Assembly (NCBI GenBank): GCA_000998135.1
Contig: LCCV01000011.1
Coordinates: forward strand, 4,132 to 68,131
Reading direction: 5' to 3'
DNA from: Parcubacteria group bacterium GW2011_GWA2_42_14
Lineage (GTDB): Bacteria > Patescibacteriota > Minisyncoccia > Sungbacterales > GWA2-42-14
Length of the DNA stretch: 64,000 nucleotides
Shown here: positions 1 to 64,000 of the stretch, piece by piece
Layout of the letters: every line of letters begins with the position of its first letter
How positions within the stretch are numbered: the first letter of the stretch is position 1
Position numbers and translations under genes: made by a program
The notes under the pieces: generated by a model
Told to the model about the DNA's origin: nothing
What the model saw: only the letters and a program-made list of their open reading frames with translations
The model's database searches: none

Positions 1-65
1 AACGGGGTCAAATACCTTGCTTTAATTTACCGTCTTTGTTAATATTTTGTTGATGCGTAAAAACC

Positions 66-1145
66 ATGAAAGAATTTTCATTTCCAATTTTTAAAACCAA
101 AACAGAGGGGGTTTCGCAAAAGTTCATGCTTGAAGATCCTGTAGAACGTCGGAAGTATTTTGAAGCGAAAGCGGGGTCTGAAATCGAGAAGCTCCGTGAA
201 TATCTCCGAACAAACACATTCATTGGTTTTTTATTGGGGCCGAAGAATTCAGGAAAAGGAACGTATACGAAACTTTTTATGGAAGCCGTGGGTGAAGATC
301 GTGTCGCGCATATTTCCGTTGGCGATATCGTTAGGAGTGTTCATAAAAATTTAAAGGATGAATATCAAAAAAATGAGCTGATTAATTTTCTCAAGCGCCG
401 TTATCGCGGATTTATTACCATTGAGAAAGCGATTGATGTGATTCTTGGCCGTGATACAAAAACACTTCTTCCCACCGAAATAATTTTAGCTTTGGTTGAA
501 CGCGAAATTGACCGGTTAGGGAGAAAAGCAATTTTTATAGACGGGTTTCCCCGGAACCTTGATCAGGTTTCTTACGCCCTTTATTTTCGCGCTCTTATAG
601 GTTATCGCGATGACCCTGATTTTTTCGTGTTTATAGATGTTCCGGAAAATGTTATTGATGAGCGGATGAAAACGCGCGTTGTGTGTCCGGAGTGCCATAG
701 TCCTCGGAACATACGGCTTTTACGGACCAAGGAGATTGGTTTTGACTCAGAAGCCGGACAATTTTTTCTTGTGTGCGATAATCCTTCCTGCCATGGATAT
801 GGGAAAAGCCGCATGGTGCCGAAAGAAGGAGACGAGTTGGGGATTGAAGCGATTCGTGACCGTATTGAGGCGGATGTGGCAGTTGCAAAAACACTTATGA
901 ATCTTGAGGGTGTTCCAAAAGTATTTTTACGAAATTCATTACCCGTTAATGCGGCAAAAGAATATGTTGATGGGTACGAGATTACGCCTGCGTATCGGTA
1001 TGAATTGGAGGGGAGTGGCGGTATTCGCGTGATAGAGGAACCATGGACGGTGAAAGACGATGAAGGGCAAGAGGCATTTAGTTTGCTGCCGGCTCCGGTG
1101 GCGTTGGCATTGATAAAACAAACAGCCCAGGTTTTAAACCTCTAA
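66..1145 (+). CDS. Adenylate-kinase-like NMP kinase with Zn-ribbon LID and a C-terminal extension
   Basis: P-loop 'LLGPKNSGKGT'. LID-like 'RVVCPECHSPRNIR...CDNPSCHGYGKSRMVPKEGDE'. Third adk-like gene in the window. Confidence 0.4.
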   Translation: MKEFSFPIFKTKTEGVSQKFMLEDPVERRKYFEAKAGSEIEKLREYLRTNTFIGFLLGPKNSGKGTYTKLFMEAVGEDRVAHISVGDIVRSVHKNLKDEYQKNELINFLKRRYRGFITIEKAIDVILGRDTKTLLPTEIILALVEREIDRLGRKAIFIDGFPRNLDQVSYALYFRALIGYRDDPDFFVFIDVPENVIDERMKTRVVCPECHSPRNIRLLRTKEIGFDSEAGQFFLVCDNPSCHGYGKSRMVPKEGDELGIEAIRDRIEADVAVAKTLMNLEGVPKVFLRNSLPVNAAKEYVDGYEITPAYRYELEGSGGIRVIEEPWTVKDDEGQEAFSLLPAPVALALIKQTAQVLNL

Positions 1146-1149
1146 ACTT

Positions 1150-1689
1150 ATGATTCTTGGAATTGACGAAATTCATAAACTGGTTGACGAGATTAAACTG
1201 CTCGAAAATCTTTCGGAAAGAGAGTTAATCAATCCGGAGGGCGCGGGCATTGATTTGCGCCTCGGAAAATTATTACGGCTTGAAGGCGGGGGATTCTTGG
1301 GAATTGATGAGCGGGAAACCCCAAAAGGAATTTTGGTTGCCGAGTTTGACCCGGTGAAACGCTCCTCGATTATTATTAAACCGGGCGAATATTTTCTTAC
1401 CGAGTCCGTTGAAAAATTCAATATGCCTTTGAATCTTTTGGCCATTGTAAAACCGCGCACCACTCTTCATCGTTCAGGGATTATTACCCGTGTTTCCGTT
1501 GTTGACCCGGGATATTCCGGTACGATTCATCCGGCTATTTTCAACGCCGGGCCTGTTTCAGTCGAAATAGAATTAGGGGCGCGTTATGTTAATGCCATGT
1601 TTTTTGAAGTTAAGGGCAGAGCCGCTTCTTATCGCGGCCAATGGCAAGGGGGCCGAATTGATACTGGCGGACGCGAAAAACAAATATGA
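1150..1689 (+). CDS. dcd: dCTP deaminase / dUTPase-fold protein
   Basis: 'GIDLRLGKL' motif typical of the Dcd/dUTPase beta-barrel. ~180 aa. Confidence 0.5.
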   Translation: MILGIDEIHKLVDEIKLLENLSERELINPEGAGIDLRLGKLLRLEGGGFLGIDERETPKGILVAEFDPVKRSSIIIKPGEYFLTESVEKFNMPLNLLAIVKPRTTLHRSGIITRVSVVDPGYSGTIHPAIFNAGPVSVEIELGARYVNAMFFEVKGRAASYRGQWQGGRIDTGGREKQI

Positions 1690-2189
1690 CCAACGAAAAC
1701 AATTTATTGGACCCGCGGCTTCATTTTGTCGTTGCAACGGCAATTATTGTGAAATGCGATGACCTTGAAAAGAAGAGGTATTTTTTAATTATAAAAAGAG
1801 CGCCTCATGAAAAAGCTTTTCCTAACCGTTGGACTGTGCCCGGCGGAAAACTCGTGCTTCATGAATACGAACACCTTTCTAAAACAGCGGGTTATCCGCA
1901 GTGGTACGGTGTTGTGGATTGGGTTTTGAGAAAAGAAGTAAAGGAAGAAACGGGGCTGGATATAGAAAAACCGAATTATCTTTGTAACTTGGTTTTCGTC
2001 AGGCCAGACGGTTATCCGGTGGTGACATTGTCTTATTGGGCTCATTATAAAAATGGCGAAGTTGTCTTGGGTAAAGATTTTACGGATTTTTCCTGGGTTA
2101 CTCTTGAGGAAGCAAGAAAATATGATTTGATTGAGGGAATTTATAATGAATTGGCTATGGTTGAAAATATATTAAGCGGGAAAAAATAG
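1686..2189 (+). CDS. NUDIX hydrolase
   Basis: Nudix-box-like 'REVKEETGL'. Start overlaps the dcd stop (ATGA). Confidence 0.55.
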   Translation: MTNENNLLDPRLHFVVATAIIVKCDDLEKKRYFLIIKRAPHEKAFPNRWTVPGGKLVLHEYEHLSKTAGYPQWYGVVDWVLRKEVKEETGLDIEKPNYLCNLVFVRPDGYPVVTLSYWAHYKNGEVVLGKDFTDFSWVTLEEARKYDLIEGIYNELAMVENILSGKK

Positions 2190-2497
2190 GAGTAATGGAC
2201 AAATTTTGATTATCCACAGTTTGCTTTTTTAACTTTAATTATTGTTTTATAATGTAATTAGGCCCCATTATTCGGATTCAGGTTTTAGGTCAAATCGTTC
2301 ATTTTGGGATGCTTATATCGTTCGAGCCCTTGGGTTAGGACTGCGGCGACCCACCTGTCTTTTTGCTAAAATCCTTTAATCCGAACAGGGGCCTTTTTAA
2401 TTTTGTCCGCGATTCATTCCATGCTTGTCGGAGAAACGAATCTTGATTTGTGATGCCGGCAAATTTTTATGAGCGGTTTATTGCGATTTTTTAAGGT

Positions 2498-3175
2498 TTG
2501 GATTACGATTGTCGTATGCGGGAAAAACAAGAACATTTTTTTGCAAAAATGAATGGAGAAGAAGAAGCAGCCGGTCCGCTAAATGAAGTATCGGAGTTAA
2601 CAGGATTGCACGAGCGCATTTCTTTAATTATCCGCACCATAAGCGGCAAGTTGAATTTGGAGGTTACTACCGATGTTGATTTGCCTACGCTTTTGAGATA
2701 TGCCAAAGAGGGCAAGGACGCCAGAACCACGTGGTTTCGTCAGGTGATCCGCGACCCCAAAACCAGAAAGCTCATAAAAGAACGCGTTCATATACCGAAG
2801 CAAATTGTTGGAATTAATGAGAACGTCCCTAAAGGAAGGGCGGCTCATGAGGCCGGTCATGTGCTTATTACGAGGCATGCGGAATTTGTTCCTGATGAGG
2901 TATTGCAGCAATTGGGTTTTCACGCCGTGCTTCAGGCGGTTGAGGAGCGCCCGACTGACCAGGTTGTGCGGGAACGTTTTTCCGGAGCGGGGCTTTGGGT
3001 TGATGAGGCCCGCCGGGAGGGAAACCAAAGATATCGCGCCATGTCTGATGAAGAAAAAAAGCGTTTGGCTATATTCCCAAATTTATGCAGTTCGCGGATT
3101 TATGCGTTTACGCGCCCCATTATGAAGAACTGCCGCCATACGCCCCCGACGTATTGGCCGCTTATGAAAATGTGA
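2498..3175 (+). CDS. Putative Zn-metallopeptidase-like domain protein (HExxH), N-terminal part of a DUF2201-like peptidase-vWA protein
   Basis: 'AAHEAGHVLITRH' HExxH motif. Overlaps the next ORF (3085..4830) in another frame. Confidence 0.4.
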   Translation: MDYDCRMREKQEHFFAKMNGEEEAAGPLNEVSELTGLHERISLIIRTISGKLNLEVTTDVDLPTLLRYAKEGKDARTTWFRQVIRDPKTRKLIKERVHIPKQIVGINENVPKGRAAHEAGHVLITRHAEFVPDEVLQQLGFHAVLQAVEERPTDQVVRERFSGAGLWVDEARREGNQRYRAMSDEEKKRLAIFPNLCSSRIYAFTRPIMKNCRHTPPTYWPLMKM

Positions 3176-4830
3176 AGGAATACGTGGAAATGGCCGAAAA
3201 AACTCTTCCGGCTGAGGGTGCTAAGGAAAAAGACGTGGTCAGGAGCGCTAAAGAGCGGTATTCAATAACGTACGAGAAAATATGGCCGGAAATGGAAAAG
3301 CTGGTTAAAAAAGATTTGGAGCTTGAAGAGTTGAGGAAATTGCTTGAGCAGGCGTTGTCCGGCAGTGAAGGCGAAAAGGGTGATAAAAAAGAAGGCCGGG
3401 ACGCGCCTCAAGGCCAAAAAGAGGATGGAGAAACCCGGCCCGACCCGGCTAAATTGCGTGAACTTTTAAAACAACTGCCGGAAGAGTTAAAAAAGGAGCT
3501 TGAGAAAATGCGGCCTTCTCAAACCGGGGAAGAGCAGCCGGAAAAAGAAAAAACCCGGCCGGACGCGCGAAACGGGCAAGACGTGATAAATGAGGATAAA
3601 ACGGAAGAAGAAGAGGAAAACATGGAAGGAAAAGAATCCGGCGAATCGGCAAAAGGTAAAAAAGAAAAAACGGTAATTTCAGGGCAGGAAGGTGGGGAAA
3701 AACAGGAAGGAAATCCGCTTCCCCTGGACCAAATAAGCGATGAGCTGAAAAAAGAACTGCGGAAGGTTTTTGACGGTTTATCCGAAGAAGAAAAAGAATT
3801 TCTTCAGCATATGGCCCGAAAGACGCTGGAGTATATTGAGGACGAAATCGTCAGGGAATTTTCCGGAAAATTAGCGGAAGATGAGCCGGAAACGCATGTT
3901 GTATTTGAAGCGCGCCAAAAAAAAGAAGAAAAAATGAAAAAGCTGGAGGAGGCGGAAGAGCGGCTGAAACGGGAAAAGGTACTGGTTAAACACGAGCTTG
4001 AAGAAATTGAAAAAAAACAGGCAAAAATTTCCGAAAACAAGAATGGATATATGCGCGCTTATGAAGAAGTGCGGGTCCTTGATGACGCGCTTTACCGCAG
4101 GTTGGATGAGATATTTACGCCCAATATCAAGCGGAATATAAAGATGAAATCTGCCGGGCTAAAACCCAATTTGCTTAAGGTGTTTAAGTGGGAGGCGGGA
4201 ATAATGGCCGGCGCTAAAGCGCTTGACAGCAAGATTTTTGAATCATATTCCCGCCATGAGAAAAAAGATTACGTTTTTTTCATTTTAAACGATATGTCCA
4301 ACTCCATGGGGAATGGAGGAAAAATTGAGAATGATTTTAAGGCCAAAATTCTTTTATCGGAAGTTTTAAACCGGCTGGGAGTTAAATTTGCGGTTGCCGG
4401 TTTTAACGACGATTTTTTCCAGTTCAAAAATTCCGGAGAAGACCTTAACGATAAAATTCGGGAAAAAATGAACGGTATGAAGATGGTTGAAGGATATACC
4501 GATACCGGCAGGGCTCTGGTAACCGCGTCCCGGGATTTGGAAAAGGAATTTGCCAAAGAGAAATTTTTGTTGGTTCTTACCGATGGAATGCCCATGACGT
4601 TAGAAAAAGACGCGCCATCAGAAACGCACCGGGCAGTGGCGGATATCTTAAAGAAAACCAGCCAAAAATTAATCGGCATCGGGCTTGGGCCGAAAACCGA
4701 ATTTGTCAGGGAATATTTTCCCGCGTCAATAGTGGAGGAAGATGTCAGAAATCTTCCGGAAACATTGTCCGCTCTTCTTGAAGACATGATATTGAATCCG
4801 GAAAAATACGCTTATAAAAACGATAGATAG
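3085..4830 (+). CDS. vWA-domain protein with a long E/K-rich coiled-coil linker
   Basis: MIDAS-like 'FFILNDMSNSMG'. 'LVLTDGMP'. E/K-rich low complexity at ~3300-4050. Confidence 0.55.
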   Translation: MQFADLCVYAPHYEELPPYAPDVLAAYENVKEYVEMAEKTLPAEGAKEKDVVRSAKERYSITYEKIWPEMEKLVKKDLELEELRKLLEQALSGSEGEKGDKKEGRDAPQGQKEDGETRPDPAKLRELLKQLPEELKKELEKMRPSQTGEEQPEKEKTRPDARNGQDVINEDKTEEEEENMEGKESGESAKGKKEKTVISGQEGGEKQEGNPLPLDQISDELKKELRKVFDGLSEEEKEFLQHMARKTLEYIEDEIVREFSGKLAEDEPETHVVFEARQKKEEKMKKLEEAEERLKREKVLVKHELEEIEKKQAKISENKNGYMRAYEEVRVLDDALYRRLDEIFTPNIKRNIKMKSAGLKPNLLKVFKWEAGIMAGAKALDSKIFESYSRHEKKDYVFFILNDMSNSMGNGGKIENDFKAKILLSEVLNRLGVKFAVAGFNDDFFQFKNSGEDLNDKIREKMNGMKMVEGYTDTGRALVTASRDLEKEFAKEKFLLVLTDGMPMTLEKDAPSETHRAVADILKKTSQKLIGIGLGPKTEFVREYFPASIVEEDVRNLPETLSALLEDMILNPEKYAYKNDR

Positions 4831-4832
4831 TT

Positions 4833-4946
4833 GACCCCGTTAGAAATCCGGCTATACATTAATGATAAAACACGGTAAAGCGAAGCGGCTCCGCCTTACG
4901 TCTTCCGGAATAAAATTACGACTTATTTAGATTTCTAACGGGGTTG
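4833..4946. mobile_element. Family H miniature inverted-repeat element (~14-bp inverted ends CCCCGTTAGAAAT / ATTTCTAACGGGG)
   Basis: Copies at 18724-18825, 21288-21399 and 62216-62327, plus a 36-bp mini-copy at 63434-63469. Confidence 0.7.
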
Positions 4947-4978
4947 AAAATTAACGTTTTTGGTATTATGATAATATT

Positions 4979-5422
4979 ATGAAGCAGGTTTTTGATGACA
5001 AACTTAATGATTACGCGGATGGTTTTAGCGCTCTTGGCGGAAGGGCTTCTTTTCCCGTTGGCGCCATTATTGCCGATAACAAAAAAAGAAAGGGAATTAT
5101 CGCGTTTTTCAAGAAGAAAAATATTACGGTTATCAAGGCGGATAAAACGATTCATCCCGATATAATTCTCGGGAAAGTTTTTCAGTCCGTTTTAAAGAAA
5201 AAAACGGCAGTATTGGATATTTCCGAAGGCGTGTCTCCGAAAATTATCACGCATCTGGAAAACTTATCGCGGAATTTTATTGACGTGAAACTTGCTCAAG
5301 ACAAGGAGTGTACAGTTTTTCTTGATATCCCCGCCGGTTCCAAACTTCTTCTTCTTATGAATAATGACGATTATGAAAATATTTTAATGCCGGACGTTAT
5401 TTCATCGGTTTGCCGGGTTTAA
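4979..5422 (+). CDS. Hypothetical protein between the vWA and AAA genes
   Basis: ORF only; no recognisable motif. Confidence 0.25.
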   Translation: MKQVFDDKLNDYADGFSALGGRASFPVGAIIADNKKRKGIIAFFKKKNITVIKADKTIHPDIILGKVFQSVLKKKTAVLDISEGVSPKIITHLENLSRNFIDVKLAQDKECTVFLDIPAGSKLLLLMNNDDYENILMPDVISSVCRV

Positions 5423-5454
5423 TTTCGCATAAATATTACTAAATTTTCATTATT

Positions 5455-7563
5455 ATGGGCGCATTTAATTCGCCGTCATTTGGACAGGAAAATAAAAATA
5501 ATCCGGACGCTAAACAAACAAAGGCGCCTTTTAAGGTAGGGCTTATTCCGGAGGCACCCATAGCCGAAAAGAAAAAAGAAGTGAACCGGGAATTCCCCGT
5601 TCCCTTTGAATATTCTCCCGACGGAAAAAAATTGTATATTTTTGACCTAGAGCTGGAAATGCCTGTTTGTCCTCCCGAGCTTAAGCAGTTTGTTCCTCCT
5701 TTGGAAAAATTCAGCCATCTTTGTTATGACCAGCGCACCCTGGAAGTGCTTTATAAGGCCGCGGAAGCGTATAAATTAAGAGAGCCCTGCCTTTTAGAAG
5801 GAGAGCCGGCAACTTCAAAAACCACGGCAGTTGAATTGCTGGCCTCTCTTTTGGGACAGCCTTTTCGCCGCATGAATTATAACGGCCAGACCGACACCTC
5901 GGAACTTATCGGAAAATTTGTGCCTAATGACGGGGACGCGCAAATTTTGTTTGAGCAGATATTGAAAAATCCGCAATCGCTTACGGAAGAATCCAGAAAA
6001 ATTTTGCATGAAGTAAGGGACCAGAACCGGGCCCTGACGAAATTTGAATCCCAGAAAATCGCTTCCAACGAAGGGCTGAAAATTTCCGATTGGAAATGGG
6101 AAGACGGTTATCTTACGTTTTGCGCGACCAAGGGATGCATTTTGCTTAATGACGAGCTTGGTTTCGCGGAGCCGCAGATTTTAGGCCGCGGCATGAGTTC
6201 TCTTGAAAAAAATCCCAGTATTGAGGTTTCCGAAAACGGTGGACTGGTTATAAGAAAATTAACGGAGGAGGAAGAGGGCTTATGGCTGCAGGGAAAGCTT
6301 AAGGGGGTTATTCCCTTGCACCGGAATTTCCGCCAGTACGGCGCGACCAATCCCGCGGAAACTCATGCCGGACGGGTTACGTTTGAACCCGCGTATAAAG
6401 ACCGGTGGCTTGCGTATAAATTCATCCAGCCGCCAGTAAAAGAAGAGTATGCGCAGATGATGGAGCTCGCGGTATACGGAAAACAGCCGGTAGTGAAATT
6501 TTTGGGCGACAGATATCATGCCGAAGGCATGTGGCCGCTTTATCCGTCTCTTCGCGAAATCAATAATTTCAGCGGTTTTTTGGAAAAACTCGCCAAATTT
6601 CACGTAACTCTTGAGGAAATGGCGCGGAAGCGCGAAATCGGCATGTCTAAGAAAGATAAATATATTTTTACGCGAAGAACGCTTATTGAATTTCTGGATT
6701 ATCTGGAACATAAAAGGATTGTGGTTGACAGGAACAGCGGGGAGCATTATTCCGTAGAAGATATGCCCAAAGAAGTCATTTTGCGGGCGATTCAATATTA
6801 TTATCTTGATAAAATAAGCGACTCGAATGATTTGGAAAAAGTCATGGACCAGCTTGATGCCATCGGCATTTCTTCGGGCAATTGGACGCATAAGTTCGGT
6901 GAGGAAGCAACAAGAAAACCGCCTTCTGGCGCCGGTGCCGGAACGGGAGCCGGGGTAGAAAGTGGGAACGGGCCGGAAACCGTGCAGAGAAAAAAGTTTA
7001 CAGATGCAAATGGTGTTTTTGCCGAGAGAGGAGAGCGCGCGGTCTTGGAAGATTTGCGCGTGGGCGATAAAGTAATGCTCACACGATACGGCATGAACAA
7101 TGTAACTGATAAAGTTAAAGACGCAAAAAAACTTGTTATTGTTGGTTTTATGGATGATGATAGAGTTATAGTGCAGATAGGTGATAATGTTGTTGTAGCA
7201 GATCCCTTAGAAGAACATCGTAAAGTTTATGAAAAAATTAACTCAGCGGAAATCCCCGAAAATAAAAATGATAATCAAACGTTTCCTACGATAGGAGGAA
7301 ATGAAGTAAGGGTTGGGTCTGAGAAAGAAATGAAAGGTTTCGGATACGATTTTAGAGTCGGCGACCGGCTGGTTTTAAGGAATCAAAAAGGTCATTACCC
7401 CCCAGAGGTGAGAAACGCCAAAACATTGACCGTTGTCGGCTTTAGTTTAAGAAAGGGCAATGTTGTTATCCAGATTGACGGAGAAAAATGTTTGGTTGAC
7501 AGCGCGGGCGTGATAAAAGGACGTTTTGAGAACCTATCAGAAATTGGGAGATTAAATGGATGA
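5455..7563 (+). CDS. AAA_5/MoxR-like ATPase with a long C-terminal extension containing two ~50-aa repeats
   Basis: Degenerate Walker A 'GEPATSKTTAVELLA'. Walker B-like 'ILLNDELGFAEP'. Repeated 'LTRYGMNNVTD...LVIVGF..DDRVIVQIGDNVVVAD' and 'RVGDRLVLRNQ...LTVVGFSLRKGNVVIQIDGEK'. Confidence 0.5.
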   Translation: MGAFNSPSFGQENKNNPDAKQTKAPFKVGLIPEAPIAEKKKEVNREFPVPFEYSPDGKKLYIFDLELEMPVCPPELKQFVPPLEKFSHLCYDQRTLEVLYKAAEAYKLREPCLLEGEPATSKTTAVELLASLLGQPFRRMNYNGQTDTSELIGKFVPNDGDAQILFEQILKNPQSLTEESRKILHEVRDQNRALTKFESQKIASNEGLKISDWKWEDGYLTFCATKGCILLNDELGFAEPQILGRGMSSLEKNPSIEVSENGGLVIRKLTEEEEGLWLQGKLKGVIPLHRNFRQYGATNPAETHAGRVTFEPAYKDRWLAYKFIQPPVKEEYAQMMELAVYGKQPVVKFLGDRYHAEGMWPLYPSLREINNFSGFLEKLAKFHVTLEEMARKREIGMSKKDKYIFTRRTLIEFLDYLEHKRIVVDRNSGEHYSVEDMPKEVILRAIQYYYLDKISDSNDLEKVMDQLDAIGISSGNWTHKFGEEATRKPPSGAGAGTGAGVESGNGPETVQRKKFTDANGVFAERGERAVLEDLRVGDKVMLTRYGMNNVTDKVKDAKKLVIVGFMDDDRVIVQIGDNVVVADPLEEHRKVYEKINSAEIPENKNDNQTFPTIGGNEVRVGSEKEMKGFGYDFRVGDRLVLRNQKGHYPPEVRNAKTLTVVGFSLRKGNVVIQIDGEKCLVDSAGVIKGRFENLSEIGRLNG

Positions 7564-7586
7564 ATTTTTTAGGCATTTTTTAAGCG

Positions 7587-7617
7587 AAAAGCCGTCGGTT
7601 TTGTGCCGGCGGCTTTT
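7587..7617 (+). terminator. Rho-independent terminator after the AAA ATPase gene
   Basis: Hairpin AAAAGCCGTCGG-TTTTGTG-CCGGCGGCTTTT followed by a T-run. Confidence 0.45.
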
Positions 7618-7648
7618 CACTATTCGGACTCGGACTACTAGACCCAGT

Positions 7649-7719
7649 TATCCTTCCACCTTTTGAAATTCGGGCCAGGCAGAATCGGACTGCCACTACA
7701 AGACCCCCAGCCTTGTGTA
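7649..7719 (-). tRNA. tRNA-Pro (anticodon GGG)
   Basis: Hand-folded cloverleaf on the minus strand. Acceptor CGGGCCA/UGGCCCG. D-arm GUAU-AGUGGUA-GUAC. Anticodon stem CAAGG/UCUUG, loop CUGGGGG (U33, G37). T-arm GGCAG-UCCGAUU-CUGCC. Discriminator A, no encoded CCA. T-loop position 55 is C, which is atypical. Confidence 0.5.
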
Positions 7720-7855
7720 CTACCACTATACTATGGCCCGAAATTTTAGTGCGGGATGTAACTACCACTATGGCTCGAAGTTAAGTATTCCCTGAGCGAG
7801 CCCGGCGAGTCGAAGGGTTTCATTGAAAGTATGCCTTTGATAAACTCAGGCAATA

Positions 7856-8122
7856 TTATATCATTGGCTTAAATTTCTCTCCGGTTAAATTTCTGTCTTC
7901 TAATAATTTTTGAACAAAATTATAAAGTTCTTTATTGATAATAAGTTTATCTAAATCAATTTTCAGTCTAAGGAGTGCTGAATTAATTTGCCCATCGGCA
8001 AGATCTCTTAACGCAAATTGAACTGCTGTTAAAAGCATTGTGTGCTTATCCCGCTCAATAAGTTCTATGAGTTTTTTTGCAATTTCATTTTCTGTTTCGA
8101 TTTTTTCTGAAATTTTTTCCAT
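7856..8122 (-). CDS. Hypothetical small protein
   Basis: ORF only. Confidence 0.25.
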   Translation of the reverse strand: MEKISEKIETENEIAKKLIELIERDKHTMLLTAVQFALRDLADGQINSALLRLKIDLDKLIINKELYNFVQKLLEDRNLTGEKFKPMI

Positions 8123-8149
8123 TTTTGTTTTTCTTATTTCTATTTTTTA

Positions 8150-9706
8150 TTATGGAATTTTATTGGCGTTTTTTGCCAGTTCCACCAAAAATCTTACTCC
8201 GGTTCCGGATGCGCCTTTTGCCAAGAATTGTCCTTCAATAGTGGTCATGGTCGGCGCGATATCAAGGTGCATCCACGGATAATTTCCCACGAATTGTTTT
8301 AAGAATATTGCTCCGGCAATTGCTCCGCCTTGTCCCTTTTTTCCGGTATTGGCAATATCGCCAAATGTTCCTTTCACGTCATCATAGTACTCGTCCCATA
8401 AAGGGAGCGGCCAGACATAATCGCCGGAATTCATGCCAATGTCGCGCGCGAATTTTTCTAATTTTTCGTTTGTGGTTCGGCCTTGCTCACCAGAACTCGA
8501 AAATAGCGCGATGGCGCGTTGTCCGAGCGCTACTGTCGCGGCGCCCGTAAGCGTTGCCGCGTCAACAATTAGTTTAGGGTTAAGTTTTTGCGCATATCCC
8601 AGAGTATCTGCGAGAATAATCCGTCCTTCGGCGTCGGTGTTCAGCACTTCAATGGTTTTTCCGGTTATGGTTTTTAAAATATCTCCCGGGTGATAGCTTG
8701 AACCGGATGGCATGTTTTCTACGGCCGGAATAAGCCCGATTATTTTTACCGGCAGTTTCATTCGGGCAATAGCGGCCATAGCGTGTATGACCGCGGCTCC
8801 CCCTGACATATCCATATGCATTTCATAGATTGCTTCTGACGGTTTTAAATTAAGTCCGCCGGTATCAAAAGTAACTCCCTTGCCGGCAAAAACTATTGGC
8901 TGTATGACTTTGTTTGGTAATCCTTTCTTCCCCAAAGGGGCGGGTTTTCCAGAATCATATTTCATAACAATAAATCGCGGTTTTTCGTCGGAACCCTTTG
9001 ATACGCCCAATATTCCGCCCATGCCGAGTTCCTTGATTTTTTTTTCGTCAAATACGTCAACTTTTATTCCGGTTTTTTTGCCGATTTCAAGAGCGGCTTG
9101 GGCAAGTTTTTGCGGAGTCATTTCTCCTCCCGGGGTGTTGGCAAGAATCCGGCAATTATTCGTTTCTTCGCCGATAATTAAACCTTCTTCCAGTCCTGTT
9201 TTTATTGATGGAGAAACCGGAACTGGAACAATTATTTCAATTTCATTTATTTCCGGCCATCCTTCTTTGGGCGGTTCTTTATATTTGTTGAATGTGAAAT
9301 CCGCGAGTATGACATTTTCCGCAAATAGTTGCGTTATCCGCCGTATAGGCAAAGGATTAAATTTAAAGTCATTTAAGAATACCGAGGATGACTTAATCCT
9401 GTGGTCTTTAAGATATGTGACCAATTTTCTTGCGAAAAGAATATATTTTTTTTCGTTCCATTCATTCGTTTTTCCGAGATTGGCAAGTACAATTAATTGG
9501 TCCGGATTTGACGGCAGATGCACTTCTCTGAATTTTTCCTGCGCTGTTGTGAAGTCATGCGCCATGATTTTGGCAATGTAGGCCGCGTCTGTTTGGGAAA
9601 GTTTTTTTAAATAAGGGTGAGCCGGTTTTTTTTCGGGTGTGAAAAAAGAAACAAGGACGGCCTTGTTTTTTGTTAAACTAGGTTTGTGAGATAAGATGAC
9701 CTTCAT
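8150..9706 (-). CDS. pepA: Leucyl aminopeptidase (M17 family)
   Basis: 'VLNTDAEGRIILADTL' M17 signature. 518 aa. Confidence 0.75.
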   Translation of the reverse strand: MKVILSHKPSLTKNKAVLVSFFTPEKKPAHPYLKKLSQTDAAYIAKIMAHDFTTAQEKFREVHLPSNPDQLIVLANLGKTNEWNEKKYILFARKLVTYLKDHRIKSSSVFLNDFKFNPLPIRRITQLFAENVILADFTFNKYKEPPKEGWPEINEIEIIVPVPVSPSIKTGLEEGLIIGEETNNCRILANTPGGEMTPQKLAQAALEIGKKTGIKVDVFDEKKIKELGMGGILGVSKGSDEKPRFIVMKYDSGKPAPLGKKGLPNKVIQPIVFAGKGVTFDTGGLNLKPSEAIYEMHMDMSGGAAVIHAMAAIARMKLPVKIIGLIPAVENMPSGSSYHPGDILKTITGKTIEVLNTDAEGRIILADTLGYAQKLNPKLIVDAATLTGAATVALGQRAIALFSSSGEQGRTTNEKLEKFARDIGMNSGDYVWPLPLWDEYYDDVKGTFGDIANTGKKGQGGAIAGAIFLKQFVGNYPWMHLDIAPTMTTIEGQFLAKGASGTGVRFLVELAKNANKIP

Positions 9707-9712
9707 TATAAA

Positions 9713-9796
9713 GCGATTCTAATACGACTCAAATTCACTCGAATGACTCGAATACGTATTTGTGTCATTAGGGTGCCATTTGTATATTGGAGTCGC
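9713..9796. repeat. Family B palindromic element (GCGACTCCAATA...TATTGGAGTCGC, ~90 bp)
   Basis: Further copies at 29828-29919, 33755-33844 and 41813-41902, all with a 'GAATGACTC...GAGTCATTC' core. Confidence 0.7.
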
Positions 9797-9979
9797 TTAA
9801 ACCTTATGCAGTTTCTTCAAACACTTTACACATGTTTTTACTCTTTTGCCGTTAGCAAGTTTAGCCCATTGCAAATTGGGATATTTTCTTCCTCTCCAGG
9901 TTAAGTTATAATGGCCTCGAAGGAGTTTTCGTTTTCCTCCCATAACCGAGCCCTTTTTACATATTGTACAAACTTTCAT
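9797..9979 (-). CDS. rpmB: 50S ribosomal protein L28
   Basis: 'MKVCTICKKGSVMGGKRKLLRGHYNLTWRGRKYPNLQ...CVKCLKK'. The ORF-track start at 10120 runs through a repeat; the true start is at 9979. Confidence 0.7.
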   Translation of the reverse strand: MKVCTICKKGSVMGGKRKLLRGHYNLTWRGRKYPNLQWAKLANGKRVKTCVKCLKKLHKV

Positions 9980-9983
9980 AGGT

Positions 9984-10089
9984 GTGATGCCAATCCGATG
10001 CGAATTTAATGCTAATCTACAAATTACGAATATTATTACGATTCGCAATTCAATAGATTCGCATTTCATTTGTAGATTGGCGTCATTGC
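9984..10089. repeat. Family C element (GATGCCAATC...GCGAATTTAATGCTAATCTACAAAT...ATTTGTAGATTGGC)
   Basis: Other copies at 23991-24074, 26631-26791 and 45045-45165. Confidence 0.65.
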
Positions 10090-10107
10090 TAAAAATAACA
10101 TTTTTAA

Positions 10108-10749
10108 ATGGAGAATGCAACCCAGTTCATAATCCAAATCGCCGTCCTTATTTTTTCTGTTGTGGTTCATGAAGTATCCCACGGATATGCCGCTTTGGCT
10201 TTGGGCGACAAGACCGCTAAATACGCGGGACGTCTTACTCTTAATCCGGTTAATCACTTTGACCCGTTTGGCTCTTTTTTACTGCCTCTGTTTACTTATT
10301 TTACAACCGGATTTATTTTTGGCTGGGCTAAGCCCGTGCCATATAATCCGTATAACCTTCGTAACCAAAAATGGGGTCCGGCTTTGGTGGGCGCGGCCGG
10401 CCCTCTTTCAAATATTTTTTTGGCGGTTTTTTTTGGCATTGTTTTGCGGATAATGATTTCATACTCCTTGGTCGGTTCCGCGCTTTTTGCTAATTTTTTT
10501 CAGATAGCCACATTCATTGTATTCCTTAATTTAGTTCTGGCGGTTTTTAATTTGGTTCCGATTCCTCCGCTTGACGGCTCCAAGGTCTTTTTCACGCTTT
10601 TGCCGTATCAATACCGGCACATTCAAGCATTTATGGAGCAATACGGTTTTATGTTGCTTTTGGCTTTCATTTTTTTCTTTTCTAATTTAATTTTTCCGGT
10701 GGTTTTGTTTTTGTTCAGGATTATTACCGGTGTTATGCCTGTTTTTTGA
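10108..10749 (+). CDS. M50-family (site-2-protease-like) membrane metalloprotease
   Basis: 'VVHEVSHGYAALALGD' HExxH in a TM helix plus 'NLVPIPPLDGSKVF' (LDG motif). Polytopic membrane protein. Confidence 0.65.
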   Translation: MENATQFIIQIAVLIFSVVVHEVSHGYAALALGDKTAKYAGRLTLNPVNHFDPFGSFLLPLFTYFTTGFIFGWAKPVPYNPYNLRNQKWGPALVGAAGPLSNIFLAVFFGIVLRIMISYSLVGSALFANFFQIATFIVFLNLVLAVFNLVPIPPLDGSKVFFTLLPYQYRHIQAFMEQYGFMLLLAFIFFFSNLIFPVVLFLFRIITGVMPVF

Positions 10750-10817
10750 AATCTTGCCATTTGGGAGTCATTGTTTTAAGGTAAAAACACCAAGCTCTTT
10801 AAAAATAATCGCGGATT

Positions 10818-12278
10818 TTGTCAATGCAAAAACGCATTTTTGGTACGGAAAACGAATATTCTTTTGCTAAGAAGTTCGGAAAAGGAGGGGGCATAGAGTC
10901 GGAAAGCGCGAATATATTATTATTTCCGTTGTTTCAGAGTAGCGATTCGTATGAACTCTTTAAACGTTATCGGGTTATTACTAAATCTTCAAATCTTGCT
11001 GAGAAACGGTTTTGGCTCGGCTCTAACGGCGGACTATTTTATTTTGATTACGTTAATGAAAGTATGTTTCCCGAATATTCCACGCCGGAATGTGATTCGG
11101 TAAAACTTTGCGTCGCCCATGACAAGGCCGGAGAAATATTTGTTAATGATGTCAGGCGCGCTTCGGCAAAAGAGAATAAGCCTATTTTCGTTGATGATTT
11201 TATAATTTCTAAAAATACTACTATTTATTCCAAAGAGGAGGAGGGAGCGCAATGCGTCGGATGCCATGAAAATTATCTTGCCGATTTTAGATTTGATCCG
11301 GTTCGTATCAGTTTGAATATGTCTCTTCCTTATCCAGTATCTCAACTGTTTTGCAATTTTTTAACGCCATTTCTTATTTCCCGTGTTATTATCCATGGCG
11401 CCGGAGGTATAAGGTGGAGCAGGGAGTCGGGCTGGCATTATGTCATATCGCAAAGGGCTTTTGCCATTAAAAAGCTGACCGGTTCCGAAACATTACGTGA
11501 TAGGACATTAATACAATTTAAAGAGGAATGCGCGCCGCCGGAATATAAAAGAATGCATTTGATTTATTCCGATCCGAATATGTCTTCTTTTGCCGCTTTT
11601 CTTAAATTCGGGACTACGCATCTTGTTCTTCGCGCTTTTGAGGAAAATAACGATTTGCTGCCGCCGGTTAATGTTGGCAATCCCATACACAAAATGTATG
11701 ATTTTTCAAAGGATATCAGTTTAACCAGAAAAGTTGCGGATAGCAGGACCGGAAAGGAATATACCGCGATTCAAATTCAGCGCGAATATCTTAATTTGGT
11801 TTTAAAAAATATCAATGGTTTTTCCGAAGAAGAAAATAATACTTTGGAACTTTGGCAGTGGGTTTTGGATAAGCTTGAAGAGAATCCGGAAGAACTTTAC
11901 CGCCATCTTGACTGGGTTACTAAACTCCACTATTTGAAAGCGGCCGTTAAAGATATTTTTTCGCCCAAGGGCCGGTTGTTTGATTTTTTGTATTCGGATG
12001 TTAGCGAAAACGGAATTTATAACAAATTGCGTGAAGCCGGCCTGGTTGAAGAATTTGTAACCAGAGAAGAGATTGCCAGCGCCTTGGATAATCCGCCTCC
12101 GACCAGGGCATGTCTTCGTTCGCGTTATATCCGGACCATCCTGGATGAAAAACATTGTTCCTGGCACGTGGATTGGCACTTGGTGAACGAGAATCCGAAA
12201 TTTTATCTTAATGACCCGTTTTCAGAGCATAATGAAGAACTGGAAAAATTTCTTGAATCATTGCGAATAAAATCATGA
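10818..12278 (+). CDS. Pup-ligase/deamidase family protein (PafA/Dop homolog)
   Basis: 'MQKRIFGTENEYS'. 'NGGLFYFDYVNESMFPEYSTPECDSVKLCVAHDKAGE'. 'VGCHENYLA'. 'SRVIIHGAGGI'. 'HLIYSDPNMSSFAAFLKFGTTHLVL'. 'DNPPPTRACLRSRYI'. 'HVDWHLVN'. Collinear with M. tuberculosis PafA motifs. Confidence 0.7.
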   Translation: MSMQKRIFGTENEYSFAKKFGKGGGIESESANILLFPLFQSSDSYELFKRYRVITKSSNLAEKRFWLGSNGGLFYFDYVNESMFPEYSTPECDSVKLCVAHDKAGEIFVNDVRRASAKENKPIFVDDFIISKNTTIYSKEEEGAQCVGCHENYLADFRFDPVRISLNMSLPYPVSQLFCNFLTPFLISRVIIHGAGGIRWSRESGWHYVISQRAFAIKKLTGSETLRDRTLIQFKEECAPPEYKRMHLIYSDPNMSSFAAFLKFGTTHLVLRAFEENNDLLPPVNVGNPIHKMYDFSKDISLTRKVADSRTGKEYTAIQIQREYLNLVLKNINGFSEEENNTLELWQWVLDKLEENPEELYRHLDWVTKLHYLKAAVKDIFSPKGRLFDFLYSDVSENGIYNKLREAGLVEEFVTREEIASALDNPPPTRACLRSRYIRTILDEKHCSWHVDWHLVNENPKFYLNDPFSEHNEELEKFLESLRIKS

Positions 12279-12304
12279 CCCGCTTTTCCCGCGGGTTTTT
12301 TTGT
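12278..12304 (+). terminator. Rho-independent terminator after the pafA-like gene
   Basis: CCCGC-TTTTCC-GCGGG followed by TTTTTTT. Confidence 0.4.
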
Positions 12305-12314
12305 CCGCGGGAAC

Positions 12315-12491
12315 CATAATTGGACTGTTGCCGAATGGCCCTTTTCCATTTCTGTCATTCTGACTCTGAGCAATGCGAAGGGGAAGAATCTCAATGTTTT
12401 CAATGTTTTCGAGTGGCTGAGTTCCTTCACGGAGTTTACACTGAGCGAAGCGAATGTGTTCAGGATGACATTCGGCAACAGTCCCATAATG
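12315..12491. repeat. Composite palindrome: outer 24-bp inverted repeat (CCATAATTGGACTGTTGCCGAATG) enclosing two inverted family-I units (GTCATyCTGA-hairpin-GAAGAATCT type)
   Basis: Family I also at 20660-20714, 38578-38610 (inside map) and as the ends of the GIY-YIG element. Confidence 0.6.
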
Positions 12492-12564
12492 TAATCCGAT
12501 TTGACGTGTTTTGTTTACTATGCTAAATTTGCTACGTTAGGTAATTTTTATTAATATCAATTTT

Positions 12565-12975
12565 ATGCCCACCATTAATCAGTTGGTAAAAAGAGGCAGA
12601 ACTCCCAAAAGAGCAAAGTCAAAAACGCCGGCGCTTGAGCGCGGTTTTAACGTAAAGAAAAACAGACCGGTACCATATTCGTCGCCTTTTAAAAGAGGTG
12701 TTTGTATAAAGGTGACTACGGTTACTCCGAAAAAGCCGAATTCCGCCTTGAGAAAAGTTGCCAGAGTTCGTCTTACCAACGGCATGGAGGTTACGGCCTA
12801 TATTCCCGGCGAAGGGCATAATTTGCAGGAACACTCGGTGGTGATAATCCGCGGCGGAAGAGTTAAAGATTTGCCCGGAGTTAGATATCATATTGTAAGA
12901 GGAATTTTGGATATGACCGGAGTTGAGGGAAGGAAGCAGCAGCGTTCAAAATATGGCGCGAAAACCCCCAAATAG
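12565..12975 (+). CDS. rpsL: 30S ribosomal protein S12
   Basis: '[12 protein letters not shown]...'. Conserved S12. Confidence 0.9.
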
Positions 12976-13044
12976 CGACAAGCGACATGTAACATGTGAC
13001 ATGGAATTTGTGCCTTGTCTCATGTCACTTGTCTCATGTCTCTC
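12975..13044. repeat. Family A heptamer-arm palindrome ((AGACAAG)n / (CATGTCA)n), inverted orientation
   Basis: GACATGTAACATGTGACATGG...CTTGTCTCATGTCACTTGTCTCATGTCTC. Confidence 0.7.
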
Positions 13045-13048
13045 GGAG

Positions 13049-13516
13049 ATGAGACGAAAAAGAAAAGTAAAAAGAATAATTGCGCCAGACCTGAAGTATG
13101 GTAACCAGCTTGTGGCCAAGTTTATTAATTATGTAATGAGAAAGGGGAAAAAGAGTGCGGCCCAAAGGGTTGTTTATAAAACTTTTGATACTATGCAGCA
13201 AAAATATCAGGTGGAGCCGCTGGCCACTTTTGATTTGGCCATAAAGAACGCGTCCCCGGCCTTGGAGGTAAAAGCAAAAAGAATTGGAGGAGCGACTTAT
13301 CAGGTGCCGCGGGCAGTTCGGGGTGAGCGAAAAATGCAGTTGGCTTTTACCTGGATTTTGAACGCGGCCAGAGCAAAAAAAGGAAGGCCGATGCATGAAA
13401 AATTAGCCGAAGAATTAATGGCCGCCTCCAAAAACGAGGGGATAGCAGTTAAGAAAAAGATGGACACCCTTCGCATGGCTGAAGCAAATAAGGCGTTTGC
13501 TCATTTTGCGTGGTAA
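13049..13516 (+). CDS. rpsG: 30S ribosomal protein S7
   Basis: 'MRRKRKVKRIIAPDLKYGNQLVAKFINYVMRKGKK'. The ORF-track start at 12923 lies in a heptamer repeat; corrected to the in-frame ATG at 13049. Confidence 0.8.
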   Translation: MRRKRKVKRIIAPDLKYGNQLVAKFINYVMRKGKKSAAQRVVYKTFDTMQQKYQVEPLATFDLAIKNASPALEVKAKRIGGATYQVPRAVRGERKMQLAFTWILNAARAKKGRPMHEKLAEELMAASKNEGIAVKKKMDTLRMAEANKAFAHFAW

Positions 13517-13965
13517 TCACTTTATTTTTTATGAAAGAGGTATTTCACAAAAATTTTCATATTTTGGAAAGAGTTGAGCCGGGTGAGGGGAAGAGGAAGC
13601 GAATGTTTATAATGGCGACATGGAGGCCCAAACAGGATATTTGGCTCATTGGCACGGCCATCGGGCTTTTGTGCTGTAAGTCGGATAATTATGAAATTTA
13701 TCTTGCGGTTTCGAAAAATCCATCGCTTGAGCCAAGAAAATTTTTAGTCGGGCTCAAAAAAGATTGGTTATTTTATCAGCAACGTGATGTCTATACATAT
13801 TCTTCCGGCATTAACGATTTAGTAAGTTATCATTTTTTACCGGAGGGATATGGTTTTTTAATCAAAAAAGGAGAGCCGGTTTATATCAAAGTCGGCGCGG
13901 TGAATTTAACCATCAATCCGTTGGAATACGATGCATTTTGCAATCTTTATTATACTTTGGCGTAA
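13510..13965 (+). CDS. Hypothetical protein inserted between rpsG and fusA
   Basis: ORF only; unusual position. Confidence 0.3.
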   Translation: MVITLFFMKEVFHKNFHILERVEPGEGKRKRMFIMATWRPKQDIWLIGTAIGLLCCKSDNYEIYLAVSKNPSLEPRKFLVGLKKDWLFYQQRDVYTYSSGINDLVSYHFLPEGYGFLIKKGEPVYIKVGAVNLTINPLEYDAFCNLYYTLA

Positions 13966-14277
13966 TTTTAATTTATGGAAATAGGAAAAGAAAAATTTGA
14001 ACCCGAGAAACGGCTGTATAAAATTCCTGAAGAAATTCGGAAAGAGCTGGAAAGCATCCGCGAGGATAAATTTTGGACAGTTGAAAATCTTGAACGGCAG
14101 TTTGAAGATGACATTGCTTTTGGCGCAAAAATGTGGACTGGTTTTGATGCAATTCTGGAAAGGAAGAATTTGAGAAAAGAAAATGGAAGAATTTGAAAGA
14201 GGGTTGCAACAGCCGCCACAAGAAAAAATTGAATAATAATTTTTGATTTTTTGCGTCTTTAGTCGTATAATACAATT

Positions 14278-14502
14278 ATGCCGACCATTACCATAGAAAT
14301 TCCTAAAAAAGTTTTAGAAAACGGAACAGGACGTCGGCTTTTGGTTGTTGACCCAAAGCAATTTGAAAAAGATTTACGCAGGCAATGGGAGGAGGGGGAA
14401 GATGTTGAGGATACGAAACGTCTATTGAGTGTTGCGCAAGATAAAAAAAATCAAAAACGAATTCCGTATGCTAAAGTAAAAAAACAGTTTAATCTGCCAT
14501 GA
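14278..14502 (+). CDS. Putative type II antitoxin
   Basis: 74-aa ORF whose stop overlaps the toxin start (ATGA). Confidence 0.35.
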   Translation: MPTITIEIPKKVLENGTGRRLLVVDPKQFEKDLRRQWEEGEDVEDTKRLLSVAQDKKNQKRIPYAKVKKQFNLP

Positions 14503-14762
14503 CCCGGATTTTCTTCAGACCAAAAGCGCTTGCGGGACTTGGTGTAGCGCCGCGGAAATATCAATTAATCATTAACGAAGCAATACGAATTTTAGAACAA
14601 GGCTTATTTCCTCCTCATACCAAGAAGTTGGAAGATTCGATGGATGGTTACCGCACCCGCGTAGGCCGGTGGCGGATTTTATTTACTCTCAAGAGCGGTG
14701 AAATTGAAGTTGTGGATATTTTTCTTAAAAAAGGCAAAAGCGATTATAAACGCAGATATTAA
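14499..14762 (+). CDS. RelE/ParE-fold type II toxin
   Basis: 'GYRTRVGRWRILFTLKSGEIEVVDIFLKKGKSDY' RelE/ParE C-terminal signature. Confidence 0.5.
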   Translation: MTRIFFRPKALAGLGVAPRKYQLIINEAIRILEQGLFPPHTKKLEDSMDGYRTRVGRWRILFTLKSGEIEVVDIFLKKGKSDYKRRY

Positions 14763-14827
14763 CCTTAGCCATTTTAGCTATTTGAGATAAATTCGAGTTA
14801 GTTCGAAGATGATTCGAGAAAAATAAT

Positions 14828-16939
14828 ATGAGAGACTACCCAATTGAACGAACTCGCGATATCGGAATTATCGCGCATATAGACGCCGGGAAAACCACCG
14901 TTACCGAACGGGTGCTTTTTTATACCGGCGTGGCTCATAAAATCGGCGAGGTTCATGAGGGCACTACGGTTATGGACTGGATGGAGCAGGAAAGAGAACG
15001 GGGCATTACCATCACTTCGGCCGCGACCAATTGCTTTTGGAAACCAACTTATTTACCTGAAGAAAAGAAAACTAAAGATAATGAATATCGGATAAATATT
15101 ATTGATACTCCCGGACACGTTGATTTTACTGTTGAAGTGGAAAGGTCATTGAGGGTTCTTGACGGCGGTGTTGTTGTTTTTGACGGGGTGGCCGGAGTTG
15201 AGCCGCAATCGGAAACTGTATGGAGGCAAGCGGATAAATACAAAGTCCCGAGAATTTGTTTTATTAATAAACTTGATAGAATGGGCGCTTCTTGGGAAAA
15301 ATCTTTACGCTCAATTTGGGAAAGATTGACTCCTAATGCCGTTGCCATGCAAATAAACATTGGTCTTGAAGAAAATTTTGAAGGAGTGATTGATTTGATG
15401 CGCATGAAAAAAATTGACTTTGAAGGAGAAAAAGGGGAAAAAATAGCGGAATCGGAAATTCCGGCAAATTTAAAAGAAGAAGCCCAAAATTGGCGCCATA
15501 AAATGATTGAAAAAATCGCGGAAACCGATGATATACTTACCGAAAAATATCTTGAAGGAAAAGAAATTGGGATGGACGAGTTAAAGTCCGCGCTTCGCCG
15601 GGCAACCATTGATTATAAGTTGGTGCCTGTTTTTTGCGGTTCGGCCCTTAAAAATAAAGGGGTTCAGCTGGTTTTGGACGGTGTGGTGGATTATTTGCCG
15701 TCTCCTAATGAAATGCCTCCGGTCAAGGGCATAAATCCCAAAACCGATGTTGAAGAAATTCGGGAAGCGAAAGACGACGCGCCTTTCGCGGCTTTGGCTT
15801 TTAAATTGCAAACCGACCCGTTTGTGGGACAACTTACTTATTTCAGGGTTTATTCCGGAGTATTAAATGCCGGCTCTTATGTGTTGAATTCAACAACCAA
15901 AGACCAGGAAAGAATCGGGAGAATTTTAAGAATGCATGCTAATCACCGCGAAGAATTAAAAGAAATTCAAGCCGGAAATATTGGAGCGATTGTGGGATTG
16001 AAAGCAACCAGAACCGGAGATACGTTATGCGATCCGGATTATCCGATTGTTTTGGAAAAAATAGTTTTTCCGGAGCCGGTGGTATCATTAAGGATTGAAC
16101 CGAAAACCAAGGCAGACCAGGAAAAAATGGGATTGGCGCTTAAGCGCCTTTCCGATGAAGACCCGACATTCAGAATCAAGGGAGATATTGAAACCGGAGA
16201 CACTATTATTTCCGGCATGGGCGAATTGCATTTGGAAATTCTTGTTGATAGGATGAAGCGCGAATTTTCCGTGGAGGCCAATGTGGGCAGACCGCAGGTG
16301 GCTTATAAAGAAACTATTAAAAAATTGGCAGAGGCCGAAGGAAAATATATTCGCCAGTCAGGAGGTCGCGGGCAATATGGACACGTTTGGCTTAAGGTGG
16401 AACCGCAAGAACGCGCCAAGGGTTTTGAATTTGTTGATGAAATCAGAGGCGGAATTATTCCGCAGGAATTTATTCCGGCTGTGGAAAAAGGAATCAGGGA
16501 GGCCATGGATAAGGGAGTGCTTGCCGGCTACCCTATGGTTGATATGAAAGTAACGCTTTATGACGGTTCTTATCACGATGTTGATTCATCCGAGGCGGCT
16601 TTTAAAATCGCGGGTTCGGTTGCTTTACAGGAGGCAGCTCGGCGTGCTATTTTGGTATTATTAGAACCGATTATGAGGGTTGAGGTGGTAACGCCGGAGC
16701 AGTTTTTGGGAGAGGTTACCGGGGACTTGAATTCCAAAAGGGGCAGGATTGAAGAAATGAGCGATAGGGGACTGGGAATCAAGACAATTAAAGCAAAAGT
16801 TCCCCTTGCAGAAATGTTCGGATATGCCACGATTATAAGGTCTTTGACGCAGGGTCGCGCCTCTTATACGATGGAATTTGACCACTACGAGGAAGTGCCT
16901 AATAATATTGCCATGCAGATTGTAGAAGGCAAGAAATAA
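14828..16939 (+). CDS. fusA: Elongation factor G
   Basis: 'AHIDAGKTT' G1. 'DTPGHVDF'. 703 aa. Confidence 0.95.
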
Positions 16940-17125
16940 CGCTCGCCCGCCATAATTTTCTTCACCAAGAGGGTGACCCTTGAACTCCCCTAATATTTGT
17001 CGATTCCGACATTTTTGACTCCCTCTTGAGTTCAGAAAATTACGGCAGGTTCGCTTTTCCAAGAATTTTAATAAACAAAAAAGCGGCACAATTTGAGATG
17101 AGTTCGAAAAGGCCGATAGCAACAG

Positions 17126-17473
17126 TCAGTTGCACTGGATAGTTATTTCGGATTTGTCGGGGATAAATGTTTCATCTCCGAAAATAGGATTACGGTAGAC
17201 TTTCATTAGAATCTTTACACAATCTCCGACTTTCGCGGTCGAGATGAACGAGTTAGCCGATTTGTAACGAACCGTGAATGTTACATTTTTCACCTGTATT
17301 ATTTTGCCAACTTCGATTATATCGCCGGGTAGCATACTTCCGTCATCTTGCGGAGTTTGGGTTTCCTCTTGTGCAATACCAACTACTTTACCGATTTCCA
17401 TTCGTTCGTAATTAGTAGTGCATCCCATAGCGCCAAGTAGTGAAAGAACAATAATCAGGCCGCCGATTTTCAT
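17126..17473 (-). CDS. Small lipoprotein
   Basis: Signal peptide plus lipobox 'LLGAMGC'. Opposite strand within the ribosomal cluster. Confidence 0.45.
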   Translation of the reverse strand: MKIGGLIIVLSLLGAMGCTTNYERMEIGKVVGIAQEETQTPQDDGSMLPGDIIEVGKIIQVKNVTFTVRYKSANSFISTAKVGDCVKILMKVYRNPIFGDETFIPDKSEITIQCN

Positions 17474-17635
17474 TGTTATTTCTCCGTGTTTTTGTTTTTT
17501 GGCAGCATTTTAATATGTAGCATACCCCCAAAATCTTGTCAAGTGGTTTGGAAAATGGTATATTTGAAATATGTTTTTCACAAAGTGATAATTTTAAGAG
17601 GGCGACTAGAAATATAAAAGAAGCGATCGAACTTT

Positions 17636-17872
17636 ATGGCTGAAGATTTACCAATAATTTTCTCTCGGCATGCGTTGTTAAAACTTGAGCATAGAAATTT
17701 AACGAAAGAAATGGTGGTTGCAGTCATAACTAAGCCGTCATATCTTATTCTTGCTGGTGACAAGTTTCATGCTTATAGAAGATTGGGAAAGTTATATCTC
17801 AAAGTCATATTTGTAAGAACAACAAACGTTATTATTGTCCTTACGCAACACTTTGTTAAAAAAGTACCATGA
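17636..17872 (+). CDS. DUF4258-like toxin
   Basis: 'IIFSRHALLKLEHRNLTKEMVVAVI' resembles DUF4258. Stop overlaps the next ORF. Confidence 0.45.
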   Translation: MAEDLPIIFSRHALLKLEHRNLTKEMVVAVITKPSYLILAGDKFHAYRRLGKLYLKVIFVRTTNVIIVLTQHFVKKVP

Positions 17873-18111
17873 TTTATACATATGACCCGATGGCTGATGC
17901 CATCAATATAACATTTAAAAAGGGCAAGGTTGCGGAAACGAAAGAAATTGCCGATGGGGTGCTGCTTGATATTGATAAAAACGGAAGCCCGCTTTATTTA
18001 GAAATTCTTTTCGCGCGCAAACGTTTTGGAAAAGAGAAAGTCGGCAATTTGTCGTTAAAACCGTTTTTATATTCTTCAGCAAAAGTTAGAAACGGCATTG
18101 CGGTAAAATGA
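17869..18111 (+). CDS. DUF2283-like antitoxin
   Basis: 'YDPMADAINITF...DGVLLDIDKNGSPLYLEIL' resembles DUF2283. Confidence 0.45.
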   Translation: MIYTYDPMADAINITFKKGKVAETKEIADGVLLDIDKNGSPLYLEILFARKRFGKEKVGNLSLKPFLYSSAKVRNGIAVK

Positions 18112-18214
18112 GAAATTAAGCGCCAAGAAGTCGGCTTTCCCGAAGAAGGCGAGGAAGAAGATGATATTTAAATATTCGTAATTCGTCAAAATTCGTAATT
18201 AGTAGGATAATAAT

Positions 18215-18487
18215 ATGTTTAACGGATTTAAAATAAACAAAGGCGAAAAATTCATAATGGTGGAAAACGGCAAGCCCACTTATGTGGTGATGAGTTATGA
18301 TGATTATGAAAATATGCTGGCACGGCGCCCGTCTGAAAGCTCCGCTCACCATGGACGGCCTGAAGTTGGTTTGGCAAACGACAGAGTTGGACGGGCAGAA
18401 GAAGAATTCAGCGCCCGCCTGGTTATGGATACGCCGAATGTGCCGGAGGATATTAGCAAGATAAGATTAGAAGATCTTCCGCTCTGA
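18215..18487 (+). CDS. Phd/YefM-like antitoxin (orphan)
   Basis: 'KFIMVENGKPTYVVMSYDDYENM'. Confidence 0.35.
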   Translation: MFNGFKINKGEKFIMVENGKPTYVVMSYDDYENMLARRPSESSAHHGRPEVGLANDRVGRAEEEFSARLVMDTPNVPEDISKIRLEDLPL

Positions 18488-18723
18488 TAGTTACAACGAG
18501 TTTCTGTTAATTTCCATGAGTTTCCACGAGTTTCTGAAATTTGTAGAAACTTGTTTCCCGCTTCGCTTGGAACGAAATTCATTGAAATTTGTTGTTTTTT
18601 GGTTGCTATTGACATGATAATTATATTTCGCTACTATTAACTTTGGTTGTCCAAATTATCATTTATTAGCATATTTAATAGCATTTTTTAATCATTTATA
18701 TATAATTATGACTCCGCAATGGT

Positions 18724-18825
18724 TTACCCCGTTAGAAGTCTGGCCCGTTTTTACGGGAAAAAGGGTTGAGATAACAGCCTTGATAAAACGGGGAAAGTCT
18801 CGAAGAAGGAAAACTTCTAACGGGG
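18724..18825. mobile_element. Family H miniature inverted-repeat element
   Basis: CCCCGTTAGAAGT...ACTTCTAACGGGG. Confidence 0.7.
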
Positions 18826-18850
18826 CGAGATCGGCGGGGAAAATAAAAAT

Positions 18851-20044
18851 ATGGCAGAGAAATTTGAGCGCACAAAACCCCACTTAAATGTTGGGACAAT
18901 AGGCCATGTTGACCATGGTAAAACCACTTTAACGGCGGCAATCACAAAGATTTTATCTTTGAAGGGATATAAGGCCCGTGTGGAATCGGTAGAGCAGATT
19001 GATAATGCGCCGGAAGAAAAGGCGCGAGGTATTACTATTGCTCTTCACCATTCCGAATATGAAACCGAAAAAAGGCACTATGCGCATATTGATGCTCCGG
19101 GACATGCCGATTATATCAAGAATATGATTACCGGTGCCGCGCAGATGGATGGCGCGATTTTGGTTGTTTCTGCCGTTGATGGTCCTATGCCTCAAACAAG
19201 AGAGCATATTTTGCTTGCGCGCCAAGTGGGGGTGCCGTCCATAATTGTATTTTTAAACAAGGTTGACGCGGTTGAAGATAAGGAATTGGTTGATTTGGTT
19301 GAGGTCGAAGTTCGCGAGCTTTTGAAAAAATATGAATTTCCCGGAGACAAAACTCCTATTATCCGGGGTTCAGCCTTAAAAGCGCTGGAAGCAACTTCGG
19401 CCGACGATGAAGCCGCCAAACCAATTTTGGAATTGGCCAATGCTCTTGATGAATATATTCCCGAGCCGGTCCGCGAGATTGATAAACCATTTTTGACGCC
19501 CGTAGAAGATGTTTTTTCTATAGAAGGCCGTGGAACTGTAGTTACCGGAAGAGTAGAAAGGGGAAAAGTAAAGGTTAATGATGAAGTTGAAGTTATAGGA
19601 TTAAAACCGACTCAAAAAACAATTGTTACCGGAATTGAAATGTTTAATAAATCGCTGGACGAAGGAATGGCCGGAGATAACGCGGGAATTTTGTTAAGAG
19701 GCCTTAAAAAAGAAGATGTGGAAAGGGGGCAGGTTATTGCTAAGCCAGGCTCCGTTACTCCTCATACCGAATTTGAAGTTGAAGCTTATATTCTGACCAA
19801 AGAGGAAGGGGGCAGGCACACGCCGTTTTTCACCGGGTATAAGCCGCAATTTTATTTGAGAACAACTGATGTTACCGGGGAGATGACCCTTCCGCAGGGA
19901 ATTGAGATGGTTATGCCTGGAGATACTGTTAAGGGTAGCGTTAAATTAATCGCGCCGGTTGCTCTTGAAGAAAAACAGAGATTTGCCATTAGAGAAGGGG
20001 GAAAAACGGTAGGGGCGGGAGTAGTTACGAAGATACTTAAATAA
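18851..20044 (+). CDS. tuf: Elongation factor Tu
   Basis: '[15 protein letters not shown]'. 397 aa. Confidence 0.95.
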
Positions 20045-20122
20045 CCAACAACCCACAACCAACAACTAACAACACGTTGGGCGCAAAGTTGTTGTAGGTT
20101 GTAAGTGGTTAGTTGTAAGTTA
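20044..20122. repeat. Family F (CAACAAC)n / (GTTGTTG)n palindrome
   Basis: Copies at 34237-34305, 46730-46775 (inside the recJ ORF) and 59860-59978. Confidence 0.65.
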
Positions 20123-20129
20123 CGCAGGA

Positions 20130-20465
20130 TTGGCAACGGCGATAAAAACAACTGAAGAAATTAAACAGCGCATCCGGATAAAGGTGCGCGCTTATGATAA
20201 TAAAATCATAGATTCTTCGGTTAAGCAGATTGTGGATACGGCGCGTCGCCAGGGCGCCGATATTATTGGTCCAGTTCCGCTTCCGACCGAAACTCATAAA
20301 TACACGGTAAACCGTTCTTCTTTTGTCCATAAAAACGCCAGGGAACAGTATGAAATGAGAGTGCATAAGCGCCTGATTGATATCATAAACCCGAACCCCA
20401 AAACAATTGATGCTTTGATGAACTTAAATTTACCCGCCGGAGTTGATATTGAGATAAAAATGTGA
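20130..20465 (+). CDS. rpsJ: 30S ribosomal protein S10
   Basis: '[18 protein letters not shown]...RGPVPLPT'. Confidence 0.85.
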
Positions 20466-20520
20466 AGTTTGGCCTGTAATTTCAAGCCGCAAGGCGCAGA
20501 AATTATAGATGCCAAACGAT

Positions 20521-20627
20521 ATCCCTTCCCAGTTTTACTGATTAGTTGTTAGAAAGGAAAATTTTTTTTTGAAACAAGAGAGAAGTTTGACCGAAAAAAC
20601 AATTCGTCCGTAAAACTGGGGAGGGAT
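20521..20627. mobile_element. Family J miniature inverted-repeat element (18-bp inverted ends ATCCCTTCCCAGTTTTAC)
   Basis: Perfect 18-bp inverted repeat. Related copy inside rnpB at 56815-56920. Confidence 0.65.
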
Positions 20628-20659
20628 GAAGTGTTTTATCCAAAATTAACAACCCAATT

Positions 20660-20714
20660 GTCATTCTGCCGCCATGTGCGAGCATCGCCTTCGGCGGGAG
20701 CAAAGCGAAGAATC
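20660..20714. repeat. Family I unit
   Basis: GTCATTCTGCCGCCATGTGCGAGCATCGCCTTCGGCGGGAGCAAAGCGAAGAATCT. Confidence 0.55.
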
Positions 20715-20767
20715 TAAAAATGCGGAAATAAATTCTTGAAAGTCGTACTTAAATATGTAAAGATAAA

Positions 20768-20995
20768 GTGGAGAAAGCAGAGTTTATGAATACCCTAACT
20801 ATTCCTCGAAAATTAGTACAAAATGACGATTTGGTGGTTGTGCCTCGCAGAGAATACGAGAGATTATTTCGATTTTGGGCCGCGGCTGAACTACTCACTG
20901 CAAGCCAGAAGAAAGCGATAAATAAGGGTGTCCGAGAAATAGCGCGGGGAAAATTTTTTACTTCAAAACAAGTAAAACATGAATTGGGACTATAG
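20768..20995 (+). CDS. Putative antitoxin
   Basis: 75 aa, overlaps the downstream RelE-like ORF. Confidence 0.35.
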   Translation: MEKAEFMNTLTIPRKLVQNDDLVVVPRREYERLFRFWAAAELLTASQKKAINKGVREIARGKFFTSKQVKHELGL

Positions 20996-21230
20996 ATTAT
21001 CGGATAAAGCGCTAAAGAACCTCAAGGAATTTCCGAAGCAGGATCGGCTACGTATTTATGAGGCTCTTGAGACAATGAAAGATGCCCCTTTTATCGGAGA
21101 TATAAAACCAATCCAGGGAGAAGAAAATCTTTGGCGGCGCAGAATTGGCGCTTATCGAATATACTTCCGGCCGTTCCACGAAAAAAGGGTCTTTGATATT
21201 CCCGGGATTGAACGCAAACGAAGCCATTGA
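20979..21230 (+). CDS. RelE/ParE family toxin
   Basis: 'LWRRRIGAYRIYFRPFHEKRVFDI' RelE/ParE C-terminal core. Confidence 0.55.
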   Translation: MNWDYRLSDKALKNLKEFPKQDRLRIYEALETMKDAPFIGDIKPIQGEENLWRRRIGAYRIYFRPFHEKRVFDIPGIERKRSH

Positions 21231-21287
21231 AAATTGGCGTGAAATATTAAAACAAAAGGTTTGTATATAATTATTCTTCGAGCCCCG

Positions 21288-21399
21288 CCCCGTTAGAAAT
21301 TTAAATAAACGCAATTTTATTCCAAAAGATGTAAGGCGGGAGCCGCTTTGCTTCACATTGTTGTGTTGTGATTGGCGTATTGCCGGATTTCTAACGGGG
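21288..21399. mobile_element. Family H miniature inverted-repeat element
   Basis: CCCCGTTAGAAATTTAAAT...GGATTTCTAACGGGG. Confidence 0.7.
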
Positions 21400-21457
21400 C
21401 AAGTCGAGAAGTTTCTATAATGTAAAGTTCTCGACAAACCTGAATAATAAATAAATT

Positions 21458-21652
21458 ATGGGAGTTGAAGGAGAAAAAATAGGCCATCCTTATGAAGGTT
21501 TGGACGATGCAAGCTTAGCAGATGCTATTCGTCTCGAAGTTTATAGATACAGAAAAGAACATGGTGAATTCATGCCTTATCACAAACAAATGTTAGAAGA
21601 AGCTCGACGTCGGATTAAGCCTTTAATGGATGTTTTAGTTTCCGAATACTAG
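21458..21652 (+). CDS. Hypothetical small protein
   Basis: ORF only. Confidence 0.2.
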   Translation: MGVEGEKIGHPYEGLDDASLADAIRLEVYRYRKEHGEFMPYHKQMLEEARRRIKPLMDVLVSEY

Positions 21653-21692
21653 TTTTTTGGTCATTGAAACGACCGGGCATGGTTAAAATTTT

Positions 21693-22037
21693 TTGTGTTT
21701 TTTGAGAATAAATGGCAGAATAAGGGTGAAAATGATTATTAATGCAAAAAAATCAAAGATGACTCTTGATAAACTTGTCAGCATGACACAGCGGGAATTT
21801 TCAGCTGTTCGGAAAGAAATGGCAACCAAAGATGATCTCAAACATTTTGCAACCAAAGACGACCTATACGACTTAAAAGAAGAAATTCGAGGCGATACGG
21901 CAAAGATTTTGCAGGGTGTTGATAAGATTGTTACACATTTTGATAAGGTGGAAAAAGACCACGCGGCTGATAAATTGCTGCATGATCGTCATGAAAAAGT
22001 GATTGAAACTTTAAAACAAAAAGTCGGCGTCAGATGA
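21693..22037 (+). CDS. Paralog 1 of a triplicated small helical protein (KKSKMTLDKL...ATKDDLKHFATKDDL...DKIVTHFDK.EKDHAADKLLHDRHEK)
   Basis: Three tandem paralogs at 21693, 22424 and 22893, each followed by an 'MGIE...' mini-ORF. Confidence 0.45.
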   Translation: MCFLRINGRIRVKMIINAKKSKMTLDKLVSMTQREFSAVRKEMATKDDLKHFATKDDLYDLKEEIRGDTAKILQGVDKIVTHFDKVEKDHAADKLLHDRHEKVIETLKQKVGVR

Positions 22038-22423
22038 TTTTTAACTTGTAGTAAAAAAACATGGGAATTGAATCACCAAAAAATAAGGAAGCTATTTTTG
22101 AACTTCATAAAAAAATATATAGTGATTTGTTTTATGATTATCCAAAGATGGATTCAAGTCCTGACTTTCTAAGTTTACAAATTTTGTTATAACTGCTTAC
22201 AGTGCAGGGTTAAACAATGAGGATTTGAATAGAATTTTTACTGAAGTTTATAATGAAGAGTTGGCTGACCATCACGGCAGTGAACACGGCGGAGAAGGCG
22301 GATTTTAATAAATAGACCTGTTGCTTATTAAGATTTTAGCCGTTTTTTTAAAAAATTAGTGGCTTAAAATAAGGGTTTTTTGCATCAAATTTTCCCAAAA
22401 AATTATTTGCAAAAAAATCAAAG

Positions 22424-22771
22424 ATGACGCTTGATAAGTTGGCGCGAATGACGGCCAATGAGTTTTCGGTTGTTAAAAAAGATATGAATGATGGTTTTGC
22501 GACTATACGTCAGGAAATGGCCACCAAAGATGATCTCAAGCATTTTGCTACCAAAGACGATCTTAAACTTTTTGCCACTAAAGTAGACTTGAATGATTTG
22601 CGAGTTGAATTAAAAGACGATATTCAGAAAGGAACCGTAGAGGTTTTACGCGCTGTTGATAAAATCGTTACAAAATTTGATAAAGCAGAAAAAGACCACG
22701 CGGCGGATAAATTGCTTCACGACCGTCATGAAAAAGCCATAGAAATTTTAAAACAAAAGGTCGGTGTTTAA
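22424..22771 (+). CDS. Paralog 2 of the triplicated small helical protein
   Basis: About 70% identical to paralog 1. Confidence 0.45.
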   Translation: MTLDKLARMTANEFSVVKKDMNDGFATIRQEMATKDDLKHFATKDDLKLFATKVDLNDLRVELKDDIQKGTVEVLRAVDKIVTKFDKAEKDHAADKLLHDRHEKAIEILKQKVGV

Positions 22772-22892
22772 AAATTTTAAAAATTATGGGAATTGAAAGA
22801 ATACCTACTCAAGAAAATATAAAGCAAAAACTACAGGCAAATTGATGTTCGACCTGGTAGCCGCTGATATAAATGAGTAAAATAATTAGTCA

Positions 22893-23321
22893 TTGAATGG
22901 CCGGGCATGGCTGAAATTTTTGTGTTTTTTGAGAATAAATGGCAGAATAAGGGTGAAAATGATTATTAATGCAAAAAAATCAAAAATAACCCTGAATAAG
23001 CTTGCGGGTATGACGGCGAGAGAATTTTCGACTGTCCGAAAAGATATGAATAAGGGTTTTGTTGAACTCCGTGGCGATATGCGGGAACTCCGTGGCGATA
23101 TGCAGAATGGCTTTTCAATGATGCGTAAGGATATTACAGGGGAGGTTCTGGATATCGTACGAGAAGGCAATATAAATATTGTCGCCAGCAACGAAAAAGT
23201 GGCGTCAAAACTTGATGAGTTCTTGAAAGATCGCGGAGCCCACGACGCGCTCCATAAACGGATTACCGATGAACTACATTATCACGACCAACGTGTCAAA
23301 AAATTAGAGGTAAAAGTTTAA
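22893..23321 (+). CDS. Paralog 3 (divergent C-terminus) of the triplicated small helical protein
   Basis: Same N-terminus 'MIINAKKSKITLNKLAGMTAREFS' and a ~70-bp conserved leader shared with paralog 1. Confidence 0.4.
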   Translation: MNGRAWLKFLCFLRINGRIRVKMIINAKKSKITLNKLAGMTAREFSTVRKDMNKGFVELRGDMRELRGDMQNGFSMMRKDITGEVLDIVREGNINIVASNEKVASKLDEFLKDRGAHDALHKRITDELHYHDQRVKKLEVKV

Positions 23322-23990
23322 AAAAGGTCGGCCAATTTAAAAAATTAATAAATTTTCAAAATCATGGGAATTGAAAGAGGGCAAAAAAGAGAAAAGATGC
23401 CAGGGAGAGAAAAATTATCTTTAACAGCAGAAGAGAAAAATTAGCTATAAAAATTGCCGACCATACCGAATTTACAGAAGAATGCGCAAGAGATTTTTTG
23501 TTGTTTGATAAATTAAATAAAGAGGAAAAAGACTTTAACAAATTGAAATTTTTATATCCAAAGCTTTTTCGTCGACTTCACTATACGTATGGATATCGTA
23601 CCGCTGATGATGTCTAGTGGTGGGTAAATGATGTAAGAGCTCATGTCGAGGATGTTAAGAATTTAGAAGCGGACGTGGAAGCCGGAGAAGGATACGAGAA
23701 TGAGGACGATGAATTTGAAGAATGATGATTTAAATTGACTGATTTTAAATTAGCCGTTGAATTCTGAGTATTCTCAAAGAGTGCTTGGAATTGAGTGACT
23801 AATAATCATTCTTGCCCGACTGAAAGGTTTAGGGCGCCCCGTTGTCGCCGCTTGACTTCGTCAAGCGGAAGGGGGTATAGTTGCATATGGTAATCAAACT
23901 AATTTTATTTGATATCTGAAGTTTAGAGGAATTAAACTCCGCATTTTTTGATTGCGCCGGGGTTGTTCCCGGTATTTTGTTTGAGAAATA

Positions 23991-24074
23991 GATGCGAATC
24001 TACAAATATGCGAATTTTAAAAATTATTAGCATATTCGTAGATTTGCATTCATTCGTATGCCGTATTAGCATCC
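23991..24074. repeat. Family C element
   Basis: GATGCGAATCTACAAATATGCGAATTTT...TTCGTAGATTTGCATTCATTCGTATGCC. Confidence 0.55.
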
Positions 24075-24081
24075 AAAAAAC

Positions 24082-24711
24082 ATGAAGTATATATTAGGCG
24101 AAAAAATAGGTATGTCGCAGGTGTTTGACTCTGAAGGCAAGGTTATTCCGGTAACCGTTGTTTCTGCTGACCCGAATGTGGTGTTGCAAGTTAGGACCAA
24201 AGAAAAAGATAGTTATGAGGCTGTACAAGTCGGATTTGGAATAAGAAAGGACAAGAATATAAAAAAGCCGCAAAAAGGCCATTTCAAGGATTTGGGGAAC
24301 TTCCGATACATAAAAGAGTTTAGAACGCCGCAAGTTTCAGAATCCAAGTTACAAGTTTCAAGAGGCGACAAATTTGACGTTTCTGTTTTTAAAGAAGGCG
24401 ACATGGTGAAAGTTTCGGGGATTTCCAAATCAAAAGGATTTCAGGGAGTTATGAAACGGCATGGCTTTCACGGCGCTCCGGCAACCCACGGAACGAAGCA
24501 CGCTCATAGAGAACCGGGGTCAATCGGCGGAGGAGGAGGAAGGGCCGGCGGGCGTGTGGTGAAAGGAATGAAGATGGCGGGAAGAATGGGTGGAGAAAGA
24601 GTAACGGTGAAAAATTTGAAGATTGTAAAAGTTGATGCGGAAAATAGTTTGTTGGCGATAAGCGGGGCGGTGCCGGGGAGAAAGGGGACATTACTTGAGA
24701 TTAGGGGGTAG
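24082..24711 (+). CDS. rplC: 50S ribosomal protein L3
   Basis: 'MKYILGEKIGMSQVFD'. 209 aa. Confidence 0.9.
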   Translation: MKYILGEKIGMSQVFDSEGKVIPVTVVSADPNVVLQVRTKEKDSYEAVQVGFGIRKDKNIKKPQKGHFKDLGNFRYIKEFRTPQVSESKLQVSRGDKFDVSVFKEGDMVKVSGISKSKGFQGVMKRHGFHGAPATHGTKHAHREPGSIGGGGGRAGGRVVKGMKMAGRMGGERVTVKNLKIVKVDAENSLLAISGAVPGRKGTLLEIRG

Positions 24712-25095
24712 TTTTTCCGTCGTCATTGCGAGCCGTAGCTACGGCGAAGCAATCTGAATCAAATTCATGAAACAAGGTTTTGTATATATTATGACCAATC
24801 CGAGGAGTACCGTTCTTTATACTGGTATTACGAGTAATCTTATTAGGCGGATATATGAACATAAAAATAAACTCATTGAAGGATTCACGAAGAAGTACAA
24901 CGCCACAAAATTGGTTTATTACGAGATATATGATTCAATTGAGGTTGCCATACAGCGCGAGAAGCAAATCAAGGATGGTTCACGAAAGAAAAAATTTTTC
25001 TTGATTGACTCTTTGAATTCGGAGTGGAAGGATTTGGCAGATGAGTTGTGAGATTGCTTCGGGCCTGCGGGGCCCTCGCAATGACGGCTCTTATT
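24712..25095 (+). mobile_element. Mini-element: GIY-YIG gene flanked by ~35-bp inverted ends (GTCATTGCGAG-hairpin-GAAGCAATCT)
   Basis: Left end 24719-24753 'GTCATTGCGAGCCGTAGCTACGGCGAAGCAATCT'. Right end 25056-25091 is its reverse complement, 'AGATTGCTTCGGGCCTGCGGGGCCCTCGCAATGAC'. Confidence 0.45.
24767..25051 (+). CDS. GIY-YIG nuclease-superfamily small protein
   Basis: 'GFVYIMTN...LYTGITSNLIRRIYEH' GIY-YIG core. Confidence 0.7.
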   Translation: MKQGFVYIMTNPRSTVLYTGITSNLIRRIYEHKNKLIEGFTKKYNATKLVYYEIYDSIEVAIQREKQIKDGSRKKKFFLIDSLNSEWKDLADEL

Positions 25096-25147
25096 CACGG
25101 GAAAAAGAAAAAAGCGACCGCAAGGGTCGCTAAGGATAGGAATATGG

Positions 25148-25417
25148 TTAATTATCTCTGAAACGCAATTCCGAAATTCGTTTCCATGGAATCACAATTT
25201 TCATATCGGAATGGGTTTCAGCTCCTGGTGGATTGGCGCGTTCTTGGTAGCAGGTAACATCGGCATTATTCAATTCTATGCCACCTATACAGTTGATTGT
25301 TCCGCCATCGGTTAGTTTAATTTCCGTGGCTCTGCGTTCTGTATGGCAAGCAGTTAGTCCGATAGCGATGATAAAAAGTATGGCCAATCCTGAAATTTTA
25401 GCCATTTTTTGCCCCAA
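25148..25417 (-). CDS. Small lipoprotein
   Basis: Signal peptide plus lipobox 'GLTAC'. Opposite strand between rplC and rplD. Confidence 0.45.
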   Translation of the reverse strand: MGQKMAKISGLAILFIIAIGLTACHTERRATEIKLTDGGTINCIGGIELNNADVTCYQERANPPGAETHSDMKIVIPWKRISELRFRDN

Positions 25418-25460
25418 ATAATGTTTTTTATGAACTATTGATTATGTATCATATAATTTT

Positions 25461-26099
25461 ATGAAAGTCAAATTATACAATCAAGTTGCAGAGGAAGTGG
25501 GGAAGGCAGAGTTGCCTGATGCGGTTTTTGGTTTGAAATGGAATGCCGACTTGGTTCATCAGGTGGTGACAAGCCAAGAAGCTAATCGCAGGCCTACTGT
25601 TGCCCATGCGAAAGGGCGGAGTGAGGTGCGGGGAGGAGGTAGAAAGCCGTGGAGGCAGAAAGGAACCGGAAGAGCGAGGCACGGCTCAATCCGTTCCCCG
25701 ATTTGGAAAGGCGGAGGCGTGACGCACGGGCCGTTGAAAGAAAAGAGCTATAAAAAATCTATAAATAAAAAAATGGCAAAGAAGGCATTGTATACGGTTT
25801 TGTCGGCCAAAGCGCGTGATGGCGAGATTGTCGTTTTGGATACGTTAAAATTCGAAGAGCCGAAAACCAAACTGGCCGCAAAAGTTTTTAAAAATTTAGA
25901 AGCGGTAAAATCGGACTTAACTAAAAAAGAAAATCGGGTTTTGGTTTTACTTCCTAAAATGGAGAATGCAATAAAGCGGGCAATAAGAAACTTGCCTTAC
26001 ACAGCGTTAGATGAGGCGAGAAATTTGAACGCGTTGCAGGCGATGAAACATAAGTATATTTTGTTTACAAAGGAATCATTAAATGTTTTTAAGTCTTAG
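25461..26099 (+). CDS. rplD: 50S ribosomal protein L4
   Basis: 212 aa. L4 'GGGRKPW' region. Confidence 0.9.
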   Translation: MKVKLYNQVAEEVGKAELPDAVFGLKWNADLVHQVVTSQEANRRPTVAHAKGRSEVRGGGRKPWRQKGTGRARHGSIRSPIWKGGGVTHGPLKEKSYKKSINKKMAKKALYTVLSAKARDGEIVVLDTLKFEEPKTKLAAKVFKNLEAVKSDLTKKENRVLVLLPKMENAIKRAIRNLPYTALDEARNLNALQAMKHKYILFTKESLNVFKS

Positions 26100-26102
26100 G
26101 TA

Positions 26103-26176
26103 TTAGAAGCAGAACTACGCTGATGAGTACGCCGAACTACGCTGAAATCAGCGTCAATCAGCGTCAATCGGCTTCT
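26103..26176. repeat. Family D element (TAGAAGCAGAACTACGC...AATCAGCGTCAATCGGCTTCTA), 7-bp inverted ends
   Basis: Second copy at 30592-30678. Confidence 0.65.
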
Positions 26177-26181
26177 ATGGT

Positions 26182-26628
26182 ATGAAATTATTTAATAAAA
26201 TTTTTCCGCCGAAGGCGGATCCGTCTCGGGCGGAAAAACGCAATGAAGGAAAAAAGGAAGATATTAGTGAAAAGGCGGTAAAACAAGATAACGATTCGAG
26301 AAACATTCGAGATAATTCAGGGGGGATTCGAGAAAAGAATGAAAAAGGCGATTATAGGCCTGGAGTTTTGCTTGCCCCGCACGTTACGGAAAAAACAACA
26401 AGCGGTAATACTTTGAATAAATATGTTTTTAGGGTTGCCAACACCGCCAATAAACCGGAAATTAAAAAAGCGGTTGAGGGCAAATACGGAGTTGCTGTTT
26501 CGAGTGTTAATATATTGAATACTAAGCCGAAAGCGGTTAGACTGGGCAGAATTGAAGGTGTGAGGCCGGGATATAAGAAGGCGATAGTGACATTGGTTGA
26601 GGGGGATAAGATAGAGATTGGGGTATAA
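26182..26628 (+). CDS. rplW: 50S ribosomal protein L23 (with N-terminal extension)
   Basis: C-terminal L23 core 'VFRVANTANKPEIKKAVE...'. Confidence 0.8.
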   Translation: MKLFNKIFPPKADPSRAEKRNEGKKEDISEKAVKQDNDSRNIRDNSGGIREKNEKGDYRPGVLLAPHVTEKTTSGNTLNKYVFRVANTANKPEIKKAVEGKYGVAVSSVNILNTKPKAVRLGRIEGVRPGYKKAIVTLVEGDKIEIGV

Positions 26629-26630
26629 AT

Positions 26631-26791
26631 GTGATGCTAATCAGGTGCGAATTTAATGCTAATCTACAAATTGCGAATATTTATTCTTAAAGTGAAATCG
26701 AGAAGTTACCATAATGTAAAATTCTCGACAGGTTCGAATAGTATTCGCAATTCGCCAGATTCGCATTTCATTTGTAGATTGGCATCATTGC
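26631..26791. repeat. Family C element, long copy
   Basis: GTGATGCTAATCAGGTGCGAATTTAATGCTAATCTACAAATTGCGAAT...GATTCGCATTTCATTTGTAGATTGGCATCATTGC. Confidence 0.65.
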
Positions 26792-26792
26792 T

Positions 26793-27617
26793 ATGAAGAA
26801 GTATAATCCAACATCACCGGGAAGAAGAGCGGCCGAAGTTATTGATTGGCGGAAATTTTTAACAAAAAAAGAGCCGGAAAAGCGTCTTGTTTTTGGTTTT
26901 CATAGGGCGCAGGGAAGAAATAATTACGGCCGTATCACTACCCGTCATAAAGGAGGGCGGGTTAAAGCTTTATACAGAGCAGTTGATTTTATGTATGATA
27001 AAAAAGATACTCCCGCCGTTGTGGAATCGTTGGAATACGACCCAAATCGTTCAGGGTTTATTGCTTTGGTAAAATACCGGGATGGCGAAAGAAGATATAT
27101 GCTTGCTCCGCAAAATTTGGCGGTCGGCGCCAAAGTTATTGTTTCTGAAAAAGCGCCGATTGAATTAGGGTCAAGAACTGTTCTTAGAAATATTCCGGTA
27201 GGAACTTTTGTTTATAATGTAGAATTGTATCCGGGCCGCGGAGCGGTTTTAGTTCGTTCCGCCGGCATCGGGGCCCAGGTTTTGGCAACCGAAGACAATA
27301 CTGCTACGCTTAAACTTCCATCCGGAGAAATAAGGGTGGTTTCGTCTTCAAGCTGGGCGTCAATCGGCATGGTTTCCAATCCGGAGCATTCTTTTATGAC
27401 CATCGGCAAAGCGGGAAGAAACAGGCGTTTGGGAATTCGTCCGACAGTCCGCGGTACGGTAATGAATCCGAGGGATCACGCCCACGGCGGAGGCGAGGGA
27501 AAAACACAACTTGGTTTGAGGCGCCCTAAAACACCGTGGGGGAAAACGGCGAGAGGTGTTAAAACCCGCAAGAAAAACAGGAAATCAAATAAATTTATTT
27601 TACAAAGAAGAAAATAA
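26793..27617 (+). CDS. rplB: 50S ribosomal protein L2
   Basis: 274 aa. 'GRNNYGRITTRHKGGG'. Confidence 0.95.
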   Translation: MKKYNPTSPGRRAAEVIDWRKFLTKKEPEKRLVFGFHRAQGRNNYGRITTRHKGGRVKALYRAVDFMYDKKDTPAVVESLEYDPNRSGFIALVKYRDGERRYMLAPQNLAVGAKVIVSEKAPIELGSRTVLRNIPVGTFVYNVELYPGRGAVLVRSAGIGAQVLATEDNTATLKLPSGEIRVVSSSSWASIGMVSNPEHSFMTIGKAGRNRRLGIRPTVRGTVMNPRDHAHGGGEGKTQLGLRRPKTPWGKTARGVKTRKKNRKSNKFILQRRK

Positions 27618-27690
27618 CGACAAGCGACAAGAGACATGAGACAAGGATTTAATTTCCATGTCGCATGTCACATGTAGCATGTCACATGTA
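27618..27690. repeat. Family A heptamer-arm palindrome
   Basis: GACAAGCGACAAGAGACATGAGACAAGG-loop-CATGTCGCATGTCACATGTAGCATGTCACATG. Confidence 0.7.
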
Positions 27691-28029
27691 GTGCCGCGCT
27701 CATTAAAGAAAGGCCCATACATCCATCCCTCTATCCTAAAAAAGTTAGGACGGCTTAGGGTTGGGGATTTAACGGTTATTAAAACCTGGGCGCGTAATTC
27801 AACTATAATTCCCGAAATGGTGGGATTCACTTTTGGGGTGCATAACGGAAGAATTTTTGTAAATGTCAATGTAAAAGAAGAAATGGTCGGTCATAAATTG
27901 GGCGAATTTTCCCCAACGCGTAAATTTTTGAGGCATGGCGGTAAGATGCAAAGAGAGTTGGAGCAAAAAGCCGAAGAAACGGAAAAGGGAAAAACAGCGG
28001 CCGCGGCAACACCCAAAGCTGGTAAATAG
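27691..28029 (+). CDS. rpsS: 30S ribosomal protein S19
   Basis: '(M)[17 protein letters not shown]' from the in-frame GTG at 27691. The ORF-track start at 27658 lies in a heptamer repeat. Confidence 0.8.
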
Positions 28030-28098
28030 CGACATGGGACAAGAGACATGGGACAAGGAACGTAAAACTTGTTACATGTTGCATGTCACATGTCACAT
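28028..28098. repeat. Family A heptamer-arm palindrome
   Basis: AGCGACATGGGACAAGAGACATGGGACAAGG...TTACATGTTGCATGTCACATGTCACATG. Confidence 0.7.
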
Positions 28099-28100
28099 GA

Positions 28101-28634
28101 ATGGAGGTCAAAGCACAACTAAAACATCTGCGTATGTCTCCCCGTAAAGTGAGATTAGTTGCCAATTTGCTTAAGGGCACTGGTGTTATCAGGGCTGAGA
28201 ATCAGCTGAAATTTTTGCCAAAGCGTGCCACCAGCCCCCTTCTTAAGCTTTTGAAATCCGCTGTGGCCAATGCTGAGAATAACCATAATTTAAAGAAAAG
28301 CAATTTATATGTTTCAAGAATTGCTGTTGACGGAGGACCCGTGCTTAAACGTATGCGCCCTAGGGCGTTCGGCAGGGCAGCTCAAATATTGAAAAGAACA
28401 AGCCATGTTAATTTGATACTTGGGGTAAGGGAAGGACAAGCTGAAGAATCTGTTCCGTTATACGCGCCCTTGAAGAGAGAAACAGTTAAAGAAGTTTCGG
28501 AAGAAGAATTGAAAAAAATAAAGGATAAGCAAATTTCCGAAAAGCCAAAGATAAAAAAATATGGGGAAAAACCCAAGTTAATGAAAAAATCAACGGATTT
28601 CGTAAGAAGAATGTTTAGACGCAAAGCCATTTAG
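28101..28634 (+). CDS. rplV: 50S ribosomal protein L22 (K/E-rich C-terminal extension)
   Basis: 'LRMSPRKVRLVANLLKG...'. Confidence 0.85.
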   Translation: MEVKAQLKHLRMSPRKVRLVANLLKGTGVIRAENQLKFLPKRATSPLLKLLKSAVANAENNHNLKKSNLYVSRIAVDGGPVLKRMRPRAFGRAAQILKRTSHVNLILGVREGQAEESVPLYAPLKRETVKEVSEEELKKIKDKQISEKPKIKKYGEKPKLMKKSTDFVRRMFRRKAI

Positions 28635-28635
28635 C

Positions 28636-28800
28636 GACATGGGACAAGAGACATGAGACAAGGAAAGTAGAGACAAGGGACAAGTGACATAAAACATGGT
28701 TTTTATTAACAGCTTTACGGATAATCCGTATTAGCGGTAATCCATGTCGCATGTTGCATGTTATCAAAAACTTGTCACATGTTATATGTTACATGTCACA
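28636..28800. repeat. Family A heptamer-arm palindrome, long copy
   Basis: Same arms with a ~60-bp internal loop. Confidence 0.65.
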
Positions 28801-28803
28801 GTC

Positions 28804-29484
28804 GTGACGCACAAAGTACATCCATATATTTTCAGATTGGGGCAAACCACGAATTGGAAATCGCGGTGGTTTAGTTTAAAAAATTATCAGGAATTTTTGC
28901 GTGAAGATATCTTGCTTAAAGAGTGGCTCGCCAAAAAATTGAAGACCTCGCACGTGTCTGATATTGAAATTGAAAGGTCTGTTAATATTTTAAACATTAT
29001 CATTAAAACTGCCCGCCCGGGAATTTTAATAGGCAGAGGCGGGGAAGGGAGCCAAAAATTAAAAAAAGAAATTGAAAAAAAGTTAATTGATATATGGAAA
29101 AGAATTCCGGTTTTAAAAAAGCGTCCCTTGCCTAAACGTGAAATAAAGCTGACCATTGAGGATATAAAATCCCCAAATACCAATGCCGCGGTTGTGGCGC
29201 AAAGTATTGCCGATGATTTGGAGAAGCGTATTCCTTTCCGTAGAGCCATGAAGCAGGTGTTGGAGAGAGTATCTTCCCAAAAAGAAGTTAAGGGCGTTAA
29301 AATTTCCATTTCCGGAAGGCTTGATGGGTCGGAAATGGCCCGTTACGAATGGCTGAAATCCGGCAGGATTCCGTTGCAGACTATTAGAGCCGATGTTGAT
29401 TTTGGTCAAAGAGAAGCCCTGACTAAATACGGGATTATAGGGGTTAAGGTGTGGATATACAAAGGCGATATTTTTGAAAAATAA
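28804..29484 (+). CDS. rpsC: 30S ribosomal protein S3
   Basis: '(M)THKVHPYIFRLGQTTNWKSRWF' from the GTG at 28804. The ORF-track start at 28744 lies in a repeat. Confidence 0.8.
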   Translation: MTHKVHPYIFRLGQTTNWKSRWFSLKNYQEFLREDILLKEWLAKKLKTSHVSDIEIERSVNILNIIIKTARPGILIGRGGEGSQKLKKEIEKKLIDIWKRIPVLKKRPLPKREIKLTIEDIKSPNTNAAVVAQSIADDLEKRIPFRRAMKQVLERVSSQKEVKGVKISISGRLDGSEMARYEWLKSGRIPLQTIRADVDFGQREALTKYGIIGVKVWIYKGDIFEK

Positions 29485-29565
29485 AAATCTGAAGCACATT
29501 GAAAGCAAAACACTTTGTTTTCAACGCCTAAATTTTAAACAAATTATAATTTTTTAAGTTCCAAA

Positions 29566-29826
29566 ATGAAAATAATAGAAAAGAAAACTTGGCCGGAATT
29601 TTTTAGGAAAGTTAAGGATGGAAAGAAAAATGTTGAGATTCGGCTGGCCGATTTTAAAATCAAGAAAGATGATATCTTGGTACTTCGCGAATGGAACCCT
29701 AAAAAGAGAAGCTATACTGGTTGGATTGTTAAGAGAAGGGTTGGGGCGGTTCACAAAGTTAATATGTTTAAATTTCATTCATTGTCAGAATTGAAAAAAT
29801 ATGGTTTGTATGCAATTGAATTTTAG
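29566..29826 (+). CDS. ASCH/PUA-like small protein inserted between rpsC and rplP
   Basis: 86 aa. Weak ASCH-like pattern; flagged for its position. Confidence 0.3.
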   Translation: MKIIEKKTWPEFFRKVKDGKKNVEIRLADFKIKKDDILVLREWNPKKRSYTGWIVKRRVGAVHKVNMFKFHSLSELKKYGLYAIEF

Positions 29827-29827
29827 G

Positions 29828-29919
29828 GCGACTCCAATACGCGAATGATATTCGAATGACTCTAATACGTGATTATTTATTCGAGTCATTCGAGTGAATT
29901 AGAGTAGTATTAGGGTCGC
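29828..29919. repeat. Family B palindromic element
   Basis: GGCGACTCCAATACGCGAATG...GAGTCATTCGAGTGAATTAGAGTA..TATTAGGGTCGC. Confidence 0.7.
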
Positions 29920-29926
29920 ATGAAAA

Positions 29927-30331
29927 ATGTTACAGCCTAAAAAAGTAAAACATAGAAAGTGGCAAAAGCGTCCTAAATTCGGTACTGAAACCCGCGGAAC
30001 GGAGTTGGCTTTTGGCTCCTTCGGCCTTAAAGCAGAAGAAACAAGATGGATTACCGCTCGCCAAATTGAAGCGGCTAGAAAAGCTATGACCCGTTATATT
30101 GAGCGAGGCGGAAAGGTTTGGATACGTATTTTTCCCGATAAGCCGGTAACCAAAAAGGCGGCGGAAATGACACTTGGCGGCGGCAAAGGAAATGTGGACC
30201 ATTATGTTTTTCCGGTTCGTCCCGGCAGAATTCTTTTTGAAATGGACGGTATTACCGAAGAAGTTGCCAAAGAAGCAATGCGGCTGGCAGGCCATAAGCT
30301 GCCGATTAAGACAAGATTTGTGAAGAAATAA
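29927..30331 (+). CDS. rplP: 50S ribosomal protein L16
   Basis: '[11 protein letters not shown]'. Confidence 0.9.
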
Positions 30332-30394
30332 TCGCCAATCAATCTCGAATTTATTTTCGAATTATCGCTAATCTGATTATTCGAGATAATTCTG
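30331..30394. repeat. Family E-related element
   Basis: ATCGCCAATCAATCTCGAATTTATTTTCGAATTATCGCTAATCTGATTATTCGAGATAATTC. Confidence 0.55.
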
Positions 30395-30415
30395 GAAGAC
30401 ATTAGTGAATGATTC

Positions 30416-30595
30416 ATGAAAGCCATCGAATTAAGCCAAAAACCCAAAGAAGAATTACAAAAACTTTTGAAAGAAAAGCGGAAACGCCTTGAGGAATTGA
30501 GATTTTTATCTTCTCAAGGAAAGGTTAAAAATGTGAAAGAGATGTCGGTAGTTAAAAAAGATATAGCCCGTATATTAACTTTGTTAAGGAAGTAG
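30416..30595 (+). CDS. rpmC: 50S ribosomal protein L29
   Basis: 59-aa ORF not in the track: 'MKAIELSQKPKEELQKLLKEKRKRLEELRFLSSQGKVKNVKEM...'. Confidence 0.7.
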   Translation: MKAIELSQKPKEELQKLLKEKRKRLEELRFLSSQGKVKNVKEMSVVKKDIARILTLLRK

Positions 30596-30678
30596 AAGCA
30601 GAACTACGCGATAAGTACGCAGAAACATGCTGAAATCAGCGTTAATCAGCGTACTCAATCAGCGTCAATCGGCTTCTA
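30592..30678. repeat. Family D element
   Basis: GTAGAAGCAGAACTACGCGATAAGTACGCAGAAACATGCTGAAATCAGCGTTAATCAGCG...GGCTTCTA. Confidence 0.65.
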
Positions 30679-30682
30679 AAAC

Positions 30683-30958
30683 ATGAGAAAATTAAAAGGC
30701 ACAATTATATCCAACAAAATGGCCAAAACTGTAGTGGTTCGAGTTGATAGTCTTAAAAAACATGAAAAATATCAGAAATTTTATAAGGTATCTAAGAAAT
30801 ATAAGGTTCATGATGATAAGGGTGAATATAAAGCCGGAGACATAGTAATGATTCAGGAAACAAGGCCGTTTTCAAAAGAAAAGAGGTGGAAAGTATCGGA
30901 GTTGGTTAAAAGGGCACAAGTGGCCGAACCCGAAGCTGAAAATGAAATAGCCGGTTAA
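30683..30958 (+). CDS. rpsQ: 30S ribosomal protein S17
   Basis: 'LKGTIISNKMAKTVVVRVD'. Confidence 0.85.
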   Translation: MRKLKGTIISNKMAKTVVVRVDSLKKHEKYQKFYKVSKKYKVHDDKGEYKAGDIVMIQETRPFSKEKRWKVSELVKRAQVAEPEAENEIAG

Positions 30959-31033
30959 GCGGGTTAAGTGAATTAAGTTAATTAAGCTTAACCTGCTTAA
31001 CTCGCTTAATTCACTTAATAAGTTAAAGAAGTA

Positions 31034-31411
31034 ATGATTCAAACACGTTCCATGTTAAAGGTAGCCGACAATACCGGCGCAAAACTTGTGCAGGTTATTA
31101 AGGTTTTGGGAGGAACCCGCAGGCGTTATGCTGCCCTGGGTGATGTTATTGTTGCTTCTGTTAAAATTGCCGAGCCGAGAAAAATGGTAAAGAAGAAAGA
31201 AGTGATAAGGGGGGTTATCGTTCGTCAGCGCTATCCCCAAAGACGTCAGGATGGTTCTTATATTCGTTTTGATGATAACGCTGTTGTTTTGGTTGAAAAA
31301 ACCAAAGAAGGTTGGGTGCCGAGAGGCGGTAGAATATTTGGACCGGTGGCGAGAGAATTGAGAGATAAGGGGTATATGAAAATTATTTCATTGGCTCCGG
31401 AAGTGGTATAG
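31034..31411 (+). CDS. rplN: 50S ribosomal protein L14
   Basis: '[17 protein letters not shown]'. Confidence 0.9.
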
Positions 31412-31493
31412 ATAACCACGAATTAGTCTCGAATAATTCACGAATAACACAAATTCGTGAAATTCGTTAAATAATTTGTGCGTAATTAGTGGT
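31412..31493. repeat. Family M1 palindrome (ACCACGAATTAG...CGTAATTAGTGGT)
   Basis: Inverted repeat ends plus an internal GAATAATTCACGAAT / AATTCGTGAAATTCG palindrome. Confidence 0.55.
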
Positions 31494-31802
31494 ATGAAAG
31501 TAAAGAAAGGCGACAATGTAAAAGTAATATCCGGTAAAGACCGCGGCAAGACCGCTAAGGTTATTAAAGTTTTTCCGAAAGAGGACAGGATTTTGGTTGA
31601 GGGCGTGAATATGAGAAAAAAGCATAGAAAACCAAGGCAGCAGGGCAAAAAAGGAGAGATTATAAATTTGCCGGCGCCAATGCATGTTTCCAACGTGATG
31701 CTGGTTTGCCCGAAGTGCAATCAGCCGACAAGGGTTGGATATGAAAAAAAGGACTCCGGACAAAAGTCCAGAGTATGTAAGAAATGCGGGGGAGAAATTT
31801 AA
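31494..31802 (+). CDS. rplX: 50S ribosomal protein L24 (with C-terminal Zn-ribbon)
   Basis: '[19 protein letters not shown]'. C-terminal CPKC...CKKC. Confidence 0.85.
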
Positions 31803-31807
31803 AAAAG

Positions 31808-31880
31808 TAATCGCGAATCAATCATGAATCTATTCGCGAATATTCGCGAATAAAAAATTAGAGATTGATTAGAAAAAGTG
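31808..31880. repeat. Family E-related element
   Basis: AATCGCGAATCAATCATGAATCTATTCGCGAATATTCGCGAAT...AGAGATTGATTAG. Confidence 0.55.
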
Positions 31881-32411
31881 ACCTTACAGGAAAAATATAA
31901 AAAAGAAGTTGTGCCAAAAATGATGGCTAAATTCGGATGGAAAAATTCTATGCGGGTTCCTAAAATTTTGAAAGTGGTTGTCAATACCGGCGTGGGAAAA
32001 ATTAAAGATGAAAAACAATTGCAGGAAATTGTTAAAATGCTGACCTTGATTACCGGCCAGAAACCGGCTTGGCGGCCGGCTAAAAAAGCCATTTCATCTT
32101 TTAAGACGCGAATAGGGCAGTTGGTCGGCTATACAGTAACGCTTCGCGGAAAGAGGATGTATGATTTTATCGGGCGATTGATAAATATAGCGCTTCCGCG
32201 AGAGCGCGATTTTAGGGGGCTTGATTCCAAATCTTTCGACAGAAACGGCAACTTGACAATAGGTGTTAAGGAGCATATTGTATTTCCAGAGATAATCGGA
32301 GAGGATTATAAGTTTTTGTTCGGATTGGAAGTTACTGTGGTTAACAATGCCCAAAAAAGAGAAGAGGGGATTGAGTTGTTGAGGATGATGGGATTCCCTA
32401 TTAAACCATAA
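31878..32411 (+). CDS. rplE: 50S ribosomal protein L5
   Basis: 177 aa. L5 core. Confidence 0.9.
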   Translation: MTLQEKYKKEVVPKMMAKFGWKNSMRVPKILKVVVNTGVGKIKDEKQLQEIVKMLTLITGQKPAWRPAKKAISSFKTRIGQLVGYTVTLRGKRMYDFIGRLINIALPRERDFRGLDSKSFDRNGNLTIGVKEHIVFPEIIGEDYKFLFGLEVTVVNNAQKREEGIELLRMMGFPIKP

Positions 32412-32413
32412 AA

Positions 32414-32482
32414 CTTATAACATGAAACATGAAACATGAAATCGAATAAATGATTCATGATTCATGGTTCATGGTTCATGAG
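32414..32482. repeat. Family G (AAACATG)n / (GTTCATG)n palindrome
   Basis: Second copy at 33143-33212, overlapping the rplF start. Confidence 0.65.
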
Positions 32483-32484
32483 AA

Positions 32485-32670
32485 ATGGCTAAGCAATCTG
32501 TAATAGCGCGTTCAATAAAAAAACCCAAATTTAAATCACGGGTGGTGAGACGCTGTTTTCGTTGCGGCAGGAAAAGAGGATATATGAGGGATTTTGATTT
32601 ATGCAGGATTTGTTTTCGCGAATTGGCGAACAAGGGAGAAATACCGGGAGTAACGAAGTCGTCGTGGTAG
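32485..32670 (+). CDS. rpsZ: 30S ribosomal protein S14 type Z
   Basis: 61 aa. '[23 protein letters not shown]'. Confidence 0.85.
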
Positions 32671-32671
32671 T

Positions 32672-32745
32672 CGCGACAAGAGACAAGAGACAAGAGACAA
32701 GGAATTTATTTCCATGTCACATGTCACATGTCACATGTCACAAGG
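32672..32745. repeat. Family A heptamer-arm palindrome
   Basis: (GACAAGA)4...CATGTCACATGTCACATGTCACATGTCACAAG. Confidence 0.7.
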
Positions 32746-33132
32746 GTGGATAACATAGCAAACATGCTAACTAAAATAAGGAACTCTTATAAGGCCGGAC
32801 ACAAAACGGTTGATGTTTCTTTTTCCAGAATCAATGGTGAAATTGCGGATATTCTTAAAAAAAATAAATTTATAGATGATTTTGAAAAAAGAGGAAAAAA
32901 GATAAAAAAACATTTGGAATTGGCGCTTAGTTACAAAGAAAAAATTCCGGCTATTGAAGAAATTAAAAGAATATCGAAACCGGGCAAAAAGGTTTATATA
33001 GGGAAAAATGATTTGTATTCAGTAAAGCACGGTTATGGAATTGCGATTATCTCCACTTCCAAAGGTGTTATGACCAATAAAGAAGCAAAAAAGCATGGGG
33101 TTGGAGGAGAGGTAATAGCGGAAGTGTGGTAG
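32746..33132 (+). CDS. rpsH: 30S ribosomal protein S8
   Basis: 'DNIANMLTKIRNSYKAGH' from the GTG at 32746. The ORF-track start at 32728 lies in a repeat. Confidence 0.8.
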   Translation: MDNIANMLTKIRNSYKAGHKTVDVSFSRINGEIADILKKNKFIDDFEKRGKKIKKHLELALSYKEKIPAIEEIKRISKPGKKVYIGKNDLYSVKHGYGIAIISTSKGVMTNKEAKKHGVGGEVIAEVW

Positions 33133-33142
33133 TTTATTTATC

Positions 33143-33212
33143 GTGAAACATGAAACATGGAACATAAAGCAAGGTTAACCATGATTCATGCTTCATGATT
33201 TATGATTCATGA
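33143..33212. repeat. Family G palindrome
   Basis: GAAACATGAAACATGGAACAT...CATGATTCATGCTTCATGATTTATGATTCATGAG. Confidence 0.65.
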
Positions 33213-33754
33213 GTAGGATAGGTAAAAAACCAATTCAGCTTCCTGAAGGTGTTTCCGTTAAAAAAGACGGAGATGTTTTAGTTGTTAATGGTCCCAAAGG
33301 GGAACTGAAAAGAAAGTTGATTCCTGATATTGATGTTGAAATGCGGGATAAAGTTTTTTTGGTTAAATTGGTTGGTAAGAGTAAAAAGGGGCCCGCGTTT
33401 TGGGGCTTGTACCGCGCTTTGGCGCAAAATATGGTTCAGGGCGTTAAAGACGGATTTTATAAAAAACTTGAGATTGAAGGTATCGGGTTTAAGGTATTGC
33501 AGGAAGGACAAAACTTAGTTTTTTCTTTAGGGCTTTCGCATCCGGTTAAGTTTGAAGCGCCGCCCGGAATTCAGTTTAAAGTTGAAAAGAATGTTGTTAT
33601 GGTTTCCGGAATTGATAAAGAGCTGGTTGGCGATACGGCCGCGCGTATTCGAAAATTAAAAGAACCCGAACCCTATAAGGGCAAAGGAATCCATTATGCC
33701 GGGGAAGTTATTAGAAGAAAGGCGGGAAAGAAGGCGGTTGCCGCTACCGCTTAA
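33209..33754 (+). CDS. rplF: 50S ribosomal protein L6
   Basis: 181 aa. L6 repeats. Confidence 0.9.
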   Translation: MSRIGKKPIQLPEGVSVKKDGDVLVVNGPKGELKRKLIPDIDVEMRDKVFLVKLVGKSKKGPAFWGLYRALAQNMVQGVKDGFYKKLEIEGIGFKVLQEGQNLVFSLGLSHPVKFEAPPGIQFKVEKNVVMVSGIDKELVGDTAARIRKLKEPEPYKGKGIHYAGEVIRRKAGKKAVAATA

Positions 33755-33844
33755 GGCGACTCCAATATGCGAATGCCATTCGAATGACTCTAATAATACA
33801 AAATTTATTCGAGTCATTCGAGTGAATTAGAGTATTAGAGTCGC
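33755..33844. repeat. Family B palindromic element
   Basis: GGCGACTCCAATATGCGAATG...CGAGTCATTCGAGTGAATTAGAGTATTAGAGTCGC. Confidence 0.7.
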
Positions 33845-33850
33845 TATAAA

Positions 33851-34237
33851 ATGAACAGGTTTAAATCAAAAAGAGAAAAACGGATTAGGCGGCATAATAG
33901 GGTAAGGGCTAAAATTGTCGGTACTCAAGAAAAACCCAGGTTTTCTGTTTTTCGTTCAAACAAGCATCTTTTTGCGCAATTGATTGATGATGTTTCCGGA
34001 AAAACTTTGGCGAGTTTCTCAAGTATGAAGTTAGGAAAAAATAAGAAAGTTAAAAGCGCAAAGAAGGAAGAAAAAATTAATGATGGCGGACGCGCTGAAA
34101 AAATCGGAACCGCTTTGGCCGAGAAAGCGTTGTACCAAGGGTTGAAAAAAGTTGTTTTTGACAGGGGCGGTTATGCGTATCACGGCAATATTAAGAAGTT
34201 GGCGGATGCGGCAAGAAAAGGCGGCCTTAAGTTTTAA
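33851..34237 (+). CDS. rplR: 50S ribosomal protein L18
   Basis: '[14 protein letters not shown]'. Confidence 0.85.
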
Positions 34238-34305
34238 TCAACAACTAATTACTAACAACTAACAACACGTGTTGTGGGTTGTGGGTTGTGGGTTGTAAGT
34301 TAATT
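34237..34305. repeat. Family F palindrome
   Basis: AACAACTAATTACTAACAACTAACAACACGTGTTGTGGGTTGTGGGTTGTGGGTTGTAAGTT. Confidence 0.65.
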
Positions 34306-34306
34306 A

Positions 34307-34756
34307 GTGAGACCAAGAAAAGAAAAATCAGAATATGACCAAAAAGTTCTTGATATAAGGCGTGTAGCTCGCGTGGTTCAAGGCGGGCGCCGTTTTAGTT
34401 TTCGGGCAACGGTAGTTGTCGGTAATAAAAAGGGTAAAGTCGGGGTGGGAGTGGCAAAGGGTCCGGATGTTTCCACGGCGGTGGAGAAAGCCGTGTATCA
34501 GGCCAAAAAGAGTTTTGTTATAGTGCCTATTACCAAGGGCGGCAGTATTCCTTATGATGTTTCTGCAAAATATTCTGCTTCCATAGTGAAGTTGATGCCG
34601 GCAAGTATCGGCGCCGGAATAATTGCCGGGGGTGCCGTAAGAACTGTAGCTGATTTGGCCGGAATTAAAAATATGTCGTCAAAGATTCTTTCACGTTCTC
34701 CCAATAAGTTGAATAATGCCATGGCCGTGATGGAAGCGCTTAAGAAACTAAAATAG
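34307..34756 (+). CDS. rpsE: 30S ribosomal protein S5
   Basis: 'RVARVVQGGRRFSFRATVVVGN'. Confidence 0.9.
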   Translation: MRPRKEKSEYDQKVLDIRRVARVVQGGRRFSFRATVVVGNKKGKVGVGVAKGPDVSTAVEKAVYQAKKSFVIVPITKGGSIPYDVSAKYSASIVKLMPASIGAGIIAGGAVRTVADLAGIKNMSSKILSRSPNKLNNAMAVMEALKKLK

Positions 34757-34823
34757 CGGCAAGAGACAAGGGACAAGAGACATGGATTTCCATGTCACAT
34801 GTCACATGTCACATGTCACATGT
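34757..34823. repeat. Family A heptamer-arm palindrome
   Basis: GCGGCAAGAGACAAGGGACAAGAGACATGG...(CATGTCA)4. Confidence 0.7.
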
Positions 34824-35258
34824 GTGCAATTACACCTTCTACAACCTAAAACCCATTTTAGAAAATCACGCAGAATCGGTCGTGGCGGAAAACGCGGCAC
34901 CACTTCGGGAAGAGGGACCAAGGGGCAAAAAGCAAGAGCCGGACATAAAATAAGGCCGGCTATTCGCGATATCATAAAAAAAATTCCCAAAAAACGGGGC
35001 TTTAAATTCAAATCATTCAGGACGAAACCGGTTGTTTTTAATTTAGCTGTTTTAGACAAGCATTTTAAAGAAGGCGATACCGTATCTTCGGAAATTTTGG
35101 TAAAAAAGGGATTAATTGATAAGATAAAGGGAAGAATGCCTAAGGTAAAAATTCTTGGCGGCGGAGAATTAAAAAAGAAACTGGTTTTTAAAGATGTTGA
35201 GTTTTCAAATTCCGTAGAAGCAAAATTAAACGCCAAAGCGGCGTCTAACATGGCGTAA
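34824..35258 (+). CDS. rplO: 50S ribosomal protein L15
   Basis: 'RRIGRGGKRGTTSGRGTKGQKARAG'. Start moved to the in-frame GTG at 34824 after the CATGTCA repeat. Confidence 0.8.
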   Translation: MQLHLLQPKTHFRKSRRIGRGGKRGTTSGRGTKGQKARAGHKIRPAIRDIIKKIPKKRGFKFKSFRTKPVVFNLAVLDKHFKEGDTVSSEILVKKGLIDKIKGRMPKVKILGGGELKKKLVFKDVEFSNSVEAKLNAKAASNMA

Positions 35259-35292
35259 TAAGTTGGCGTTTAGCATGCTTCTAAATTTATAA

Positions 35293-36558
35293 ATGTATCA
35301 AAGATTATTACAAATCTTAAAAATTTCCGATCTTCGAAAGAAGATTTTGTTCGTATTGCTTATGCTTGCGATATTCCGCGTGGCCGCGGCCATACCTGTT
35401 CCCGGAGTTGATAAAGAAGCGCTTAGAAGTTTTTTATCCGGCAACCAGTTTTTCGGGCTTTTGAACATATTTTCAGGAGGGGTTTTGGATAATCTTTCCA
35501 TTGCCATGCTCGGAGTCGGCCCTTACATTACCGCTTCAATTATCATGCAGTTATTAGGAATGATTTTTCCGCGCCTGAAAGAAATGCAGCAGGAAGAAGG
35601 AGAAGCTGGCCGTCAGAAAATTAACCAATACTCGCGTCTTCTAACTTTGCCTTTGGGGCTTTTACAGGCCTATGGCCTTCTGGTTATTTTAGTGCGCCAG
35701 GGGGTTTTGCCGAGTTTGGGACTTTTTGGTTTTGTTACCAGTATGATTGTAGTAACCGCGGGAACAGTTTTTTTGATGTGGCTTGGGGAATTGATAAGCG
35801 AAAAAGGAATCGGCAACGGGATTTCTCTTATGATTTTTGCAGGTATCGTATCCCGTCTGCCGGTGGATTTCGGGCAGGCCTTTTTTTCTTTCACCCCGGA
35901 CCAGCTTCCGATTTATCTTGTATTCGGCGCAATAGCTCTTGTGGTAATTGCCGGAGTTGTGTATATAACCGAAGCGCAAAGAAATATTCCCGTATCTTAT
36001 GCTAAAAAAATCAGGGGAAACCGCGTTTACGGCGGTGTCTCTACCCATCTTCCTCTTCGGGTAAATCAAGCCGGAGTTATTCCTATTATTTTTGCCGTTT
36101 CCATAATTTTATTTCCGGGCCTTATCGGAAGTTTTCTCGCGGGCGTGCCCAATGATACGGTTCGCGCCTTTTCCACTTTTTTAATAACTTTTTTCAATAA
36201 CCAATGGATTTACGGCATTGTTTATTTTGTAATGGTTTTTGTTTTTACTTATTTTTACACGGCAGTCACCTTTGACCCCAAAGCTATTGCTGATAATGTC
36301 CAAAAGCAGGGCGGTTTTGTTTTAGGAATACGACCGGGCAGACAGACCGCGGAATATTTATACCGTATTATTAACAGAATAACTTTGGTGGGAGCGACCT
36401 TTCTCGGAGTTATGGCGATATTGCCTCTTATAGCCCAGGCGACTTTTGCCATTCAGGCGTTTACCATCGGCGGTACCGCCCTTTTGATAGCCGTATCGGT
36501 TGTCCTTGAAACACTAAAGCAGATTCAATCGCAGATTGTTACTTATGAGTATGAATAA
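35293..36558 (+). CDS. secY: Protein translocase subunit SecY
   Basis: 421 aa, 10 TM segments, SecY motifs. Confidence 0.95.
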   Translation: MYQRLLQILKISDLRKKILFVLLMLAIFRVAAAIPVPGVDKEALRSFLSGNQFFGLLNIFSGGVLDNLSIAMLGVGPYITASIIMQLLGMIFPRLKEMQQEEGEAGRQKINQYSRLLTLPLGLLQAYGLLVILVRQGVLPSLGLFGFVTSMIVVTAGTVFLMWLGELISEKGIGNGISLMIFAGIVSRLPVDFGQAFFSFTPDQLPIYLVFGAIALVVIAGVVYITEAQRNIPVSYAKKIRGNRVYGGVSTHLPLRVNQAGVIPIIFAVSIILFPGLIGSFLAGVPNDTVRAFSTFLITFFNNQWIYGIVYFVMVFVFTYFYTAVTFDPKAIADNVQKQGGFVLGIRPGRQTAEYLYRIINRITLVGATFLGVMAILPLIAQATFAIQAFTIGGTALLIAVSVVLETLKQIQSQIVTYEYE

Positions 36559-36648
36559 TCACAAATCAATCTCGAATTTTTTCGCGAATGCCTGTGGTGA
36601 GCTCGTCGAACCATTCGCGAAAAAAATTAGCGATTGTTTCGCGAATAG
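36558..36648. repeat. Family E element (AATCAATC..CGAAT...GCGAATGCCTGTGGTGAGCTCGTCGAACCATTCGCGAA...)
   Basis: The 38-bp core is identical at 42597-42645. Related copies at 30331-30394 and 31808-31880. Confidence 0.7.
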
Positions 36649-37323
36649 GTGATCTTGCCCAAAGTTGTAATCTTTTTCGGCCTTCCCGGTTCCGGCAAAG
36701 GAACCCAAGCCGACGTACTTGCCAAGCACTTCGGTTTTTTTCATTTTGACACCGGCAAAGAAATTGAGAAAACGGTTCATAATCCGGCAAAACGCAAAGA
36801 CCCGGTTATTAAGCGCGAGGCTAAGTTTTTTGATACCGGGTTTTTAAATACTCCTTCCTGGGTTGAAGATATAGTAAAGAAAAGGACCGAAGAATATGCT
36901 GAAGCCGGCCGGAACCTTGTTTTTTCCGGCTCTCCCAGAACCCTGCCCGAGGCCAAAGGGCTTTTCAAGGTTTTTAAAAAACTTTTCGGGCTCAAAAACG
37001 TTTTAATAATCTTTCTTGATATAGATGAGGAAACTTCAATATTTAGAAACAGCCATAGGAGGGTTTGTCACGATTGTCGTATTCCCGTAATCTGGTCTAA
37101 AGAAACCAAAGATTTGACTCATTGCCCTTATTGCGGCGGAAAATTGGTTAAGCGCATCTTGGACAACCCCCAAATTATAAAAGAACGCATCAAGGAATAT
37201 CGTAAAAAATCCGAGCCATCAATGAAGTTTTTGAAAAGCAAAGGAATAAAAATGATTTGCATAGACGGAGAAAAATATCCGGAGGTGGTATCTAAAGACA
37301 TCGCGTCACATTTTAACAAATAA
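36649..37323 (+). CDS. adk: Adenylate kinase (Zn-LID type)
   Basis: 'GLPGSGKGTQA'. LID 'RRVCHDCRIP...CPYCGGKLVKR'. Confidence 0.85.
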   Translation: MILPKVVIFFGLPGSGKGTQADVLAKHFGFFHFDTGKEIEKTVHNPAKRKDPVIKREAKFFDTGFLNTPSWVEDIVKKRTEEYAEAGRNLVFSGSPRTLPEAKGLFKVFKKLFGLKNVLIIFLDIDEETSIFRNSHRRVCHDCRIPVIWSKETKDLTHCPYCGGKLVKRILDNPQIIKERIKEYRKKSEPSMKFLKSKGIKMICIDGEKYPEVVSKDIASHFNK

Positions 37324-37488
37324 ATTAACCTAATTATTCTAATTAACCATGATGAAAATTCACCTAATTCCTAATTACCTAATTCACCTAATAAAATTTC
37401 TAATGTACTAATACTTAATTTAAAATTTTGGAATTTGATTATTTTATTAGAAATTAGGTGAATTAGACAATTAGAAATTATTAAGTAC
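37324..37488. repeat. Family M2 long palindrome of (CACCTAATT)/(AATTAGGTG) units between adk and the adk paralog
   Basis: TTAACCTAATTATTCTAATTAACC...CACCTAATTCCTAATTACCTAATTCACCTAAT...ATTAGAAATTAGGTGAATTAGACAATTAGAAATT. Confidence 0.55.
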
Positions 37489-37494
37489 TTTTTC

Positions 37495-38082
37495 TTGATT
37501 AAACCGAAATTTAAAAATAAAGAATACGTTTTGCTTTTAATTGGCCCTTCTGGTTCCGGAAAAGGTACGCAGGCCGATTTTTTGAAAAAACGGATTCCGC
37601 GCCTGAAAATTATTAGAACCGGACCGATGCTAAAAAAACTTGCCAGGCGTAATACAATAACAGCCGAATTTGTTCTGCCTTATTTAAAAAATGGGTTGCT
37701 TGTTCCGGGGTGGCTTGCCTCGTTCACCTGGATGAAGGTGGTTTTTGAAAGTGTGTTATCCGGAGAAAACTTGCTTTTTGACGGAGCGCCGCGCCAAGTC
37801 AGCGAGGCCCGGCTTCTGGATGAAGTGATGAATTGGCACAAAAAGCCGCTGCCAAGAGCGATATTTTTGGATATAGACCGCAAAGAGTCGCAAAGACGGC
37901 TTTTGTTAAGAGGCCGTTCCGATGATACTAATGAGGCAATTAAGGAACGCCTTAAATTTTATTATAAAAATGTAATTCCAGTAATCAGTTATTTTAAAAA
38001 AAATAAAAGATTAATCAGGGTTAATGGCGAACAGGAGCCGGAGAAAGTGGCGGAAGATATTAGAAAAGCTTTACATATTTAA
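37495..38082 (+). CDS. Adenylate kinase paralog (short LID)
   Basis: 'GPSGSGKGTQA'. Tandem to adk. Confidence 0.7.
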   Translation: MIKPKFKNKEYVLLLIGPSGSGKGTQADFLKKRIPRLKIIRTGPMLKKLARRNTITAEFVLPYLKNGLLVPGWLASFTWMKVVFESVLSGENLLFDGAPRQVSEARLLDEVMNWHKKPLPRAIFLDIDRKESQRRLLLRGRSDDTNEAIKERLKFYYKNVIPVISYFKKNKRLIRVNGEQEPEKVAEDIRKALHI

Positions 38083-38210
38083 AAATTCAAAATCCAAAGC
38101 ATCAAATCCCAAATAAATTCAAATTCCAAAATTCAAATTAAGTTTTGCCTTTTGGATATTTGGGTTTTGATATTATTTGGGATTTGGGATTTTGAAATTG
38201 GAATTTTTCG
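38083..38210. repeat. Family L (TCCCAAA)n / (TTTGGGA)n palindrome
   Basis: AAATCCAAAGCATCAAATCCCAAATAAATTC...TTTGGGTTTTGATATTATTTGGGATTTGGGATTTTG. The same heptamer (ATCCCAA)x4 occurs in-frame inside map at 38538-38568. Confidence 0.65.
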
Positions 38211-39062
38211 ATGATTGTTAAAACTCAAGATGAAATAGATACTCTTCGCGAATGCGGGCATCGTCTTGCAAAAATACTTGATAAGGTTGTAAAAGCGGTT
38301 AAGCCCGGAGTAAGCGCTAAAGATTTGGATAGGCTCGCCGAGAGCCTGATTTTGTCGCAAGGAGGAGAGCCGGTATTTAAGGGATATAAAATTAAAGAAG
38401 AAAAAAGAGCTTATCCGGCAAGTTTATGCGTATCAATAAATGATGAGATTGTGCATGGTATTCCCTTGGAAAAGAAGATTATTAAAGAGGGTGATATTGT
38501 GGGGTTGGATATAGGAATGAAGTGGCCTTCGGCTAAAATCCCAAATCCCAAATCCCAAATCCCAAACGACCTTTTTCGTCATTCTGAGGCAGAAGGCCGA
38601 AGAATCTCCGAGGGGCTTATTACCGATATGGCCGTAACCGTAGGCGTAGGAAAAATTTCCCAAGAAGCGGAAAAATTGTTGCGTTCAACGAAAGAATCAT
38701 TGGGCATAGGAATTTCAATTTTAAGGCCGGGAGTAAAACTCGGCGATTTGGGTTTTATAATCCGGAAACATTTAGAGAAAAATAACCTTTCAATTATTCG
38801 GGATTTATGCGGTCACGGCGTAGGAAAAGAGCTTCACGAAGAGCCGATGGTTTTGAATTATGGCAAAAAAGGAACCGGTCTTGAACTTCGCGAAGGAATG
38901 GTTATTGCCATTGAACCAATGGCAAGTTTGGGCGATTGGAAAATTAAAGTTGACTCCGACGGCTGGACAATTCGCACGGCCGATAAGTCGCTTGCCGCCC
39001 ATTTTGAGCACACGGTGGTAATAATTAAAAATGGCGCAGAAGTGTTGACAAAGATAAAATAA
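38211..39062 (+). CDS. map: Methionine aminopeptidase type I (with an in-frame repeat-derived insertion at ~38530-38616)
   Basis: MetAP fold motifs 'GDIVGLDIG', 'HGVGKELHEEP' and 'AHFEHTVVI'. Confidence 0.9.
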   Translation: MIVKTQDEIDTLRECGHRLAKILDKVVKAVKPGVSAKDLDRLAESLILSQGGEPVFKGYKIKEEKRAYPASLCVSINDEIVHGIPLEKKIIKEGDIVGLDIGMKWPSAKIPNPKSQIPNDLFRHSEAEGRRISEGLITDMAVTVGVGKISQEAEKLLRSTKESLGIGISILRPGVKLGDLGFIIRKHLEKNNLSIIRDLCGHGVGKELHEEPMVLNYGKKGTGLELREGMVIAIEPMASLGDWKIKVDSDGWTIRTADKSLAAHFEHTVVIIKNGAEVLTKIK

Positions 39063-39112
39063 AATGATATCTTTGTTTTAAGTCAGTATAAAATCAAGGA
39101 GAAGGGTAAAAA

Positions 39113-39463
39113 ATGAGAATAGAGGGTTTGGGAAAGCGCGCTTTATTTCTTATTCCATCGGTAAAGGTTTATAACCGCAAATATTCAAAAACCCGTCAGA
39201 GTATCGCTCGTACCATTCATAATTTTTTGAACGATACTTTTGGCGGATATACTTGCGCCTCCGGCAATATTTACGGATATTTTACTTCCGAGTCAGCCGA
39301 ATATGATGAATTGAGAGAGTTTAGGGTAGCGTTTAAAGAGGACGAGAAGAAAACCAAAGTTCCCAAGCTTCAGGAGTTCCTTTCAAAAATTTGCGAAGAT
39401 ATCGGTGAAGAGTGTATATATCTTGAGTGCGGTGAAGATGCTATGTTGGTTTATTCAAAGTAG
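39113..39463 (+). CDS. Hypothetical protein
   Basis: ORF only. Confidence 0.3.
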   Translation: MRIEGLGKRALFLIPSVKVYNRKYSKTRQSIARTIHNFLNDTFGGYTCASGNIYGYFTSESAEYDELREFRVAFKEDEKKTKVPKLQEFLSKICEDIGEECIYLECGEDAMLVYSK

Positions 39464-39522
39464 ATAGTTTGGCTCCTGGCGGGGCTTTTTTCTTTTTTTG
39501 AAATATGTGCGACAATAAATGT

Positions 39523-39909
39523 ATGCGTTATTTAGGCATTGATTACGGTCATAAAAGAATCGGAATTGCTATTTCTGATGAAGGGGGCGTTATGGCTTTT
39601 CCTTTTAGCCGGATTTTGGCGAAAAGCCCGGCTTTTATTGTTAAAGAAATTAAGAAAATAATAAAAAAGAAAAGAATAGAAAAGATTGTCCTTGGCTTGC
39701 CGATTACTTTCGGCGGCCAGGATTCATTGCAGACAAACGCAGTTAAGGAATTTGGCCGATATCTTGGTAAAATGTTACAATTACCGATAGAGTATGAAAA
39801 CGAGATTTTGAGCACAAAGATGGCGGAACGCGGCGGCACCGTCAAACAAAAAATCGATTCATCAGCCGCCGCCATTATTTTGCAGTCATATTTGGATAGA
39901 AACAAGTGA
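39523..39909 (+). CDS. ruvX: Holliday-junction resolvase-like RuvX/YqgF
   Basis: 'MRYLGIDYGHKRIGIAISDEGG'. Confidence 0.7.
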   Translation: MRYLGIDYGHKRIGIAISDEGGVMAFPFSRILAKSPAFIVKEIKKIIKKKRIEKIVLGLPITFGGQDSLQTNAVKEFGRYLGKMLQLPIEYENEILSTKMAERGGTVKQKIDSSAAAIILQSYLDRNK

Positions 39910-39973
39910 CAAGAAACATGAGACAAGGATGCGTTCCATGTCCATGTCCATGTCCATGTCACATGTCACATGA
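39900..39973. repeat. Family A heptamer-arm palindrome (variant with a (CATGTC)n hexamer run)
   Basis: AACAAGTGACAAGAAACATGAGACAAGG...CCATGTCCATGTCCATGTCCATGTCACATGTCACATG. Confidence 0.7.
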
Positions 39974-40705
39974 GTGTATTTAAGCTGGATTATTCCTTCC
40001 TATAACGAAGAACGCAGAATTGAAAAAACTCTTCATGAAGTTGACGCTTATTTGCGTTCTAAAAATTTTTCTGAAGGATATGAAATTATTGTTGCCAATT
40101 CCGCGTCCCGCGATAAAACTGCTGAAATAGTAGAAGGACTTATAATAGAAATTCCGCGCCTCCGCCTTTTAAATTTGGAAAACAAGGGTAAGGGTTGGGC
40201 GGTTAAAAAAGGTATGCTTGATGCCAAAGGCGATATCCGGTTGTTTTCCGATGCCGATAATTCAACCGCGCCGAATTATTTTGACGCCATGCTTCCCTTT
40301 TTTGAAAAAGGATATGACATTGTAATAAGTTCGCGTAACTCCAAAGACGTAGTCGGAGCTTCGCGCGATATCAAAGAACCGTGGTATAGAGAAATTATGG
40401 GGCGTATGGGAAATATGGTGATACAAATATTCGGAGTTTGGGGCATTCAAGATACGCAAAACGGTTTTAAGGCCATGACCGCCAAAGCCGCTAAGGATAT
40501 TTTTTCAAGGGCTTTAATGTACGACTTTTCTTTTGATATTGAGATGCTGGCTTTGGCAAAAAAAATGGGATACAAAATCGCGATTATTCCTATTCAATGG
40601 AAATTTGATCCGGATAGCAAGGTTACTTTAAAGGATTATATTCAAGTATTTCTTGATGTATTCAGGATTAGGTGGAATTTTATCACGAACAAATATGAGT
40701 TGTAG
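39974..40705 (+). CDS. Family-2 glycosyltransferase (Dpm1-like)
   Basis: 'SWIIPSYNEERRIEKTL'. 'FSDADNS' DxD-like. Confidence 0.7.
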   Translation: MYLSWIIPSYNEERRIEKTLHEVDAYLRSKNFSEGYEIIVANSASRDKTAEIVEGLIIEIPRLRLLNLENKGKGWAVKKGMLDAKGDIRLFSDADNSTAPNYFDAMLPFFEKGYDIVISSRNSKDVVGASRDIKEPWYREIMGRMGNMVIQIFGVWGIQDTQNGFKAMTAKAAKDIFSRALMYDFSFDIEMLALAKKMGYKIAIIPIQWKFDPDSKVTLKDYIQVFLDVFRIRWNFITNKYEL

Positions 40706-40776
40706 AGATATGAGACAAGGGACATGATACAAGGAATGTAAAACTTGTCGCATGTTGCATGTCACATGTCACATGA
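40706..40776. repeat. Family A heptamer-arm palindrome
   Basis: GAGATATGAGACAAGGGACATGATACAAGG...CATGTTGCATGTCACATGTCACATG. Confidence 0.7.
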
Positions 40777-41811
40777 GTGAAGAATATATCCGAATTAAGA
40801 CAAGACATCGTTTTCGGCGATTGGGTTGTTATTGCCACGGGCAGGGGCAGGCGTCCTCACGATTTTGCCAAAAAAGACGGAGACCATTGGTGGAAACGAC
40901 AGAAAAAGAATTGTCCATTTGACGAACTTATTGATTCGGCTTTTTATGTTGCTTTGAAAAGCGGAGAGGTTCATAAGCTTTCTAAAAAAAATAAAACAGT
41001 TCTTGAAAAGAATTGGTTTTTACAAATTATTCCCAATAAATATCCGGCTTTTGGAAAGGGGATTTGCGCCGTGCAAAGAAAAATCGGACCTTATTTTTGG
41101 GAAGACGGCGTGGGTTTTCATGATGTTATTATTACCCGGGCTCATGAAAAATCCGTTGCTTTAATGAGTCAAAAAGAAGCTGATATTTTGATACGGGCTT
41201 ATCGCGATAGATATTTGCAGTTAAAGGATGAAGATTGTGTTGAATACGTTTCTATTTTTCATAATCACGGGCCGGAAGCAGGAGCAAGCATTGCCCATCC
41301 GCATTCGCAAGTTATCGCTATCTCGGTGGTTCCGCCGGATGTGGGAAGAAGTATTAAGGGTTCGGCGGTTTTTTATCATAAAAATAAAAAATGCGTGCAT
41401 TGCGTAATGATTGATTTTGAAAAGCGCGAAAAAATCAGGATTATTTATGAAAATGAAAAATTTGTGGTTTTCGCGCCCTTTGCTTCCCGCACTGCTTTTG
41501 AAGTTAGGGTTTTCCCCAAAAAACATTCTCCGAATTTTGAGTCCATTCATAACAGCGAAATTACTTTTTTGGCAGACGCTTTAAAAATGGCGCTGGCTAA
41601 ATTATGCAAGGGTTTGGGCAATCCTTCTTATAATTTTTTCATCCATACTTCTCCGGCGGCCAATATTGAGGCCTTAAGGCATTATCATTGGCATATAGAA
41701 ATTTTGCCTAAAACCGCGATTTGGGCCGGATTTGAACTGGGAACTGGTATTGATATTTCAAGCATAGCGCCGGAAAAAGCAGCATCCTTTTTGCGAAAAA
41801 TCAAAAATTAA
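40777..41811 (+). CDS. galT: Galactose-1-phosphate uridylyltransferase-like (HIT superfamily)
   Basis: 'FHNHGPEAGASIAHPHSQV'. Confidence 0.65.
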   Translation: MKNISELRQDIVFGDWVVIATGRGRRPHDFAKKDGDHWWKRQKKNCPFDELIDSAFYVALKSGEVHKLSKKNKTVLEKNWFLQIIPNKYPAFGKGICAVQRKIGPYFWEDGVGFHDVIITRAHEKSVALMSQKEADILIRAYRDRYLQLKDEDCVEYVSIFHNHGPEAGASIAHPHSQVIAISVVPPDVGRSIKGSAVFYHKNKKCVHCVMIDFEKREKIRIIYENEKFVVFAPFASRTAFEVRVFPKKHSPNFESIHNSEITFLADALKMALAKLCKGLGNPSYNFFIHTSPAANIEALRHYHWHIEILPKTAIWAGFELGTGIDISSIAPEKAASFLRKIKN

Positions 41812-41812
41812 A

Positions 41813-41902
41813 GCGACTCCAATATACAAATAGCACTCGAATGACTCGAATAAACGAAAATATCATTCGAGACATTCGAGTGAATTAGAGTATTAGAGTC
41901 GC
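41813..41902. repeat. Family B palindromic element
   Basis: GCGACTCCAATATACAAATAGCACTCGAATGACTCG...CATTCGAGTGAATTAGAGTATTAGAGTCGC. Confidence 0.7.
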
Positions 41903-41912
41903 ATAATTTACA

Positions 41913-42572
41913 ATGGAGTTTATTCTTGGTATTGATTTAGTTACTCTAATTAAGACGATTGGGTATCTGGGAATTTTTGGAATTGTCTTTGCGGAATCAG
42001 GGTTGTTTTTAGGTTTTTTTCTGCCCGGTGATTCTTTGCTTTTTACAGCCGGATTTTTGGCGTCCCAGGGTTTTTTTAATATTTTATTGCTGATGGCGCT
42101 TTGTTTTTTAGGGGCGGTACTGGGAGATAGTTTCGGTTATGCTTTCGGCAGAAAAACCGGGCCGGCAATTTTTAACCGGGAAGATTCTTTGTTATTTCAT
42201 AAACGGCATTTGGAAAGAGCAAAATCATTTTATGAAAAGTATGGTGGAAAAACCATAATCTTGGCAAGATTTATGCCAATCATCCGTACTTTTGCTCCGA
42301 TTCTTGCCGGAGTTGGCGAGATGCGTTATAAAACCTTTCTTTTTTACAACATAATTGGCGGAGTGATTTGGGGAGTTGGCATGCCGTTTTTAGGATATTT
42401 TTTAGGAAATGTTATTCCGGACGTTGATAAATATATTGTACCAATGGTGGTTGCGATTATTGTTCTCTCTTTTTTGCCGCCGGTGATTCATATTCTTAAA
42501 GACAAGGAACATCGTGAAGAAATAATAACTGTTTTAAAAAAGTATTTTAGGAAATCAAATATTGGCATTTAA
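41913..42572 (+). CDS. DedA/SNARE-associated family membrane protein
   Basis: 'FLPGDSLLFTAGFLA'. Confidence 0.6.
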   Translation: MEFILGIDLVTLIKTIGYLGIFGIVFAESGLFLGFFLPGDSLLFTAGFLASQGFFNILLLMALCFLGAVLGDSFGYAFGRKTGPAIFNREDSLLFHKRHLERAKSFYEKYGGKTIILARFMPIIRTFAPILAGVGEMRYKTFLFYNIIGGVIWGVGMPFLGYFLGNVIPDVDKYIVPMVVAIIVLSFLPPVIHILKDKEHREEIITVLKKYFRKSNIGI

Positions 42573-42573
42573 A

Positions 42574-42660
42574 TATCACTAATCAATCGCGAATATTCGC
42601 GAATGCCTGTGGTGAGCTCGTCGAACCATTCGCGAATAAAATTAGAGATTGATTAGAGAA
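42574..42660. repeat. Family E element
   Basis: Same 'GCGAATGCCTGTGGTGAGCTCGTCGAACCATTCGCGAA' core. Confidence 0.7.
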
Positions 42661-42662
42661 TA

Positions 42663-43442
42663 ATGGTAAAAAAAATTATAATTGCCAACTGGAAAATGAA
42701 TCCGCCAACGCTTAAGGAAGCAAAGCGGCTTTTTGATAAAGTAAAAAAAGGAATTCGCGGGGTTAAAAACACTGAAGTTATAATTTGTCCGCCCTTTCTT
42801 TATTTGTCGGAGTTAAAAGCTAAAAGCTATAAGCTAAAAGCTCAATTGGGGGCTCAAGATGTTTTTTGGCAGGCAGGCGGCCCTTTTACCGGTGAGATTT
42901 CACCAGAGATGCTTAAAGAATACGGTGTTACCCATGTTATAATTGGGCATTCGGAAAGAAAGAAATGGCTGGGTGAGACCGATGAAATGATTAATAAAAA
43001 AGTTAAAGCCGCATTAAAATATGGCTTAATTCCGGTTCTTTGCGTAGGAGAACGGGAAAGGGAGGTTCAAGGAGAAATTCCTCATATTGTTGAAGAGCAG
43101 GTGCGAGCCGCTCTGAAAGGAATTAGGAAAGGGGATTTTAAAAACGGAATAATCGCTTATGAGCCGGTTTGGGCAATAGGAACGGGCAAGGCCGAAACCC
43201 CGGATAATGCCACCAGGGCCGCGTTATATATCAGAAAGATTGTGAAGAGCGTTTTGGGAAGTAATACTGTGGAAAAAATCCGCGTAATTTACGGCGGGTC
43301 GGTTAATGCGCAAAACGCGGCATTGTTTATCGCCAAAGATATTCGCGGGATGGAAGGAATGCTGGTGGGAGGAGCAAGTTTGAAGGCAGAGGAGTTTATA
43401 CAAATTGTTAAAAATGTAGTAGAAGCGGATGGACGTAAATGA
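42663..43442 (+). CDS. tpiA: Triosephosphate isomerase
   Basis: 'IAYEPVWAIGTGK'. Confidence 0.9.
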   Translation: MVKKIIIANWKMNPPTLKEAKRLFDKVKKGIRGVKNTEVIICPPFLYLSELKAKSYKLKAQLGAQDVFWQAGGPFTGEISPEMLKEYGVTHVIIGHSERKKWLGETDEMINKKVKAALKYGLIPVLCVGEREREVQGEIPHIVEEQVRAALKGIRKGDFKNGIIAYEPVWAIGTGKAETPDNATRAALYIRKIVKSVLGSNTVEKIRVIYGGSVNAQNAALFIAKDIRGMEGMLVGGASLKAEEFIQIVKNVVEADGRK

Positions 43443-43465
43443 TTACGCGGATTAACGCGAAAAGA

Positions 43466-43498
43466 AAAAGCGGCATGAAATTTTATGCCGTTTTTATT
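43466..43498. terminator. Hairpin terminator between tpiA and the opposite-strand genes
   Basis: AGCGGCATGAAATTTTATGCCGTTTTTATTTTT. Confidence 0.4.
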
Positions 43499-43771
43499 TT
43501 TATGTTTTTAATTTGTTTTTGAATCTTTGCCAGAAAAATATTGCGGAAAGCGGTAGCCATATACCTATAGTTCTTGGAATATGGATAAAAGCAATATTTA
43601 CCTCTTGATGTTGAAGAAATACATAACCAACTAAACTCAGTGTAATTAAAAAACTAACTCCGAGGCTTATTAGAGAATATTTGATAATATTTTTTGCCCC
43701 TTTTTTCAAAGAAACCTTTTTTCTTTTTGGCAGTGGTTATAACGTAATTATAGCAAAGGAGTCATTGTATA

Positions 43772-45040
43772 TCAATCATTGGAAGTATAATACCTTATTG
43801 CTAAAAGCCAGGTGCGGATGGCCTTTTGCGGAGGAAGGATAAATAAAAGATAGCGAAGTTCCACCAATTGTTTGGCAAACCAGCCGGTAAAGCCGCAGAA
43901 TTTGAAATAAACAAAGTCGGCAATGGCGTATTTTTTTCCGATAGTAAGAATAAACGGGTATTTTTTCGCTGGAGTGAATTTTTTTAGCGGTTTGCCCGTT
44001 ATTGACCGTAAAATATTTTTAGCAGCAATTCGTCCTTCGGCTTCGGCCACAGGCACATTCCAGATAAGCGGTTTTCCTGTTTTGGGGTTAATCATTGAAG
44101 AATTATCGCCGATGGCAAAAATATGGCCTTGTCCGATCGCCACAGGCGATTTAGGGCCGTTCTGTTCTTGAATTTGCAGGTATTCGTTAATTATAGTGGA
44201 ACCTTTTTGGGATAGGGGAAGCCCGAAGTTTCCAAAGATTTCTGGTCCCTTAACGCCGCCCGTCCAGATAAGCAGGTCAAAATTTTCTTTTTTGCCGTCC
44301 TTGCAAATGAAATGATCGGCGTTAACTTCAGCAATTGTTGTATTTGTTTTTATCCTAACCCCCAAATTTTCCAGGCGTTTTTTTGTTTTTTCAACAATAA
44401 CAGCATCAAAACCGGGAAGTATTTCTAGCGAGGCCTCAACCAGTAAAAAATGCGCATTGCAGACATTTTTGCCGTTGTCTATTTTTTCTTTGATGGCGCA
44501 GACGAAATTTATGAATTCGGCCACAAGTTCCACTCCGCTTGCTCCCGCCCCTCCGACTGTGATTTTTATTTCATCCTTTTTTTGAACCAGTTCTTCTATT
44601 TTGCTTCTTAACCTTGCTCCGTCGTCAAATGTTTTCAAAGGGTAGCTGTGTTCGCGAAGTCCGGGAATGTTGAAATAATTTGTTTCCGCACCCAAGGCAA
44701 AAACAAGATATTCAAATGATAAATCTCCTCCTTTTTTAAGAATAACTTTTTTTTCCTGCTCCTTTAGCCCGCTTACTTCATCGCAGATAAACGTAATTGG
44801 TTTCCTTTTTACCGCGTCGGCAACCGGTATAAGTACGGAAGATTTAAGGGGGATGTCATCGGCATATTCCATCGGAATGGCGGCAATTTCGTAGAGCGCC
44901 GGTGTATAAAGCTGATGGTGATATTTATCTATTAAAATGATTTTATATTCTTCAGATAGTCGGCCTATTTTTTTTGCCAATTTTAAAACCGCGGTAATGC
45001 CGCCGAAACCTGCCCCTAAAATTACTATGTTCTTCTTCAT
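43772..45040 (-). CDS. ndh: Type II NADH dehydrogenase / FAD-dependent pyridine nucleotide-disulfide oxidoreductase
   Basis: 'IVILGAGFGG' Rossmann. 422 aa. Confidence 0.7.
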   Translation of the reverse strand: MKKNIVILGAGFGGITAVLKLAKKIGRLSEEYKIILIDKYHHQLYTPALYEIAAIPMEYADDIPLKSSVLIPVADAVKRKPITFICDEVSGLKEQEKKVILKKGGDLSFEYLVFALGAETNYFNIPGLREHSYPLKTFDDGARLRSKIEELVQKKDEIKITVGGAGASGVELVAEFINFVCAIKEKIDNGKNVCNAHFLLVEASLEILPGFDAVIVEKTKKRLENLGVRIKTNTTIAEVNADHFICKDGKKENFDLLIWTGGVKGPEIFGNFGLPLSQKGSTIINEYLQIQEQNGPKSPVAIGQGHIFAIGDNSSMINPKTGKPLIWNVPVAEAEGRIAAKNILRSITGKPLKKFTPAKKYPFILTIGKKYAIADFVYFKFCGFTGWFAKQLVELRYLLFILPPQKAIRTWLLAIRYYTSND

Positions 45041-45044
45041 AACA

Positions 45045-45165
45045 ATGATGCCAATCTACAAATGAAATGCTAATCTATAAATTGCGAATCGGTTATTATT
45101 CGAGCCTGTCGAGAATTTTACATTAAGGTTAACTTCTCGATTTCACTCGAAGAATATCGCCTTAG
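45045..45165. repeat. Family C element
   Basis: GATGCCAATCTACAAATGAAATGCTAATCTATAAATTGCGAATCGG... Confidence 0.6.
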
Positions 45166-45225
45166 TATCCCATTTGGCCATCTATCATTATACTCAAAAA
45201 TACTATACAATGAAATGGTTGATTT

Positions 45226-46398
45226 ATGAAATTAAAAACACTTAAAGAAGCAAAAATCAAAAAAGGAATGCGCGTTTTGGTTCGCGCCGATTTCAACGAG
45301 CCGATTTCCGGCGGAAAAGTTAGTGACGATTTTCGCATAAAAACGACCTTGCCTACGATAAAATATTTGCTGAAAAAGGGTGTTAAGATTATTTTGATTT
45401 CGCATTTGGGAAGGCCCGGCGGAAAAATTGACCCGACCTTAAGTTTGGCTCCTGTGGCTAAGCGTCTTTCGCGTCTTTTGAAAAACGAAGTTAGGTTGGT
45501 TCGCGATCCGTGGAAGTTTGACTTCTTAAGTAAGTCAAATTTCTCTAAACATCGCCCAATTTTTTTATTAGAAAATATCCGGTTTTGGCCTGAAGAGGAA
45601 AAAGGTGATTTGCGGTTTGCCGGGAAATTTTCCTCTCTGGGCGATTTTTATATTAATGACGCTTTTGGCGCATCGCACAGGGCCCATGCGTCTATCAGCG
45701 GTATTCCCAAGTATTTGCCGCATGCGGCTGGATTTTTGCTGGAAAAGGAAGTAAAGTCCCTGGAAAAACTTTTGCACCATCAAGCGCGTCCATTTTTTGT
45801 GATACTCGGAGGAGCGAAAGCGTCGACAAAAGTTGAGTTGGTTAGAAAATATTTAAAAGAGGCCGACGGAGTTTTGGCGGGAGGCGCTATCGGCAATACC
45901 ATTTTGGCGGCGCACGGGTTTGAGATTGGAAAGTCGCTGGCTGATCGTATTGGCAAGCGGGAACTTAAAAAATATATTGATATTTCTAGTTTGAAACTTT
46001 TTTCCCCGCTGGATGCGGTGGTTTCGGATAAAGTCTCTGCTAACGCGCTTTCCAAAGTTGTTCACATGGGTTTGATTAGAAAGGGAGAGTACATAGTTGA
46101 TATCGGTCCGGAAACCGGCAGGTTTTTTGCTAAGGTTTTGCGCCCGGCCAAAACAATTTTATGGAACGGGCCCATGGGTGTTATTGAAATTGAAAAATTT
46201 TCTCACGGAACGTTGAATTTTGTCAAAGCAATGAAAAAAATTAAGGCGTATAAAGTGACCGGCGGGGGAGACACGATTGCTTTTTTGCAAAAACACCGGC
46301 TTATGAATGCGTTTGACCATGTTTCCACCGGCGGAGGAGCCATGATGGAGTTTTTGGCGGGAAAAAAATTGCCGGGGATTGAAGTTTTGAAAAAATAA
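45226..46398 (+). CDS. pgk: Phosphoglycerate kinase
   Basis: 'RADFNEP'. 390 aa. Confidence 0.9.
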   Translation: MKLKTLKEAKIKKGMRVLVRADFNEPISGGKVSDDFRIKTTLPTIKYLLKKGVKIILISHLGRPGGKIDPTLSLAPVAKRLSRLLKNEVRLVRDPWKFDFLSKSNFSKHRPIFLLENIRFWPEEEKGDLRFAGKFSSLGDFYINDAFGASHRAHASISGIPKYLPHAAGFLLEKEVKSLEKLLHHQARPFFVILGGAKASTKVELVRKYLKEADGVLAGGAIGNTILAAHGFEIGKSLADRIGKRELKKYIDISSLKLFSPLDAVVSDKVSANALSKVVHMGLIRKGEYIVDIGPETGRFFAKVLRPAKTILWNGPMGVIEIEKFSHGTLNFVKAMKKIKAYKVTGGGDTIAFLQKHRLMNAFDHVSTGGGAMMEFLAGKKLPGIEVLKK

Positions 46399-46627
46399 TA
46401 GCGCCCCCGAAGGACGCTTAAAGTTATTTATTTTTTTAGAAGTTTTACTGTAACAATTGCGGCGGCAATTCCGCCAAGTACCCCGAAAGCAGTAGCTTCT
46501 ACAGGGTTTTTAAGGGCCATGACAATAGTTCCCAAGCTCCACATTACCCATATAGAAAGTAAAAACAATCCTTTTTCTGACATTTTATTACTCCTTAGGG
46601 TGGTTAAAGAACACATTTGTAATAAAT

Positions 46628-48367
46628 ATGAATTTATCTGTCAATGCCCCGCCTTCGCCAGATGGGCTTCGGCGGGCAAGTAAAAACTGGATTGTAAGAC
46701 CTCAAGCGTCGGAGGAGTTTTTGGCGTTGCCAACTAACAACTTACAACTAACAACTTACAACAGATTACTGCGTCAGCTTTTGTGGAACAGGGGACTAAA
46801 AACTAAAGAAGAAATTGAAAAGTTTTTAAATCCTGATTATGAAAAGCATGTTCACGACCCGTTTTTATTTAAGGGGATGGAAAAGGCGGTTTTACGCGTA
46901 ATTAAGGCGATTGATTCCAAAGAAAAAATAATTATTTTTGCCGATTATGATGCCGATGGGATTGACGGGGCGGTGGTACTTGCCGAATTTTTAAAAAAGG
47001 TTGAGGCGAATTTTGAGGTTTTTATTCCCGATAGATTTGTGGAGCAATACGGCTTATCCATGGCGCGGGTTGAAGAATTTAAGGGGCTCGGCGCCAAATT
47101 GGTTATTACGATTGATTGCGGAATAACAGATTTTAACGAAATAGAAAAAGCCAATGAATACGGAATAGACACAATTATTTTTGACCATCATATTGTTCCT
47201 CCGAAATGGCCCAATGCTTATGCCATTATTGACCACAAGCAGGAAGATGATACTTACCCGGAAAAAGTTCTTTGCGGAACCGGATTAGCATTTAAACTTG
47301 TGCAAGGGGTTTTGGCTAGAAAAAATTACGGAATTATTCCCGGCTGGGAAAAATGGCTTTTGGACTCGGTGGCCATTGCTACGGTTGCCGATATGGTGCC
47401 CTTAACAGGAGAAAACAGGGTGTTGGTGAAATATGGTATTGACGTGTTGAAAAAAATGCGGAGAGCGGGTATCCGTTCCATACTTCAGTCGCGAAATATT
47501 CAGCCTCAAGAAATTACTTCCGGAACAATTGGTTTTGTTTTGTCGCCCCGTATTAATGCCGCAAGCAGAATGGACCATGCTAATACCGCTTTTGAACTAT
47601 TGCTTACGGAAAATCAGATTGAGGCCGAATGGCTTACCAAGCGTCTGGAAGAAAAAAATACGGAGCGAAGAGGTCTGGTTGACGAAATTTTAAAAAAACT
47701 TGATGAAAAATTGGCTGGTGTTGAGTCGCCCAAATTGATTTTTGAAGGTTCGCGGGAATGGCCGGCCGGGGTCTTGGGAATTGCCGCTAACCGCCTTCTT
47801 GAAAAATATCATTGCCCGGTGTTTTTGTATTCGCGCCAACAAAATGTTGTAAAGGGCTCATGTAGGGCATCCGAGGGAGTGAATGTGGTAGAGTTGATGC
47901 GGGGCGCTGAAGATTGTTTTTCCGATTTCGGGGGGCATGCTTTTTCCGGCGGTTTTTCTTTGCTTCCGGAAAAATTGGAGGACTTGGAAAAAAGATTGCG
48001 GAAATCGCTTGATAGTTTTATTTATAAGGAAATCAGCCGCGAGGCAGATGCCGAAATTTCTCTTGACGACGTTACTCCGGAAATTTACGCGATGTTGCAA
48101 GAACTTGAGCCGTTTGGTCAAGGAAATCCTAAACCGGTATTTTTGCTTCATGACATTTTGATAAAAGAGTTGCGCCATGTCGGTTCTGATAAAACCCACG
48201 TAAAGATGAAACTTAGCGATAAAGGAATAGGAGCAATTTACTTTCGCGGTTCTCATAACGGTTTTAAAGCGGGCGACACGGTTGATATTTTAGCCGAGCT
48301 TCAGGAAAACCGCTGGAATGGTTTTACCAATATTGAGTTAAATATCGTTGATGCGGTAAAAATTTAG
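46628..48367 (+). CDS. recJ: Single-stranded-DNA exonuclease RecJ (DHH family). The N-terminus reads through a family-F repeat, so the start may be downstream.
   Basis: 'IIIFADYDADGIDGAVVL'. 'FDHHIVPP' DHH motif. Confidence 0.75.
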   Translation: MNLSVNAPPSPDGLRRASKNWIVRPQASEEFLALPTNNLQLTTYNRLLRQLLWNRGLKTKEEIEKFLNPDYEKHVHDPFLFKGMEKAVLRVIKAIDSKEKIIIFADYDADGIDGAVVLAEFLKKVEANFEVFIPDRFVEQYGLSMARVEEFKGLGAKLVITIDCGITDFNEIEKANEYGIDTIIFDHHIVPPKWPNAYAIIDHKQEDDTYPEKVLCGTGLAFKLVQGVLARKNYGIIPGWEKWLLDSVAIATVADMVPLTGENRVLVKYGIDVLKKMRRAGIRSILQSRNIQPQEITSGTIGFVLSPRINAASRMDHANTAFELLLTENQIEAEWLTKRLEEKNTERRGLVDEILKKLDEKLAGVESPKLIFEGSREWPAGVLGIAANRLLEKYHCPVFLYSRQQNVVKGSCRASEGVNVVELMRGAEDCFSDFGGHAFSGGFSLLPEKLEDLEKRLRKSLDSFIYKEISREADAEISLDDVTPEIYAMLQELEPFGQGNPKPVFLLHDILIKELRHVGSDKTHVKMKLSDKGIGAIYFRGSHNGFKAGDTVDILAELQENRWNGFTNIELNIVDAVKI

Positions 48368-48376
48368 AAAAAATAT

Positions 48377-51016
48377 ATGGATAAACAGCAGGCAAAACAA
48401 AAAATAAAAGAATTGGTAGAAAAATACGAAACGGTTGTTAAAGAAGGTAATCTTAATAAATATACGGAGGAGGACACCAAAAAAGGTTTTATACAGCCGC
48501 TTTTTGAAGCGCTGGGATGGAATTTTCATGATAGAAAAGAAGTATCGGCAGAAGAATCGCGGTCAGATTACGGTTTTTACATTAACGAACGGCCGAAATT
48601 TTATCTTGAAGCCAAGGCATTAAGAGTTGATTTGATGAGGGAAGATTTTGCTAATCAAGCCATTCGTTATTCATGGAATAAGGGCGTAACCTGGGCCGTA
48701 TTAACCGATTTTGAAAATATTATCGTTTTTAACGCGCAAGATATTTCTAAAAATTGGGAACAAAAGAGATTTTTAACACTTCGTTATAATGAATATATAG
48801 AGCATTTTGATAAATTATGGCTTCTTTCCAAAGAGTCATTTCAAAATGATTTGCTGGATAAAGAAGCCGAGCCACTTGGTAAAAAACTTCAGAAAATCCC
48901 GATAAGCGCGCTTTTATCCGATGACCTTAATAAATGCAGGAATATTTTGATTGACGGGTTGTCCCAGTGCAATAGGGGAGTTGATAAGAATTTGCTTGAG
49001 GAGGGGGTGCAAAAGTTGCTTGACCGCCTTATTTTTATCCGGGTTGCCGAAGACAGGGAAATTGAGCCAAAAATTCTTTTGCCGTTAATTCGTTCAAATA
49101 AAGCAGATGAAGAAATATATAACGCGCTGGTTAAAAAATTCTGCGAACTTAATGAATTTTATGACTCTGACTTATTCGCGCCGCATCCGTTGGAAAAATG
49201 GGAAGAATACAGCGGCGCGGTAAAAAAAGTTATTAACATACTTCACGGCAAGAAAGGTTATTATGAATATGATTTTAAAGCTATGCCCGCCGATGTCCTT
49301 GGCGCTGTTTATGAAAACTATTTGGGATATCGCCTTTTACAATCCAAAAAAGGAGCAACTCTTGATAAAGATGCCAAGAAGCGAAAAGAGCAGGGGATTT
49401 ATTATACGCCGACTTTTATTGTTGACTATATAGTAAAAAATGCTTTAAAACCGGTTCTTGATAAATGTCAGAGTGTTTATGATTTGAAGAAAATAAGGGT
49501 GCTTGACCCGGCATGCGGTTCCGGTTCGTTTCTCATAAAAGCGCTTGAGGTTATTTATGATAAATATTATGAATTCAGCAATAGAAGTCCGGCGGAAACA
49601 AAAAGGACGATTTTGCTTGAAAATATTTACGGAGTTGATTTGGATGAACAGGCGGTTGAAATCGCGCGGCTTAATCTTTTGTTAAGCGCTTTAGATGAAA
49701 AAAGAAAACTCCCCGTGCTTTCACAAAACATCAAAAACGGAAATTCTTTGATTTCTGGAACAGACGAAGAATTAAAAAAATATTTCGGAAAAAACTTCAG
49801 GGACAAAAAGCCGTTTAACTGGGAAGAAGAATTCCCGGAGGTTTTCAAGCAAGGCGGGTTTGACGTTGTTATTGGAAACCCGCCGTATGTAAGAGTAGAC
49901 TCATTAGATGAGATAGATAAAGATTTTTGGAAAAAAAGTTTTATGGCGGCAGAGGGCAAATACGATTTATATTATCTGTTTATAGAACAATCACTTAAGT
50001 TATTAAAAGAAGGCGGAAATTTTGGATTTATAGTGCCAAATAAGTTTTGTGTTGCTGATTCAGGAAAGCAATTAAGAAATTTGATTTTTGATAAAACAAA
50101 AACTCGCGAATTTTTTAGCGTTAGCCAAATTGATGTTTTTAAAGACGCTGCAAATTATCCAGTAATTTTGTTTTTCCAAAAAGGAAAAAGTTTCGGAAAA
50201 ACATTTCTTACTTTTGCAAAAGAAGAAAATGAGGTTTCTAAACATAATTTAAATAGGATTCTTGTAAGAGATGAAGATTTAGAAATATTTTCAGGACATA
50301 TTATCCCGGTTAATATCGATAAGAGGCAATTAGAATTGGTACTTAAACTATCAAAAACAAATAGTAAATTTGAGGATTATTTGAAAATTTCCGAGGGGTT
50401 AAGAATTCCAGAAAAGTTAGAATCAAATCAAAAAACTGATTTTAAAATTGTTAAACAGTATCAATTTTCAAGATATTCGGACGTTCGACAAGGAAGTTTT
50501 ATTAAGTTAGATGACTTAAAGACGGTGGTAAATTTCAATACAGAAAGATTTAAAAATAGTCAAAAAGATAAAATTCTTATTGCAGAGGATGCATTATTTA
50601 TTTCAGCCACATTAGATAAGGATAAATATATACCCCAAGGCGGTGTTTATTTTGCAACTTTGTTAGGTAATAAAATTTCTTTGATTATTTTATTAGGTTT
50701 ATTAAATTCTAAGCTCTTATCTTTTATATACAAAATTTTGTTTGGTGGTATGCATATGGGCGGCGGGTATCTAAGGTATAGAACAAACTTTTTATATACA
50801 TTACCAGTTATAATTAAAGATAATAATTTTGAATTAGATAGTCTTGTGGATAAGATACTGAAGTTAAATAAGCAATTAGACAAAATTGCCGAGAATTCTA
50901 ACAAATGGAATGCTCTAAAATCCGAAATTGAGAAAACTGACAGGAAAATAGACGAGGAAGTTTATAATCTCTACGGCCTTACGCCGGAAGAAATAAAAAC
51001 TGTTGAAAGTTTATGA
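48377..51016 (+). CDS. Type IIG restriction-modification enzyme (PD-ExK nuclease + gamma-class N6-adenine MTase + TRD)
   Basis: N-terminal 'SDYGFYINERPKFYLEAKAL' (D...ExK). Motif I 'LDPACGSGSFL'. Motif IV 'VVIGNPPYVRVD'. C-terminal 'EEVYNLYGLTPEEIKTVE'. Confidence 0.75.
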   Translation: MDKQQAKQKIKELVEKYETVVKEGNLNKYTEEDTKKGFIQPLFEALGWNFHDRKEVSAEESRSDYGFYINERPKFYLEAKALRVDLMREDFANQAIRYSWNKGVTWAVLTDFENIIVFNAQDISKNWEQKRFLTLRYNEYIEHFDKLWLLSKESFQNDLLDKEAEPLGKKLQKIPISALLSDDLNKCRNILIDGLSQCNRGVDKNLLEEGVQKLLDRLIFIRVAEDREIEPKILLPLIRSNKADEEIYNALVKKFCELNEFYDSDLFAPHPLEKWEEYSGAVKKVINILHGKKGYYEYDFKAMPADVLGAVYENYLGYRLLQSKKGATLDKDAKKRKEQGIYYTPTFIVDYIVKNALKPVLDKCQSVYDLKKIRVLDPACGSGSFLIKALEVIYDKYYEFSNRSPAETKRTILLENIYGVDLDEQAVEIARLNLLLSALDEKRKLPVLSQNIKNGNSLISGTDEELKKYFGKNFRDKKPFNWEEEFPEVFKQGGFDVVIGNPPYVRVDSLDEIDKDFWKKSFMAAEGKYDLYYLFIEQSLKLLKEGGNFGFIVPNKFCVADSGKQLRNLIFDKTKTREFFSVSQIDVFKDAANYPVILFFQKGKSFGKTFLTFAKEENEVSKHNLNRILVRDEDLEIFSGHIIPVNIDKRQLELVLKLSKTNSKFEDYLKISEGLRIPEKLESNQKTDFKIVKQYQFSRYSDVRQGSFIKLDDLKTVVNFNTERFKNSQKDKILIAEDALFISATLDKDKYIPQGGVYFATLLGNKISLIILLGLLNSKLLSFIYKILFGGMHMGGGYLRYRTNFLYTLPVIIKDNNFELDSLVDKILKLNKQLDKIAENSNKWNALKSEIEKTDRKIDEEVYNLYGLTPEEIKTVESL

Positions 51017-51969
51017 AATTAAATCAAGTTATTAACCTTAAGAATTGGCATCAGCGGAATATTGATAACGTTGGTTATGGTACACGCGATAAGATCGTGC
51101 TAAAGCGTAGTAAAAAGGGGAGAGTTTATTTTCTTGCCAAGACATATGATAAAGATATTGGTGAATTGAGATCAGAGGTTTGCGCCTCAAACATGGGTAG
51201 ACTTTTCGGTTTTCCTGTCCAAAAAACATGGCTTTGTAAGATTCCGCAATACAAATCTTTGAAGTTAAGGCATCCAGCTGGTGTTCTTATTCAGTTAGAC
51301 GTTCGAAGGCAGGAGGATTTATTGCACGGCGCCGAAATTATTTCTTTAGTTGATAAGAAATTCGCCAGTTTAAATTTAAAAGAAAAAAGAAGGGTATACA
51401 CACTCAGGGTGGTTGTGGATAGCATCAGAAATTATGTCAGTAATCATCCAAACTCAAATAAGCTTTGGGATCAATTCTTCGAATTATTAGTTTTTGACGC
51501 TTTGATTGGCGGTACTGACAGGCACTATTATAATTGGGGCGTACTTGCAAAAGCGGACACAGGTGAATTTATCCGTCTTGCACCGGCATTTGATAATGGG
51601 ATTAGTTTAATGTGGAAGATAGAGGAATACCGGCCGCAGTTTATGAATGATTTATTTATGAGAGATTTTCCAAGAGGAGCTGAATCAATGTTTAAAAAAG
51701 TCAACGGAGGCAAGTATTCTCTGCTTGAGGTATTGGGTGAGTTATACAGAATTGGTGACTACAAAAAATCGAACATAGTTCAAGAAATTTTGGATCGAAT
51801 TGAAAAAGTTAAAGAATCAAAAATTAGATCAGTTTTATTGAACAATATACCAAAAAGGGCTCAATTCAAGACAAAAAATGATGAGTTGAGCTTAATCTGC
51901 GAGTATGTTAAAGTAAGATTAGATTTATTGAAACAAACCCTACGTGAGTTGAATCAAATAAACATATGA
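51013..51969 (+). CDS. HipA-like Ser/Thr kinase, C-domain-only (HipT-like)
   Basis: 'FDALIGGTDRHYYNWGVL' (HipA catalytic loop DxHxxN) and 'RLAPAFDNG' (DFG-like). ATGA overlap with the RM stop. Confidence 0.65.
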   Translation: MKLNQVINLKNWHQRNIDNVGYGTRDKIVLKRSKKGRVYFLAKTYDKDIGELRSEVCASNMGRLFGFPVQKTWLCKIPQYKSLKLRHPAGVLIQLDVRRQEDLLHGAEIISLVDKKFASLNLKEKRRVYTLRVVVDSIRNYVSNHPNSNKLWDQFFELLVFDALIGGTDRHYYNWGVLAKADTGEFIRLAPAFDNGISLMWKIEEYRPQFMNDLFMRDFPRGAESMFKKVNGGKYSLLEVLGELYRIGDYKKSNIVQEILDRIEKVKESKIRSVLLNNIPKRAQFKTKNDELSLICEYVKVRLDLLKQTLRELNQINI

Positions 51970-52277
51970 ACACATTACACTATAAGGTTATTTATAGGAA
52001 CGGGGATAAAATCCCGGTAGAAATTGCAAACTTTTATCGTGATGATAATGGCAATTTTGTGTTTGAATATAAGGAACAACCGAAGTATGAATTTCCGGGG
52101 TTTGATGCATCAATAAAGAAATATAAGAATGACCATCTATGGGAGCAAATTTCTTTTCGAGTGCCAAATAATATACGGAATCAATTTCCCAATGTTCCGC
52201 CGGAAGAGTTATTAAAAGAAACGGGGGGAAAATTAGTAACTGACCACTTTGAATTTCAGTTTGTAGAAAGTGTTTAG
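51966..52277 (+). CDS. 103-aa protein, possibly a HipS-like HipA N-terminal domain
   Basis: ATGA overlap with the kinase stop. Size and the 'NGNFVFEY' beta-rich N-terminus are compatible with a HipA N-subdomain. Confidence 0.35.
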   Translation: MNTLHYKVIYRNGDKIPVEIANFYRDDNGNFVFEYKEQPKYEFPGFDASIKKYKNDHLWEQISFRVPNNIRNQFPNVPPEELLKETGGKLVTDHFEFQFVESV

Positions 52278-52285
52278 AGTATTTT

Positions 52286-52316
52286 AAAAATCCTTACGTT
52301 AATTCGTAAGGATTTT
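52286..52316 (+). terminator. Rho-independent terminator after the kinase module
   Basis: AAAAATCCTTACG-TTAATT-CGTAAGGATTTTT. Confidence 0.45.
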
Positions 52317-52591
52317 TGTTTAATACAATTTGGAAACGGAAATGGTGTCAGGTACCCTTTTTATAGTATATATATTGAAACCTCCAGCAAGTGGCGCACG
52401 TTAAAATCCGAAATTGAAAAAACTGACAAGAAAATAGATGAAGAAGTTTATAAACTCTACGGCCTCGTGTCGGAAGACCCCGATAGTACAGCATAGCTGA
52501 CTACGGGGCAAGAATAAAAATTGTGGAAGAGTTAGGTAGAAAATAGCGGGTTGTTGCGGTAAATTCTAAAATATGCTAATATGGAATTGCT

Positions 52592-52849
52592 ATGTTAAGC
52601 GAATATATTGCAAAAAAATTAAAAGAGGCAAAATATAAACTTCTTAAAGATGGAAGTTATTTTGGCAAAATTCCGGGACTGAAGGGGGTATGGGCTAATG
52701 CCAAAAATTTGGAAGATTGCAGGGAAGAATTGCGTTCGGTCCTGGAAGATTGGTTGCTTTTTAAGATTAGGGATGGGGATTCTATCCCGGATTTACGCAT
52801 TGTAGAGGACCAAAGACGATTAGTAAAAGCCCCTGCGTATGCCAAATAG
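52592..52849 (+). CDS. hicB: HicB-family antitoxin
   Basis: 'YFGKIPGLKGVWANAKNLEDCREELRSVLEDWL'. Confidence 0.5.
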   Translation: MLSEYIAKKLKEAKYKLLKDGSYFGKIPGLKGVWANAKNLEDCREELRSVLEDWLLFKIRDGDSIPDLRIVEDQRRLVKAPAYAK

Positions 52850-53012
52850 TATATCTTGGAGAAAACTTGTACAGAAATTTCGTCGTTTGGGTTTTGACGG
52901 TCCGTATGCCGGAGGCCGTCATTTATTTATGAAGAAAAATGATTTGAAGGTTGTCATACCCAATCCGCACCCCCGCGATATAGACAAGGGTCTTGTCGCT
53001 GAGATATTGTAA
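52839..53012 (+). CDS. hicA: HicA-family mRNA-interferase toxin (57 aa, not in the ORF track)
   Basis: Translation 'MPNSISWRKLVQKFRRLGFDGPYAGGRHLFMKKNDLKVVIPNPHPRDIDKGLVAEIL'. Confidence 0.55.
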   Translation: MPNSISWRKLVQKFRRLGFDGPYAGGRHLFMKKNDLKVVIPNPHPRDIDKGLVAEIL

Positions 53013-53055
53013 CAAGCGGGGATTTCTGATGAAGAATGGGATAACGCATAATTTT

Positions 53056-53658
53056 ATGGCTGAAAAAAAATTTTACGCGTATAGTGTTCCGCGAACGGGA
53101 AAGCGGGGTATTGCTGAAAGTTGGAAGGAATGCGAAAAAATCGTGAAGGGTGAGGAGAACGCCCGTTTTAAGGGGTTCAAATCGCGGACGGACGCCGAGG
53201 ATTGGCTTAGCGCGGGCGCCGATTATTCAGTTAAAAAAAAGCTTCCTAAGGGGGTTTATTTTGATGCCGGCACCGGGCGCGGTAACGGGGTTGAAGTAAG
53301 TGTTACCGATGAAGAGGGAAATGACCTGCTTCACGAAGTTCTTCCGAAAAAGAAAATAAATCGTTTCGGTAAACACTTGTTGGGAGCTGAAGTTACGAAT
53401 AATTTCGGAGAACTTTTGGCATGCCGTTTCGCGCTTGAGATTGCCGTGAAGAAAAACATAAAAAAAATTTTTGGGGATAGCCGTTTGGTTATTGATTACT
53501 GGTCAAAGGGATATATGAATATGAAAGAGATGGCGCCGGAGACGATTGAACTTGCCTATATAGTTTCATCCTTAAGAAAAGATTTTGAGCGAAGAGGCGG
53601 TAGGATGGAATATGTTTCCGGAGACGACAACCCTGCTGATCTGGGGTTCCACAAATAA
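53056..53658 (+). CDS. rnhA: RNase H1 with N-terminal hybrid-binding domain
   Basis: 'KFYAYSVPRTGKRGIAESWKECEKIVKG...FKGFKSRTDAEDWL' HBD. Catalytic 'TNNFGELLA', 'GDSRLVI' and 'GDDNPADLGFH'. Start taken at the internal ATG at 53056, after hicA. Confidence 0.65.
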   Translation: MAEKKFYAYSVPRTGKRGIAESWKECEKIVKGEENARFKGFKSRTDAEDWLSAGADYSVKKKLPKGVYFDAGTGRGNGVEVSVTDEEGNDLLHEVLPKKKINRFGKHLLGAEVTNNFGELLACRFALEIAVKKNIKKIFGDSRLVIDYWSKGYMNMKEMAPETIELAYIVSSLRKDFERRGGRMEYVSGDDNPADLGFHK

Positions 53659-53800
53659 GGTCAAAATAGAAAATAAATATGTTGATAGAATAGTTAATTT
53701 GGCCAGCAATAAAAACCTAATTGTTTCTAAAAATTATTACATCACGTTAACAACATACTGACAAACTGGAGTATGTTGGTATGTTGTAAAATGATTTTTT

Positions 53801-55360
53801 ATGGAAGAAATTGAAAAAATAGAAAACTTAAAAAAGAAACCGGAGATACATACGGAAGTATTGGAGGACTGGGAAGCAAAAACCGAAGAAGAAAAAAATG
53901 CCGTAAATATTGTTTCCCTCCTAAACAGGCAAGGTGTTGCTTATTTTGCCGGCGGTTATGTGCGCGACCTTTTGATAAATCGCGAATTCAGCAAGCATTT
54001 TATTGCTAAAGACATTGATATTGCCACAAGTATTTCTCTTGAAGAAGCAAAAACCTTGCTTGAGAAATCAGGATTTCATACCAAGATCGCGGGCGCTGAT
54101 TTTAAAACATTAAAAGTGTTTCAAGAAGGCGGTGAAGCAGAGGCAATTGATGTGGCCACGTTCCGTCAGGAAGGAAAATATCGGGATGGCAGGCATCCGG
54201 ATTTGGAAGACCTTGTTTTTATAAAAGACCCGGAAAAGGATGCCGAGCGCCGGGATTTTACTATCAATGCATTATTTTTCGAACCTGATACGAAAAAAAT
54301 AATTGATTTTGTCGGCGGTATTGAAGATTTAAAAAATAAAGTTTTGCGGCCGGTTGGGGATACGAAACAGCGTTTTCAGGAGGATTATGTCCGCATGCTG
54401 CGTTACGTTAGATTCAGGAATAAATACGGTTTTACGTTTTCGCGCGAGGTCCGTGATGTTGTTCGTGATGATGCGGATAAAATATTGCGAAAGCCAAGTG
54501 AAAAGCTATTTCAGGAGCTTGATTTAATAATGAAGCTGGATAAAAACTATATGGCTGTTGCTGATATGGCGCGTTTGGGTTTGCTGAAGCATCTTATGCC
54601 GGAATTAGACGAGTTAAAAAATGTCATGCATCCTAAAGAAGCGCCGTATCATAAAGAAGGAACCGTTTTCAGGCATACTTTGGAGGCGTTAAGGGGTTTT
54701 TCTAGAAAAGAAGGGGTTGATAAAATTCGGGAGGTTTTTGGCTTGGAAAATTCTGTCAAAATAGATGAAGTGATTAAGCGGTTTTATGAAAAATACGGAA
54801 CAGAAATTTCTTGGGCAGTACTTTTTCATGATTTAGGAAAGAGGACAAAAAAGAGTACGCGCGAATTGCCGGGCGGCCAGACCAGAACTACTTTTGTCGG
54901 CCATGAACTTGATTCCCGCGAAATGGCCGGAAAAATTGCTGCTCGTTTGAGGTTTTCTAATGTTAAAAAAGAAAAAATTTTGTGGCTGGTTGAAAATCAT
55001 TTACTGCCGCGCGACCTGCCCGTGATGAAGCAGTCAAAAAGAAGGGCTATGCTCCAGCATCCGTGGATTGAAGAGCTATTGTTTGTTGCTTTGGCCGATG
55101 AGCTTGGAAATTTTCCGTCAAGCACCAAAGATTTTGAGGCGGCTTATAAATTATTGAAAGAAGAAAGAGTGCGCGTTCCTGAGCCCAAAGAATTGGTAAG
55201 CGGAAAAGAACTTATGAATAAGTTTAATTTAAAATCCGGGCCGATGATAGGGAGATTAAAATCAGCCATCCGCGAAGCGCAATTGGAAGACAAAATAAAA
55301 ACGCCGAAGGAGGCATTGCGTTTTGCCGAAGAAAATTTAAAAAATTTATATATTCAATAA
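53801..55360 (+). CDS. cca: CCA-adding enzyme / poly(A) polymerase family with HD domain
   Basis: 'FAGGYVRDLLINREFS..DIDIAT' Pol-beta NTase. HD region 'FHDLGK'. Confidence 0.7.
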   Translation: MEEIEKIENLKKKPEIHTEVLEDWEAKTEEEKNAVNIVSLLNRQGVAYFAGGYVRDLLINREFSKHFIAKDIDIATSISLEEAKTLLEKSGFHTKIAGADFKTLKVFQEGGEAEAIDVATFRQEGKYRDGRHPDLEDLVFIKDPEKDAERRDFTINALFFEPDTKKIIDFVGGIEDLKNKVLRPVGDTKQRFQEDYVRMLRYVRFRNKYGFTFSREVRDVVRDDADKILRKPSEKLFQELDLIMKLDKNYMAVADMARLGLLKHLMPELDELKNVMHPKEAPYHKEGTVFRHTLEALRGFSRKEGVDKIREVFGLENSVKIDEVIKRFYEKYGTEISWAVLFHDLGKRTKKSTRELPGGQTRTTFVGHELDSREMAGKIAARLRFSNVKKEKILWLVENHLLPRDLPVMKQSKRRAMLQHPWIEELLFVALADELGNFPSSTKDFEAAYKLLKEERVRVPEPKELVSGKELMNKFNLKSGPMIGRLKSAIREAQLEDKIKTPKEALRFAEENLKNLYIQ

Positions 55361-55364
55361 ATTT

Positions 55365-56369
55365 ATGGATAGTGAAAAAATTTATAAACCAAAATTAAAG
55401 GTTTTTAAAGAGCGGGCTGAACGTATACCGAAGTCAGAATATGACAGCATGGTAGGAGAACTTTTAGTTAAATTCGGAAACCAATTTAAAAGGATTGAGC
55501 CGACCGAACCCATGCAAGATAAGGATAGTTTTGGAGATATTGATGTAATTTTTATGCCCAAGGGGTCGGTTGATGAGGGATATGAGTCTTACTTTCGGGA
55601 AATTTTTGGAAAATCATTTCTTGGCTATAACAGAACCCCTCATTCACACGTTCATTCGTTATTGCTTTCGGTTTCTTCCCAAAAATCAGTTCAGGCAGAT
55701 TTTATTAGGGCAGAGGACCAGACCGATTTTGAAAGGAAATTGATGTATTACTCTAAAGGACATTTTTCATCCGCGGTGGGCATGATGGCTAAAAAGCTCC
55801 ATTTTAAATATAGCACTGAAGGATTTTTTAAGAGATTTAAGGATAAACGAGGAAATTGGCACGATATTTTTATTAGTGATAAACTTTCGGACGGCTTGAA
55901 AATTCTTGGTTTTGACCGTTATGAATTTGAAGATATTAAAACAACGCCGGATATAGTTGAATTCATATCTTCCTCTTCTCTTTTTGATTCCAGTTATTTT
56001 CAGTTTAAAGACCTTCCGCGCCGAGACCGGGAGTCCATAAAAAGAAATGCCGTTGAAGAGTATATCACGCAAAAACTTGCTATTAAGAATCAAACTAGGA
56101 TAATTGACGATGAAGATGAATTTTTCAGAAAGTTTTTTCCTGAAGAATTTGAAAAATTTAAAACGGAAGCGGAAAGAATAGAAAAAGAAACTTATAAAAC
56201 AGGAAATATCAACGGTGAGGTTGTTATGAAAGCCTTCGGCTTGAAGCCATGCCCTGAAGTCGGAAAGGTTTTAAAATTTATTAGCGATTTTTATCCGAAT
56301 CTTGAAGATTTGACAGATGATGTCATTAAGGCCGTTAAAAAGAATATTTTGGAAAAAGAAGCGTTTTAA
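55365..56369 (+). CDS. Hypothetical protein with a possible minimal nucleotidyltransferase motif
   Basis: 'DKDSFGDIDVIFMPKG' resembles the NTase hG[GS]...DhDh motif. Confidence 0.3.
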   Translation: MDSEKIYKPKLKVFKERAERIPKSEYDSMVGELLVKFGNQFKRIEPTEPMQDKDSFGDIDVIFMPKGSVDEGYESYFREIFGKSFLGYNRTPHSHVHSLLLSVSSQKSVQADFIRAEDQTDFERKLMYYSKGHFSSAVGMMAKKLHFKYSTEGFFKRFKDKRGNWHDIFISDKLSDGLKILGFDRYEFEDIKTTPDIVEFISSSSLFDSSYFQFKDLPRRDRESIKRNAVEEYITQKLAIKNQTRIIDDEDEFFRKFFPEEFEKFKTEAERIEKETYKTGNINGEVVMKAFGLKPCPEVGKVLKFISDFYPNLEDLTDDVIKAVKKNILEKEAF

Positions 56370-56385
56370 CCTTTGTTAGGTTTAT

Positions 56386-56430
56386 AAAAAATATTCTCAT
56401 ATTCTTAAGAATATGAGAATATTTTTTTCT
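56386..56430. terminator. Perfect palindromic (bidirectional) terminator
   Basis: AAAAAATATTCTCATATTCTTAAGAATATGAGAATATTTTTTT. Confidence 0.45.
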
Positions 56431-56431
56431 C

Positions 56432-56459
56432 TTGCATTTTTAAAATTATTTGATATAAT
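56432..56459 (+). promoter_or_regulatory. Sigma-70-like promoter upstream of rnpB
   Basis: TTGCAT, 16-bp spacer, TATAAT, ~15 nt upstream of the proposed rnpB 5' end. Confidence 0.35.
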
Positions 56460-56651
56460 ATGATTATCGTATGCTGGATGGTCGCCGAGCACCTATTCCG
56501 TCAGATATTTGATTGTATATGGTTAAAATCTGGAATAATCAGCAGAAAATTATATCGTTGTATGTGGCAGAATAGGTGCTCGGAGGAAAGTCCGAACATT
56601 CGGTCCTAAACGCGCCTTAGGCGCGTCGGACAATGGTAGTGGGTAATTCCC

Positions 56652-56775
56652 ATCTTTCTTGTCGCAGACAAGAGCGCGGAGTTACGCGGATAGCACGCGG
56701 AATAACGCAGAAAATTTCTGCGGCGTTCTGCGTCAGGTCTGCGACCGTCAGCGTTCTCGCCTGTGGCGAGAGAAG
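56652..56775. repeat. Family K ~125-bp element (CTTGTCGCAGACAAGAGCGCGGAnTTACGCGGA...ACGCAGAA...CTCGCCTGTGGCGAGAGAA) within rnpB
   Basis: Near-identical copy at 57062-57184. Related CGCGGA/CGCAGA-rich stretches in lepA at 62540-62590 and 63370-63430. Confidence 0.6.
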
Positions 56776-56814
56776 AGGTGCGAACAGAGACGCCGAGCAT
56801 TGAAAGATGCGAGG

Positions 56815-56920
56815 CGTCCCTCTCCACTTTTACTGATAACCTATTTTTTGTTATGTTGTCTTTTGTGAAAGATAACAGTTAAAAATTTCAAGCGGTTGTT
56901 AGTAAAAGTGGGGAGGGACG
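56815..56920. mobile_element. Family J element within rnpB (at the P12 position)
   Basis: CGTCCCTCTCCACTTTTACTGATAACC...GGTTGTTAGTAAAAGTGGGGAGGGACG. Confidence 0.6.
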
Positions 56921-57061
56921 AGTTCCAATGGCAACATCGGAAGTGAAACGGCTAAACCCTTACTTGGATGCAAGAGGACCTGTTTACGGCTAATTTATGT
57001 CAAAGAACAGGAAAAATAACTCGCTTGAGCCCGAGAGTAATTGAGGGCCTAGACAGATGAC

Positions 57062-57184
57062 CATCTCTCTTGTCGCAGACAAGAGCGCGGAATTACGCGG
57101 ACAGTACGCGGAATAACGCAGAATTTTCAGTGTTGTTCGACGTTCGTTCCGCGACTATCAGCGCTCTCGTCTGCGGCGAGAGAA
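57062..57184. repeat. Family K element within rnpB (immediately 5' of CR-IV)
   Basis: TCTCTTGTCGCAGACAAGAGCGCGGAATTACGCGGACAGTACGCGGAATAACGCAGAA...GTCTGCGGCGAGAGAAC. Confidence 0.6.
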
Positions 57185-57462
57185 CAGAATTCGGCTTATA
57201 GGCGTGCGATACGGAATCCGTCCTTAAGGGGCGGGTTTTTGTTATGTAATATTGGTGTGTGCATAAAATGTGATTGATTCGGGAAAACCGTTATATTATA
57301 CTTAAAGGGTATTTTTTAAGTACTTTTAACGAAATTATAAATATTCAGCGTTTTTCAACGTATCCATCAGTGTAAATTCAGCTTTTATGGCTATAAAAGC
57401 GGATAAAACGCGGATAAGTACGCCGATATTATGCTGAAAATTATATTTCGTAATTCAGTAAT

Positions 57463-58404
57463 ATGTACGAATCAACAGCAACATACGAACCGGTTGAGGA
57501 AGTAAAAAGTGAAGGCGAGGGTCGCGGATTGGCTAAAAAAATTGCCAGATGGTTTTTATATTTCCTGATTTTTTTGACTCCTGTTTTCTTTCTTACTTAC
57601 GCGTCCCCGGTTTGGTTTGGCAAGCAGATATTTGTTTATGTTTTGGGAGGGCTTGCTTTTATCGCGTGGCTTGTCGATTTTTTGACTTCCGGAAAAATTT
57701 CTTACAGAAAATCATTTTTGAATGTTGTCATATTTTTGCTGCTTTTGGTTTTTTTACTTTCCACATTTTATTCGCTTAGTTTTTACGAGAGTCTTTGGGG
57801 TTCGGATTCAACCGGCGAAAAGCTCTCATCCTTTATTGTATTTGCCGTTTTATTTTTGCTGGTTGGTTCTGTTTTTAAGGAAGAAGATGGCGTTAAATTA
57901 GGATTGGCGATTTTTGCGGGTTCTATTCTTGTCGGCGTTTTTTCGCTTTTGCAGGTGTTCGGCATACGCCTTTTTTCTGGAGATTTTGCCCAAACCTTTG
58001 ATTTTAATCCCGTAGGCACAATCAATTCACTTGCGGTTTTTTATGGGTTGGTGTTGTCCGTAGGCATCGGGGTTCTTTCTCATTTTAAAGAAATGCCCGA
58101 ATCTCGGCATAAGAAATACTTTTTTTGGGCAGTTTTGCTTTCTTCGGCCGTTCTTTTTTTGAATCTTTTTTTGATTGTCAGTTTTAAACTGGTATGGCTC
58201 GGTTTGTCTTTGGCGATGGTTATTCTTTTGAGTTTGAGTGTCAGAGTTTCGGCTCGGGCAGAGGAACAAAACGCGATTAAAAGATTTGGGGGATTATCTT
58301 TTTATCTGCCGCTGATTCTGCTTGTGGTATCCGCTCTTTTTTATATTTCTAATTTTCAGTTAGAATCCTATACTTGGAACGGGTCCTGCCACATTCATTT
58401 ATGA
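57463..58404 (+). CDS. Polytopic membrane protein (possibly the N-terminal half of an O-antigen-ligase-like protein)
   Basis: Eight or more hydrophobic segments. Confidence 0.35.
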   Translation: MYESTATYEPVEEVKSEGEGRGLAKKIARWFLYFLIFLTPVFFLTYASPVWFGKQIFVYVLGGLAFIAWLVDFLTSGKISYRKSFLNVVIFLLLLVFLLSTFYSLSFYESLWGSDSTGEKLSSFIVFAVLFLLVGSVFKEEDGVKLGLAIFAGSILVGVFSLLQVFGIRLFSGDFAQTFDFNPVGTINSLAVFYGLVLSVGIGVLSHFKEMPESRHKKYFFWAVLLSSAVLFLNLFLIVSFKLVWLGLSLAMVILLSLSVRVSARAEEQNAIKRFGGLSFYLPLILLVVSALFYISNFQLESYTWNGSCHIHL

Positions 58405-58513
58405 TTACAGTTTATATCGGGATCCCGTTTTAAATTTTGATCGTATATTCTGGGCAGTTAAGTTTTTCCACGGTTCGGCCCTTGGTACAACCCTTCTTTC
58501 TACAACCGGCATT

Positions 58514-59857
58514 TTGGGATTTGGAGCTTTTTTGTTGTTTGTTCTTTTGGCCGTTGTCGCGGTTTTGAAAAATACTTTATCCAGTCAAAGGGCGGAAGCG
58601 CTCCGTTTTGGTATTGCCTCAGCGGTTGTTTACGGTTCTTTTATGTGGTTTATGTACCCGCCGACTTTTACAACTACGCTTTACATGTTTTTGCTTCTGG
58701 GAATTTTTGCGGCGCTTTCCGTTTATGAATCGTGGGGCATTTTGGGTTTTGGAATGAGGACAATAACAAGTTCTTCGGCTTCTACCATGTTTGTCGGCTC
58801 TCTGATTTCCATTTTCTTGATTGTGGGAAGTGTTGTCGGTATGTATTATTCGTTTCAAAAATATATAGCCGAAAGTTATTATTCCGAAGGAATCAGGATT
58901 TTGAGCCAAACCACGGATACGGATAAACCCTTGGTTGAATTTGCCAACGCGGCTTTTATTGATCCCAAAGACGATAAGTATGCGCGGCTGCAGGGGCAGG
59001 TTTATTATTTCAGATTGAGAAATTTAATCCAGGGCCAGCTGCCCAGTCCAACCAGCCCGACCTTTGTCCAGGATTTCCAGACAAATTTTATATCAGCTTA
59101 TCAGGCCATTCAGCAGGCCCAGCGCTTAAATCCCAATGAGATATCCAATTGGTCGCTTTTAGGACTTATTTGCGAAACCGTAATTCAAGTCAATCCTCTT
59201 ATTTGTTCCGAAAAATTCCTTACGGGCACTTATGAAGACGCGATTAAATATGACCCTATAAGTCCTTCAGCTCATTTAGACGCGGGAAGGGCATGGCTTT
59301 TGACGGCTGATATTTTGGCCTTGCGCGCCGGTCAAAGCCAGGGCAAAGAAGAGGCTGATAGTTTGCAGTCGGAACGCGAGACGGCCATAAATAAAGCCGT
59401 AACGCATCTTGAAAAATCAGCTTCTTTGAAACCCGATTTTGCTTCAAGCCATTTCTTGCTGGCCCAGGCCTATGTAAGGCAAAATAATCTTCAGGGCGCC
59501 ATAAAGAAACTGGAAGATACCAAGGCGGTGACTATTGGTGATGTTGGTGTTTTGTTCCAGTTAGGCCTCCTTTATTATCAGGCCAATCAAATTGATAAAG
59601 CTCAGGCAGAATTTGAACAAGCTGTGCGGTTGAATGATAATTATTCCAACGCTCGTTACTTTTTAGGATTGATTTATGATCAAAAAGGCGATAAGCCGGG
59701 CGCTCTTGAACAATTCAGGAAAATTCAGGCTTTAAATCCGGATAATACCGAAGTCCGGTTGATAATTGCCAATCTGGAAAGCGGAAAGCCGGCTCTGTCA
59801 CAAGTTGTTCCACCGCTTCCCGCTCCGGAAACAAGAAAAGAACCTCCGGTTAAATAA
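58514..59857 (+). CDS. Membrane protein with a C-terminal TPR-repeat domain
   Basis: N-terminal TM helices. TPR-like repeats 'AQAYVRQNNLQGAIKKLED' and 'ARYFLGLIYDQKGDKPGALEQF'. Different frame from the upstream ORF. Confidence 0.4.
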   Translation: MGFGAFLLFVLLAVVAVLKNTLSSQRAEALRFGIASAVVYGSFMWFMYPPTFTTTLYMFLLLGIFAALSVYESWGILGFGMRTITSSSASTMFVGSLISIFLIVGSVVGMYYSFQKYIAESYYSEGIRILSQTTDTDKPLVEFANAAFIDPKDDKYARLQGQVYYFRLRNLIQGQLPSPTSPTFVQDFQTNFISAYQAIQQAQRLNPNEISNWSLLGLICETVIQVNPLICSEKFLTGTYEDAIKYDPISPSAHLDAGRAWLLTADILALRAGQSQGKEEADSLQSERETAINKAVTHLEKSASLKPDFASSHFLLAQAYVRQNNLQGAIKKLEDTKAVTIGDVGVLFQLGLLYYQANQIDKAQAEFEQAVRLNDNYSNARYFLGLIYDQKGDKPGALEQFRKIQALNPDNTEVRLIIANLESGKPALSQVVPPLPAPETRKEPPVK

Positions 59858-59859
59858 TA

Positions 59860-59978
59860 ACCAACAATCAACGACCGACAACCCTAAAGGGCCGAGCCCT
59901 CTTATACGACCGAGTCGTCAGACTTTAGGTCGGGCCTTAGGCCAACAATTTGTGTTGCAAGTTGTAAGTTGTAAGTTA
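59860..59978. repeat. Family F palindrome, long copy
   Basis: CCAACAATCAACGACCGACAACC...GGCCAACAATTTGTGTTGCAAGTTGTAAGTTGTAAGTT, with an internal palindrome GGGCCGAGCCC / GACTTTAGGTCGGGCC. Confidence 0.6.
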
Positions 59979-61667
59979 AATCTGGACTTTATCAAACGCG
60001 AAATAGTATCCATAAACGCCGCGGCCTTTCTTATAGGGGCCGCTGGTTTTTTGTCCCGTATTCTCGGGCTTTTTCGCGACCGGCTTTTAGCGGGTCGCTT
60101 CGGGGCCTCCCGGGAACTGGATATTTATTATGCCGCGTTTCAAATTCCCGATTTTATTTTCAATTTGTTTTTAATCGGTTCGGCCACGGCGGCCATTATT
60201 CCGGTTTTTCTTGAATATTGGGAAAAAGACAAGGAAGAGGCGCGCCGCCTGATTGACGGACTTTTTAATATCTTCTTGATTTTTTCCGCTGTTTTTTGCC
60301 TGCTTACGGCGGTTTTTGCCCCCTTACTTGTTCATTTTCTTGTTCCCGGATTCAGCGCTGAAGAACAGGCGTTGGCGTCTCTTATGACGCGGATAATGCT
60401 GGTTAGCCCTTTTTTTCTTAGTTTGTCCAATATTGTTTCGGGCGTTCTGCAGGCTCATCGCAGGTTTTTTGCCTTTTCGTTAAGCTCCATTTTTTATAAT
60501 CTGGGAATTATTTTTGGAATTATGGTGTTTCTGCCGTTCTTCGGTTTTTTGGGGCTTGCTTACGGCGTTATTTTCGGGGCTTTTTTGCATCTTTTGGCGC
60601 AATTTCCTGCTTTCTACGGCTTGGGTTTTCGTTTTAATCCTTCTTTTCGTATGGCTTTTCATCCGGGCATGAAAAAAATCGCGTTGTTGTCCGGACCGCG
60701 CGTTCTGGCGGTTTCATTCAGTTCTATCGGCGTTCTTATAGTAACTGCCGCCGTTTCAACGCTGTCGCAGGGCAGTATTGCCGTGCTTCAATTGGCCAAT
60801 AACATCAAATTTATTCCGGTGGGAATTTTTGGGGTAAGTTTTGCCGTTGCGGTTTTTCCGCGGCTTTCGCAGGCGTTCGTAAAAAAAGATCCGGAAGATT
60901 TTTACGGCGCGTTTTTTGGGGTTCTTAAGACGCTTATTTTTTGGCTGGCTCCCGTTTCGGTGCTGTTTTACGTTCTTCGGGCGCATATTGTGCGCCTTGC
61001 TTTGGGTACCGGACTTTTTGACTGGAGGGATACCCGTTTAACCGCGTCGGTTTTGGGAATTTTTTCCGTGCTTATAATCATTGAAAGTATTTTGCCGCTT
61101 TTGATTAAGTCGTTTTACGCCTTGAATAAAACGTTCCGTCCTCTGATCATTAATTTTTTATCCAATGCCGTAATCGTAGCGCTTTCGCTGTGGCTGATGG
61201 GGGTTTTTTCGGACGAATCTTCTCCGGTAACGCAGTTTTTTGGAAGAGTGCTTCGTGTAGACGACATTTCCGGTTTGGGCATACTGGGAGTTGCTTTGGC
61301 CGTGGTAATAGGCCAGACCTTGAATTTTTTTATTTTGCTGAAATTTTTTCTTGGAGAAGCAAAAAAATCGTTCGGTTTTTTGCCGGAGAACGGTTTTACC
61401 GGTAATATCCGCCGTATTGTTGTAGCGGCGGCAATTTCCGGGCTTACTGCTTATGCCGTTCGCATTGTGGCCGACTTTTTTATCACCCTTGATACGTTCC
61501 TGGGTGTTTTGGCGCAAGGCGGCAGCGCGGGTATTGCCGGTTTGCTTGTTTATGGTTTGATTTTATATAAATTTGAAAATAAGGAGATTATGGATATTAT
61601 TGAAGTATTCAAGCGCCGTTTGCTAAAACCGCAAGTTTTGCCGCAGGGAATCGAACTTGACAAGTAA
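59952..61667 (+). CDS. murJ: Lipid II flippase MurJ/MviN
   Basis: 'LSRILGLFRDRLLAGRFGASRELDIYYAAFQIPDFIFNLF'. Start placed at the in-frame GTG after a family-F repeat. Confidence 0.65.
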   Translation: MLQVVSCKLNLDFIKREIVSINAAAFLIGAAGFLSRILGLFRDRLLAGRFGASRELDIYYAAFQIPDFIFNLFLIGSATAAIIPVFLEYWEKDKEEARRLIDGLFNIFLIFSAVFCLLTAVFAPLLVHFLVPGFSAEEQALASLMTRIMLVSPFFLSLSNIVSGVLQAHRRFFAFSLSSIFYNLGIIFGIMVFLPFFGFLGLAYGVIFGAFLHLLAQFPAFYGLGFRFNPSFRMAFHPGMKKIALLSGPRVLAVSFSSIGVLIVTAAVSTLSQGSIAVLQLANNIKFIPVGIFGVSFAVAVFPRLSQAFVKKDPEDFYGAFFGVLKTLIFWLAPVSVLFYVLRAHIVRLALGTGLFDWRDTRLTASVLGIFSVLIIIESILPLLIKSFYALNKTFRPLIINFLSNAVIVALSLWLMGVFSDESSPVTQFFGRVLRVDDISGLGILGVALAVVIGQTLNFFILLKFFLGEAKKSFGFLPENGFTGNIRRIVVAAAISGLTAYAVRIVADFFITLDTFLGVLAQGGSAGIAGLLVYGLILYKFENKEIMDIIEVFKRRLLKPQVLPQGIELDK

Positions 61668-62120
61668 AAAACTCTTTATTATAATAGTGTTAAGATTATG
61701 TCCGGGAAGGAATTTACGCAACAAGAGACAGGAGGATGAGACAATGAAAATTTACGTTAGGTGTGTTCTTTGGAATCGGTTTACCCTTACAGGGTATAGG
61801 TCTTATTGTCGGTTTAGTCGGTTTAGGCCTTGATTTTTTCTTTCAGTCAGGACTAAAACCAGATGCGTGGGTTTTATGGTCTTGGTGTTTATCCTCTTGT
61901 TTTATTGGAGCTCTTTTGTTGGGGCATACACTTTTAGGTTTTCAGACCAAGACGGCATATGAAAGAACCCGCGACCACATACGCGCTTTCGGGAGAGTTG
62001 ATGACAGGTTTTATAATTGTTACGACAATTATTGTGATCGCGCTGGAGTTCGCATGGCTAAGGCCGAATTTATGAGAGCGTCTCGTTAGATATTTTTTGG
62101 CCGCAAATCATTGAGAGATT

Positions 62121-62354
62121 TTGCGGCCCTTTTTATTTTTTGCAGAAACTGTTCCATTTGATACAGTATTATATATGGGCACTATTAGAAATTTCGTTAT
62201 AATCGCGCACATTGACCCCGTTAGAAGTCCGACACGGCCCCAAAGTTTTCAGCGCAACTCTAAGCGAATGCGGCTTATGCCTTACGCCTACTGCATTAAA
62301 AAGCCTCATTTTCGACTTCTAACGGGGTTGACCACGGAAATTAATGAATATTAG
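62121..62354 (+). pseudogene. Decayed duplicate of the lepA 5' end fused to a CCCCGTTAGAA element
   Basis: '[14 protein letters not shown]' then read-through of a family-H element, then a stop. Confidence 0.4.
62216..62327. mobile_element. Family H element inserted into the 5' end of lepA, flanked by a degenerate ~33-bp duplication of the lepA start
   Basis: CCCCGTTAGAAGTCC...CGACTTCTAACGGGG. Flanks are ATTAGAAATTTCGTTATAATCGCGCACATTGAC and ATTAGAAACTTTGTTATAATTGCCCACATAGATC. Confidence 0.65.
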
Positions 62355-64000
62355 AAACTTTGTTATAATTGCCCACATAGATCATGGCAAAAGTACTTTG
62401 GCCGACAGGTTTTTGGAATTGACGGGAACAATTGAGAAGCGGAAAATGCGCGAACAATTTTTGGATACTATGGAGTTGGAAAGAGAAAAAGGCATCACCA
62501 TAAAAATGCAGCCTGTGAGGATGCTGTGGCATCCTCACCGCGGAAAAAACGCGGACTACACGCAGAACAACGCAGAATCCACACTGCTTTACGAAGACCT
62601 GACATATAAAATTCGAGGGGTGTTGTTTCAGGTGAGAAAAAAAATCGGACTTGGACACAAAGAACAGGTATACCATAATGCTCTTGAAATAGAATTTAAA
62701 AATGCCGGACTCTTATATGAAAGCAAGAAAAATATTCCTATTTTGTACGAAGGACGAAATATTGGTACATACCAGCCGGATTTCGTAGTTGAAAATAAAG
62801 TGCTTATAGAATTAAAAGCATTGCCAGAAATTGGCAGGCCTCAAGTTGAACAGACGTGGTCATATCCTAAGGGCTGTGAATATAAAGTTGCCTTGTTGGT
62901 TAATTACGGTTCTACTGACTTGGAAATAAAGCGTATTGTTTATGATACGGCACGTAACGTTTCAGCGTTGTCTGCGTTAAGTCAGCATATTTCTGCGGGC
63001 GTGTCTGATCAAATTGAGAATGATGAATATATTCTCAATTTGATCGACACGCCAGGACATGTAGATTTCACTTACGAAGTTTCTCGCGCACTTGCCTGCG
63101 TTGAGGGAGCGATTTTGCTGGTTGACGCGACCCAGGGAGTGCAGGCGCAGACTATTGCCAATTTGCATTTGGCGAAACAGGCCGGACTCGCAATAATCCC
63201 GGCCATCAATAAAATTGACCTTGCCGGTGCCCGTATTAAAGAAACCGAGGATGAATTGGTTAATCTTTTGGGCGTTAAGCTTGAGGATATTTTTAAGGTT
63301 TCCGGCAAAACCGGAGAAGGTGTTGAAAAATTGTTGCAGGCCGTTATTGAATTAATTCCGCCGCCCCATGGCGCGGACAATCGCGGACAAAATGCAGACA
63401 ATGGCGGATATTTTCCGCGACTGTCCGCGCTTGCCCCGTTAGATAGCGCTCGCGGCGCATCTAACGGGGTGAATCTGCGTGAGTCCGCGAATGCGCCGCG
63501 CGCATTAATTTTTGATTCCCATTTTGATAATTTCCGCGGTGTAATCGCGCATGTGCGGGTTTTTGACGGAGAGTTTAAAAAACAGGATAAAATTTTAATG
63601 GCGGTGGCCAAAAGCAAGGCCGACATAATGGAGTTGGGTTTTTTTATGCCCGAGCTTTTACCACAGGAAAAATTAAGTACGGGAGAGATAGGATATATTG
63701 CTACCGGAATCAAGGAGCCGGAAGGGGTTCGTATAGGGGACACGGTTATATTGGCGCGTGACGCGGAAAATAAAGTAGAAATATTTTTTGGGTACCGCCA
63801 GCCGAAGCCCATGGTTTTTGCGAGCGTATATCCGGAGGATGCCGATGATTATGAAAAATTGCGCGATTCTTTGAAAAAAATTAAATTAAACGACGCCTCT
63901 TTGTTTTTTGAGCCGGAAGCATCCGACGCTTTGGGTAGGGGTTTTCGCGCCGGATTCCTCGGTATGCTTCATATGGAAATAATAGGGGAGAGATTAAAAC
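62344..64000 (+). CDS. lepA: Elongation factor 4 (LepA), 5' partial to the window end, with two in-frame insertions
   Basis: '[20 protein letters not shown]'. '[19 protein letters not shown]'. Stop-free frame to 64000. GxxExxY domain insertion at ~62524-63025. Family-H-derived insertion at ~63370-63480. Confidence 0.85.

What the first reader, a model, noticed from the sequence alone, without database searches (positions are those of the whole stretch)
10108..12304. Pup-ligase/deamidase (PafA/Dop) family gene in a CPR-like genome, next to an M50 protease and the ribosomal operon, with no Pup or proteasome genes in view
Seen in sequence: the 486-aa protein matches mycobacterial PafA motif by motif along its whole length. 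The matching blocks are the N-terminal 'RIFGTENEY', 'EYSTPECDS', 'CHENYL', 'HGAGG', 'SDPNMS', 'IQREY', 'PPPTRACLRSRYI' and 'DWHLVN'.

Established knowledge: this ligase family conjugates or deamidates the small protein Pup (or UBact in some Gram-negative and candidate lineages). It normally sits beside pup, arc/mpa and proteasome subunits.

None of those is within 10 kb on either side here. The neighbours are an M50 intramembrane protease, rpmB and rpsL, and the gene ends with its own terminator.

Inference: either the partner genes are elsewhere, or this is a proteasome-independent tagging enzyme that may act on a ribosomal substrate.
Basis: partly seen in the sequence, partly recalled or inferred. 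Interest (0 to 1): 0.62.

Follow-up and report, generated by a model that had tools for sequence, protein, structure and literature searches.

The report
Orphan PafA/Dop-like enzyme in Sungbacteria
A tiny-genome groundwater bacterium (Candidatus Sungbacteria) carries an intact enzyme of the family that attaches or removes the bacterial ubiquitin-like tag Pup, but it belongs to a small separate branch of that family with no tag or proteasome gene nearby, so its substrate is unknown.

Summary
Window 10824-12278(+) encodes a 484-aa protein that matches Pfam Pup_ligase over its full length (E=1.6e-80). An AlphaFold model superposes on PafA and Dop equally (TM about 0.8). The ATP-binding GhExE motif, the catalytic Asp and the Arg contacting the tag's C-terminal residue are conserved. 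The window comes from Candidatus Sungbacteria, and GenBank already annotates this protein as "PafA2".

It is neither PafA nor Dop. It scores far below both NCBIfam cutoffs. It sits in a 100%-bootstrap clade of about 14-20 known sequences; every member that carries a source name is from Sungbacteria/Sungiibacteriota. The residues that distinguish PafA from Dop are not conserved in this clade.

No Pup/UBact-like ORF, proteasome subunit or Mpa-type ATPase occurs in the 64 kb window or in the sequenced flanks (4-21 kb) of four other loci. Other CPR bacteria do carry complete clusters with a "...REGQ" tag.

The position next to M50 and rpsL says nothing about function. In 30 of the 49 related CPR contigs where both genes are visible, M50 abuts rpsL directly. 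Elsewhere the gap holds unrelated cargo, so the ligase is an insertion.

Most likely it is an active, stand-alone enzyme acting on a C-terminal Glu/Gln of an unidentified partner. Moderate interest.

The parts
10824..12278 (+). Gene for a 484-aa PafA/Dop-family (Pup_ligase, PF03136) enzyme of the Sungbacteria-type orphan clade, subclade A. It is identical to GenBank KKS37311.1 / OHA13895.1.
   Evidence: Conserved residues: GhExE (G7, E9, E11), catalytic D75, E84, E89, H148-E149-N150-Y151, R187, R227, K233, H245, D250, and the C-terminal-domain motifs D363-W364, Y390, T427-R428, R432, W451.
12277..12297 (+). Intrinsic-terminator-like hairpin (7 bp stem, 5 G-C pairs, 7 nt loop) followed by a T-run, overlapping the stop codon.
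   Evidence: The number of terminator-like sites in the scanned region does not exceed the shuffled controls, so only the position supports a role.
10108..10749 (+). Short M50 (site-2-protease-like) membrane metalloprotease. It is a flanking backbone gene that bounds the insertion slot on the left. It is not evidently a functional partner.
9797..9979 (-). rpmB (ribosomal protein L28), part of the conserved rpmB(-)/M50(+)/rpsL(+) backbone.
   Evidence: Sequence read; tblastn with this peptide finds L28 upstream of M50 in many CPR loci.
12565..12975 (+). rpsL (S12), first gene of the str operon. It bounds the insertion slot on the right.
12315..12491 (.). 177-bp element with 23-nt terminal inverted repeats (91% complementary), lying in the slot between the ligase terminator and rpsL.
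   Evidence: The arms occur only here within the window.

Best explanation
What it is. The gene encodes an intact and probably active ATP-dependent enzyme of the PafA/Dop family. It has the glutamine-synthetase-like carboxylate-amine ligase fold plus the C-terminal domain specific to pupylation enzymes. It belongs to a small, deeply separated clade whose named members are all Candidatus Sungbacteria. That clade is orthologous to neither the ligase PafA nor the depupylase Dop.

How it got here. It reached its present position as cargo inserted into a variable slot between M50 and rpsL. Its ribosomal and M50 neighbours are therefore incidental.

Inferred mechanism. By analogy with PafA and Dop, it binds ATP/Mg2+ through the GhExE motif. 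It then phosphorylates the side-chain carboxyl(amide) of a C-terminal Glu/Gln presented by a peptide or protein partner, held by the invariant Arg227 and by Thr223. Asp75 acts as the catalytic base for either amide-bond formation with a lysine (ligase) or hydrolysis (amidase).

What is unknown. The partner is not encoded nearby. It is most likely a highly divergent small tag or a specific protein encoded elsewhere in the genome, and the system works without an adjacent proteasome.

Shown versus inferred. Shown: family, fold, residue conservation, clade, and genomic context. Inferred: that the enzyme is active, the nature of its substrate, and ligase versus hydrolase direction.
For: - Family and fold. 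PF03136 over the full length, E=1.6e-80. AF2 model pLDDT 90.5, pTM 0.92. TM 0.81 to PafA-Pup 4BJR and 0.80 to Dop 5LRT.
- Core residues invariant across the clade: E9, E11, D75 (= PafA D57 / Dop D94-95), E84, E89, HENY, R227 (= Cglu PafA R201, which salt-bridges Pup's C-terminal residue; PMC8599861). H245 corresponds to Dop H241 and K/R233 to Dop R227, the phosphate ligands (PMC8599861, PMC7947786).
- Purifying selection. 47 invariant columns across 13 sequences that share only 32-50% identity with the window protein.
- Separate clade. 100% bootstrap in two NJ trees. PafA has 97-98% and Dop 75-76% support.
- Clade size. Profile searches show a score gap: 13 clusters at 576 bits or more, then 366 bits. 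There are about 14 representatives among 1.84 billion. All named members are Sungbacteria/Sungiibacteriota.
- No partner genes. No tag, proteasome or Mpa homologue in the window or in the other Sungbacteria-type loci fetched.
- Insertion into a backbone. Among 80 CPR M50 loci, both M50 and rpsL are visible in 49. In 30 of these rpsL follows within 200 bp, in 10 more within about 470 bp, and in 8 the gap is 0.8-4.8 kb; the seven of those gaps examined hold unrelated genes. Only the known Sungbacteria contig has the ligase.
Against: - No substrate or tag was identified, and only part of the genome could be examined. Partners elsewhere cannot be excluded.
- Motifs strongly conserved in both PafA and Dop are degenerate here. 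The His of 'HPEY' is lost in subclade A. 'RPIINTRDEPH' is reduced to 'RTLIQFKEE', with the essential PafA R193 replaced by Lys. This could mean altered chemistry or an altered substrate.
- Activity is inferred from conservation only.
- The trees are distance-based NJ without an outgroup, so the deep branching order is uncertain.
Confidence: 0.6

Rival explanations
1. It is part of an ordinary Pup/UBact-proteasome pathway. The tag, Mpa/ARC ATPase, 20S subunits and a Dop-type partner are simply encoded elsewhere in the Sungbacteria genome.
For: - Other CPR genomes have complete clusters. L085 has Mpa-like AAA (TIGR03689, 367 bits), Dop-like, PrcB, PrcA, a 67-aa tag ending REGQ, and 2 further paralogues. 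L173 has the same cluster with 3 further paralogues.
- Such tags are too divergent for Pfam or NCBIfam to detect, so a distant tag could be missed.
- Only about 64 kb of the genome was examined.
Against: - In every complete system seen, the genes are clustered. Members of the window clade are never clustered with them in five independent contexts.
- The clade is phylogenetically separate from the proteasome-linked CPR paralogues, which form their own 100% clade.
- None of the hits that carry a Sungbacteria/Sungiibacteriota name falls outside this clade, though most hits are unnamed.
Confidence: 0.2
2. It is a Dop-like hydrolase (amidase, deamidase or isopeptidase) and not a ligase.
For: - The best sequence matches in the PDB are Dop: 2e-42 for 9CKU and 2e-37 for 4B0R, against 1e-33 for PafA.
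- It has Dop-type residues at 4 of the 22 positions from Hecht et al.: S86 and P88 in 'EYSTPE', and G220 and E222 in the alpha-loop. It has PafA-type residues at only 2 (PMC7947786).
- The alpha-loop region 211-227 is modelled as a short helix, a strand and coil, not the long helix of PafA (PMC8599861).
Against: - There is no Dop-loop. The segment between GhExE and the NG motif is about 20 residues shorter and lacks the conserved WD..E.P..DARG stretch.
- There is no His after the catalytic Asp (Dop H95/H96).
- There are 8 residues between the Asp and the Glu of 'EY'. PafA is the form with an insertion here (5 residues against 4 in Dop), which points the other way.
- The NCBIfam PafA score is slightly higher than the Dop score (211 against 197), and only the PafA alignment is end to end.
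- The discriminating columns vary within the clade.
Confidence: 0.25
3. It modifies a ribosomal protein or works together with the adjacent M50 protease.
For: M50 lies immediately upstream in 4 of 5 independent contexts, and rpsL lies downstream in 3.
Against: - The same rpmB-M50-rpsL arrangement without any ligase is the norm in related CPR contigs. rpsL follows M50 within 200 bp in 30 of the 49 loci where both are visible.
- The slot carries unrelated cargo in other lineages.
- One clade member has neither neighbour (L090).
- No ribosomal protein in the window ends in Glu or Gln.
Confidence: 0.05
4. It has reverted to small-molecule chemistry, acting as a gamma-glutamyl-amine or glutamate-cysteine-type ligase or as an amidase on a free metabolite, and no longer acts on a protein tag.
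For: - The family derives from glutamine-synthetase-like ligases (PMC8599861 introduction).
- It is an orphan gene with no tag.
- Motifs near the tag's C-terminal binding site ('NTRDEPH', the alpha-loop) are degenerate.
Against: - The pupylation-specific C-terminal domain and its motifs remain invariant: LDWV.K, Y.D, PP.TRA..R, W451.
- The fold match to PafA and Dop (TM 0.8) is far better than to YbdK, GCL or GS (0.48 or less).
Confidence: 0.1
5. It is a decaying remnant of a lost proteasome cluster and has no function.
For: There are no partner genes nearby, and several family motifs are degenerate.
Against: - The ORF is intact.
- Catalytic residues are invariant across about 20 sequences that have diverged to roughly 30-50% identity.
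- The clade has two ancient subclades (A and B) and tandem paralogues, which indicates retention and expansion.
- GC content matches the flanks.
Confidence: 0.03

Closest known systems
PafA, the Pup-protein ligase of Actinobacteria and Nitrospirae (TIGR03686; PDB 4B0T, 4BJR)
   Same: - Same Pfam family and the same two-domain fold (TM 0.81).
- End-to-end alignment.
- The GhExE motif, the catalytic Asp, HENY, and the Arg that contacts Pup's C-terminal residue are all conserved.
- No Dop-loop.
- Extra residues after the catalytic Asp.
   Different: - Scores 211 bits against a cutoff of 551.
- Falls outside the PafA clade (98% bootstrap).
- Only 2 of 22 PafA-specific positions match.
- 'SHPEY' is replaced by 'MFPEY', and 'RPIINTRDEPH' by 'RTLIQFKEE'.
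- The N-terminal segment is about 18 residues longer.
- No pup, mpa or prcBA genes nearby.
Dop, the depupylase/deamidase (TIGR03688; PDB 4B0R, 5LRT, 7OXY, 9CKU)
   Same: - Best PDB sequence hits.
- TM 0.80.
- 'EYSTPEC' is identical.
- The alpha-loop has G..ET, including the equivalent of Dop T217.
- The alpha-loop is modelled without a long helix.
   Different: - Scores 197 bits against a cutoff of 492.
- Falls outside the Dop clade.
- Lacks the conserved Dop-loop and the His next to the catalytic Asp.
Proteasome-linked PafA/Dop paralogues of other CPR/Patescibacteria (L085 = GCA_002402995.1; L173), which resemble the UBact-type clusters reported in Gram-negative and candidate phyla (Lehmann et al. 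2017, cited from memory)
   Same: - Also from the CPR superphylum.
- Multiple Pup_ligase paralogues per genome.
- About 30-35% identity to the window protein.
   Different: - Those genes sit in an Mpa-Dop-PrcB-PrcA-tag-ligase cluster with a 67-aa tag ending REGQ.
- They form their own 100% clade.
- The window clade has none of these partners.
Single-copy PafA/Dop homologues of Planctomycetes, used as the outgroup by Hecht et al. 2020 (PMC7947786)
   Same: - Stand-alone family members equidistant from PafA and Dop (about 30% identity).
- They align only partially with the Dop-loop.
- Their function is unknown.
   Different: - Different lineage.
- The Planctomycetes sequence sampled here (P0105) does not group with the window clade and lacks the catalytic Asp in the alignment.
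Proteasome-less pupylation in Corynebacterium (established knowledge, cited from memory)
   Same: It is a precedent that PafA/Dop chemistry can operate without a 20S proteasome.
   Different: Corynebacteria keep canonical pup, pafA, dop and arc genes in a cluster. Here no tag or ATPase is seen.

Membership tests
Pup-ligase/deamidase family (Pfam PF03136) | Full-length profile match above the gathering threshold | tested here: met
   271.7 bits against a cutoff of 25, E=1.6e-80, residues 4-453 on profile 1-439/441.
Pup-ligase/deamidase family (Pfam PF03136) | [quoted passage not shown] | tested here: met
   AF2 model pLDDT 90.5. Foldseek TM 0.81 to 4BJR and 0.80 to 5LRT over about 500 columns. 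Other carboxylate-amine ligases score 0.48 or less.
Pup-ligase/deamidase family (Pfam PF03136) | GhExE nucleotide-binding motif and the catalytic Asp (PafA D57 / Dop D94-95) | tested here: met
   G7-T-E9-N-E11 and D75 are present. They are invariant or nearly invariant across 50 family members.
PafA (Pup-protein ligase, TIGR03686) | Score at or above the NCBIfam equivalog cutoff | tested here: not met
   211.4 bits against a cutoff of 551.3.
PafA (Pup-protein ligase, TIGR03686) | Falls within the PafA clade | tested here: not met
   The PafA clade (97-98% bootstrap) excludes it. The window clade is separate with 100% support. These are NJ trees only.
PafA (Pup-protein ligase, TIGR03686) | PafA-specific conserved residues (Hecht et al. 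2020, Table 1), including D-V-G-S-H and the alpha-loop SSATTRS | tested here: not met
   Only 2 of 22 positions are PafA-type (F34, R225).
PafA (Pup-protein ligase, TIGR03686) | A Pup substrate, and linkage to pup, mpa and prcBA | tested here: not met
   None found in the 64 kb window or in the other clade loci fetched. The rest of the genome could not be tested.
PafA (Pup-protein ligase, TIGR03686) | ATP-dependent isopeptide ligation of a C-terminal Glu to a lysine | not testable with these tools
   Requires biochemistry.
Dop (depupylase/deamidase, TIGR03688) | Score at or above the NCBIfam equivalog cutoff | tested here: not met
   196.8 bits against a cutoff of 492.3. The alignment covers only residues 66-442.
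Dop (depupylase/deamidase, TIGR03688) | A conserved Dop-loop of 40-65 residues before strand beta2 | tested here: not met
   The segment is about 20 residues shorter than in Dop and lacks the WD..E.P..DARG motif seen in all Dop sequences aligned.
Dop (depupylase/deamidase, TIGR03688) | The D-H-A-H-P-E-Y signature, with His next to the catalytic Asp | tested here: not met
   The window has D-YVNESMF-PEY.
UBact-type conjugation system | A small tag gene adjacent to ligase and proteasome genes | tested here: not met
   No hit to a CPR tag profile: best E=3.5, against 8e-45 for the positive control. No suitable small ORF was found.
Glutamate-cysteine ligase / YbdK carboxylate-amine ligases | Best profile or fold match to GCS2 or GshA | tested here: not met
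   No such Pfam hit. Foldseek TM is 0.41-0.48 with 9-11% identity.

The most novel reading that the evidence does not exclude
Sungbacteria may carry a self-contained, proteasome-independent protein-modification system built from a third lineage of the PafA/Dop family. Subclade A (the window gene) has a PafA-like but longer insertion after the catalytic Asp and would act as the ligase. Subclade B has Dop-like spacing and keeps the His, and would act as the hydrolase. Both would act on an unrecognised tag or directly on a specific protein's C-terminal Glu/Gln. That would be a new bacterial ubiquitin-like pathway in an episymbiotic, reduced-genome lineage.
Probability: 0.2. Interest if true: 0.7.

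Novelty: new variant of a known kind. Interest (0 to 1): 0.4.

Why it matters
Pupylation is the only known bacterial tagging pathway built on glutamine-synthetase-type chemistry. It has been studied almost entirely in Actinobacteria, where PafA and Dop are treated as the two functional types.

A third, orphan lineage with an intact active site in ultra-small CPR bacteria would show that this chemistry has been reused outside the Pup-proteasome setting. The paralogue pair (subclades A and B) would also give a natural comparison for how ligase and hydrolase activities diverge.

It also gives a practical caution. In CPR genomes the ribosomal str/S10 region is full of inserted cargo: toxin-antitoxin genes, repeats, and this ligase. 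Adjacency to ribosomal genes is therefore not functional evidence there.

The gene is already annotated as PafA2 in GenBank, so the family assignment itself is not new.

Tried and rejected
- The single genome-contig scan, using the clade alignment, was taken over by the generic motif [KR]R[IA][FY]G[ILT]ExEY. It returned only actinobacterial PafA loci, so no CPR genomes could be scanned.
- The homologue search with the CPR tag of L085 found only the tag itself. Pfam and NCBIfam do not recognise that tag. Tag absence in the window therefore rests on a two-sequence profile and on feature inspection.
- Extending beyond the window gave only 4.9 kb more upstream, holding a DNA-binding protein, ComEC and a beta-lactamase-fold protein. 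Nothing was obtained downstream.
- Literature searches combining UBact, pupylation or proteasome with CPR, Patescibacteria or Sungbacteria found nothing relevant.
- I looked for shared accessory genes among the five contexts (L082 335/342-aa/YunG, L091 143/375-aa, L090 neighbours, WGR protein). None recurs.
- I considered the upstream AAA_5 (702 aa) and VWA (581 aa) pair as a possible unfoldase partner. I rejected it: it is a MoxR/VWA-type pair, not Mpa-like, and is absent from the other contexts.
- I considered actinobacterial contamination and rejected it.
- I tried to classify the protein as ligase or hydrolase from the discriminating residues of Hecht et al. The result was inconclusive because those columns are not conserved within the clade.
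Full report
**1. Observation**

The region holds two same-strand genes. An M50 metalloprotease lies at 10108-10749. An ORF runs 10818-12278. All homologues start MQKRIFG, so the real start is the ATG at 10824, giving 484 aa.

Pfam assigns the protein to Pup_ligase PF03136 over its whole length (E=1.6e-80). Its neighbours are:
- rpmB on the minus strand, about 9797-9979;
- an M17 leucyl aminopeptidase at 8150-9706(-);
- rpsL, rpsG and fusA downstream.

A hairpin plus T-run at 12277-12297 overlaps the stop codon. Exact-sequence look-ups identify the organism as Candidatus Sungbacteria (RIFCSPLOWO2_12_FULL_41_11 / Parcubacteria GW2011_GWA2_42_14). The protein is KKS37311.1 / OHA13895.1 and is already named "Proteasome accessory factor PafA2".

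**2. Absence of partner genes**

- Six-frame phmmer with M. tuberculosis Pup and with a CPR tag found nothing (best E=2.8).
- A profile built from two CPR tags gave a best E of 3.5 in the window and in the other clade loci fetched. The positive control scored 8e-45.
- Inspection of all intergenic ORFs of 30-130 aa found none with an acidic helix and a C-terminal G[QE].
- tblastn with a CPR Mpa-like ATPase, PrcB, PrcA and tag gave nothing below E=0.4.
- Pfam scans of the non-ribosomal ORFs show no proteasome or Mpa domain.
- The upstream AAA_5/VWA pair is MoxR-like and is not conserved with the ligase.

**3. What the protein is**

NCBIfam scores are 211 bits for PafA (cutoff 551) and 197 bits for Dop (cutoff 492), so it is neither equivalog. 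The best PDB sequence hits are Dop (2e-42) followed by PafA (1e-33).

An AlphaFold2 model built on a 50-sequence alignment is confident (pLDDT 90.5, pTM 0.92). It superposes equally on PafA-Pup 4BJR (TM 0.81) and on Dop 5LRT (TM 0.80). YbdK, GCL and GS reach only 0.48 or less.

*Conserved residues.* P0069 serves as a proxy for M. smegmatis PafA numbering. Functional residues are taken from PMC7947786 and PMC8599861. On that basis:
- The clade keeps E9/E11 (GhExE), D75 (catalytic Asp), E84, E89, HENY and R227. R227 corresponds to the Arg that salt-bridges Pup's C-terminal residue.
- It mostly keeps T223 (Dop T217) and H245 (Dop H241).
- At the phosphate-binding Arg (PafA R193 / Dop R227), 11 of 13 clade members have Lys or Arg; the window protein has K233.
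- The C-terminal-domain motifs LDWV.K, Y.D, PP.TRA..R and W451 are invariant.

*Differences from both PafA and Dop.*
- Eight residues (YVNESMFP) lie between the catalytic Asp and the Glu of 'EY', against 5 in PafA and 4 in Dop.
- The His of 'HPEY' is lost.
- 'RPIINTRDEPH' is degenerate.
- The segment between GhExE and beta2 is of intermediate length and has no Dop-loop motif.
- Of the 22 discriminating positions from Hecht et al., the window protein is PafA-like at 2 and Dop-like at 4, and those columns vary within the clade.
- The alpha-loop is modelled without the long helix seen in PafA.

The ligase-versus-hydrolase direction cannot be decided from sequence.

**4. Clade and distribution**

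The first search gave few close relatives: 47%, 43%, then 37% identity or less. A profile of the clade shows a clear gap, with 13 clusters at 576 bits or more and the next at 366 bits. An exhaustive HMMER pass over 1.84 billion representatives found 2,069 family members at E<=1e-30. Only about 14 of them are at 371 bits or more.

NJ trees (432 columns, 200 bootstraps) give four groups:
- the window clade, 100% support, 12 and then 20 sequences;
- PafA, 97-98%;
- Dop, 75-76%;
- a separate 100% clade of proteasome-linked CPR paralogues.

The window clade splits into subclade A (the window gene; 81%) and subclade B (99%). Subclade B keeps Dop-like spacing and the His before 'EY'. All named members are Sungbacteria/Sungiibacteriota.

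**5. Genomic context**

There are five independent contexts:
- the window: rpmB(-), M50, ligase, rpsL;
- Sungbacteria 02_FULL_51: rpmB(-), M50, three tandem paralogues (B, B, A), rpsL;
- L082: M50, two unknown genes, YunG, ligase, rpsL;
- L091: M50, ligase, unknown gene;
- L090: ligase between an SLT/LysM gene and an unknown gene.

None has a proteasome, an Mpa-type ATPase or a tag within the 4-21 kb of flanking sequence available. No accessory gene recurs among them.

By contrast, two other CPR contigs carry full clusters: Mpa-like AAA, Dop-like, PrcB, PrcA, and a 67-aa tag ('...DDIL.D...RVNETD.REGQ'), followed by two (L085) or three (L173) further paralogues. Pup-type systems therefore exist in the CPR, but the window clade is not part of them.

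**6. Is the M50/ribosomal adjacency meaningful?**

I scanned metagenomes with an M50 alignment and obtained 80 CPR loci. Both M50 and rpsL are visible in 49 of them. In 30 of these rpsL follows M50 within 200 bp, in 10 more within about 470 bp, and rpmB often lies upstream. Only the already known Sungbacteria contig contains a ligase.

In 8 loci the gap is wider, 0.8-4.8 kb, and the seven examined hold unrelated genes: a DHH-like protein, ftsE/ftsX-like genes, pilin-like proteins and surface proteins. In another locus a surface-repeat protein follows M50. The ligase is therefore cargo inserted into a variable slot of a conserved backbone.

The same genome also has toxin-antitoxin genes inserted between fusA, tuf and rpsJ. 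Adjacency gives no support for a ribosomal or M50-linked function.

**7. Interpretation**

*Shown.* This is an intact, conserved member of the PafA/Dop family with a complete core active site. It belongs to a separate, rare clade in which every named sequence is from Sungbacteria. It is a stand-alone insertion, with no partner genes within 64 kb.

*Inferred.* It performs ATP-dependent activation of the side chain of a C-terminal Glu/Gln, followed by ligation or hydrolysis. The partner is unidentified and encoded elsewhere. The system probably works without a proteasome.

*Rivals.* Canonical partners elsewhere in the genome (0.2). Dop-like hydrolase instead of ligase (0.25; this concerns direction and is compatible with the main view). 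Small-molecule chemistry (0.1). Ribosomal or M50 coupling (0.05). Non-functional relic (0.03).

**8. Novelty and score**

The family assignment is already in GenBank. Stand-alone PafA/Dop homologues are known in Planctomycetes (PMC7947786), and proteasome-less pupylation is known in Corynebacterium.

What is new here:
- the delineation of a third, orphan clade in Sungbacteria with A and B subclades;
- the demonstration that its ribosomal neighbourhood is incidental.

I rate it as a new variant of a known kind, with interest about 0.4.

Noticed in passing
window 12982-13035, 27658-27685, 28076-28098, 28786-28799, 32714-32741, 34792-34821, 39956-39971, 40752-40774: Tandem copies of the heptamer ATGTCAC (2-4 units) lie just upstream of, or across, the start codons of rpsG and several S10/spc-operon genes and of two later genes. 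There are 29 matches against 0.14 expected by chance. They create spurious 'MSHVTC...' N-termini in ORF calls.
   Followed up: partly
window 12315-12491: A 177-bp element bounded by 23-nt inverted repeats (91% complementary) lies between the ligase terminator and rpsL. The arms are unique within the window. It could be a MITE-like insertion or a structured RNA.
   Followed up: partly
window 17636-18487 and 20768-21230: Toxin-antitoxin-type small genes are inserted inside the str/S10 ribosomal region: a DUF4258 / DUF2283 pair, a weak sub-threshold Phd/YefM-like match, and a ParE toxin with an upstream 75-aa partner. Further unannotated small ORFs lie at 13510-14762.
   Followed up: partly
window 62332-64000 (+), running off the end of the window: A translational GTPase (GTP_EFTU, D2 and EFG_III domains) has a PD-(D/E)XK_3 nuclease domain (residues 89-202) inserted into its GTPase domain.
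   Followed up: no
window 48377-51969: An Eco57I/MmeI-type fused restriction-modification enzyme (879 aa) is followed by a HipA_C kinase-like gene (318 aa) whose start overlaps it, and then a 103-aa ORF. This may be a defence islet, in a low-GC stretch (0.32 at 50-52 kb).
   Followed up: no
window 3085-7563: A VWA-domain protein (581 aa), a 147-aa ORF and an AAA_5 MoxR-like ATPase (702 aa) form a same-strand trio upstream of the aminopeptidase. The trio is conserved in the sister assembly (L172) but is not found with other clade members.
   Followed up: partly
L085 7894-8097 and L173 2609-2812: A 67-aa Pup/UBact-like tag ('...GPKPGGPGSGKK...DDIL.D...RVNETD.REGQ') lies in CPR proteasome clusters. 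Pfam and NCBIfam models do not recognise it, and it has no other homologue in the 5.8-billion-protein index. These clusters hold 3-4 Pup_ligase paralogues each.
   Followed up: partly
L081 5350-10253 (= L086 6597-11500): Sungbacteria 02_FULL_51 carries three tandem paralogues of the clade (two of subclade B, one of subclade A). The regions upstream of the two B copies are also duplicated.
   Followed up: partly

What the first reader, a model, noticed from the sequence alone, without database searches (positions are those of the whole stretch)
12975..40785. Every spacer of the ribosomal super-operon is occupied by a hairpin built from complementary tandem heptamers, and the CATGTCA arm supplies ATG in all three frames just upstream of the downstream gene
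Seen in sequence: the spacers after rpsL, rplB, rpsS, rplV, rpsZ, rpsE and ruvX, and the spacer after the GT2 gene (ahead of galT), each contain (AGACAAG)n or (GGACAAG)n, then an 8-15 nt loop, then (CATGTCA)n.

Arm pairing, as I paired it by hand for one copy, is imperfect with regular A-A mismatches, about 14 of 20 positions paired.

Other spacers carry analogous structures from different heptamers:
- (CAACAAC)/(GTTGTTG)
- (AAACATG)/(GTTCATG)
- (TCCCAAA)/(TTTGGGA)
- (CACCTAATT)/(AATTAGGTG)

Other spacers carry longer palindromic elements of families B to E.

I count at least 13 families, most with 2-8 copies inside this 64-kb window alone.

Because 7 is not a multiple of 3, each (CATGTCA)n run places ATG codons in all three reading frames 5-40 nt ahead of the true start. 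This explains the ORF track's spurious '[11 protein letters not shown]...' N-termini. It could also mean the repeats act as translation-initiation or RNA-processing landmarks, for example RNase III-type operon processing sites, rather than as plain terminators.

Inference: this is a genome-wide system of family-diverse intercistronic hairpins. I am not aware of such elements described as tandem-heptamer hairpins.
Basis: partly seen in the sequence, partly recalled or inferred. Interest (0 to 1): 0.7.

Follow-up and report, generated by a model that had tools for sequence, protein, structure and literature searches.

The report
Fast-turnover palindromic repeats between ribosomal genes
In this tiny-genome groundwater bacterium (a Sungbacteria of the Candidate Phyla Radiation), nearly every gap between co-transcribed ribosomal-protein genes is filled by a short hairpin-forming repeat, often built from 7-base tandem units; these repeats are missing from a sister lineage and differ between near-identical strains, so they behave like miniature mobile DNA rather than conserved regulatory signals.

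Summary
In rplD..tpiA, 24 of 28 co-directional junctions hold one palindrome that starts 0-4 nt after the stop codon and ends 2-14 nt before the next start. Folding z-scores run from about -3 to -9. About half have period-7 arms; the rest are longer palindromes. There are roughly 12 families.

Comparative data decide the interpretation:
- A syntenic sister Sungbacteria (SecY 83% identical) has 1-18 nt empty spacers at the same junctions.
- A strain with 97% identical SecY has hairpins at the same junctions but from other families.
- One haplotype inside the 99.8%-identical population swaps family at two junctions.
- Whole elements, loops included, recur at unrelated junctions at 87-96% identity.
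- Arms co-vary (CACGAAT/ATTCGTG versus CACGGAT/ATCCGTG).
- Similar heptamer hairpins occur patchily in other Patescibacteria.

They are not terminators, match no Rfam family, and show no sense-strand G-U bias.

Best reading: a lineage-specific bloom of REPIN/MITE-like palindromic micro-elements with slippage-made heptamer arms, colonising stop-start junctions of a compact genome that does not use Shine-Dalgarno sites. Effects on mRNA, such as hairpin-gated coupling, are plausible but unproven.

Unexplained: genes behind these hairpins often start with GTG where the orthologues have ATG.

The parts
12976..13048 (+). F1 (GACAWG/CWTGTC heptamer) hairpin, rpsL>rpsG
   Evidence: MFE -25.7, z -3.6
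20045..20129 (+). F2 (CAACAAC/GTTGTNG heptamer) hairpin, tuf>rpsJ
   Evidence: 88% identical over 41 nt to the L232 rpsE>rplO element
26100..26181 (+). F6 (GAAGCAGAACTACGC...AATCAGCGTC decamer...GGCTTC) hairpin, rplD>rplW
   Evidence: z -3.1
26629..26792 (+). 164-nt long palindrome, rplW>rplB. The junction is 8 nt in sister L235/L236
   Evidence: (MFE -57, z -7.4)
27618..27690 (+). F1 hairpin, rplB>rpsS, followed by a GTG start at 27691. In haplotype L241/L242 it is replaced by an F4 palindrome with an ATG start
   Evidence: (z -6.0)
28030..28100 (+). F1 hairpin, rpsS>rplV. 90% identical over 63 nt to the GT2>galT copy. The junction is 12 nt in L235/L236
   Evidence: (z -6.5)
28635..28803 (+). 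Composite F1 hairpin with nested material in the loop, rplV>rpsC; GTG start at 28804
   Evidence: (z -5.5)
29827..29926 (+). F4 (GCGACTCCAATA...TATTAGRGTCGC, about 95 nt) palindrome, DUF3850>rplP
   Evidence: (z -5.5)
30332..30415 (+). F5-like (AATCAATCTCGAAT...) palindrome, rplP>rpmC. The junction is 3 nt in L235/L236
   Evidence: z -2.2
30596..30682 (+). F6 hairpin, rpmC>rpsQ. The junction is 6 nt in L235/L236
   Evidence: MFE -28.9, z -5.2
30959..31033 (+). F7 (GGTTAAGTG/AATTAAGT nonamer) hairpin, rpsQ>rplN
   Evidence: (z -5.1)
31412..31493 (+). F8 (CAC-NN-AT / AT-NN-GTG) hairpin, rplN>rplX. Relatives sit at other junctions in L008, L009 and L232
   Evidence: (z -4.6)
31803..31877 (+). F5-like (TCGCGAAT) palindrome, rplX>rplE; GTG start
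   Evidence: (z -3.6)
32412..32484 (+). F3 (AACATGA/TCATGRT heptamer) hairpin, rplE>rpsZ. The junction is 10 nt in L236
   Evidence: (z -5.2)
32671..32745 (+). F1 hairpin, (GACAAGA)4/(CATGTCA)4 with A.A mismatches, rpsZ>rpsH; GTG start at 32746
   Evidence: (z -5.8)
33133..33208 (+). F3 hairpin, rpsH>rplF. The junction is 4 nt in L235/L236 and holds other families in L232, L234 and L007
   Evidence: (z -4.8)
33755..33850 (+). F4 palindrome, rplF>rplR
   Evidence: (MFE -42.4, z -9.3)
34238..34306 (+). F2 hairpin, rplR>rpsE; GTG start
   Evidence: (z -3.5)
34757..34823 (+). F1 hairpin, rpsE>rplO; GTG start at 34824. The junction is 3 nt in L235/L236, 1 nt in L234, and holds an F2 hairpin in L232
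   Evidence: (z -4.1)
36559..36648 (+). F5 palindrome (TCGCGAAT arms, core GCCTGTGGTGAGCTCGTCGAACC), secY>adk; GTG start
   Evidence: (96% over 56 nt to the VTT>tpiA copy)
37324..37494 (+). F9 (CCTAATT/AATTAGG) hairpin, adk>adk2
   Evidence: z -4.3
38083..38210 (+). F10 (AAATYCMAAA/TTTGGGATTT) hairpin, adk2>map
   Evidence: z -5.8
39910..39973 (+). F1 hairpin (short 5' arm, CATGTCC/CATGTCA 3' arm), ruvX>GT2; the TGA stop overlaps the first unit; GTG start
   Evidence: z -3.5
40706..40776 (+). F1 hairpin, GT2>galT; GTG start. The junction is 1 nt in L236
   Evidence: (z -5.4)
41812..41912 (+). F4 palindrome, galT>VTT. The junction is 10 nt in L235/L236
   Evidence: (z -7.4)
42573..42662 (+). 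F5 palindrome, VTT>tpiA. The junction is 18 nt in L235/L236. A further copy lies between comEC and a lactamase_B gene upstream of the window (L247:3078-3173)
   Evidence: z -4.6
59858..59990 (+). F2 hairpin with a nested insert in its loop, after gene 58514-59857
   Evidence: z -3.3

Best explanation
These are a lineage-specific bloom of small, non-autonomous, hairpin-forming dispersed repeats. They behave like REPINs or MITEs. Many have arms made of tandem heptamers, the unit length at which replication slippage most readily builds long simple repeats.

They have colonised the few-nucleotide stop-to-start junctions of co-transcribed genes in a compact Sungbacteria genome that does not use Shine-Dalgarno sites. 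Those junctions are essentially the only permissive sites.

Shown:
- Each element is a DNA-symmetric palindrome that fills a junction.
- Whole elements, loops included, recur at unrelated junctions.
- They are absent from orthologous junctions of a syntenic sister lineage.
- The family at a junction differs between near-identical strains.
- Arms co-vary so that self-complementarity is kept.
- They nest inside one another.
- They are stable, with no copy-number variation, within one clonal population.

Inferred:
- Heptamer arms arise by slippage.
- Copies spread by a hairpin-dependent single-strand DNA or template-switching mechanism whose enzyme was not seen.
- Once inserted, the element is transcribed within the polycistronic mRNA and folds into a hairpin that brings the stop and the next start to the base of one helix. 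This probably makes downstream initiation depend on unwinding by the terminating ribosome, and it may stabilise or expose the mRNA to RNase III.
- These are consequences of insertion, not the reason the elements exist.
For: Organism and reality.
- The window matches Candidatus Sungbacteria bacterium RIFCSPLOWO2_12_FULL_41_11 / GCA_001820775.1.
- The hairpin sequences are identical in more than 10 independent assemblies.

Palindromes.
- z is -3 to -9.
- They begin 0-4 nt after the stop in 23 of 26 and end 2-14 nt before the start.
- Both strands fold equally well. The sense strand is more stable in 15 and the antisense in 11; G-U pairs number 53 versus 46.

Empty sites.
- L235 (GCA_001820685.1) and L236 have SecY 83% identical and synteny from rplC to tpiA.
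- In L235, 20 of 28 junctions are 31 nt or shorter, 14 of them 1-18 nt at sites filled in the window.
- Only 1 of their 8 longer spacers is structured.

Turnover.
- L232 (SecY 97% identical) has hairpins in 6 of 9 junctions, all of other families than in the window. It also fills rplO>secY, which is empty in the window.
- L234 (87%) has 3 of 11 filled.
- Haplotype L241/L242 is 99.8% identical elsewhere but carries F4 instead of F1 at rplB>rpsS and rpsS>rplV.

Dispersal.
- Copies share 87-96% identity over 56-90 nt between unrelated junctions.
- The same family sits at different junctions in different strains.
- One copy lies in a competence operon.

Other points.
- Compensatory A-U to G-C changes occur in family F8, as reported for REPINs (PMC3116915).
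- Nesting is seen at 28635-28803 and 59858-59990.
- Tandem-armed hairpins after stop codons occur in 18 other fetched loci (17 from the genome scan plus L007), with period 7 in 22 of 31 such hairpins including the window's. Among the 17, two carry Bdellovibrionales titles and most are labelled Patescibacteria or other CPR groups. None occurs in the Thiobacillus or Burkholderiales loci.
- Heptamers are the commonest long simple repeat and are attributed to polymerase slippage (Mrazek 2007, as summarised in PMC4679880).
- They are not terminators and match no Rfam family.
- There is no SD-like motif upstream of any of the 26 hairpin-preceded genes, and only 2 of 35 other genes have one.
Against: - No transposase was found. 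Pfam scans of 20 window ORFs found no Y1/RAYT domain, but only about 69 kb of the genome was seen.
- No target-site duplication and no sharply defined element ends were visible.
- Occupancy of the operon is near saturation.
- A-rich 5' arms occur in 22 of 26 hairpins.
- SNP density in hairpin spacers is very low: 3 in 1913 nt against 62 in 10,492 nt of CDS.
- Starts switch from ATG to GTG behind the hairpins.

The last four points could reflect selection on an RNA-level role. Orientation relative to transcription cannot be separated from orientation relative to replication, because all host genes here are on one strand.
Confidence: 0.6

Rival explanations
1. Selected intercistronic RNA structures. 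The lineage needs a hairpin at each junction, to enforce translational coupling or reinitiation without SD sites, or to protect or segment the polycistronic mRNA. Only the structure is under selection, so the sequence families are free to change.
For: - Structure is kept while sequence is replaced at the same junction.
- There are compensatory changes.
- 24 of 28 junctions are occupied.
- The helix base abuts both the stop and the start.
- There are no SD motifs.
- There are 9 GTG starts where the orthologues have ATG.
- A mini-ORF stop abuts the start at rplV, GT2 and galT.
- SNP density in spacers is low.
Against: - The sister lineage with the same SD-less operon has 1-18 nt spacers and no hairpins.
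- L234 has mixed filled and empty junctions.
- There is no sense-strand G-U preference.
- F1 stems carry regular A.A mismatches.
- Identical elements also sit outside operon junctions and nest inside each other.
Confidence: 0.2
2. Purely local origin. Each hairpin arose in place by slippage plus fold-back or template-switch synthesis, with no movement between sites. Similar units recur by convergence.
For: - Arms are tandem repeats with variable unit variants.
- Ends are ragged.
- There is no target-site duplication and no transposase.
- Slippage favours heptamers (PMC4679880).
Against: - Whole elements, including non-repetitive loops and flanks, are 87-96% identical at unrelated junctions. 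Examples are rpsS>rplV versus GT2>galT, secY>adk versus VTT>tpiA versus L247, and the F4 triplet.
- The same family occurs at different junctions in different strains.
Confidence: 0.08
3. Arrays of binding sites for a single-strand nucleic-acid-binding protein, one OB-fold or Csp-type monomer or S1 domain per heptamer. This protein would open or close the hairpin and tune initiation, as proposed for TAACTGA repeats.
For: - Period 7 predominates.
- Repeats end at the start codon and SD motifs are absent. This matches the situation described in PMC4679880, which notes that CspB binds one protein per heptamer.
Against: - There are at least 12 unrelated unit sequences in one genome.
- Half of the elements lack tandem structure.
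- The elements are absent from the sister lineage.
- No binding protein was identified.
Confidence: 0.07
4. Intrinsic terminators or attenuators between genes.
For: They are stem-loops located after stop codons.
Against: - No T-run follows them, because the next start codon does.
- None is called by the terminator scan.
- Canonical GC-rich/T-run terminators are present at operon ends, at 39471-39486 and 43466-43495.
Confidence: 0.02

Closest known systems
REPINs / REP-BIME elements (RAYT-associated), e.g. Pseudomonas fluorescens, E. coli (PMC3116915)
   Same: - Short (60-170 nt), extragenic and multi-copy.
- Inverted halves fold into a hairpin in ssDNA or mRNA.
- Compensatory changes keep the stem.
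- They nest and cluster.
- They sit after genes within operons.
- Several families occur per genome.
   Different: - Arms here are tandem heptamers (or 9-11-mers) rather than a conserved REP core.
- Ends are ragged.
- There are many more families per kb.
- No RAYT was seen in the 69 kb examined.
- The host is a CPR bacterium.
- The elements abut both the stop and the start codon.
Intergenic tandem heptamer repeats: TAACTGA repeats of Beggiatoaceae/Cyanobacteria/Bacteroidetes (PMC4679880), Nostoc heptamer repeats near start codons (bioRxiv 10.1101/2022.06.06.494920), cyanobacterial STRR (own knowledge: Mazel et al. 1990; STRR lengthening helix P12 of RNase P RNA, Vioque 1997)
   Same: - 7-nt tandem units, intergenic, ending within a few nt of start codons.
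- Found inside r-protein operons.
- RBS motifs are rare.
- Close relatives have shorter spacers without the repeats.
- Function is unknown, and slippage or a mobile origin has been discussed.
   Different: - Those are mostly one-armed direct repeats of one or a few heptamers.
- Here each array is paired with a complementary array to form a hairpin.
- Many unit sequences coexist.
- Non-tandem palindromes share the same niche.
MITE-type palindromes transcribed into mRNA (Neisseria Correia elements, ERIC, RUP) - own knowledge
   Same: - Dispersed, non-autonomous and co-transcribed with neighbouring genes.
- They fold into long hairpins that can be RNase III substrates or mRNA stabilisers.
   Different: - MITEs have defined terminal inverted repeats, target-site duplications and a parent IS.
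- None of these was found here.
Mycobacterial interspersed repetitive units (MIRU) - own knowledge (Supply et al. 1997)
   Same: - They occupy intercistronic junctions of operons and are oriented with transcription.
- Their ends overlap stop and start codons, suggesting translational coupling.
   Different: - MIRUs are 40-100 bp direct tandem units carrying small ORFs.
- They are not hairpins of complementary heptamers.

Membership tests
REPIN / REP | Two inverted repeat halves predicted to form a hairpin; extragenic; many copies per genome | tested here: met
   Folding z is -3 to -9. There are 27 copies in 64 kb, all intergenic.
REPIN / REP | A cognate RAYT (Y1 transposase) gene flanked by the same repeat | tested here: inconclusive
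   Pfam scans of 20 unassigned or flanking ORFs found no Y1_Tnp domain. Only about 69 kb of the genome was available.
REPIN / REP | A highly conserved REP core sequence shared by all members of a family | tested here: inconclusive
   Within families, copies are 87-96% identical. However, arms are variable mixtures of unit variants (GACAAG/GACATG), and F8 keeps only CAC..AT / AT..GTG invariant.
MITE | Defined terminal inverted repeats with a target-site duplication, and a related autonomous IS | tested here: not met
   Comparison of filled and empty junctions shows no duplication and ragged ends. No IS was seen. Caveat: the empty sites come from a lineage about 17% diverged in SecY.
Tandem heptamer repeats (long simple sequence repeats, STRR, TAACTGA type) | At least 3 head-to-tail copies of a 7-nt unit in intergenic DNA, often ending next to a start codon | tested here: met
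   TRF and period scans. Period 7 occurs in about 13 of 26 hairpins. 3' arms end 2-14 nt before the start.
Tandem heptamer repeats (long simple sequence repeats, STRR, TAACTGA type) | Copy-number instability between closely related strains (slippage) | tested here: not met
   There is no indel in any heptamer array among 10 contigs of the population.
Intrinsic terminator | GC-rich stem followed by a U-run | tested here: not met
   None of the spacers is called, while true terminators are found at operon ends.
Known structured RNA family (r-protein leaders etc.) | Match to an Rfam covariance model at gathering score | tested here: not met
   Only tRNA-Pro is found in the window.
RNase III processing site | About 20 bp or more of mostly uninterrupted dsRNA; cleavage in vivo | not testable with these tools
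   Predicted stems have 20-59 pairs. F1 stems are interrupted by A.A mismatches every 7 nt. Cleavage needs experiment.

The most novel reading that the evidence does not exclude
The elements are a new class of junction-targeting mobile hairpins, and their insertion rewires translation. The hairpin places the upstream stop and the downstream start at the base of one helix in an organism without SD sites. This converts independent initiation into termination-dependent reinitiation, a bacterial analogue of ribosome shunting. That would explain why start codons behind them relax from ATG to GTG, and why in three cases a 5-codon arm mini-ORF ends in a TGA that directly abuts the start.
Probability: 0.12. 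Interest if true: 0.8.

Novelty: new variant of a known kind. Interest (0 to 1): 0.55.

Why it matters
CPR/Patescibacteria genomes are regarded as streamlined. Yet here about 2.3 kb of a roughly 16.5-kb essential operon is young, fast-turning-over palindromic DNA, and similar heptamer hairpins appear patchily across the group.

If they are mobile, they are an undescribed micro-element type in a huge uncultured clade. They are also a practical marker of strain identity and a cause of assembly breaks and mis-called gene starts. The MSHVTC... N-termini are already in public annotations, for example the 134-aa S8 (P0001).

If they gate translation, they would show how SD-less bacteria couple cistrons.

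Tried and rejected
- **Raw MFE metric.** Comparing raw MFE after stop codons with a coding-window percentile did not discriminate: A/U-rich mismatched stems overlap the coding tail. I replaced it with shuffle z-scores.
- **Genome scan with the S8 alignment.** I used those loci only as a broad survey and as controls.
- **Metagenome scan for CATGTYRCATGTYRCATG.** Only a few hairpins turned up: L139, L145, L171, L220. The viral scan found 21 one-armed arrays and no hairpin partners.
- **G-U versus A-C strand test for RNA-level selection.** Inconclusive.
- **Target-site duplication search.** Comparing filled and empty junctions found none.
- **In-frame arm ATG as the true start.** Rejected for GT2, galT, rplV, adk, rpsE and rplE because of in-frame stops.
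- **CsrA-like ACARGGA resemblance at the F1 apex.** Considered and dropped. The GGA lies in the stem and occurs in one family only.
- **Extending the window rightward.** The look-up failed.
- **Elhai et al. 2008 on Nostoc small dispersed repeats.** The paper could not be retrieved.
- **Terminator reading.** Rejected.

Full report
**What the window is.** The EF-Tu encoded at 18851-20044 is found, residue for residue, on NCBI contig MHQY01000015.1 of GCA_001820775.1 and on several metagenome contigs. The S8 cluster is named Candidatus Sungbacteria bacterium RIFCSPLOWO2_12_FULL_41_11. This is a Parcubacteria/Patescibacteria (CPR) genome with about 41% GC. Precomputed Pfam on identical contigs confirms the ribosomal proteins.

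**The observation.**
- Tandem Repeats Finder and my own period scan find paired period-7 runs in the named spacers. The raw sequence shows them directly.
- The 3'-arm pattern CATGTYRCATGTYRCATG occurs 13 times against 0.00 expected.
- Between rplD and tpiA there are 28 co-directional junctions, and 24 contain one palindrome that essentially fills the spacer.
- Against dinucleotide-preserving shuffles, 19 junctions have z from -3.1 to -9.3. The remaining elements give z from -2.2 to -5.2 with mononucleotide shuffles. Shuffling two complementary low-complexity arms keeps much of the pairing, so these z-scores are conservative.
- The helix base starts 0-4 nt after the stop codon in 23 of 26 hairpins and ends 2-14 nt before the next start.
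- About 13 of 26 have clear period-7 arms. The others have period 9-11 or are long non-tandem palindromes of 95-164 nt.
- By BLAST clustering and by eye I count about 12 families in the window, half of them single-copy here.
'Every spacer' and 'built from heptamers' are overstatements.
- The sequences are identical in more than 10 independent assemblies from NCBI, JGI and ENA, so they are not assembly artefacts.

**What they are not.**
- None is followed by a T-run, and a consensus terminator scan calls none of them. It does call GC-rich/T-run terminators at operon ends, at 39471-39486 and 43466-43495. Others are visible after 7563, 12278 and 62089.
- Rfam at gathering threshold finds only tRNA-Pro.

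**The decisive comparative evidence.** I fetched orthologous operons through S8 and SecY homologues and compared junction by junction.
- *Empty sites.* L235 (GCA_001820685.1) and L236 are another Sungbacteria, with SecY 83% identical and full synteny from rplC to tpiA. They have 1-18 nt spacers where the window has hairpins: rplW>rplB 8 nt, rpsS>rplV 12, rplV>rpsC 9, rplP>rpmC 3, rpmC>rpsQ 6, rplN>rplX 10, rplE>rpsZ 10, rpsH>rplF 4, rpsE>rplO 3, GT2>galT 1, galT>VTT 10, VTT>tpiA 18. Of 28 junctions in L235, only one longer spacer is significantly structured. The hairpins are therefore insertions in the window's lineage and are not needed for the operon to work.
- *Turnover between strains.* L232 (SecY 97% identical) has hairpins with z below -3 in 6 of 9 junctions, each from a different family than in the window. 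At rpsE>rplO the window has GACAAG/CATGTC and L232 has CAACAAC/GTTGTAA. At rpsH>rplF the window has AACATGA and L232 has CACGGAT. rplO>secY is empty in the window and filled in L232. L234 (87%) has 3 of 11 filled, with rpsE>rplO only 1 nt. L007 (S8 80%) and L008/L009 (89-91%) show the same pattern.
- *Variation inside one population.* Among ten contigs that are 99.7-100% identical to the window, haplotype L241/L242 carries the long GCGACTCC palindrome instead of family F1 at both rplB>rpsS and rpsS>rplV. Its rpsS is 96% identical and has a different C-terminal tail.
- *Stability within the population.* The hairpin spacers otherwise carry 3 SNPs in 1913 nt against 62 in 10,492 nt of CDS. No heptamer array differs in copy number. 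They are not hypervariable microsatellites on this timescale.

**Dispersal and pairing.**
- Whole elements, with loops and flanks, recur at unrelated junctions: rpsS>rplV versus GT2>galT, 90% over 63 nt; secY>adk versus VTT>tpiA, 96% over 56 nt; the three F4 copies, 87-89% over 80-90 nt.
- A further F5 copy lies between comEC and a lactamase_B gene just upstream of the window.
- The same family sits at different junctions in different strains. The window's rplN>rplX element is 97% identical over 38 nt to the L008 rpsZ>rpsH element. The window's tuf>rpsJ element is 88% identical to the L232 rpsE>rplO element.
- In family F8 the units keep CAC..AT / AT..GTG invariant, while the middle dinucleotide changes together in both arms (CACGAAT/ATTCGTG, CACGGAT/ATCCGTG, CACAGAT/ATCTGTG). 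This gives A-U to G-C compensations at several pairs.
- Elements also nest: the loop of 28635-28803 and the loop of 59858-59990 hold other material.
- These are the behaviours described for REPINs: hairpin-forming inverted doublets, compensatory changes, nested clusters (PMC3116915).

**RNA or DNA?**
- The palindromes fold about equally well on either strand. The sense strand is more stable in 15 and the antisense in 11. G-U pairs number 53 versus 46. So there is no signature of selection on the sense transcript alone.
- There are strand asymmetries. 1x1 mismatches are mostly A.A (28, against 4 T.T), largely from F1. The 5' arm is A-richer than T in 22 of 26 hairpins.
- Copies within a family are not independent. 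All host genes here lie on one strand, so transcription and replication cannot be separated.

**Breadth.**
These served as a survey.
- I folded the 90 nt after every stop codon against shuffles and then asked for tandem arms.
- This found hairpins with tandem-repeat arms in 18 other fetched loci: 17 from the genome scan plus L007. Among the 17, two carry Bdellovibrionales titles and most are labelled Patescibacteria or other CPR groups. Examples are a Staskawiczbacteria with four AGAAAAT/ATTTTCT copies, a Moraniibacteriota, and several 'Patescibacteria group' MAGs. Each has its own unit.
- The period is 7 in 22 of 31 hairpins, the window's included.
- None was found in the Thiobacillus or Burkholderiales loci from the same scan. 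Many Patescibacteria loci have none.
- The phenomenon is thus patchy but recurrent in the group.
- I found no paper describing it in CPR.

**Why heptamers?** MacGregor 2015 (PMC4679880) describes TAACTGA direct repeats ending about 1 nt upstream of start codons, including inside r-protein operons, in genomes where RBS motifs are rare at those sites. That paper summarises Mrazek et al. 2007: heptanucleotides are the most abundant long simple repeat in most prokaryotes, attributed to polymerase slippage. It also notes that CspB binds one protein per heptamer. I take slippage as the default origin of the arms (inference). The Csp/S1 idea remains a minor rival.

**Translation context.**
- An SD-like 4-mer at -18..-4 is present upstream of 0 of 26 hairpin-preceded genes and 2 of 35 others, against 12% of random 15-mers. 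This organism does not rely on SD pairing.
All eight F1 spacers and both F3 spacers carry ATG in all three frames. At rpsS, rpsC, rpsH and rplO an in-frame arm ATG runs into the gene. This is why public annotation gives a 134-aa S8 beginning MSHVTR.
- At rplV, GT2 and galT the in-frame ATG opens a 5-codon ORF (MSHVT) closed by a TGA that directly abuts the start. At adk, rpsE and rplE an in-frame stop lies 0-3 codons upstream. Arm ATGs are therefore not a general start supply.
- Only 2 of about 12 families contain ATG at all.

**An unexplained association.**
- Alignment of N-termini to L236 shows that the codon orthologous to Met1 is GTG in the window for rpsS, rpsC, rpsH, rplO, GT2, galT and adk. 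For rplE and rpsE the start is also GTG, with a slightly shifted N-terminus. That makes 9 of 26 hairpin-preceded genes, against 0 of 26 in L236.
- Six of the eight F1 hairpins are followed by GTG.
- In the L241 haplotype, where F4 replaces F1, rpsS starts with ATG.
- F1 is also preceded by TAG in 6 of 8 cases where the orthologues mostly have TAA.
- I cannot tell whether this reflects the insertion mechanism, relaxed start-codon stringency under coupling, or selection to weaken independent initiation.

**Verdict.** The most economical account (about 0.6) is a lineage-specific bloom of REPIN/MITE-like palindromic micro-elements with slippage-built arms. They sit in the only permissive sites of a compact genome. 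mRNA-level consequences are likely but secondary.

The main rival (about 0.2) is that a hairpin at each junction is itself selected, for coupling or stability, with sequence free to change. The empty sister operon and the mixed L234 operon argue against necessity. High occupancy, orientation bias, spacer conservation and the GTG starts keep this rival alive.

Missing pieces are the mobilising enzyme and a whole-genome census.

I rate it a new variant of a known kind, of moderate to high interest.

Noticed in passing
window 27691, 28804, 31878, 32746, 34307, 34824, 36649, 39974, 40777: Nine genes behind hairpins start with GTG where the sister lineage L236 has ATG at the aligned codon. Six of the eight F1 hairpins are followed by GTG and six are preceded by TAG. 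In the L241 haplotype, which carries a different palindrome, rpsS starts with ATG.
   Followed up: partly
window 38536-38610 (inside map, 38211-39062): Methionine aminopeptidase carries an in-frame insertion relative to L236. It is encoded by (AAATCCC)4 followed by a copy of the dispersed GTCATTCTGAG...GAAGAATC repeat, and gives ...AKIPNPKSQIPNDLFRHSEAEGRRISE... The insertion is 18 aa. This is repeat DNA inserted in-frame in an essential gene, reminiscent of Rickettsia palindromic elements.
   Followed up: partly
window 4835-4943, 18727-18825, 21288-21399, 62216-62327 (short copy 63434-63469); L247:4780-4900: This is another family of 100-110-nt long palindromes (CCCCGTTAGA...TCTAACGGGG). They lie in non-operonic intergenic regions, one about 25 nt upstream of tuf.
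   Followed up: no
window 24722-25085: A 94-aa GIY-YIG nuclease gene (24767-25051) is flanked by inverted copies of GTCATTGCGAG...GAAGCAATC and sits between rplC and rplD. It looks like a small mobile cassette. Related GTCATTCTG motifs occur at 12354, 20660 and 38578.
   Followed up: partly
window 13510-14762, 17126-18487, 20768-23321, 29566-29826: The str/S10/spc cluster is interrupted by small accessory genes: ParE-like toxin, Phd/YefM-like antitoxin, DUF2283, DUF4258, DUF3850/ASCH, and several ORFs with no Pfam match. The sister lineage lacks most of them.
   Followed up: partly
whole window: Shine-Dalgarno-like 4-mers at -18..-4 occur upstream of only 2 of 61 genes, below the 12% seen in random 15-mers. 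The organism appears to initiate without SD pairing.
   Followed up: partly
L241-L246 contig ends versus window 26794, 27692, 28100: Contigs from other assemblies often begin or end at hairpin junctions, with SNP clusters just inside the adjacent gene. The repeats and the alternative haplotypes appear to break assemblies.
   Followed up: no
window 46731-46762: This is a one-armed tandem array (CAACTAA/CAACTTA, 4.6 copies) with no complementary partner. It lies in the 5' part of ORF 46628-48367, whose function I did not assign and whose start is therefore doubtful.
   Followed up: no
A2 alignment (window 31412-31493 and L008, L009, L232 copies): In family F8 the units keep CAC..AT / AT..GTG invariant while the middle dinucleotide varies in concert in both arms. 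This looks like a recognition motif rather than a free stem.
   Followed up: partly
L232:4170-4316; L041 near 3974 and 4828: A shared structured element, AGGGCTTTGT...AAAACCTTTACC, lies downstream of r-protein genes in two distant Patescibacteria loci. It may be another repeat or RNA family.
   Followed up: no
window 36649-37323 and 37495-38082: Two adenylate-kinase-family genes lie in tandem after secY. L234 has the same pair. L235/L236 have one.
   Followed up: no

What the first reader, a model, noticed from the sequence alone, without database searches (positions are those of the whole stretch)
48377..53012. Type IIG RM enzyme translationally coupled to a split HipA-like kinase (HipT-like + HipS-like), bracketed by a duplicated RM 3' end and followed by hicBA: candidate new RM-linked kinase defense/abortive-infection module
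Seen in sequence:
- ORFs 48377..51016, 51013..51969 and 51966..52277 are joined by two 4-nt ATGA stop/start overlaps. That is the classic sign of translational coupling in one operon.
- The first protein is a complete type IIG RM fusion: PD-ExK 'SDYG...EAK', motif I 'DPACGSGSFL', motif IV 'NPPY', and the conserved MTase C-terminus 'EEVYNLYGLTPEEI'.
- The second protein carries the HipA catalytic loop 'IGGTDRHYYNWGVL' and the DFG-like 'RLAPAFDNG', but is only 318 aa. That is the size of HipT, the C-domain-only kinase of tripartite HipBST systems.
- The third protein is 103 aa, the size of HipS, and is beta-rich at its N-terminus.
- The gene order kinase-then-N-domain is reversed relative to the HipBST arrangement.
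- A ~90-bp copy of the RM gene's last codons (50907-50990) recurs at 52395-52486, just after the terminator hairpin at 52286-52316. The copy is about 85% identical and still encodes '...KSEIEKTDKKIDEEVYKLYGL'. The kinase pair therefore looks like a cassette inserted at the 3' end of the RM gene.
- A hicB/hicA pair follows, with hicA (57 aa) missing from the ORF track.

Inference: the kinase module may be a toxin or abortive-infection effector that monitors or backs up the RM enzyme. This echoes the kinase-plus-methyltransferase logic of Pgl/BREX systems, but with a HipA-family kinase. I do not know a described RM-HipTS operon.
Basis: partly seen in the sequence, partly recalled or inferred. 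Interest (0 to 1): 0.78.

Follow-up and report, generated by a model that had tools for sequence, protein, structure and literature searches.

The report
Split HipA kinase behind restriction gene
A restriction-modification gene in a Candidatus Sungbacteria genome is followed, with overlapping stop and start codons, by a two-gene "split HipA" kinase cassette of a kind already described from sequence but never tested; most relatives carry the cassette without any restriction gene, so the link is a lineage-specific docking and not a new integrated defence system.

Summary
A type IIG RM gene (48377-51016), a 318-aa HipA_C kinase (51013-51969) and a 103-aa ORF (51966-52277) are joined by ATGA overlaps. 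A strong hairpin, a 95-nt RM-tail relic and hicBA follow.

The "split HipA" reading is correct:
- The kinase lacks N-subdomain 1.
- Its sequence relatives are HipS-like-HIRAN (HipN) proteins.

The kinase-then-HipS order is not new. It is the hipJS architecture of Gerdes et al. 2021, and its HIRAN-bearing sister (hipIN) is PADLOC candidate PDC-M03.

The pair is an autonomous cassette:
- The partner follows the kinase in 33 of 33 Patescibacterial loci with room for it.
- Neighbours are mostly housekeeping genes, and sometimes an Xre HTH gene.
- The four closest RM homologs lack the pair.

RM docking is confined to one terminal clade. Within that clade the RM gene was lost twice (L018 scar ORF, L011 stub) while the pair stayed intact. 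The relic matches the RM family's near-invariant C-terminus, so it marks RM turnover and not necessarily a self-duplication.

Verdict: a new variant of a known, untested kind. A functional RM-kinase system is unsupported. Interest is moderate.

The parts
48377..51016 (+). Type IIG restriction-modification fusion gene (879 aa): N-terminal HSDR_N-type nuclease, Eco57I/MmeI-type gamma N6-adenine methyltransferase, TaqI_C-like specificity domain. It starts 9 nt after the recJ stop codon.
   Evidence: Pfam Eco57I 6.7e-45, N6_Mtase 1.9e-24, MmeI_Mtase 1.4e-16, TaqI_C 4.7e-7, HSDR_N 1.4e-5. PADLOC REase_MTase_IIG 1.3e-113. More than 7000 homologs, the closest at 65% identity.
50897..51016 (+). Conserved RM C-terminal tail (…NKWNALKSEIEKTDRKIDEEVYNLYGLTPEEIKTVESL*) plus the ATGA junction with the kinase start. 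This block is shared at the DNA level with other RM-docked loci and survives as a stub or scar where the RM gene is gone.
   Evidence: Alignment A4 and blastn. The tail is near-invariant across 120 family members. L011 keeps a 53-nt stub and L018 a 40-codon N+C scar ORF.
51013..51969 (+). HipA-family core Ser/Thr kinase (318 aa) lacking N-subdomain 1. The Gly-rich loop GYGTRDK lies at residues 20-27, the catalytic loop is GGTDRHYYNWG (D169), and the Mg-binding motif is AFDNG (D194).
   Evidence: Pfam HipA_C 5.2e-12. PADLOC PDC-M03A 3.7e-37 over the full length. PDB profile search: CtkA 1.2e-11, and HipA 0.02 aligned over the D309/D332 motifs. AF2 pLDDT 89.8; Foldseek CtkA TM 0.65-0.76, HipA/HipT about 0.5. 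Invariant residues in alignment A2.
51966..52277 (+). HipS-like protein (103 aa), a structural equivalent of HipA N-subdomain 1 and the putative antitoxin or regulatory subunit of the kinase.
52285..52318 (+). Intrinsic-terminator-like hairpin (perfect 14-bp stem, 6-nt loop, then a U-run) that closes the RM-kinase-HipS operon.
   Evidence: RNA fold dG -20 kcal/mol; z -5.27 against 200 shuffles, none folding as well.
52383..52477 (+). Non-functional relic of a type IIG RM C-terminal coding region (KWRTLKSEIEKTDKKIDEEVYKLYGL, then a divergent VSEDPDSTA*, stop at 52494-52496). It is a stump of an RM-family allele left by recombination at this locus.
   Evidence: the repeat finder D1 81% over 95 nt. 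blastn 88% over 76 nt to 50916-50991, 85% to L001 and 84% to L010 RM tails. The peptide equals the family consensus. Identical in 6 assemblies.
52592..52849 (+). hicB-like antitoxin gene (85 aa, UPF0150). It is a neighbouring, separate TA module.
   Evidence: Pfam UPF0150 8.2e-28. A 315-nt spacer and a terminator separate it from the kinase operon.
52839..53012 (+). hicA toxin gene (57 aa). It overlaps the hicB end by 11 nt.
   Evidence: Pfam HicA_toxin 5.7e-9. Called in the ENA and Logan assemblies but not in the NCBI record.

Best explanation
The 318-aa and 103-aa genes form an autonomous, mobile two-gene 'split HipA' cassette of the hipJS architecture: a core Hip kinase without N-subdomain 1, followed by a separately encoded HipS-like N-subdomain-1 protein.

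Shown here:
- The pair forms a large Patescibacterial family that is always kinase-then-partner.
- It usually sits among housekeeping genes, and sometimes has an Xre (HipB-like) gene in front.
- In one terminal clade, which includes this window, the cassette is docked onto the conserved 3' end of type IIG RM genes so that the RM stop overlaps the kinase start.
- RM alleles then turned over around it: the specificity domain was swapped in L001, the gene was deleted to a scar ORF in L018, it was reduced to a 53-nt stub in L011, and a stump of an RM tail lies downstream in this window.

Inferred by analogy with HipBST:
- The kinase is a growth-arresting toxin that phosphorylates an essential translation factor such as an aminoacyl-tRNA synthetase.
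- The HipS-like protein binds next to the Gly-rich loop and keeps the kinase off.
- Release of this inhibition, by phage infection or loss of the operon, arrests the cell.
- The RM gene supplies transcription and translational coupling, and co-transfer in a small RM + hipJS + hicBA islet. The two systems are mechanistically independent.
For: - Kinase identity and intact catalytic motifs.
- HipS-like fold of the partner.
- Sequence bridge from the partner to HipS-like-HIRAN (HipN / PDC-M03B) proteins, and via P0352 to Pfam Couple_hipA.
- Partner directly downstream in 33 of 33 loci with room.
- Both families are strongly conserved, with the partner always 98-117 aa.
- Upstream neighbours in other loci are LepA, ComM-like, PfkB, a clamp-loader subunit, DUF763, DUF1361 and TspO.
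- A census of 149 neighbours is mostly housekeeping.
- An Xre HTH gene lies upstream in L002, L015 and P0110.
- The four closest RM homologs lack the pair.
- RM-docked loci cluster in one terminal clade.
- The RM gene was lost with the pair intact in L018 (scar ORF that keeps the ATGA overlap) and L011 (stub).
- A hairpin terminator follows the partner gene.
- The hipJS and hipIN architectures and the HipS antitoxin mechanism are in the literature: PMC8262856, PMC10627512, PMC9325769.
- A HipA-family kinase has been validated in phage defence (HipAD): PMC13092281.
Against: - Nothing here is experimental. Toxicity, neutralisation and the kinase's target are all inferred.
- The partner has no detectable sequence similarity to solved HipS proteins, so the link is by fold and through HipN intermediates.
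- The nearest solved kinase is CtkA of H. pylori, which is not known as a TA toxin.
- The window's kinase (with P0002 and P0003) lacks a roughly 10-residue segment (RDTRRGQFR) present in every other family member, so its activity is uncertain.
- In full-length HipA the same N-subdomain is part of an active enzyme, so the partner could be a required subunit and not an inhibitor.
- RM docking recurs with at least three different RM bodies, all keeping a 4-nt overlap (window, L001, L014). This could reflect selection for linkage.
Confidence: 0.65

Rival explanations
1. This is an integrated RM-kinase defence system. The kinase pair would be a functional accessory of the type IIG enzyme. For example, it could guard the enzyme and trigger abortive infection when the RM is inhibited or overwhelmed, or it could regulate the enzyme by phosphorylation, in the manner of PglW/PglX in Pgl/BREX type 2.
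For: - 4-nt stop/start overlaps couple RM, kinase and partner.
- The same docking occurs with three different RM bodies: the window; L001 at 54% identity with a swapped specificity domain; and L014 at about 29% identity with an added PLD-SNF2 helicase.
- L009 has a type III RM immediately downstream.
- There is no separate promoter signal or regulator gene for the pair in this window.
Against: - Most family members have no RM nearby.
- The closest RM homologs carry other genes in that slot.
- In the docked clade itself the RM gene was deleted twice and the pair retained intact.
- Some relatives use an Xre HTH gene instead.
- No other BREX/Pgl components are present, and the PglX models score far below their cut-offs.
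Confidence: 0.12
2. This is a two-piece signalling kinase and not a toxin-antitoxin pair. The 103-aa protein would be an obligatory structural subunit that completes the HipA fold and activates or targets the kinase. The pair would then perform a non-lethal regulatory phosphorylation.
For: - Co-occurrence is strict and conservation is strong.
- The closest solved kinase, CtkA, is not a TA toxin.
- Neighbours are mostly housekeeping genes.
Against: - In both solved split systems (E. coli O127 and Legionella) HipS is the antitoxin (PMC10627512, PMC9325769).
- The distribution is patchy and mobile, with insertion at many unrelated sites. That is typical of TA or defence cassettes and not of core regulators.
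- The HIRAN-bearing sister family is listed as a defence candidate, PDC-M03.
Confidence: 0.12
3. This is a purely selfish addiction module with no defence role. The cassette would persist because losing it kills the cell. It would sit behind RM genes only because their near-invariant 3' end offers a recombination anchor.
For: - The pair is retained when the RM gene is lost.
- The RM family tail is near-invariant even at 50% overall identity, so it offers a recombination anchor.
- Breakpoints fall at the same T-x-E-E codons.
- Neighbours are not enriched for defence genes.
Against: - This cannot be separated from the best explanation using sequence alone.
- HipA-family kinases and many TA modules do protect against phage (PMC13092281).
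- The window's islet (RM + pair + hicBA) resembles a small defence cluster.
Confidence: 0.2

Closest known systems
[quoted passage not shown]
   Same: A bicistronic operon in which a small core Hip kinase (279-321 aa, Gly-rich loop near the N-terminus, no N-subdomain 1) is followed by a roughly 100-aa HipS-like putative antitoxin, with no HTH antitoxin required. This is exactly the architecture seen here.
   Different: Only 2 hipJS modules were in that data set, and none was tested experimentally. In their tree, the HipS of hipJS grouped with HipBST HipS and the HipA N-domain. The partner here has HipN-type (HIRAN-bearing) proteins as its detectable sequence relatives. The family here is Patescibacterial, numbers about 100 or more, and in one clade is docked on RM genes. 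Phylogenetic membership in HipJ was not tested.
hipIN modules = PADLOC candidate system PDC-M03
   Same: The kinase matches PDC-M03A over its full length (3.7e-37). The partner matches the N-terminal HipS-like half of PDC-M03B and shares the G(K/R)LVTDxFEF and FPGF motifs with HipN-type proteins.
   Different: HipN / PDC-M03B proteins are 224-250 aa with a C-terminal HIRAN DNA-end-binding domain. The partner here ends where HIRAN would begin. PDC-M03 is a candidate system; I found no validation of it.
HipBST of E. coli O127:H6 and Legionella pneumophila
   Different: The gene order is reversed (kinase then S). No HipB is present in this window. The kinase is not specifically HipT-like: there is no HipT hit by sequence profile and TM is about 0.5. 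The partner has no sequence similarity to HipS. An equivalent of HipS Trp65 could not be established; Trp59 is invariant in the short family but is Phe in the HipN relatives.
CtkA (JHP0940) of Helicobacter pylori
   Same: It is the closest solved structure by both sequence profile (1.2e-11) and fold (TM 0.65-0.76). It is a roughly 325-aa HipA-fold Ser/Thr kinase without the N-terminal subdomain.
   Different: CtkA is described as a secreted pro-inflammatory kinase. No HipS-like partner or TA role is known to me. Sequence identity is only 18-20%.
HipAD (DS-6) phage-defence system
   Same: A two-gene system with a HipA-family kinase whose catalytic residue is required for phage defence. It shows that Hip kinases can be defence effectors.
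   Different: Its partner is a DUF3037/DUF1829 protein and not a HipS-like domain. It is found in E. coli-type hosts and has no RM coupling.
Pgl / BREX type 2 (PglW kinase with PglX methyltransferase)
   Same: A protein kinase and an Eco57I-type N6-adenine methyltransferase are encoded together.
   Different: The kinase here is HipA-family and not PglW. PglZ, BrxC and the other components are absent. The RM protein scores far below the PglX cut-offs (113 bits against 500). The kinase pair is independent of the methyltransferase in most relatives.

Membership tests
HipA-family (Hip) kinase | HipA_C domain above Pfam's curated threshold | tested here: met
   PF07804 at 5.2e-12, 46.3 bits against a cut-off of 30.5. 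All full-length homologs carry PF07804.
HipA-family (Hip) kinase | Four core motifs: Gly-rich loop, activation/catalytic loop Asp, Mg-binding Asp, ATP-binding Lys | tested here: met
   In 25 sequences the following are invariant or nearly so: G21/G23/T24/R25/K27, K43, GGTDRH (D169), N174 and D194-N195-G196. D169 and D194 align with HipA D309 and D332 in the PDB profile alignment.
HipA-family (Hip) kinase | Ser/Thr kinase activity and autophosphorylation near the Gly-rich loop | not testable with these tools
   Thr24 is nearly invariant next to the loop, but activity needs biochemistry. The window's allele has a roughly 10-residue deletion relative to the family.
hipJS module (Gerdes et al. 2021) | Short core kinase (279-321 aa) lacking N-subdomain 1, with the Gly-rich loop close to the N-terminus | tested here: met
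   318 aa, with the loop at residues 20-27. The fold matches kinase cores only. Definition taken from PMC8262856, section 10.
hipJS module (Gerdes et al. 2021) | Adjacent downstream gene encoding a roughly 100-aa HipS-like protein without HIRAN | tested here: met
hipJS module (Gerdes et al. 2021) | Kinase falls in the HipJ subclade of main clade XI | not tested
   No HipJ reference sequences were available; the stored Table S1 is truncated and holds no 'HipJ'. The strong PDC-M03A match places the kinase near HipI/HipJ only indirectly.
hipIN / PADLOC PDC-M03 | Kinase matching PDC-M03A | tested here: met
   PDLC04340 at 3.7e-37 covering residues 5-310 against profile positions 2-276 of 280. Eight further PDC-M03A models also hit.
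hipIN / PADLOC PDC-M03 | Partner made of a HipS-like domain plus a C-terminal HIRAN domain (about 225-250 aa) | tested here: not met
   The partner is 103 aa and matches only profile positions of about 30-120 of 250. True PDC-M03B proteins (P0346 and others) have HIRAN. The whole partner family is 98-117 aa, so this is not a truncation.
HipBST tripartite TA system | Gene order hipB-hipS-hipT with an HTH HipB | tested here: not met
   The order is kinase then S, and no HTH gene is present in the window. An Xre HTH lies upstream in L002, L015 and P0110 only, giving the order B-kinase-S.
HipBST tripartite TA system | HipS: fold of HipA N-subdomain 1 | tested here: met
HipBST tripartite TA system | HipS Trp65-type residue inserted at the kinase Gly-rich loop | tested here: inconclusive
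   Trp59 (LWxQI) is invariant in the short family but is Phe in the HipN-type relatives. No residue-level structural alignment or complex model could be made.
HipBST tripartite TA system | Kinase specifically related to HipT (clade III) | tested here: not met
   The PDB profile search finds CtkA (1.2e-11) and HipA (0.02) but no HipT at E up to 1. Foldseek TM to HipT is 0.46-0.54, against 0.65-0.68 for CtkA.
Type IIG restriction-modification enzyme | Single polypeptide with an N-terminal PD-(D/E)XK nuclease, a gamma-class N6-adenine MTase (motif I DPACGSG, motif IV NPPY) and a C-terminal specificity domain | tested here: met
   Pfam HSDR_N, Eco57I, N6_Mtase, MmeI_Mtase and TaqI_C. PADLOC REase_MTase_IIG at 1.3e-113. 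The motifs are in the translation. Enzymatic activity is not testable here.
BREX / Pgl | PglX at the family threshold plus PglZ, BrxC/PglY and (for type 2) the PglW kinase | tested here: not met
   NCBIfam PglX models score 63-113 bits against cut-offs of 400-900. The neighbouring genes are recJ, hicBA, an RNase H-like gene and the CCA-adding enzyme.
HicAB toxin-antitoxin | HicA toxin domain next to a HicB/UPF0150 antitoxin | tested here: met
   PF07927 at 5.7e-9 and PF21748 at 8.2e-28. The genes overlap by 11 nt.

The most novel reading that the evidence does not exclude
In the RM-docked clade, translation of the kinase and its HipS-like inhibitor is obligatorily coupled to translation of the RM open reading frame. 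L018 preserves this coupling through a 40-codon N+C scar ORF. The most novel reading still allowed is that the coupling is functional. The pair would act as a guard whose toxin/antitoxin balance reports on expression or integrity of the RM gene, for example after phage shut-off or anti-restriction, giving a two-layer RM plus abortive-infection unit. On this reading the near-invariant RM tail would be a dedicated docking site that lets the cassette move between type IIG alleles.
Probability: 0.1. Interest if true: 0.7.

Novelty: new variant of a known kind. Interest (0 to 1): 0.4.

Why it matters
- **A test case for hipJS.** Split HipA kinases with a downstream HipS-like gene were predicted in 2021 from only two examples and have never been tested. 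This window belongs to a family of about a hundred or more such modules in Patescibacteria. Both proteins give confident structure models, which makes the family a good test case for how a detached N-subdomain controls a Hip kinase.
- **Defence in CPR bacteria.** The finding adds a candidate toxin or abortive-infection module to CPR bacteria, which largely lack CRISPR and rely on RM.
- **A record of gene flux.** The series of intact RM, swapped RM, scar ORF, stub and downstream stump is a clear natural record of gene turnover at the conserved 3' end of a type IIG RM family. It argues that TA-type cassettes can outlive the RM genes they ride behind.
- **What it does not show.** It does not establish a new class of RM-linked kinase defence.

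Tried and rejected
1. **Truncated PDC-M03B.** I considered that the 103-aa ORF was a truncated PDC-M03B, suggested by its partial match to a 250-aa profile. Rejected: about 100 homologs are all 98-117 aa and no HIRAN remnant lies downstream.
2. **Assembly artefact.** Rejected for the relic: six independent assemblies are identical across the spacer.
3. **Recent duplication of this gene's own 3' end.** This cannot be upheld. The peptide is the consensus of the whole RM family, and the relic is about as similar to the L001 and L010 tails (85% and 84%) as to the local one (88%).
4. **Sequence-level link from the partner to solved HipS.** None was found by phmmer or profile search at E up to 10.
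5. **Sigma-70 and terminator consensus scan.** Uninformative: promoter-like sites were below the shuffle expectation, and the scan missed the real hairpin.
6. **The 259-aa + 105-aa pair after an RM homolog in L053 as a cryptic kinase/HipS pair.** Rejected: only a weak DUF3800 hit and no Hip signal.
7. **Defence-island enrichment around the family.** Not found. The 149 neighbours are mostly housekeeping, with only isolated RM or candidate hits.
8. **Second RM or kinase copy in the window as the relic's source.** None exists.
9. **Long multi-stretch hits P0341 and P0353 to the partner profile.** P0353 was scanned and is a MucBP-repeat protein that matches only profile positions 3-40. P0341 (2026 aa, 13 stretches at positions 4-37) shows the same pattern but was not scanned. 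I judged both spurious.
6b. **Literature.** Searches for 'PDC-M03', 'hipJS' or HipA in Patescibacteria gave nothing beyond Gerdes et al. 2021.

Full report
**What is in the sequence.**
Three plus-strand ORFs lie at 48377..51016 (879 aa), 51013..51969 (318 aa) and 51966..52277 (103 aa). They are joined by two ATGA stop/start overlaps that can be read directly in the DNA.

- The first protein is a complete type IIG restriction-modification fusion. Its Pfam hits are Eco57I 6.7e-45, N6_Mtase, MmeI_Mtase, TaqI_C and HSDR_N. PADLOC REase_MTase_IIG scores 1.3e-113. The DPACGSGSFL and NPPY motifs are present.
- The second protein passes Pfam HipA_C, at 46.3 bits against a cut-off of 30.5.
- A perfect 14-bp hairpin with a U-run follows the third gene at 52285-52318. 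Its dG is -20 kcal/mol and its z-score is -5.3.
- A 95-nt copy of the RM tail lies at 52383-52477. It is 81% identical to 50897-50991, and the 76-nt core is 88% identical, E 7e-22.
- hicB (UPF0150, 8e-28) and hicA (5.7e-9) follow.
- The source is Candidatus Sungbacteria RIFCSPLOWO2_12_FULL_41.
- Six independent assemblies have the same gene order and a 100% identical spacer including the relic, so it is not an assembly artefact.

**The kinase.**
In an alignment of 25 family members several elements are invariant or nearly so. These are the Gly-rich loop (GxGTRxK at residues 20-27), a conserved Lys43, the catalytic loop GGTDRHxxNWG and the FDNG motif. In a profile search of PDB sequences, D169 and D194 align with HipA D309 and D332.

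- The Gly-rich loop sits about 20 residues from the N-terminus, so HipA N-subdomain 1 is absent.
- The AF2 model is confident (pLDDT 89.8).
- Its best structural match is H. pylori CtkA, with TM 0.65-0.76 at E about 1e-10. HipA and HipT cores come next at TM about 0.5.
- By sequence profile, CtkA scores 1.2e-11 and HipA 0.02, with no HipT hit.

So the kinase is 'HipT-like' only in the architectural sense of being a core kinase without the N-subdomain. It is not a close relative of HipT.

**The 103-aa partner.**
Pfam and NCBIfam find nothing. Searches against PDB sequences find no HipS. However, about 100 homologs of 98-117 aa exist and are strongly conserved.

- *Sequence evidence.* An exhaustive profile search of 1.8 billion representatives gives a compact family of 26 clusters.
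  - Besides the roughly 100-aa proteins, it includes six proteins of 224-249 aa. In these the match occupies residues of about 15-120.
  - All six have a C-terminal HIRAN domain. One of them also scores on Pfam Couple_hipA over the matched region.
  - All six match PADLOC PDC-M03B over their full length, at 1e-53 to 1e-69.
  - The alignment shows shared FPGF, R65 and G(K/R)LVTDxFEF motifs. In the longer proteins the HIRAN domain begins where the short proteins end.

The partner is therefore a HipS-like domain of the branch found in HipN antitoxins, without HIRAN.

**What is already known.**
[quoted passage not shown] It contains short core kinases of 279-321 aa with downstream putative antitoxins. 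HipI pairs with HipN (HipS-like + HIRAN) in 14 modules, and HipJ pairs with HipS in 2 modules. They suggested that hipJS arose from hipIN by loss of HIRAN. None of these modules had been tested.

- PADLOC's candidate PDC-M03 is the hipIN type.
- In HipBST, HipS is the antitoxin. It blocks the Gly-rich loop, and Trp65 is essential for this (PMC10627512).
- A HipA-family kinase has since been validated as a phage-defence effector (HipAD/DS-6, PMC13092281).
- I found no paper on PDC-M03, on hipJS experiments, or on Hip kinases in Patescibacteria.

**Is the pair tied to the RM gene?**
I fetched 41 related loci from genomes and metagenomes, all Patescibacteria-type.

- The partner lies directly after the kinase in 33 of 33 loci that have room for it.
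- A homolog of the window's RM lies upstream only in L001, L010 and, distantly, L014.
- Elsewhere the upstream gene is LepA, a ComM-like ATPase, PfkB, a clamp-loader subunit, DUF763, DUF1361, TspO or an unknown.
- In L002, L015 and P0110 an Xre-type HTH gene precedes the kinase, giving the order B-kinase-S.
- A census of 149 genes within 5 kb in 16 long loci is dominated by housekeeping functions. The isolated defence hits include a convergent type III RM in L009.
- Conversely, the four closest RM homologs (62-65% identity) have other genes in the downstream slot. These are an EVE/PD-(D/E)XK nuclease, an AAA_14/DUF4143 ATPase, an S24 peptidase, and unknowns.

The pair is thus an autonomous cassette and the RM link is the exception.

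**The RM-docked clade and RM turnover.**
In a neighbour-joining tree of the kinases, the window, L001, L010, L011 and L018 form one terminal clade. L014 falls in a neighbouring subclade (a small distance tree, so tentative). The states of the RM gene across these loci are as follows.

- *L001.* The RM is 54% identical over residues 1-615 and 64% over the last 66 residues. There is no match across the specificity region, so that region has been swapped.
- *L014.* A roughly 29%-identical Eco57I-type protein is preceded by a PLD-SNF2 helicase and still overlaps the kinase start by 4 nt.
- *L011.* There is no RM gene, but a 53-nt stub encoding ..KLYGLTLEEIKIVESL* abuts the kinase.
- *L018.* A 40-codon ORF, MDKSEKLKRIWDLVEKYKSALNNGQIKKYTEEEIKIVESL*, is the RM N-terminus fused to its C-terminal tail. 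The join falls at an ACGGARGAGGA microhomology, and the ORF keeps the ATGA overlap with the kinase.

Homology among these loci ends about 15-20 nt after the partner's stop codon. So the RM gene was lost at least twice while the kinase pair stayed intact. This argues against mechanistic dependence of the pair on the RM enzyme.

**The relic.**
The last 40 or so residues of this RM family are almost invariant even between members only 50% identical overall: NSxKWxxIKSEIEKTDKKIDEEVYKLYGLTxEEIKIVE...

- The relic peptide equals that consensus.
- At the DNA level it is about as close to the L001 and L010 tails (85% and 84%) as to the local tail (88%).
- It breaks off at the same T-x-E-E codons that form the L018 deletion joint.
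- It lacks the distal IKxVE tail that all 120 family members have.

It is best read as the stump of an RM-family allele left by recombination at this conserved anchor. That could be displacement of an earlier allele or a single crossover. It is not necessarily a duplication of the present gene's own end. The exact event cannot be reconstructed from these data.

**Mechanism: shown and inferred.**
- *Shown.* The domain identities, intact catalytic motifs, strict pairing, autonomy and mobility of the pair, lineage-specific docking, and an operon end at a hairpin.
- *Inferred from HipBST and hipJS/hipIN.* The kinase is a growth-arresting toxin that phosphorylates an essential translation component. 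The HipS-like protein binds beside the Gly-rich loop and inhibits it. Here, expression rides on the RM transcript by termination-reinitiation.
- *Uncertain.* Whether the partner inhibits the kinase or completes it. The effect of the roughly 10-residue deletion (RDTRRGQFR) that is unique to the window's allele and its near-identical relatives. The kinase's target. Any role in phage defence.

**Verdict.**
The 'split HipA kinase' reading is confirmed and now rests on fold and sequence evidence. The proposal of a new RM-linked kinase defence module is not supported as a functional unit, and the gene arrangement has been published. What is new:
- A large Patescibacterial family of hipJS-type modules.
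- Their docking on the conserved 3' end of type IIG RM genes in one clade.
- A clear series of RM-loss scars around a persistent cassette.

Noticed in passing
L018:1451-1573: A 40-codon scar ORF in which the RM N-terminus (MDK…KYTEE) is fused to the RM C-terminal tail (EIKIVESL*) at an ACGGARGAGGA microhomology. It still overlaps the kinase start by ATGA. A TATAAT-containing upstream region is retained, so the kinase pair may still use the former RM expression signals.
   Followed up: yes
L011:9952-10004: A 53-nt stub of the RM tail (..KLYGLTLEEIKIVESL*) lies directly in front of the kinase, with no RM gene in the locus. The upstream genes are an unknown 368-aa protein, a MazG-like protein, and a SelR gene carrying a GIY-YIG domain.
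   Followed up: partly
window 51295-51310 (kinase residues ~95-100): The window's kinase, and the near-identical P0002 and P0003, lack a roughly 10-residue segment (consensus RDTRRGQFR) that lies between DVRRQ and EDLLHG in every other family member. It falls in a beta-hairpin loop of the model. The effect on activity is unknown.
   Followed up: no
L014:3381-10004: An 1125-aa PLD + SNF2/ResIII helicase protein is followed by a 1079-aa Eco57I-type methyltransferase whose stop overlaps the kinase start. This is a helicase-plus-methyltransferase defence-like pair, different from the window's RM, on an 867-kb contig.
   Followed up: partly
L009:11278-15431 (minus strand): A type III RM system (Res 854 aa at 3.8e-154, Mod 528 aa at 3.6e-141) lies convergent to, and 2 nt from, the end of the HipS-like gene. 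This is in a Peregrinibacteria locus whose kinase is only 43% identical to the window's.
   Followed up: partly
L002:177-386, L015:288-497, P0110: Xre-type HTH (HipB-like) genes of about 70 aa lie immediately upstream of the kinase in some relatives. In P0110 the HTH is read in frame with the kinase. Some family members may therefore be tripartite with the order B-kinase-S.
   Followed up: partly
L048:5691-6545; L049:5774-6685; L051:5779-6312; L053:5720-6861: The slot immediately 3' of this type IIG RM family varies between relatives. It holds an EVE + PD-(D/E)XK (YhcG/NucS-like) nuclease, an AAA_14 + DUF4143 ATPase, an S24 peptidase, or a weak-DUF3800 protein plus an unknown 105-aa protein. 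It may be a hotspot for accessory genes.
   Followed up: partly
window 48367-48377: The RM start codon lies only 9 nt after the recJ stop codon. The scan found no promoter-like site in between. The RM-kinase-partner operon may be co-transcribed with recJ.
   Followed up: no
window 52839-53012 and 52993-53658: hicA (57 aa) is not called in the NCBI record of this genome but is called in the ENA and Logan assemblies. The next ORF has an RNase H1 N-terminal (Cauli_VI) domain plus a weak RNase H hit. As a TTG-started 221-aa ORF it overlaps the end of hicA; other annotations start it later, at 200-209 aa.
   Followed up: partly
P0341 (2026 aa), P0353 (825 aa): Two long repeat proteins match only positions of about 3-40 of the partner profile, in 13 and 8 stretches respectively. 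P0353 is a MucBP-repeat protein; P0341 was not scanned. I took both to be a chance resemblance of a beta-hairpin repeat and not homology.
   Followed up: partly
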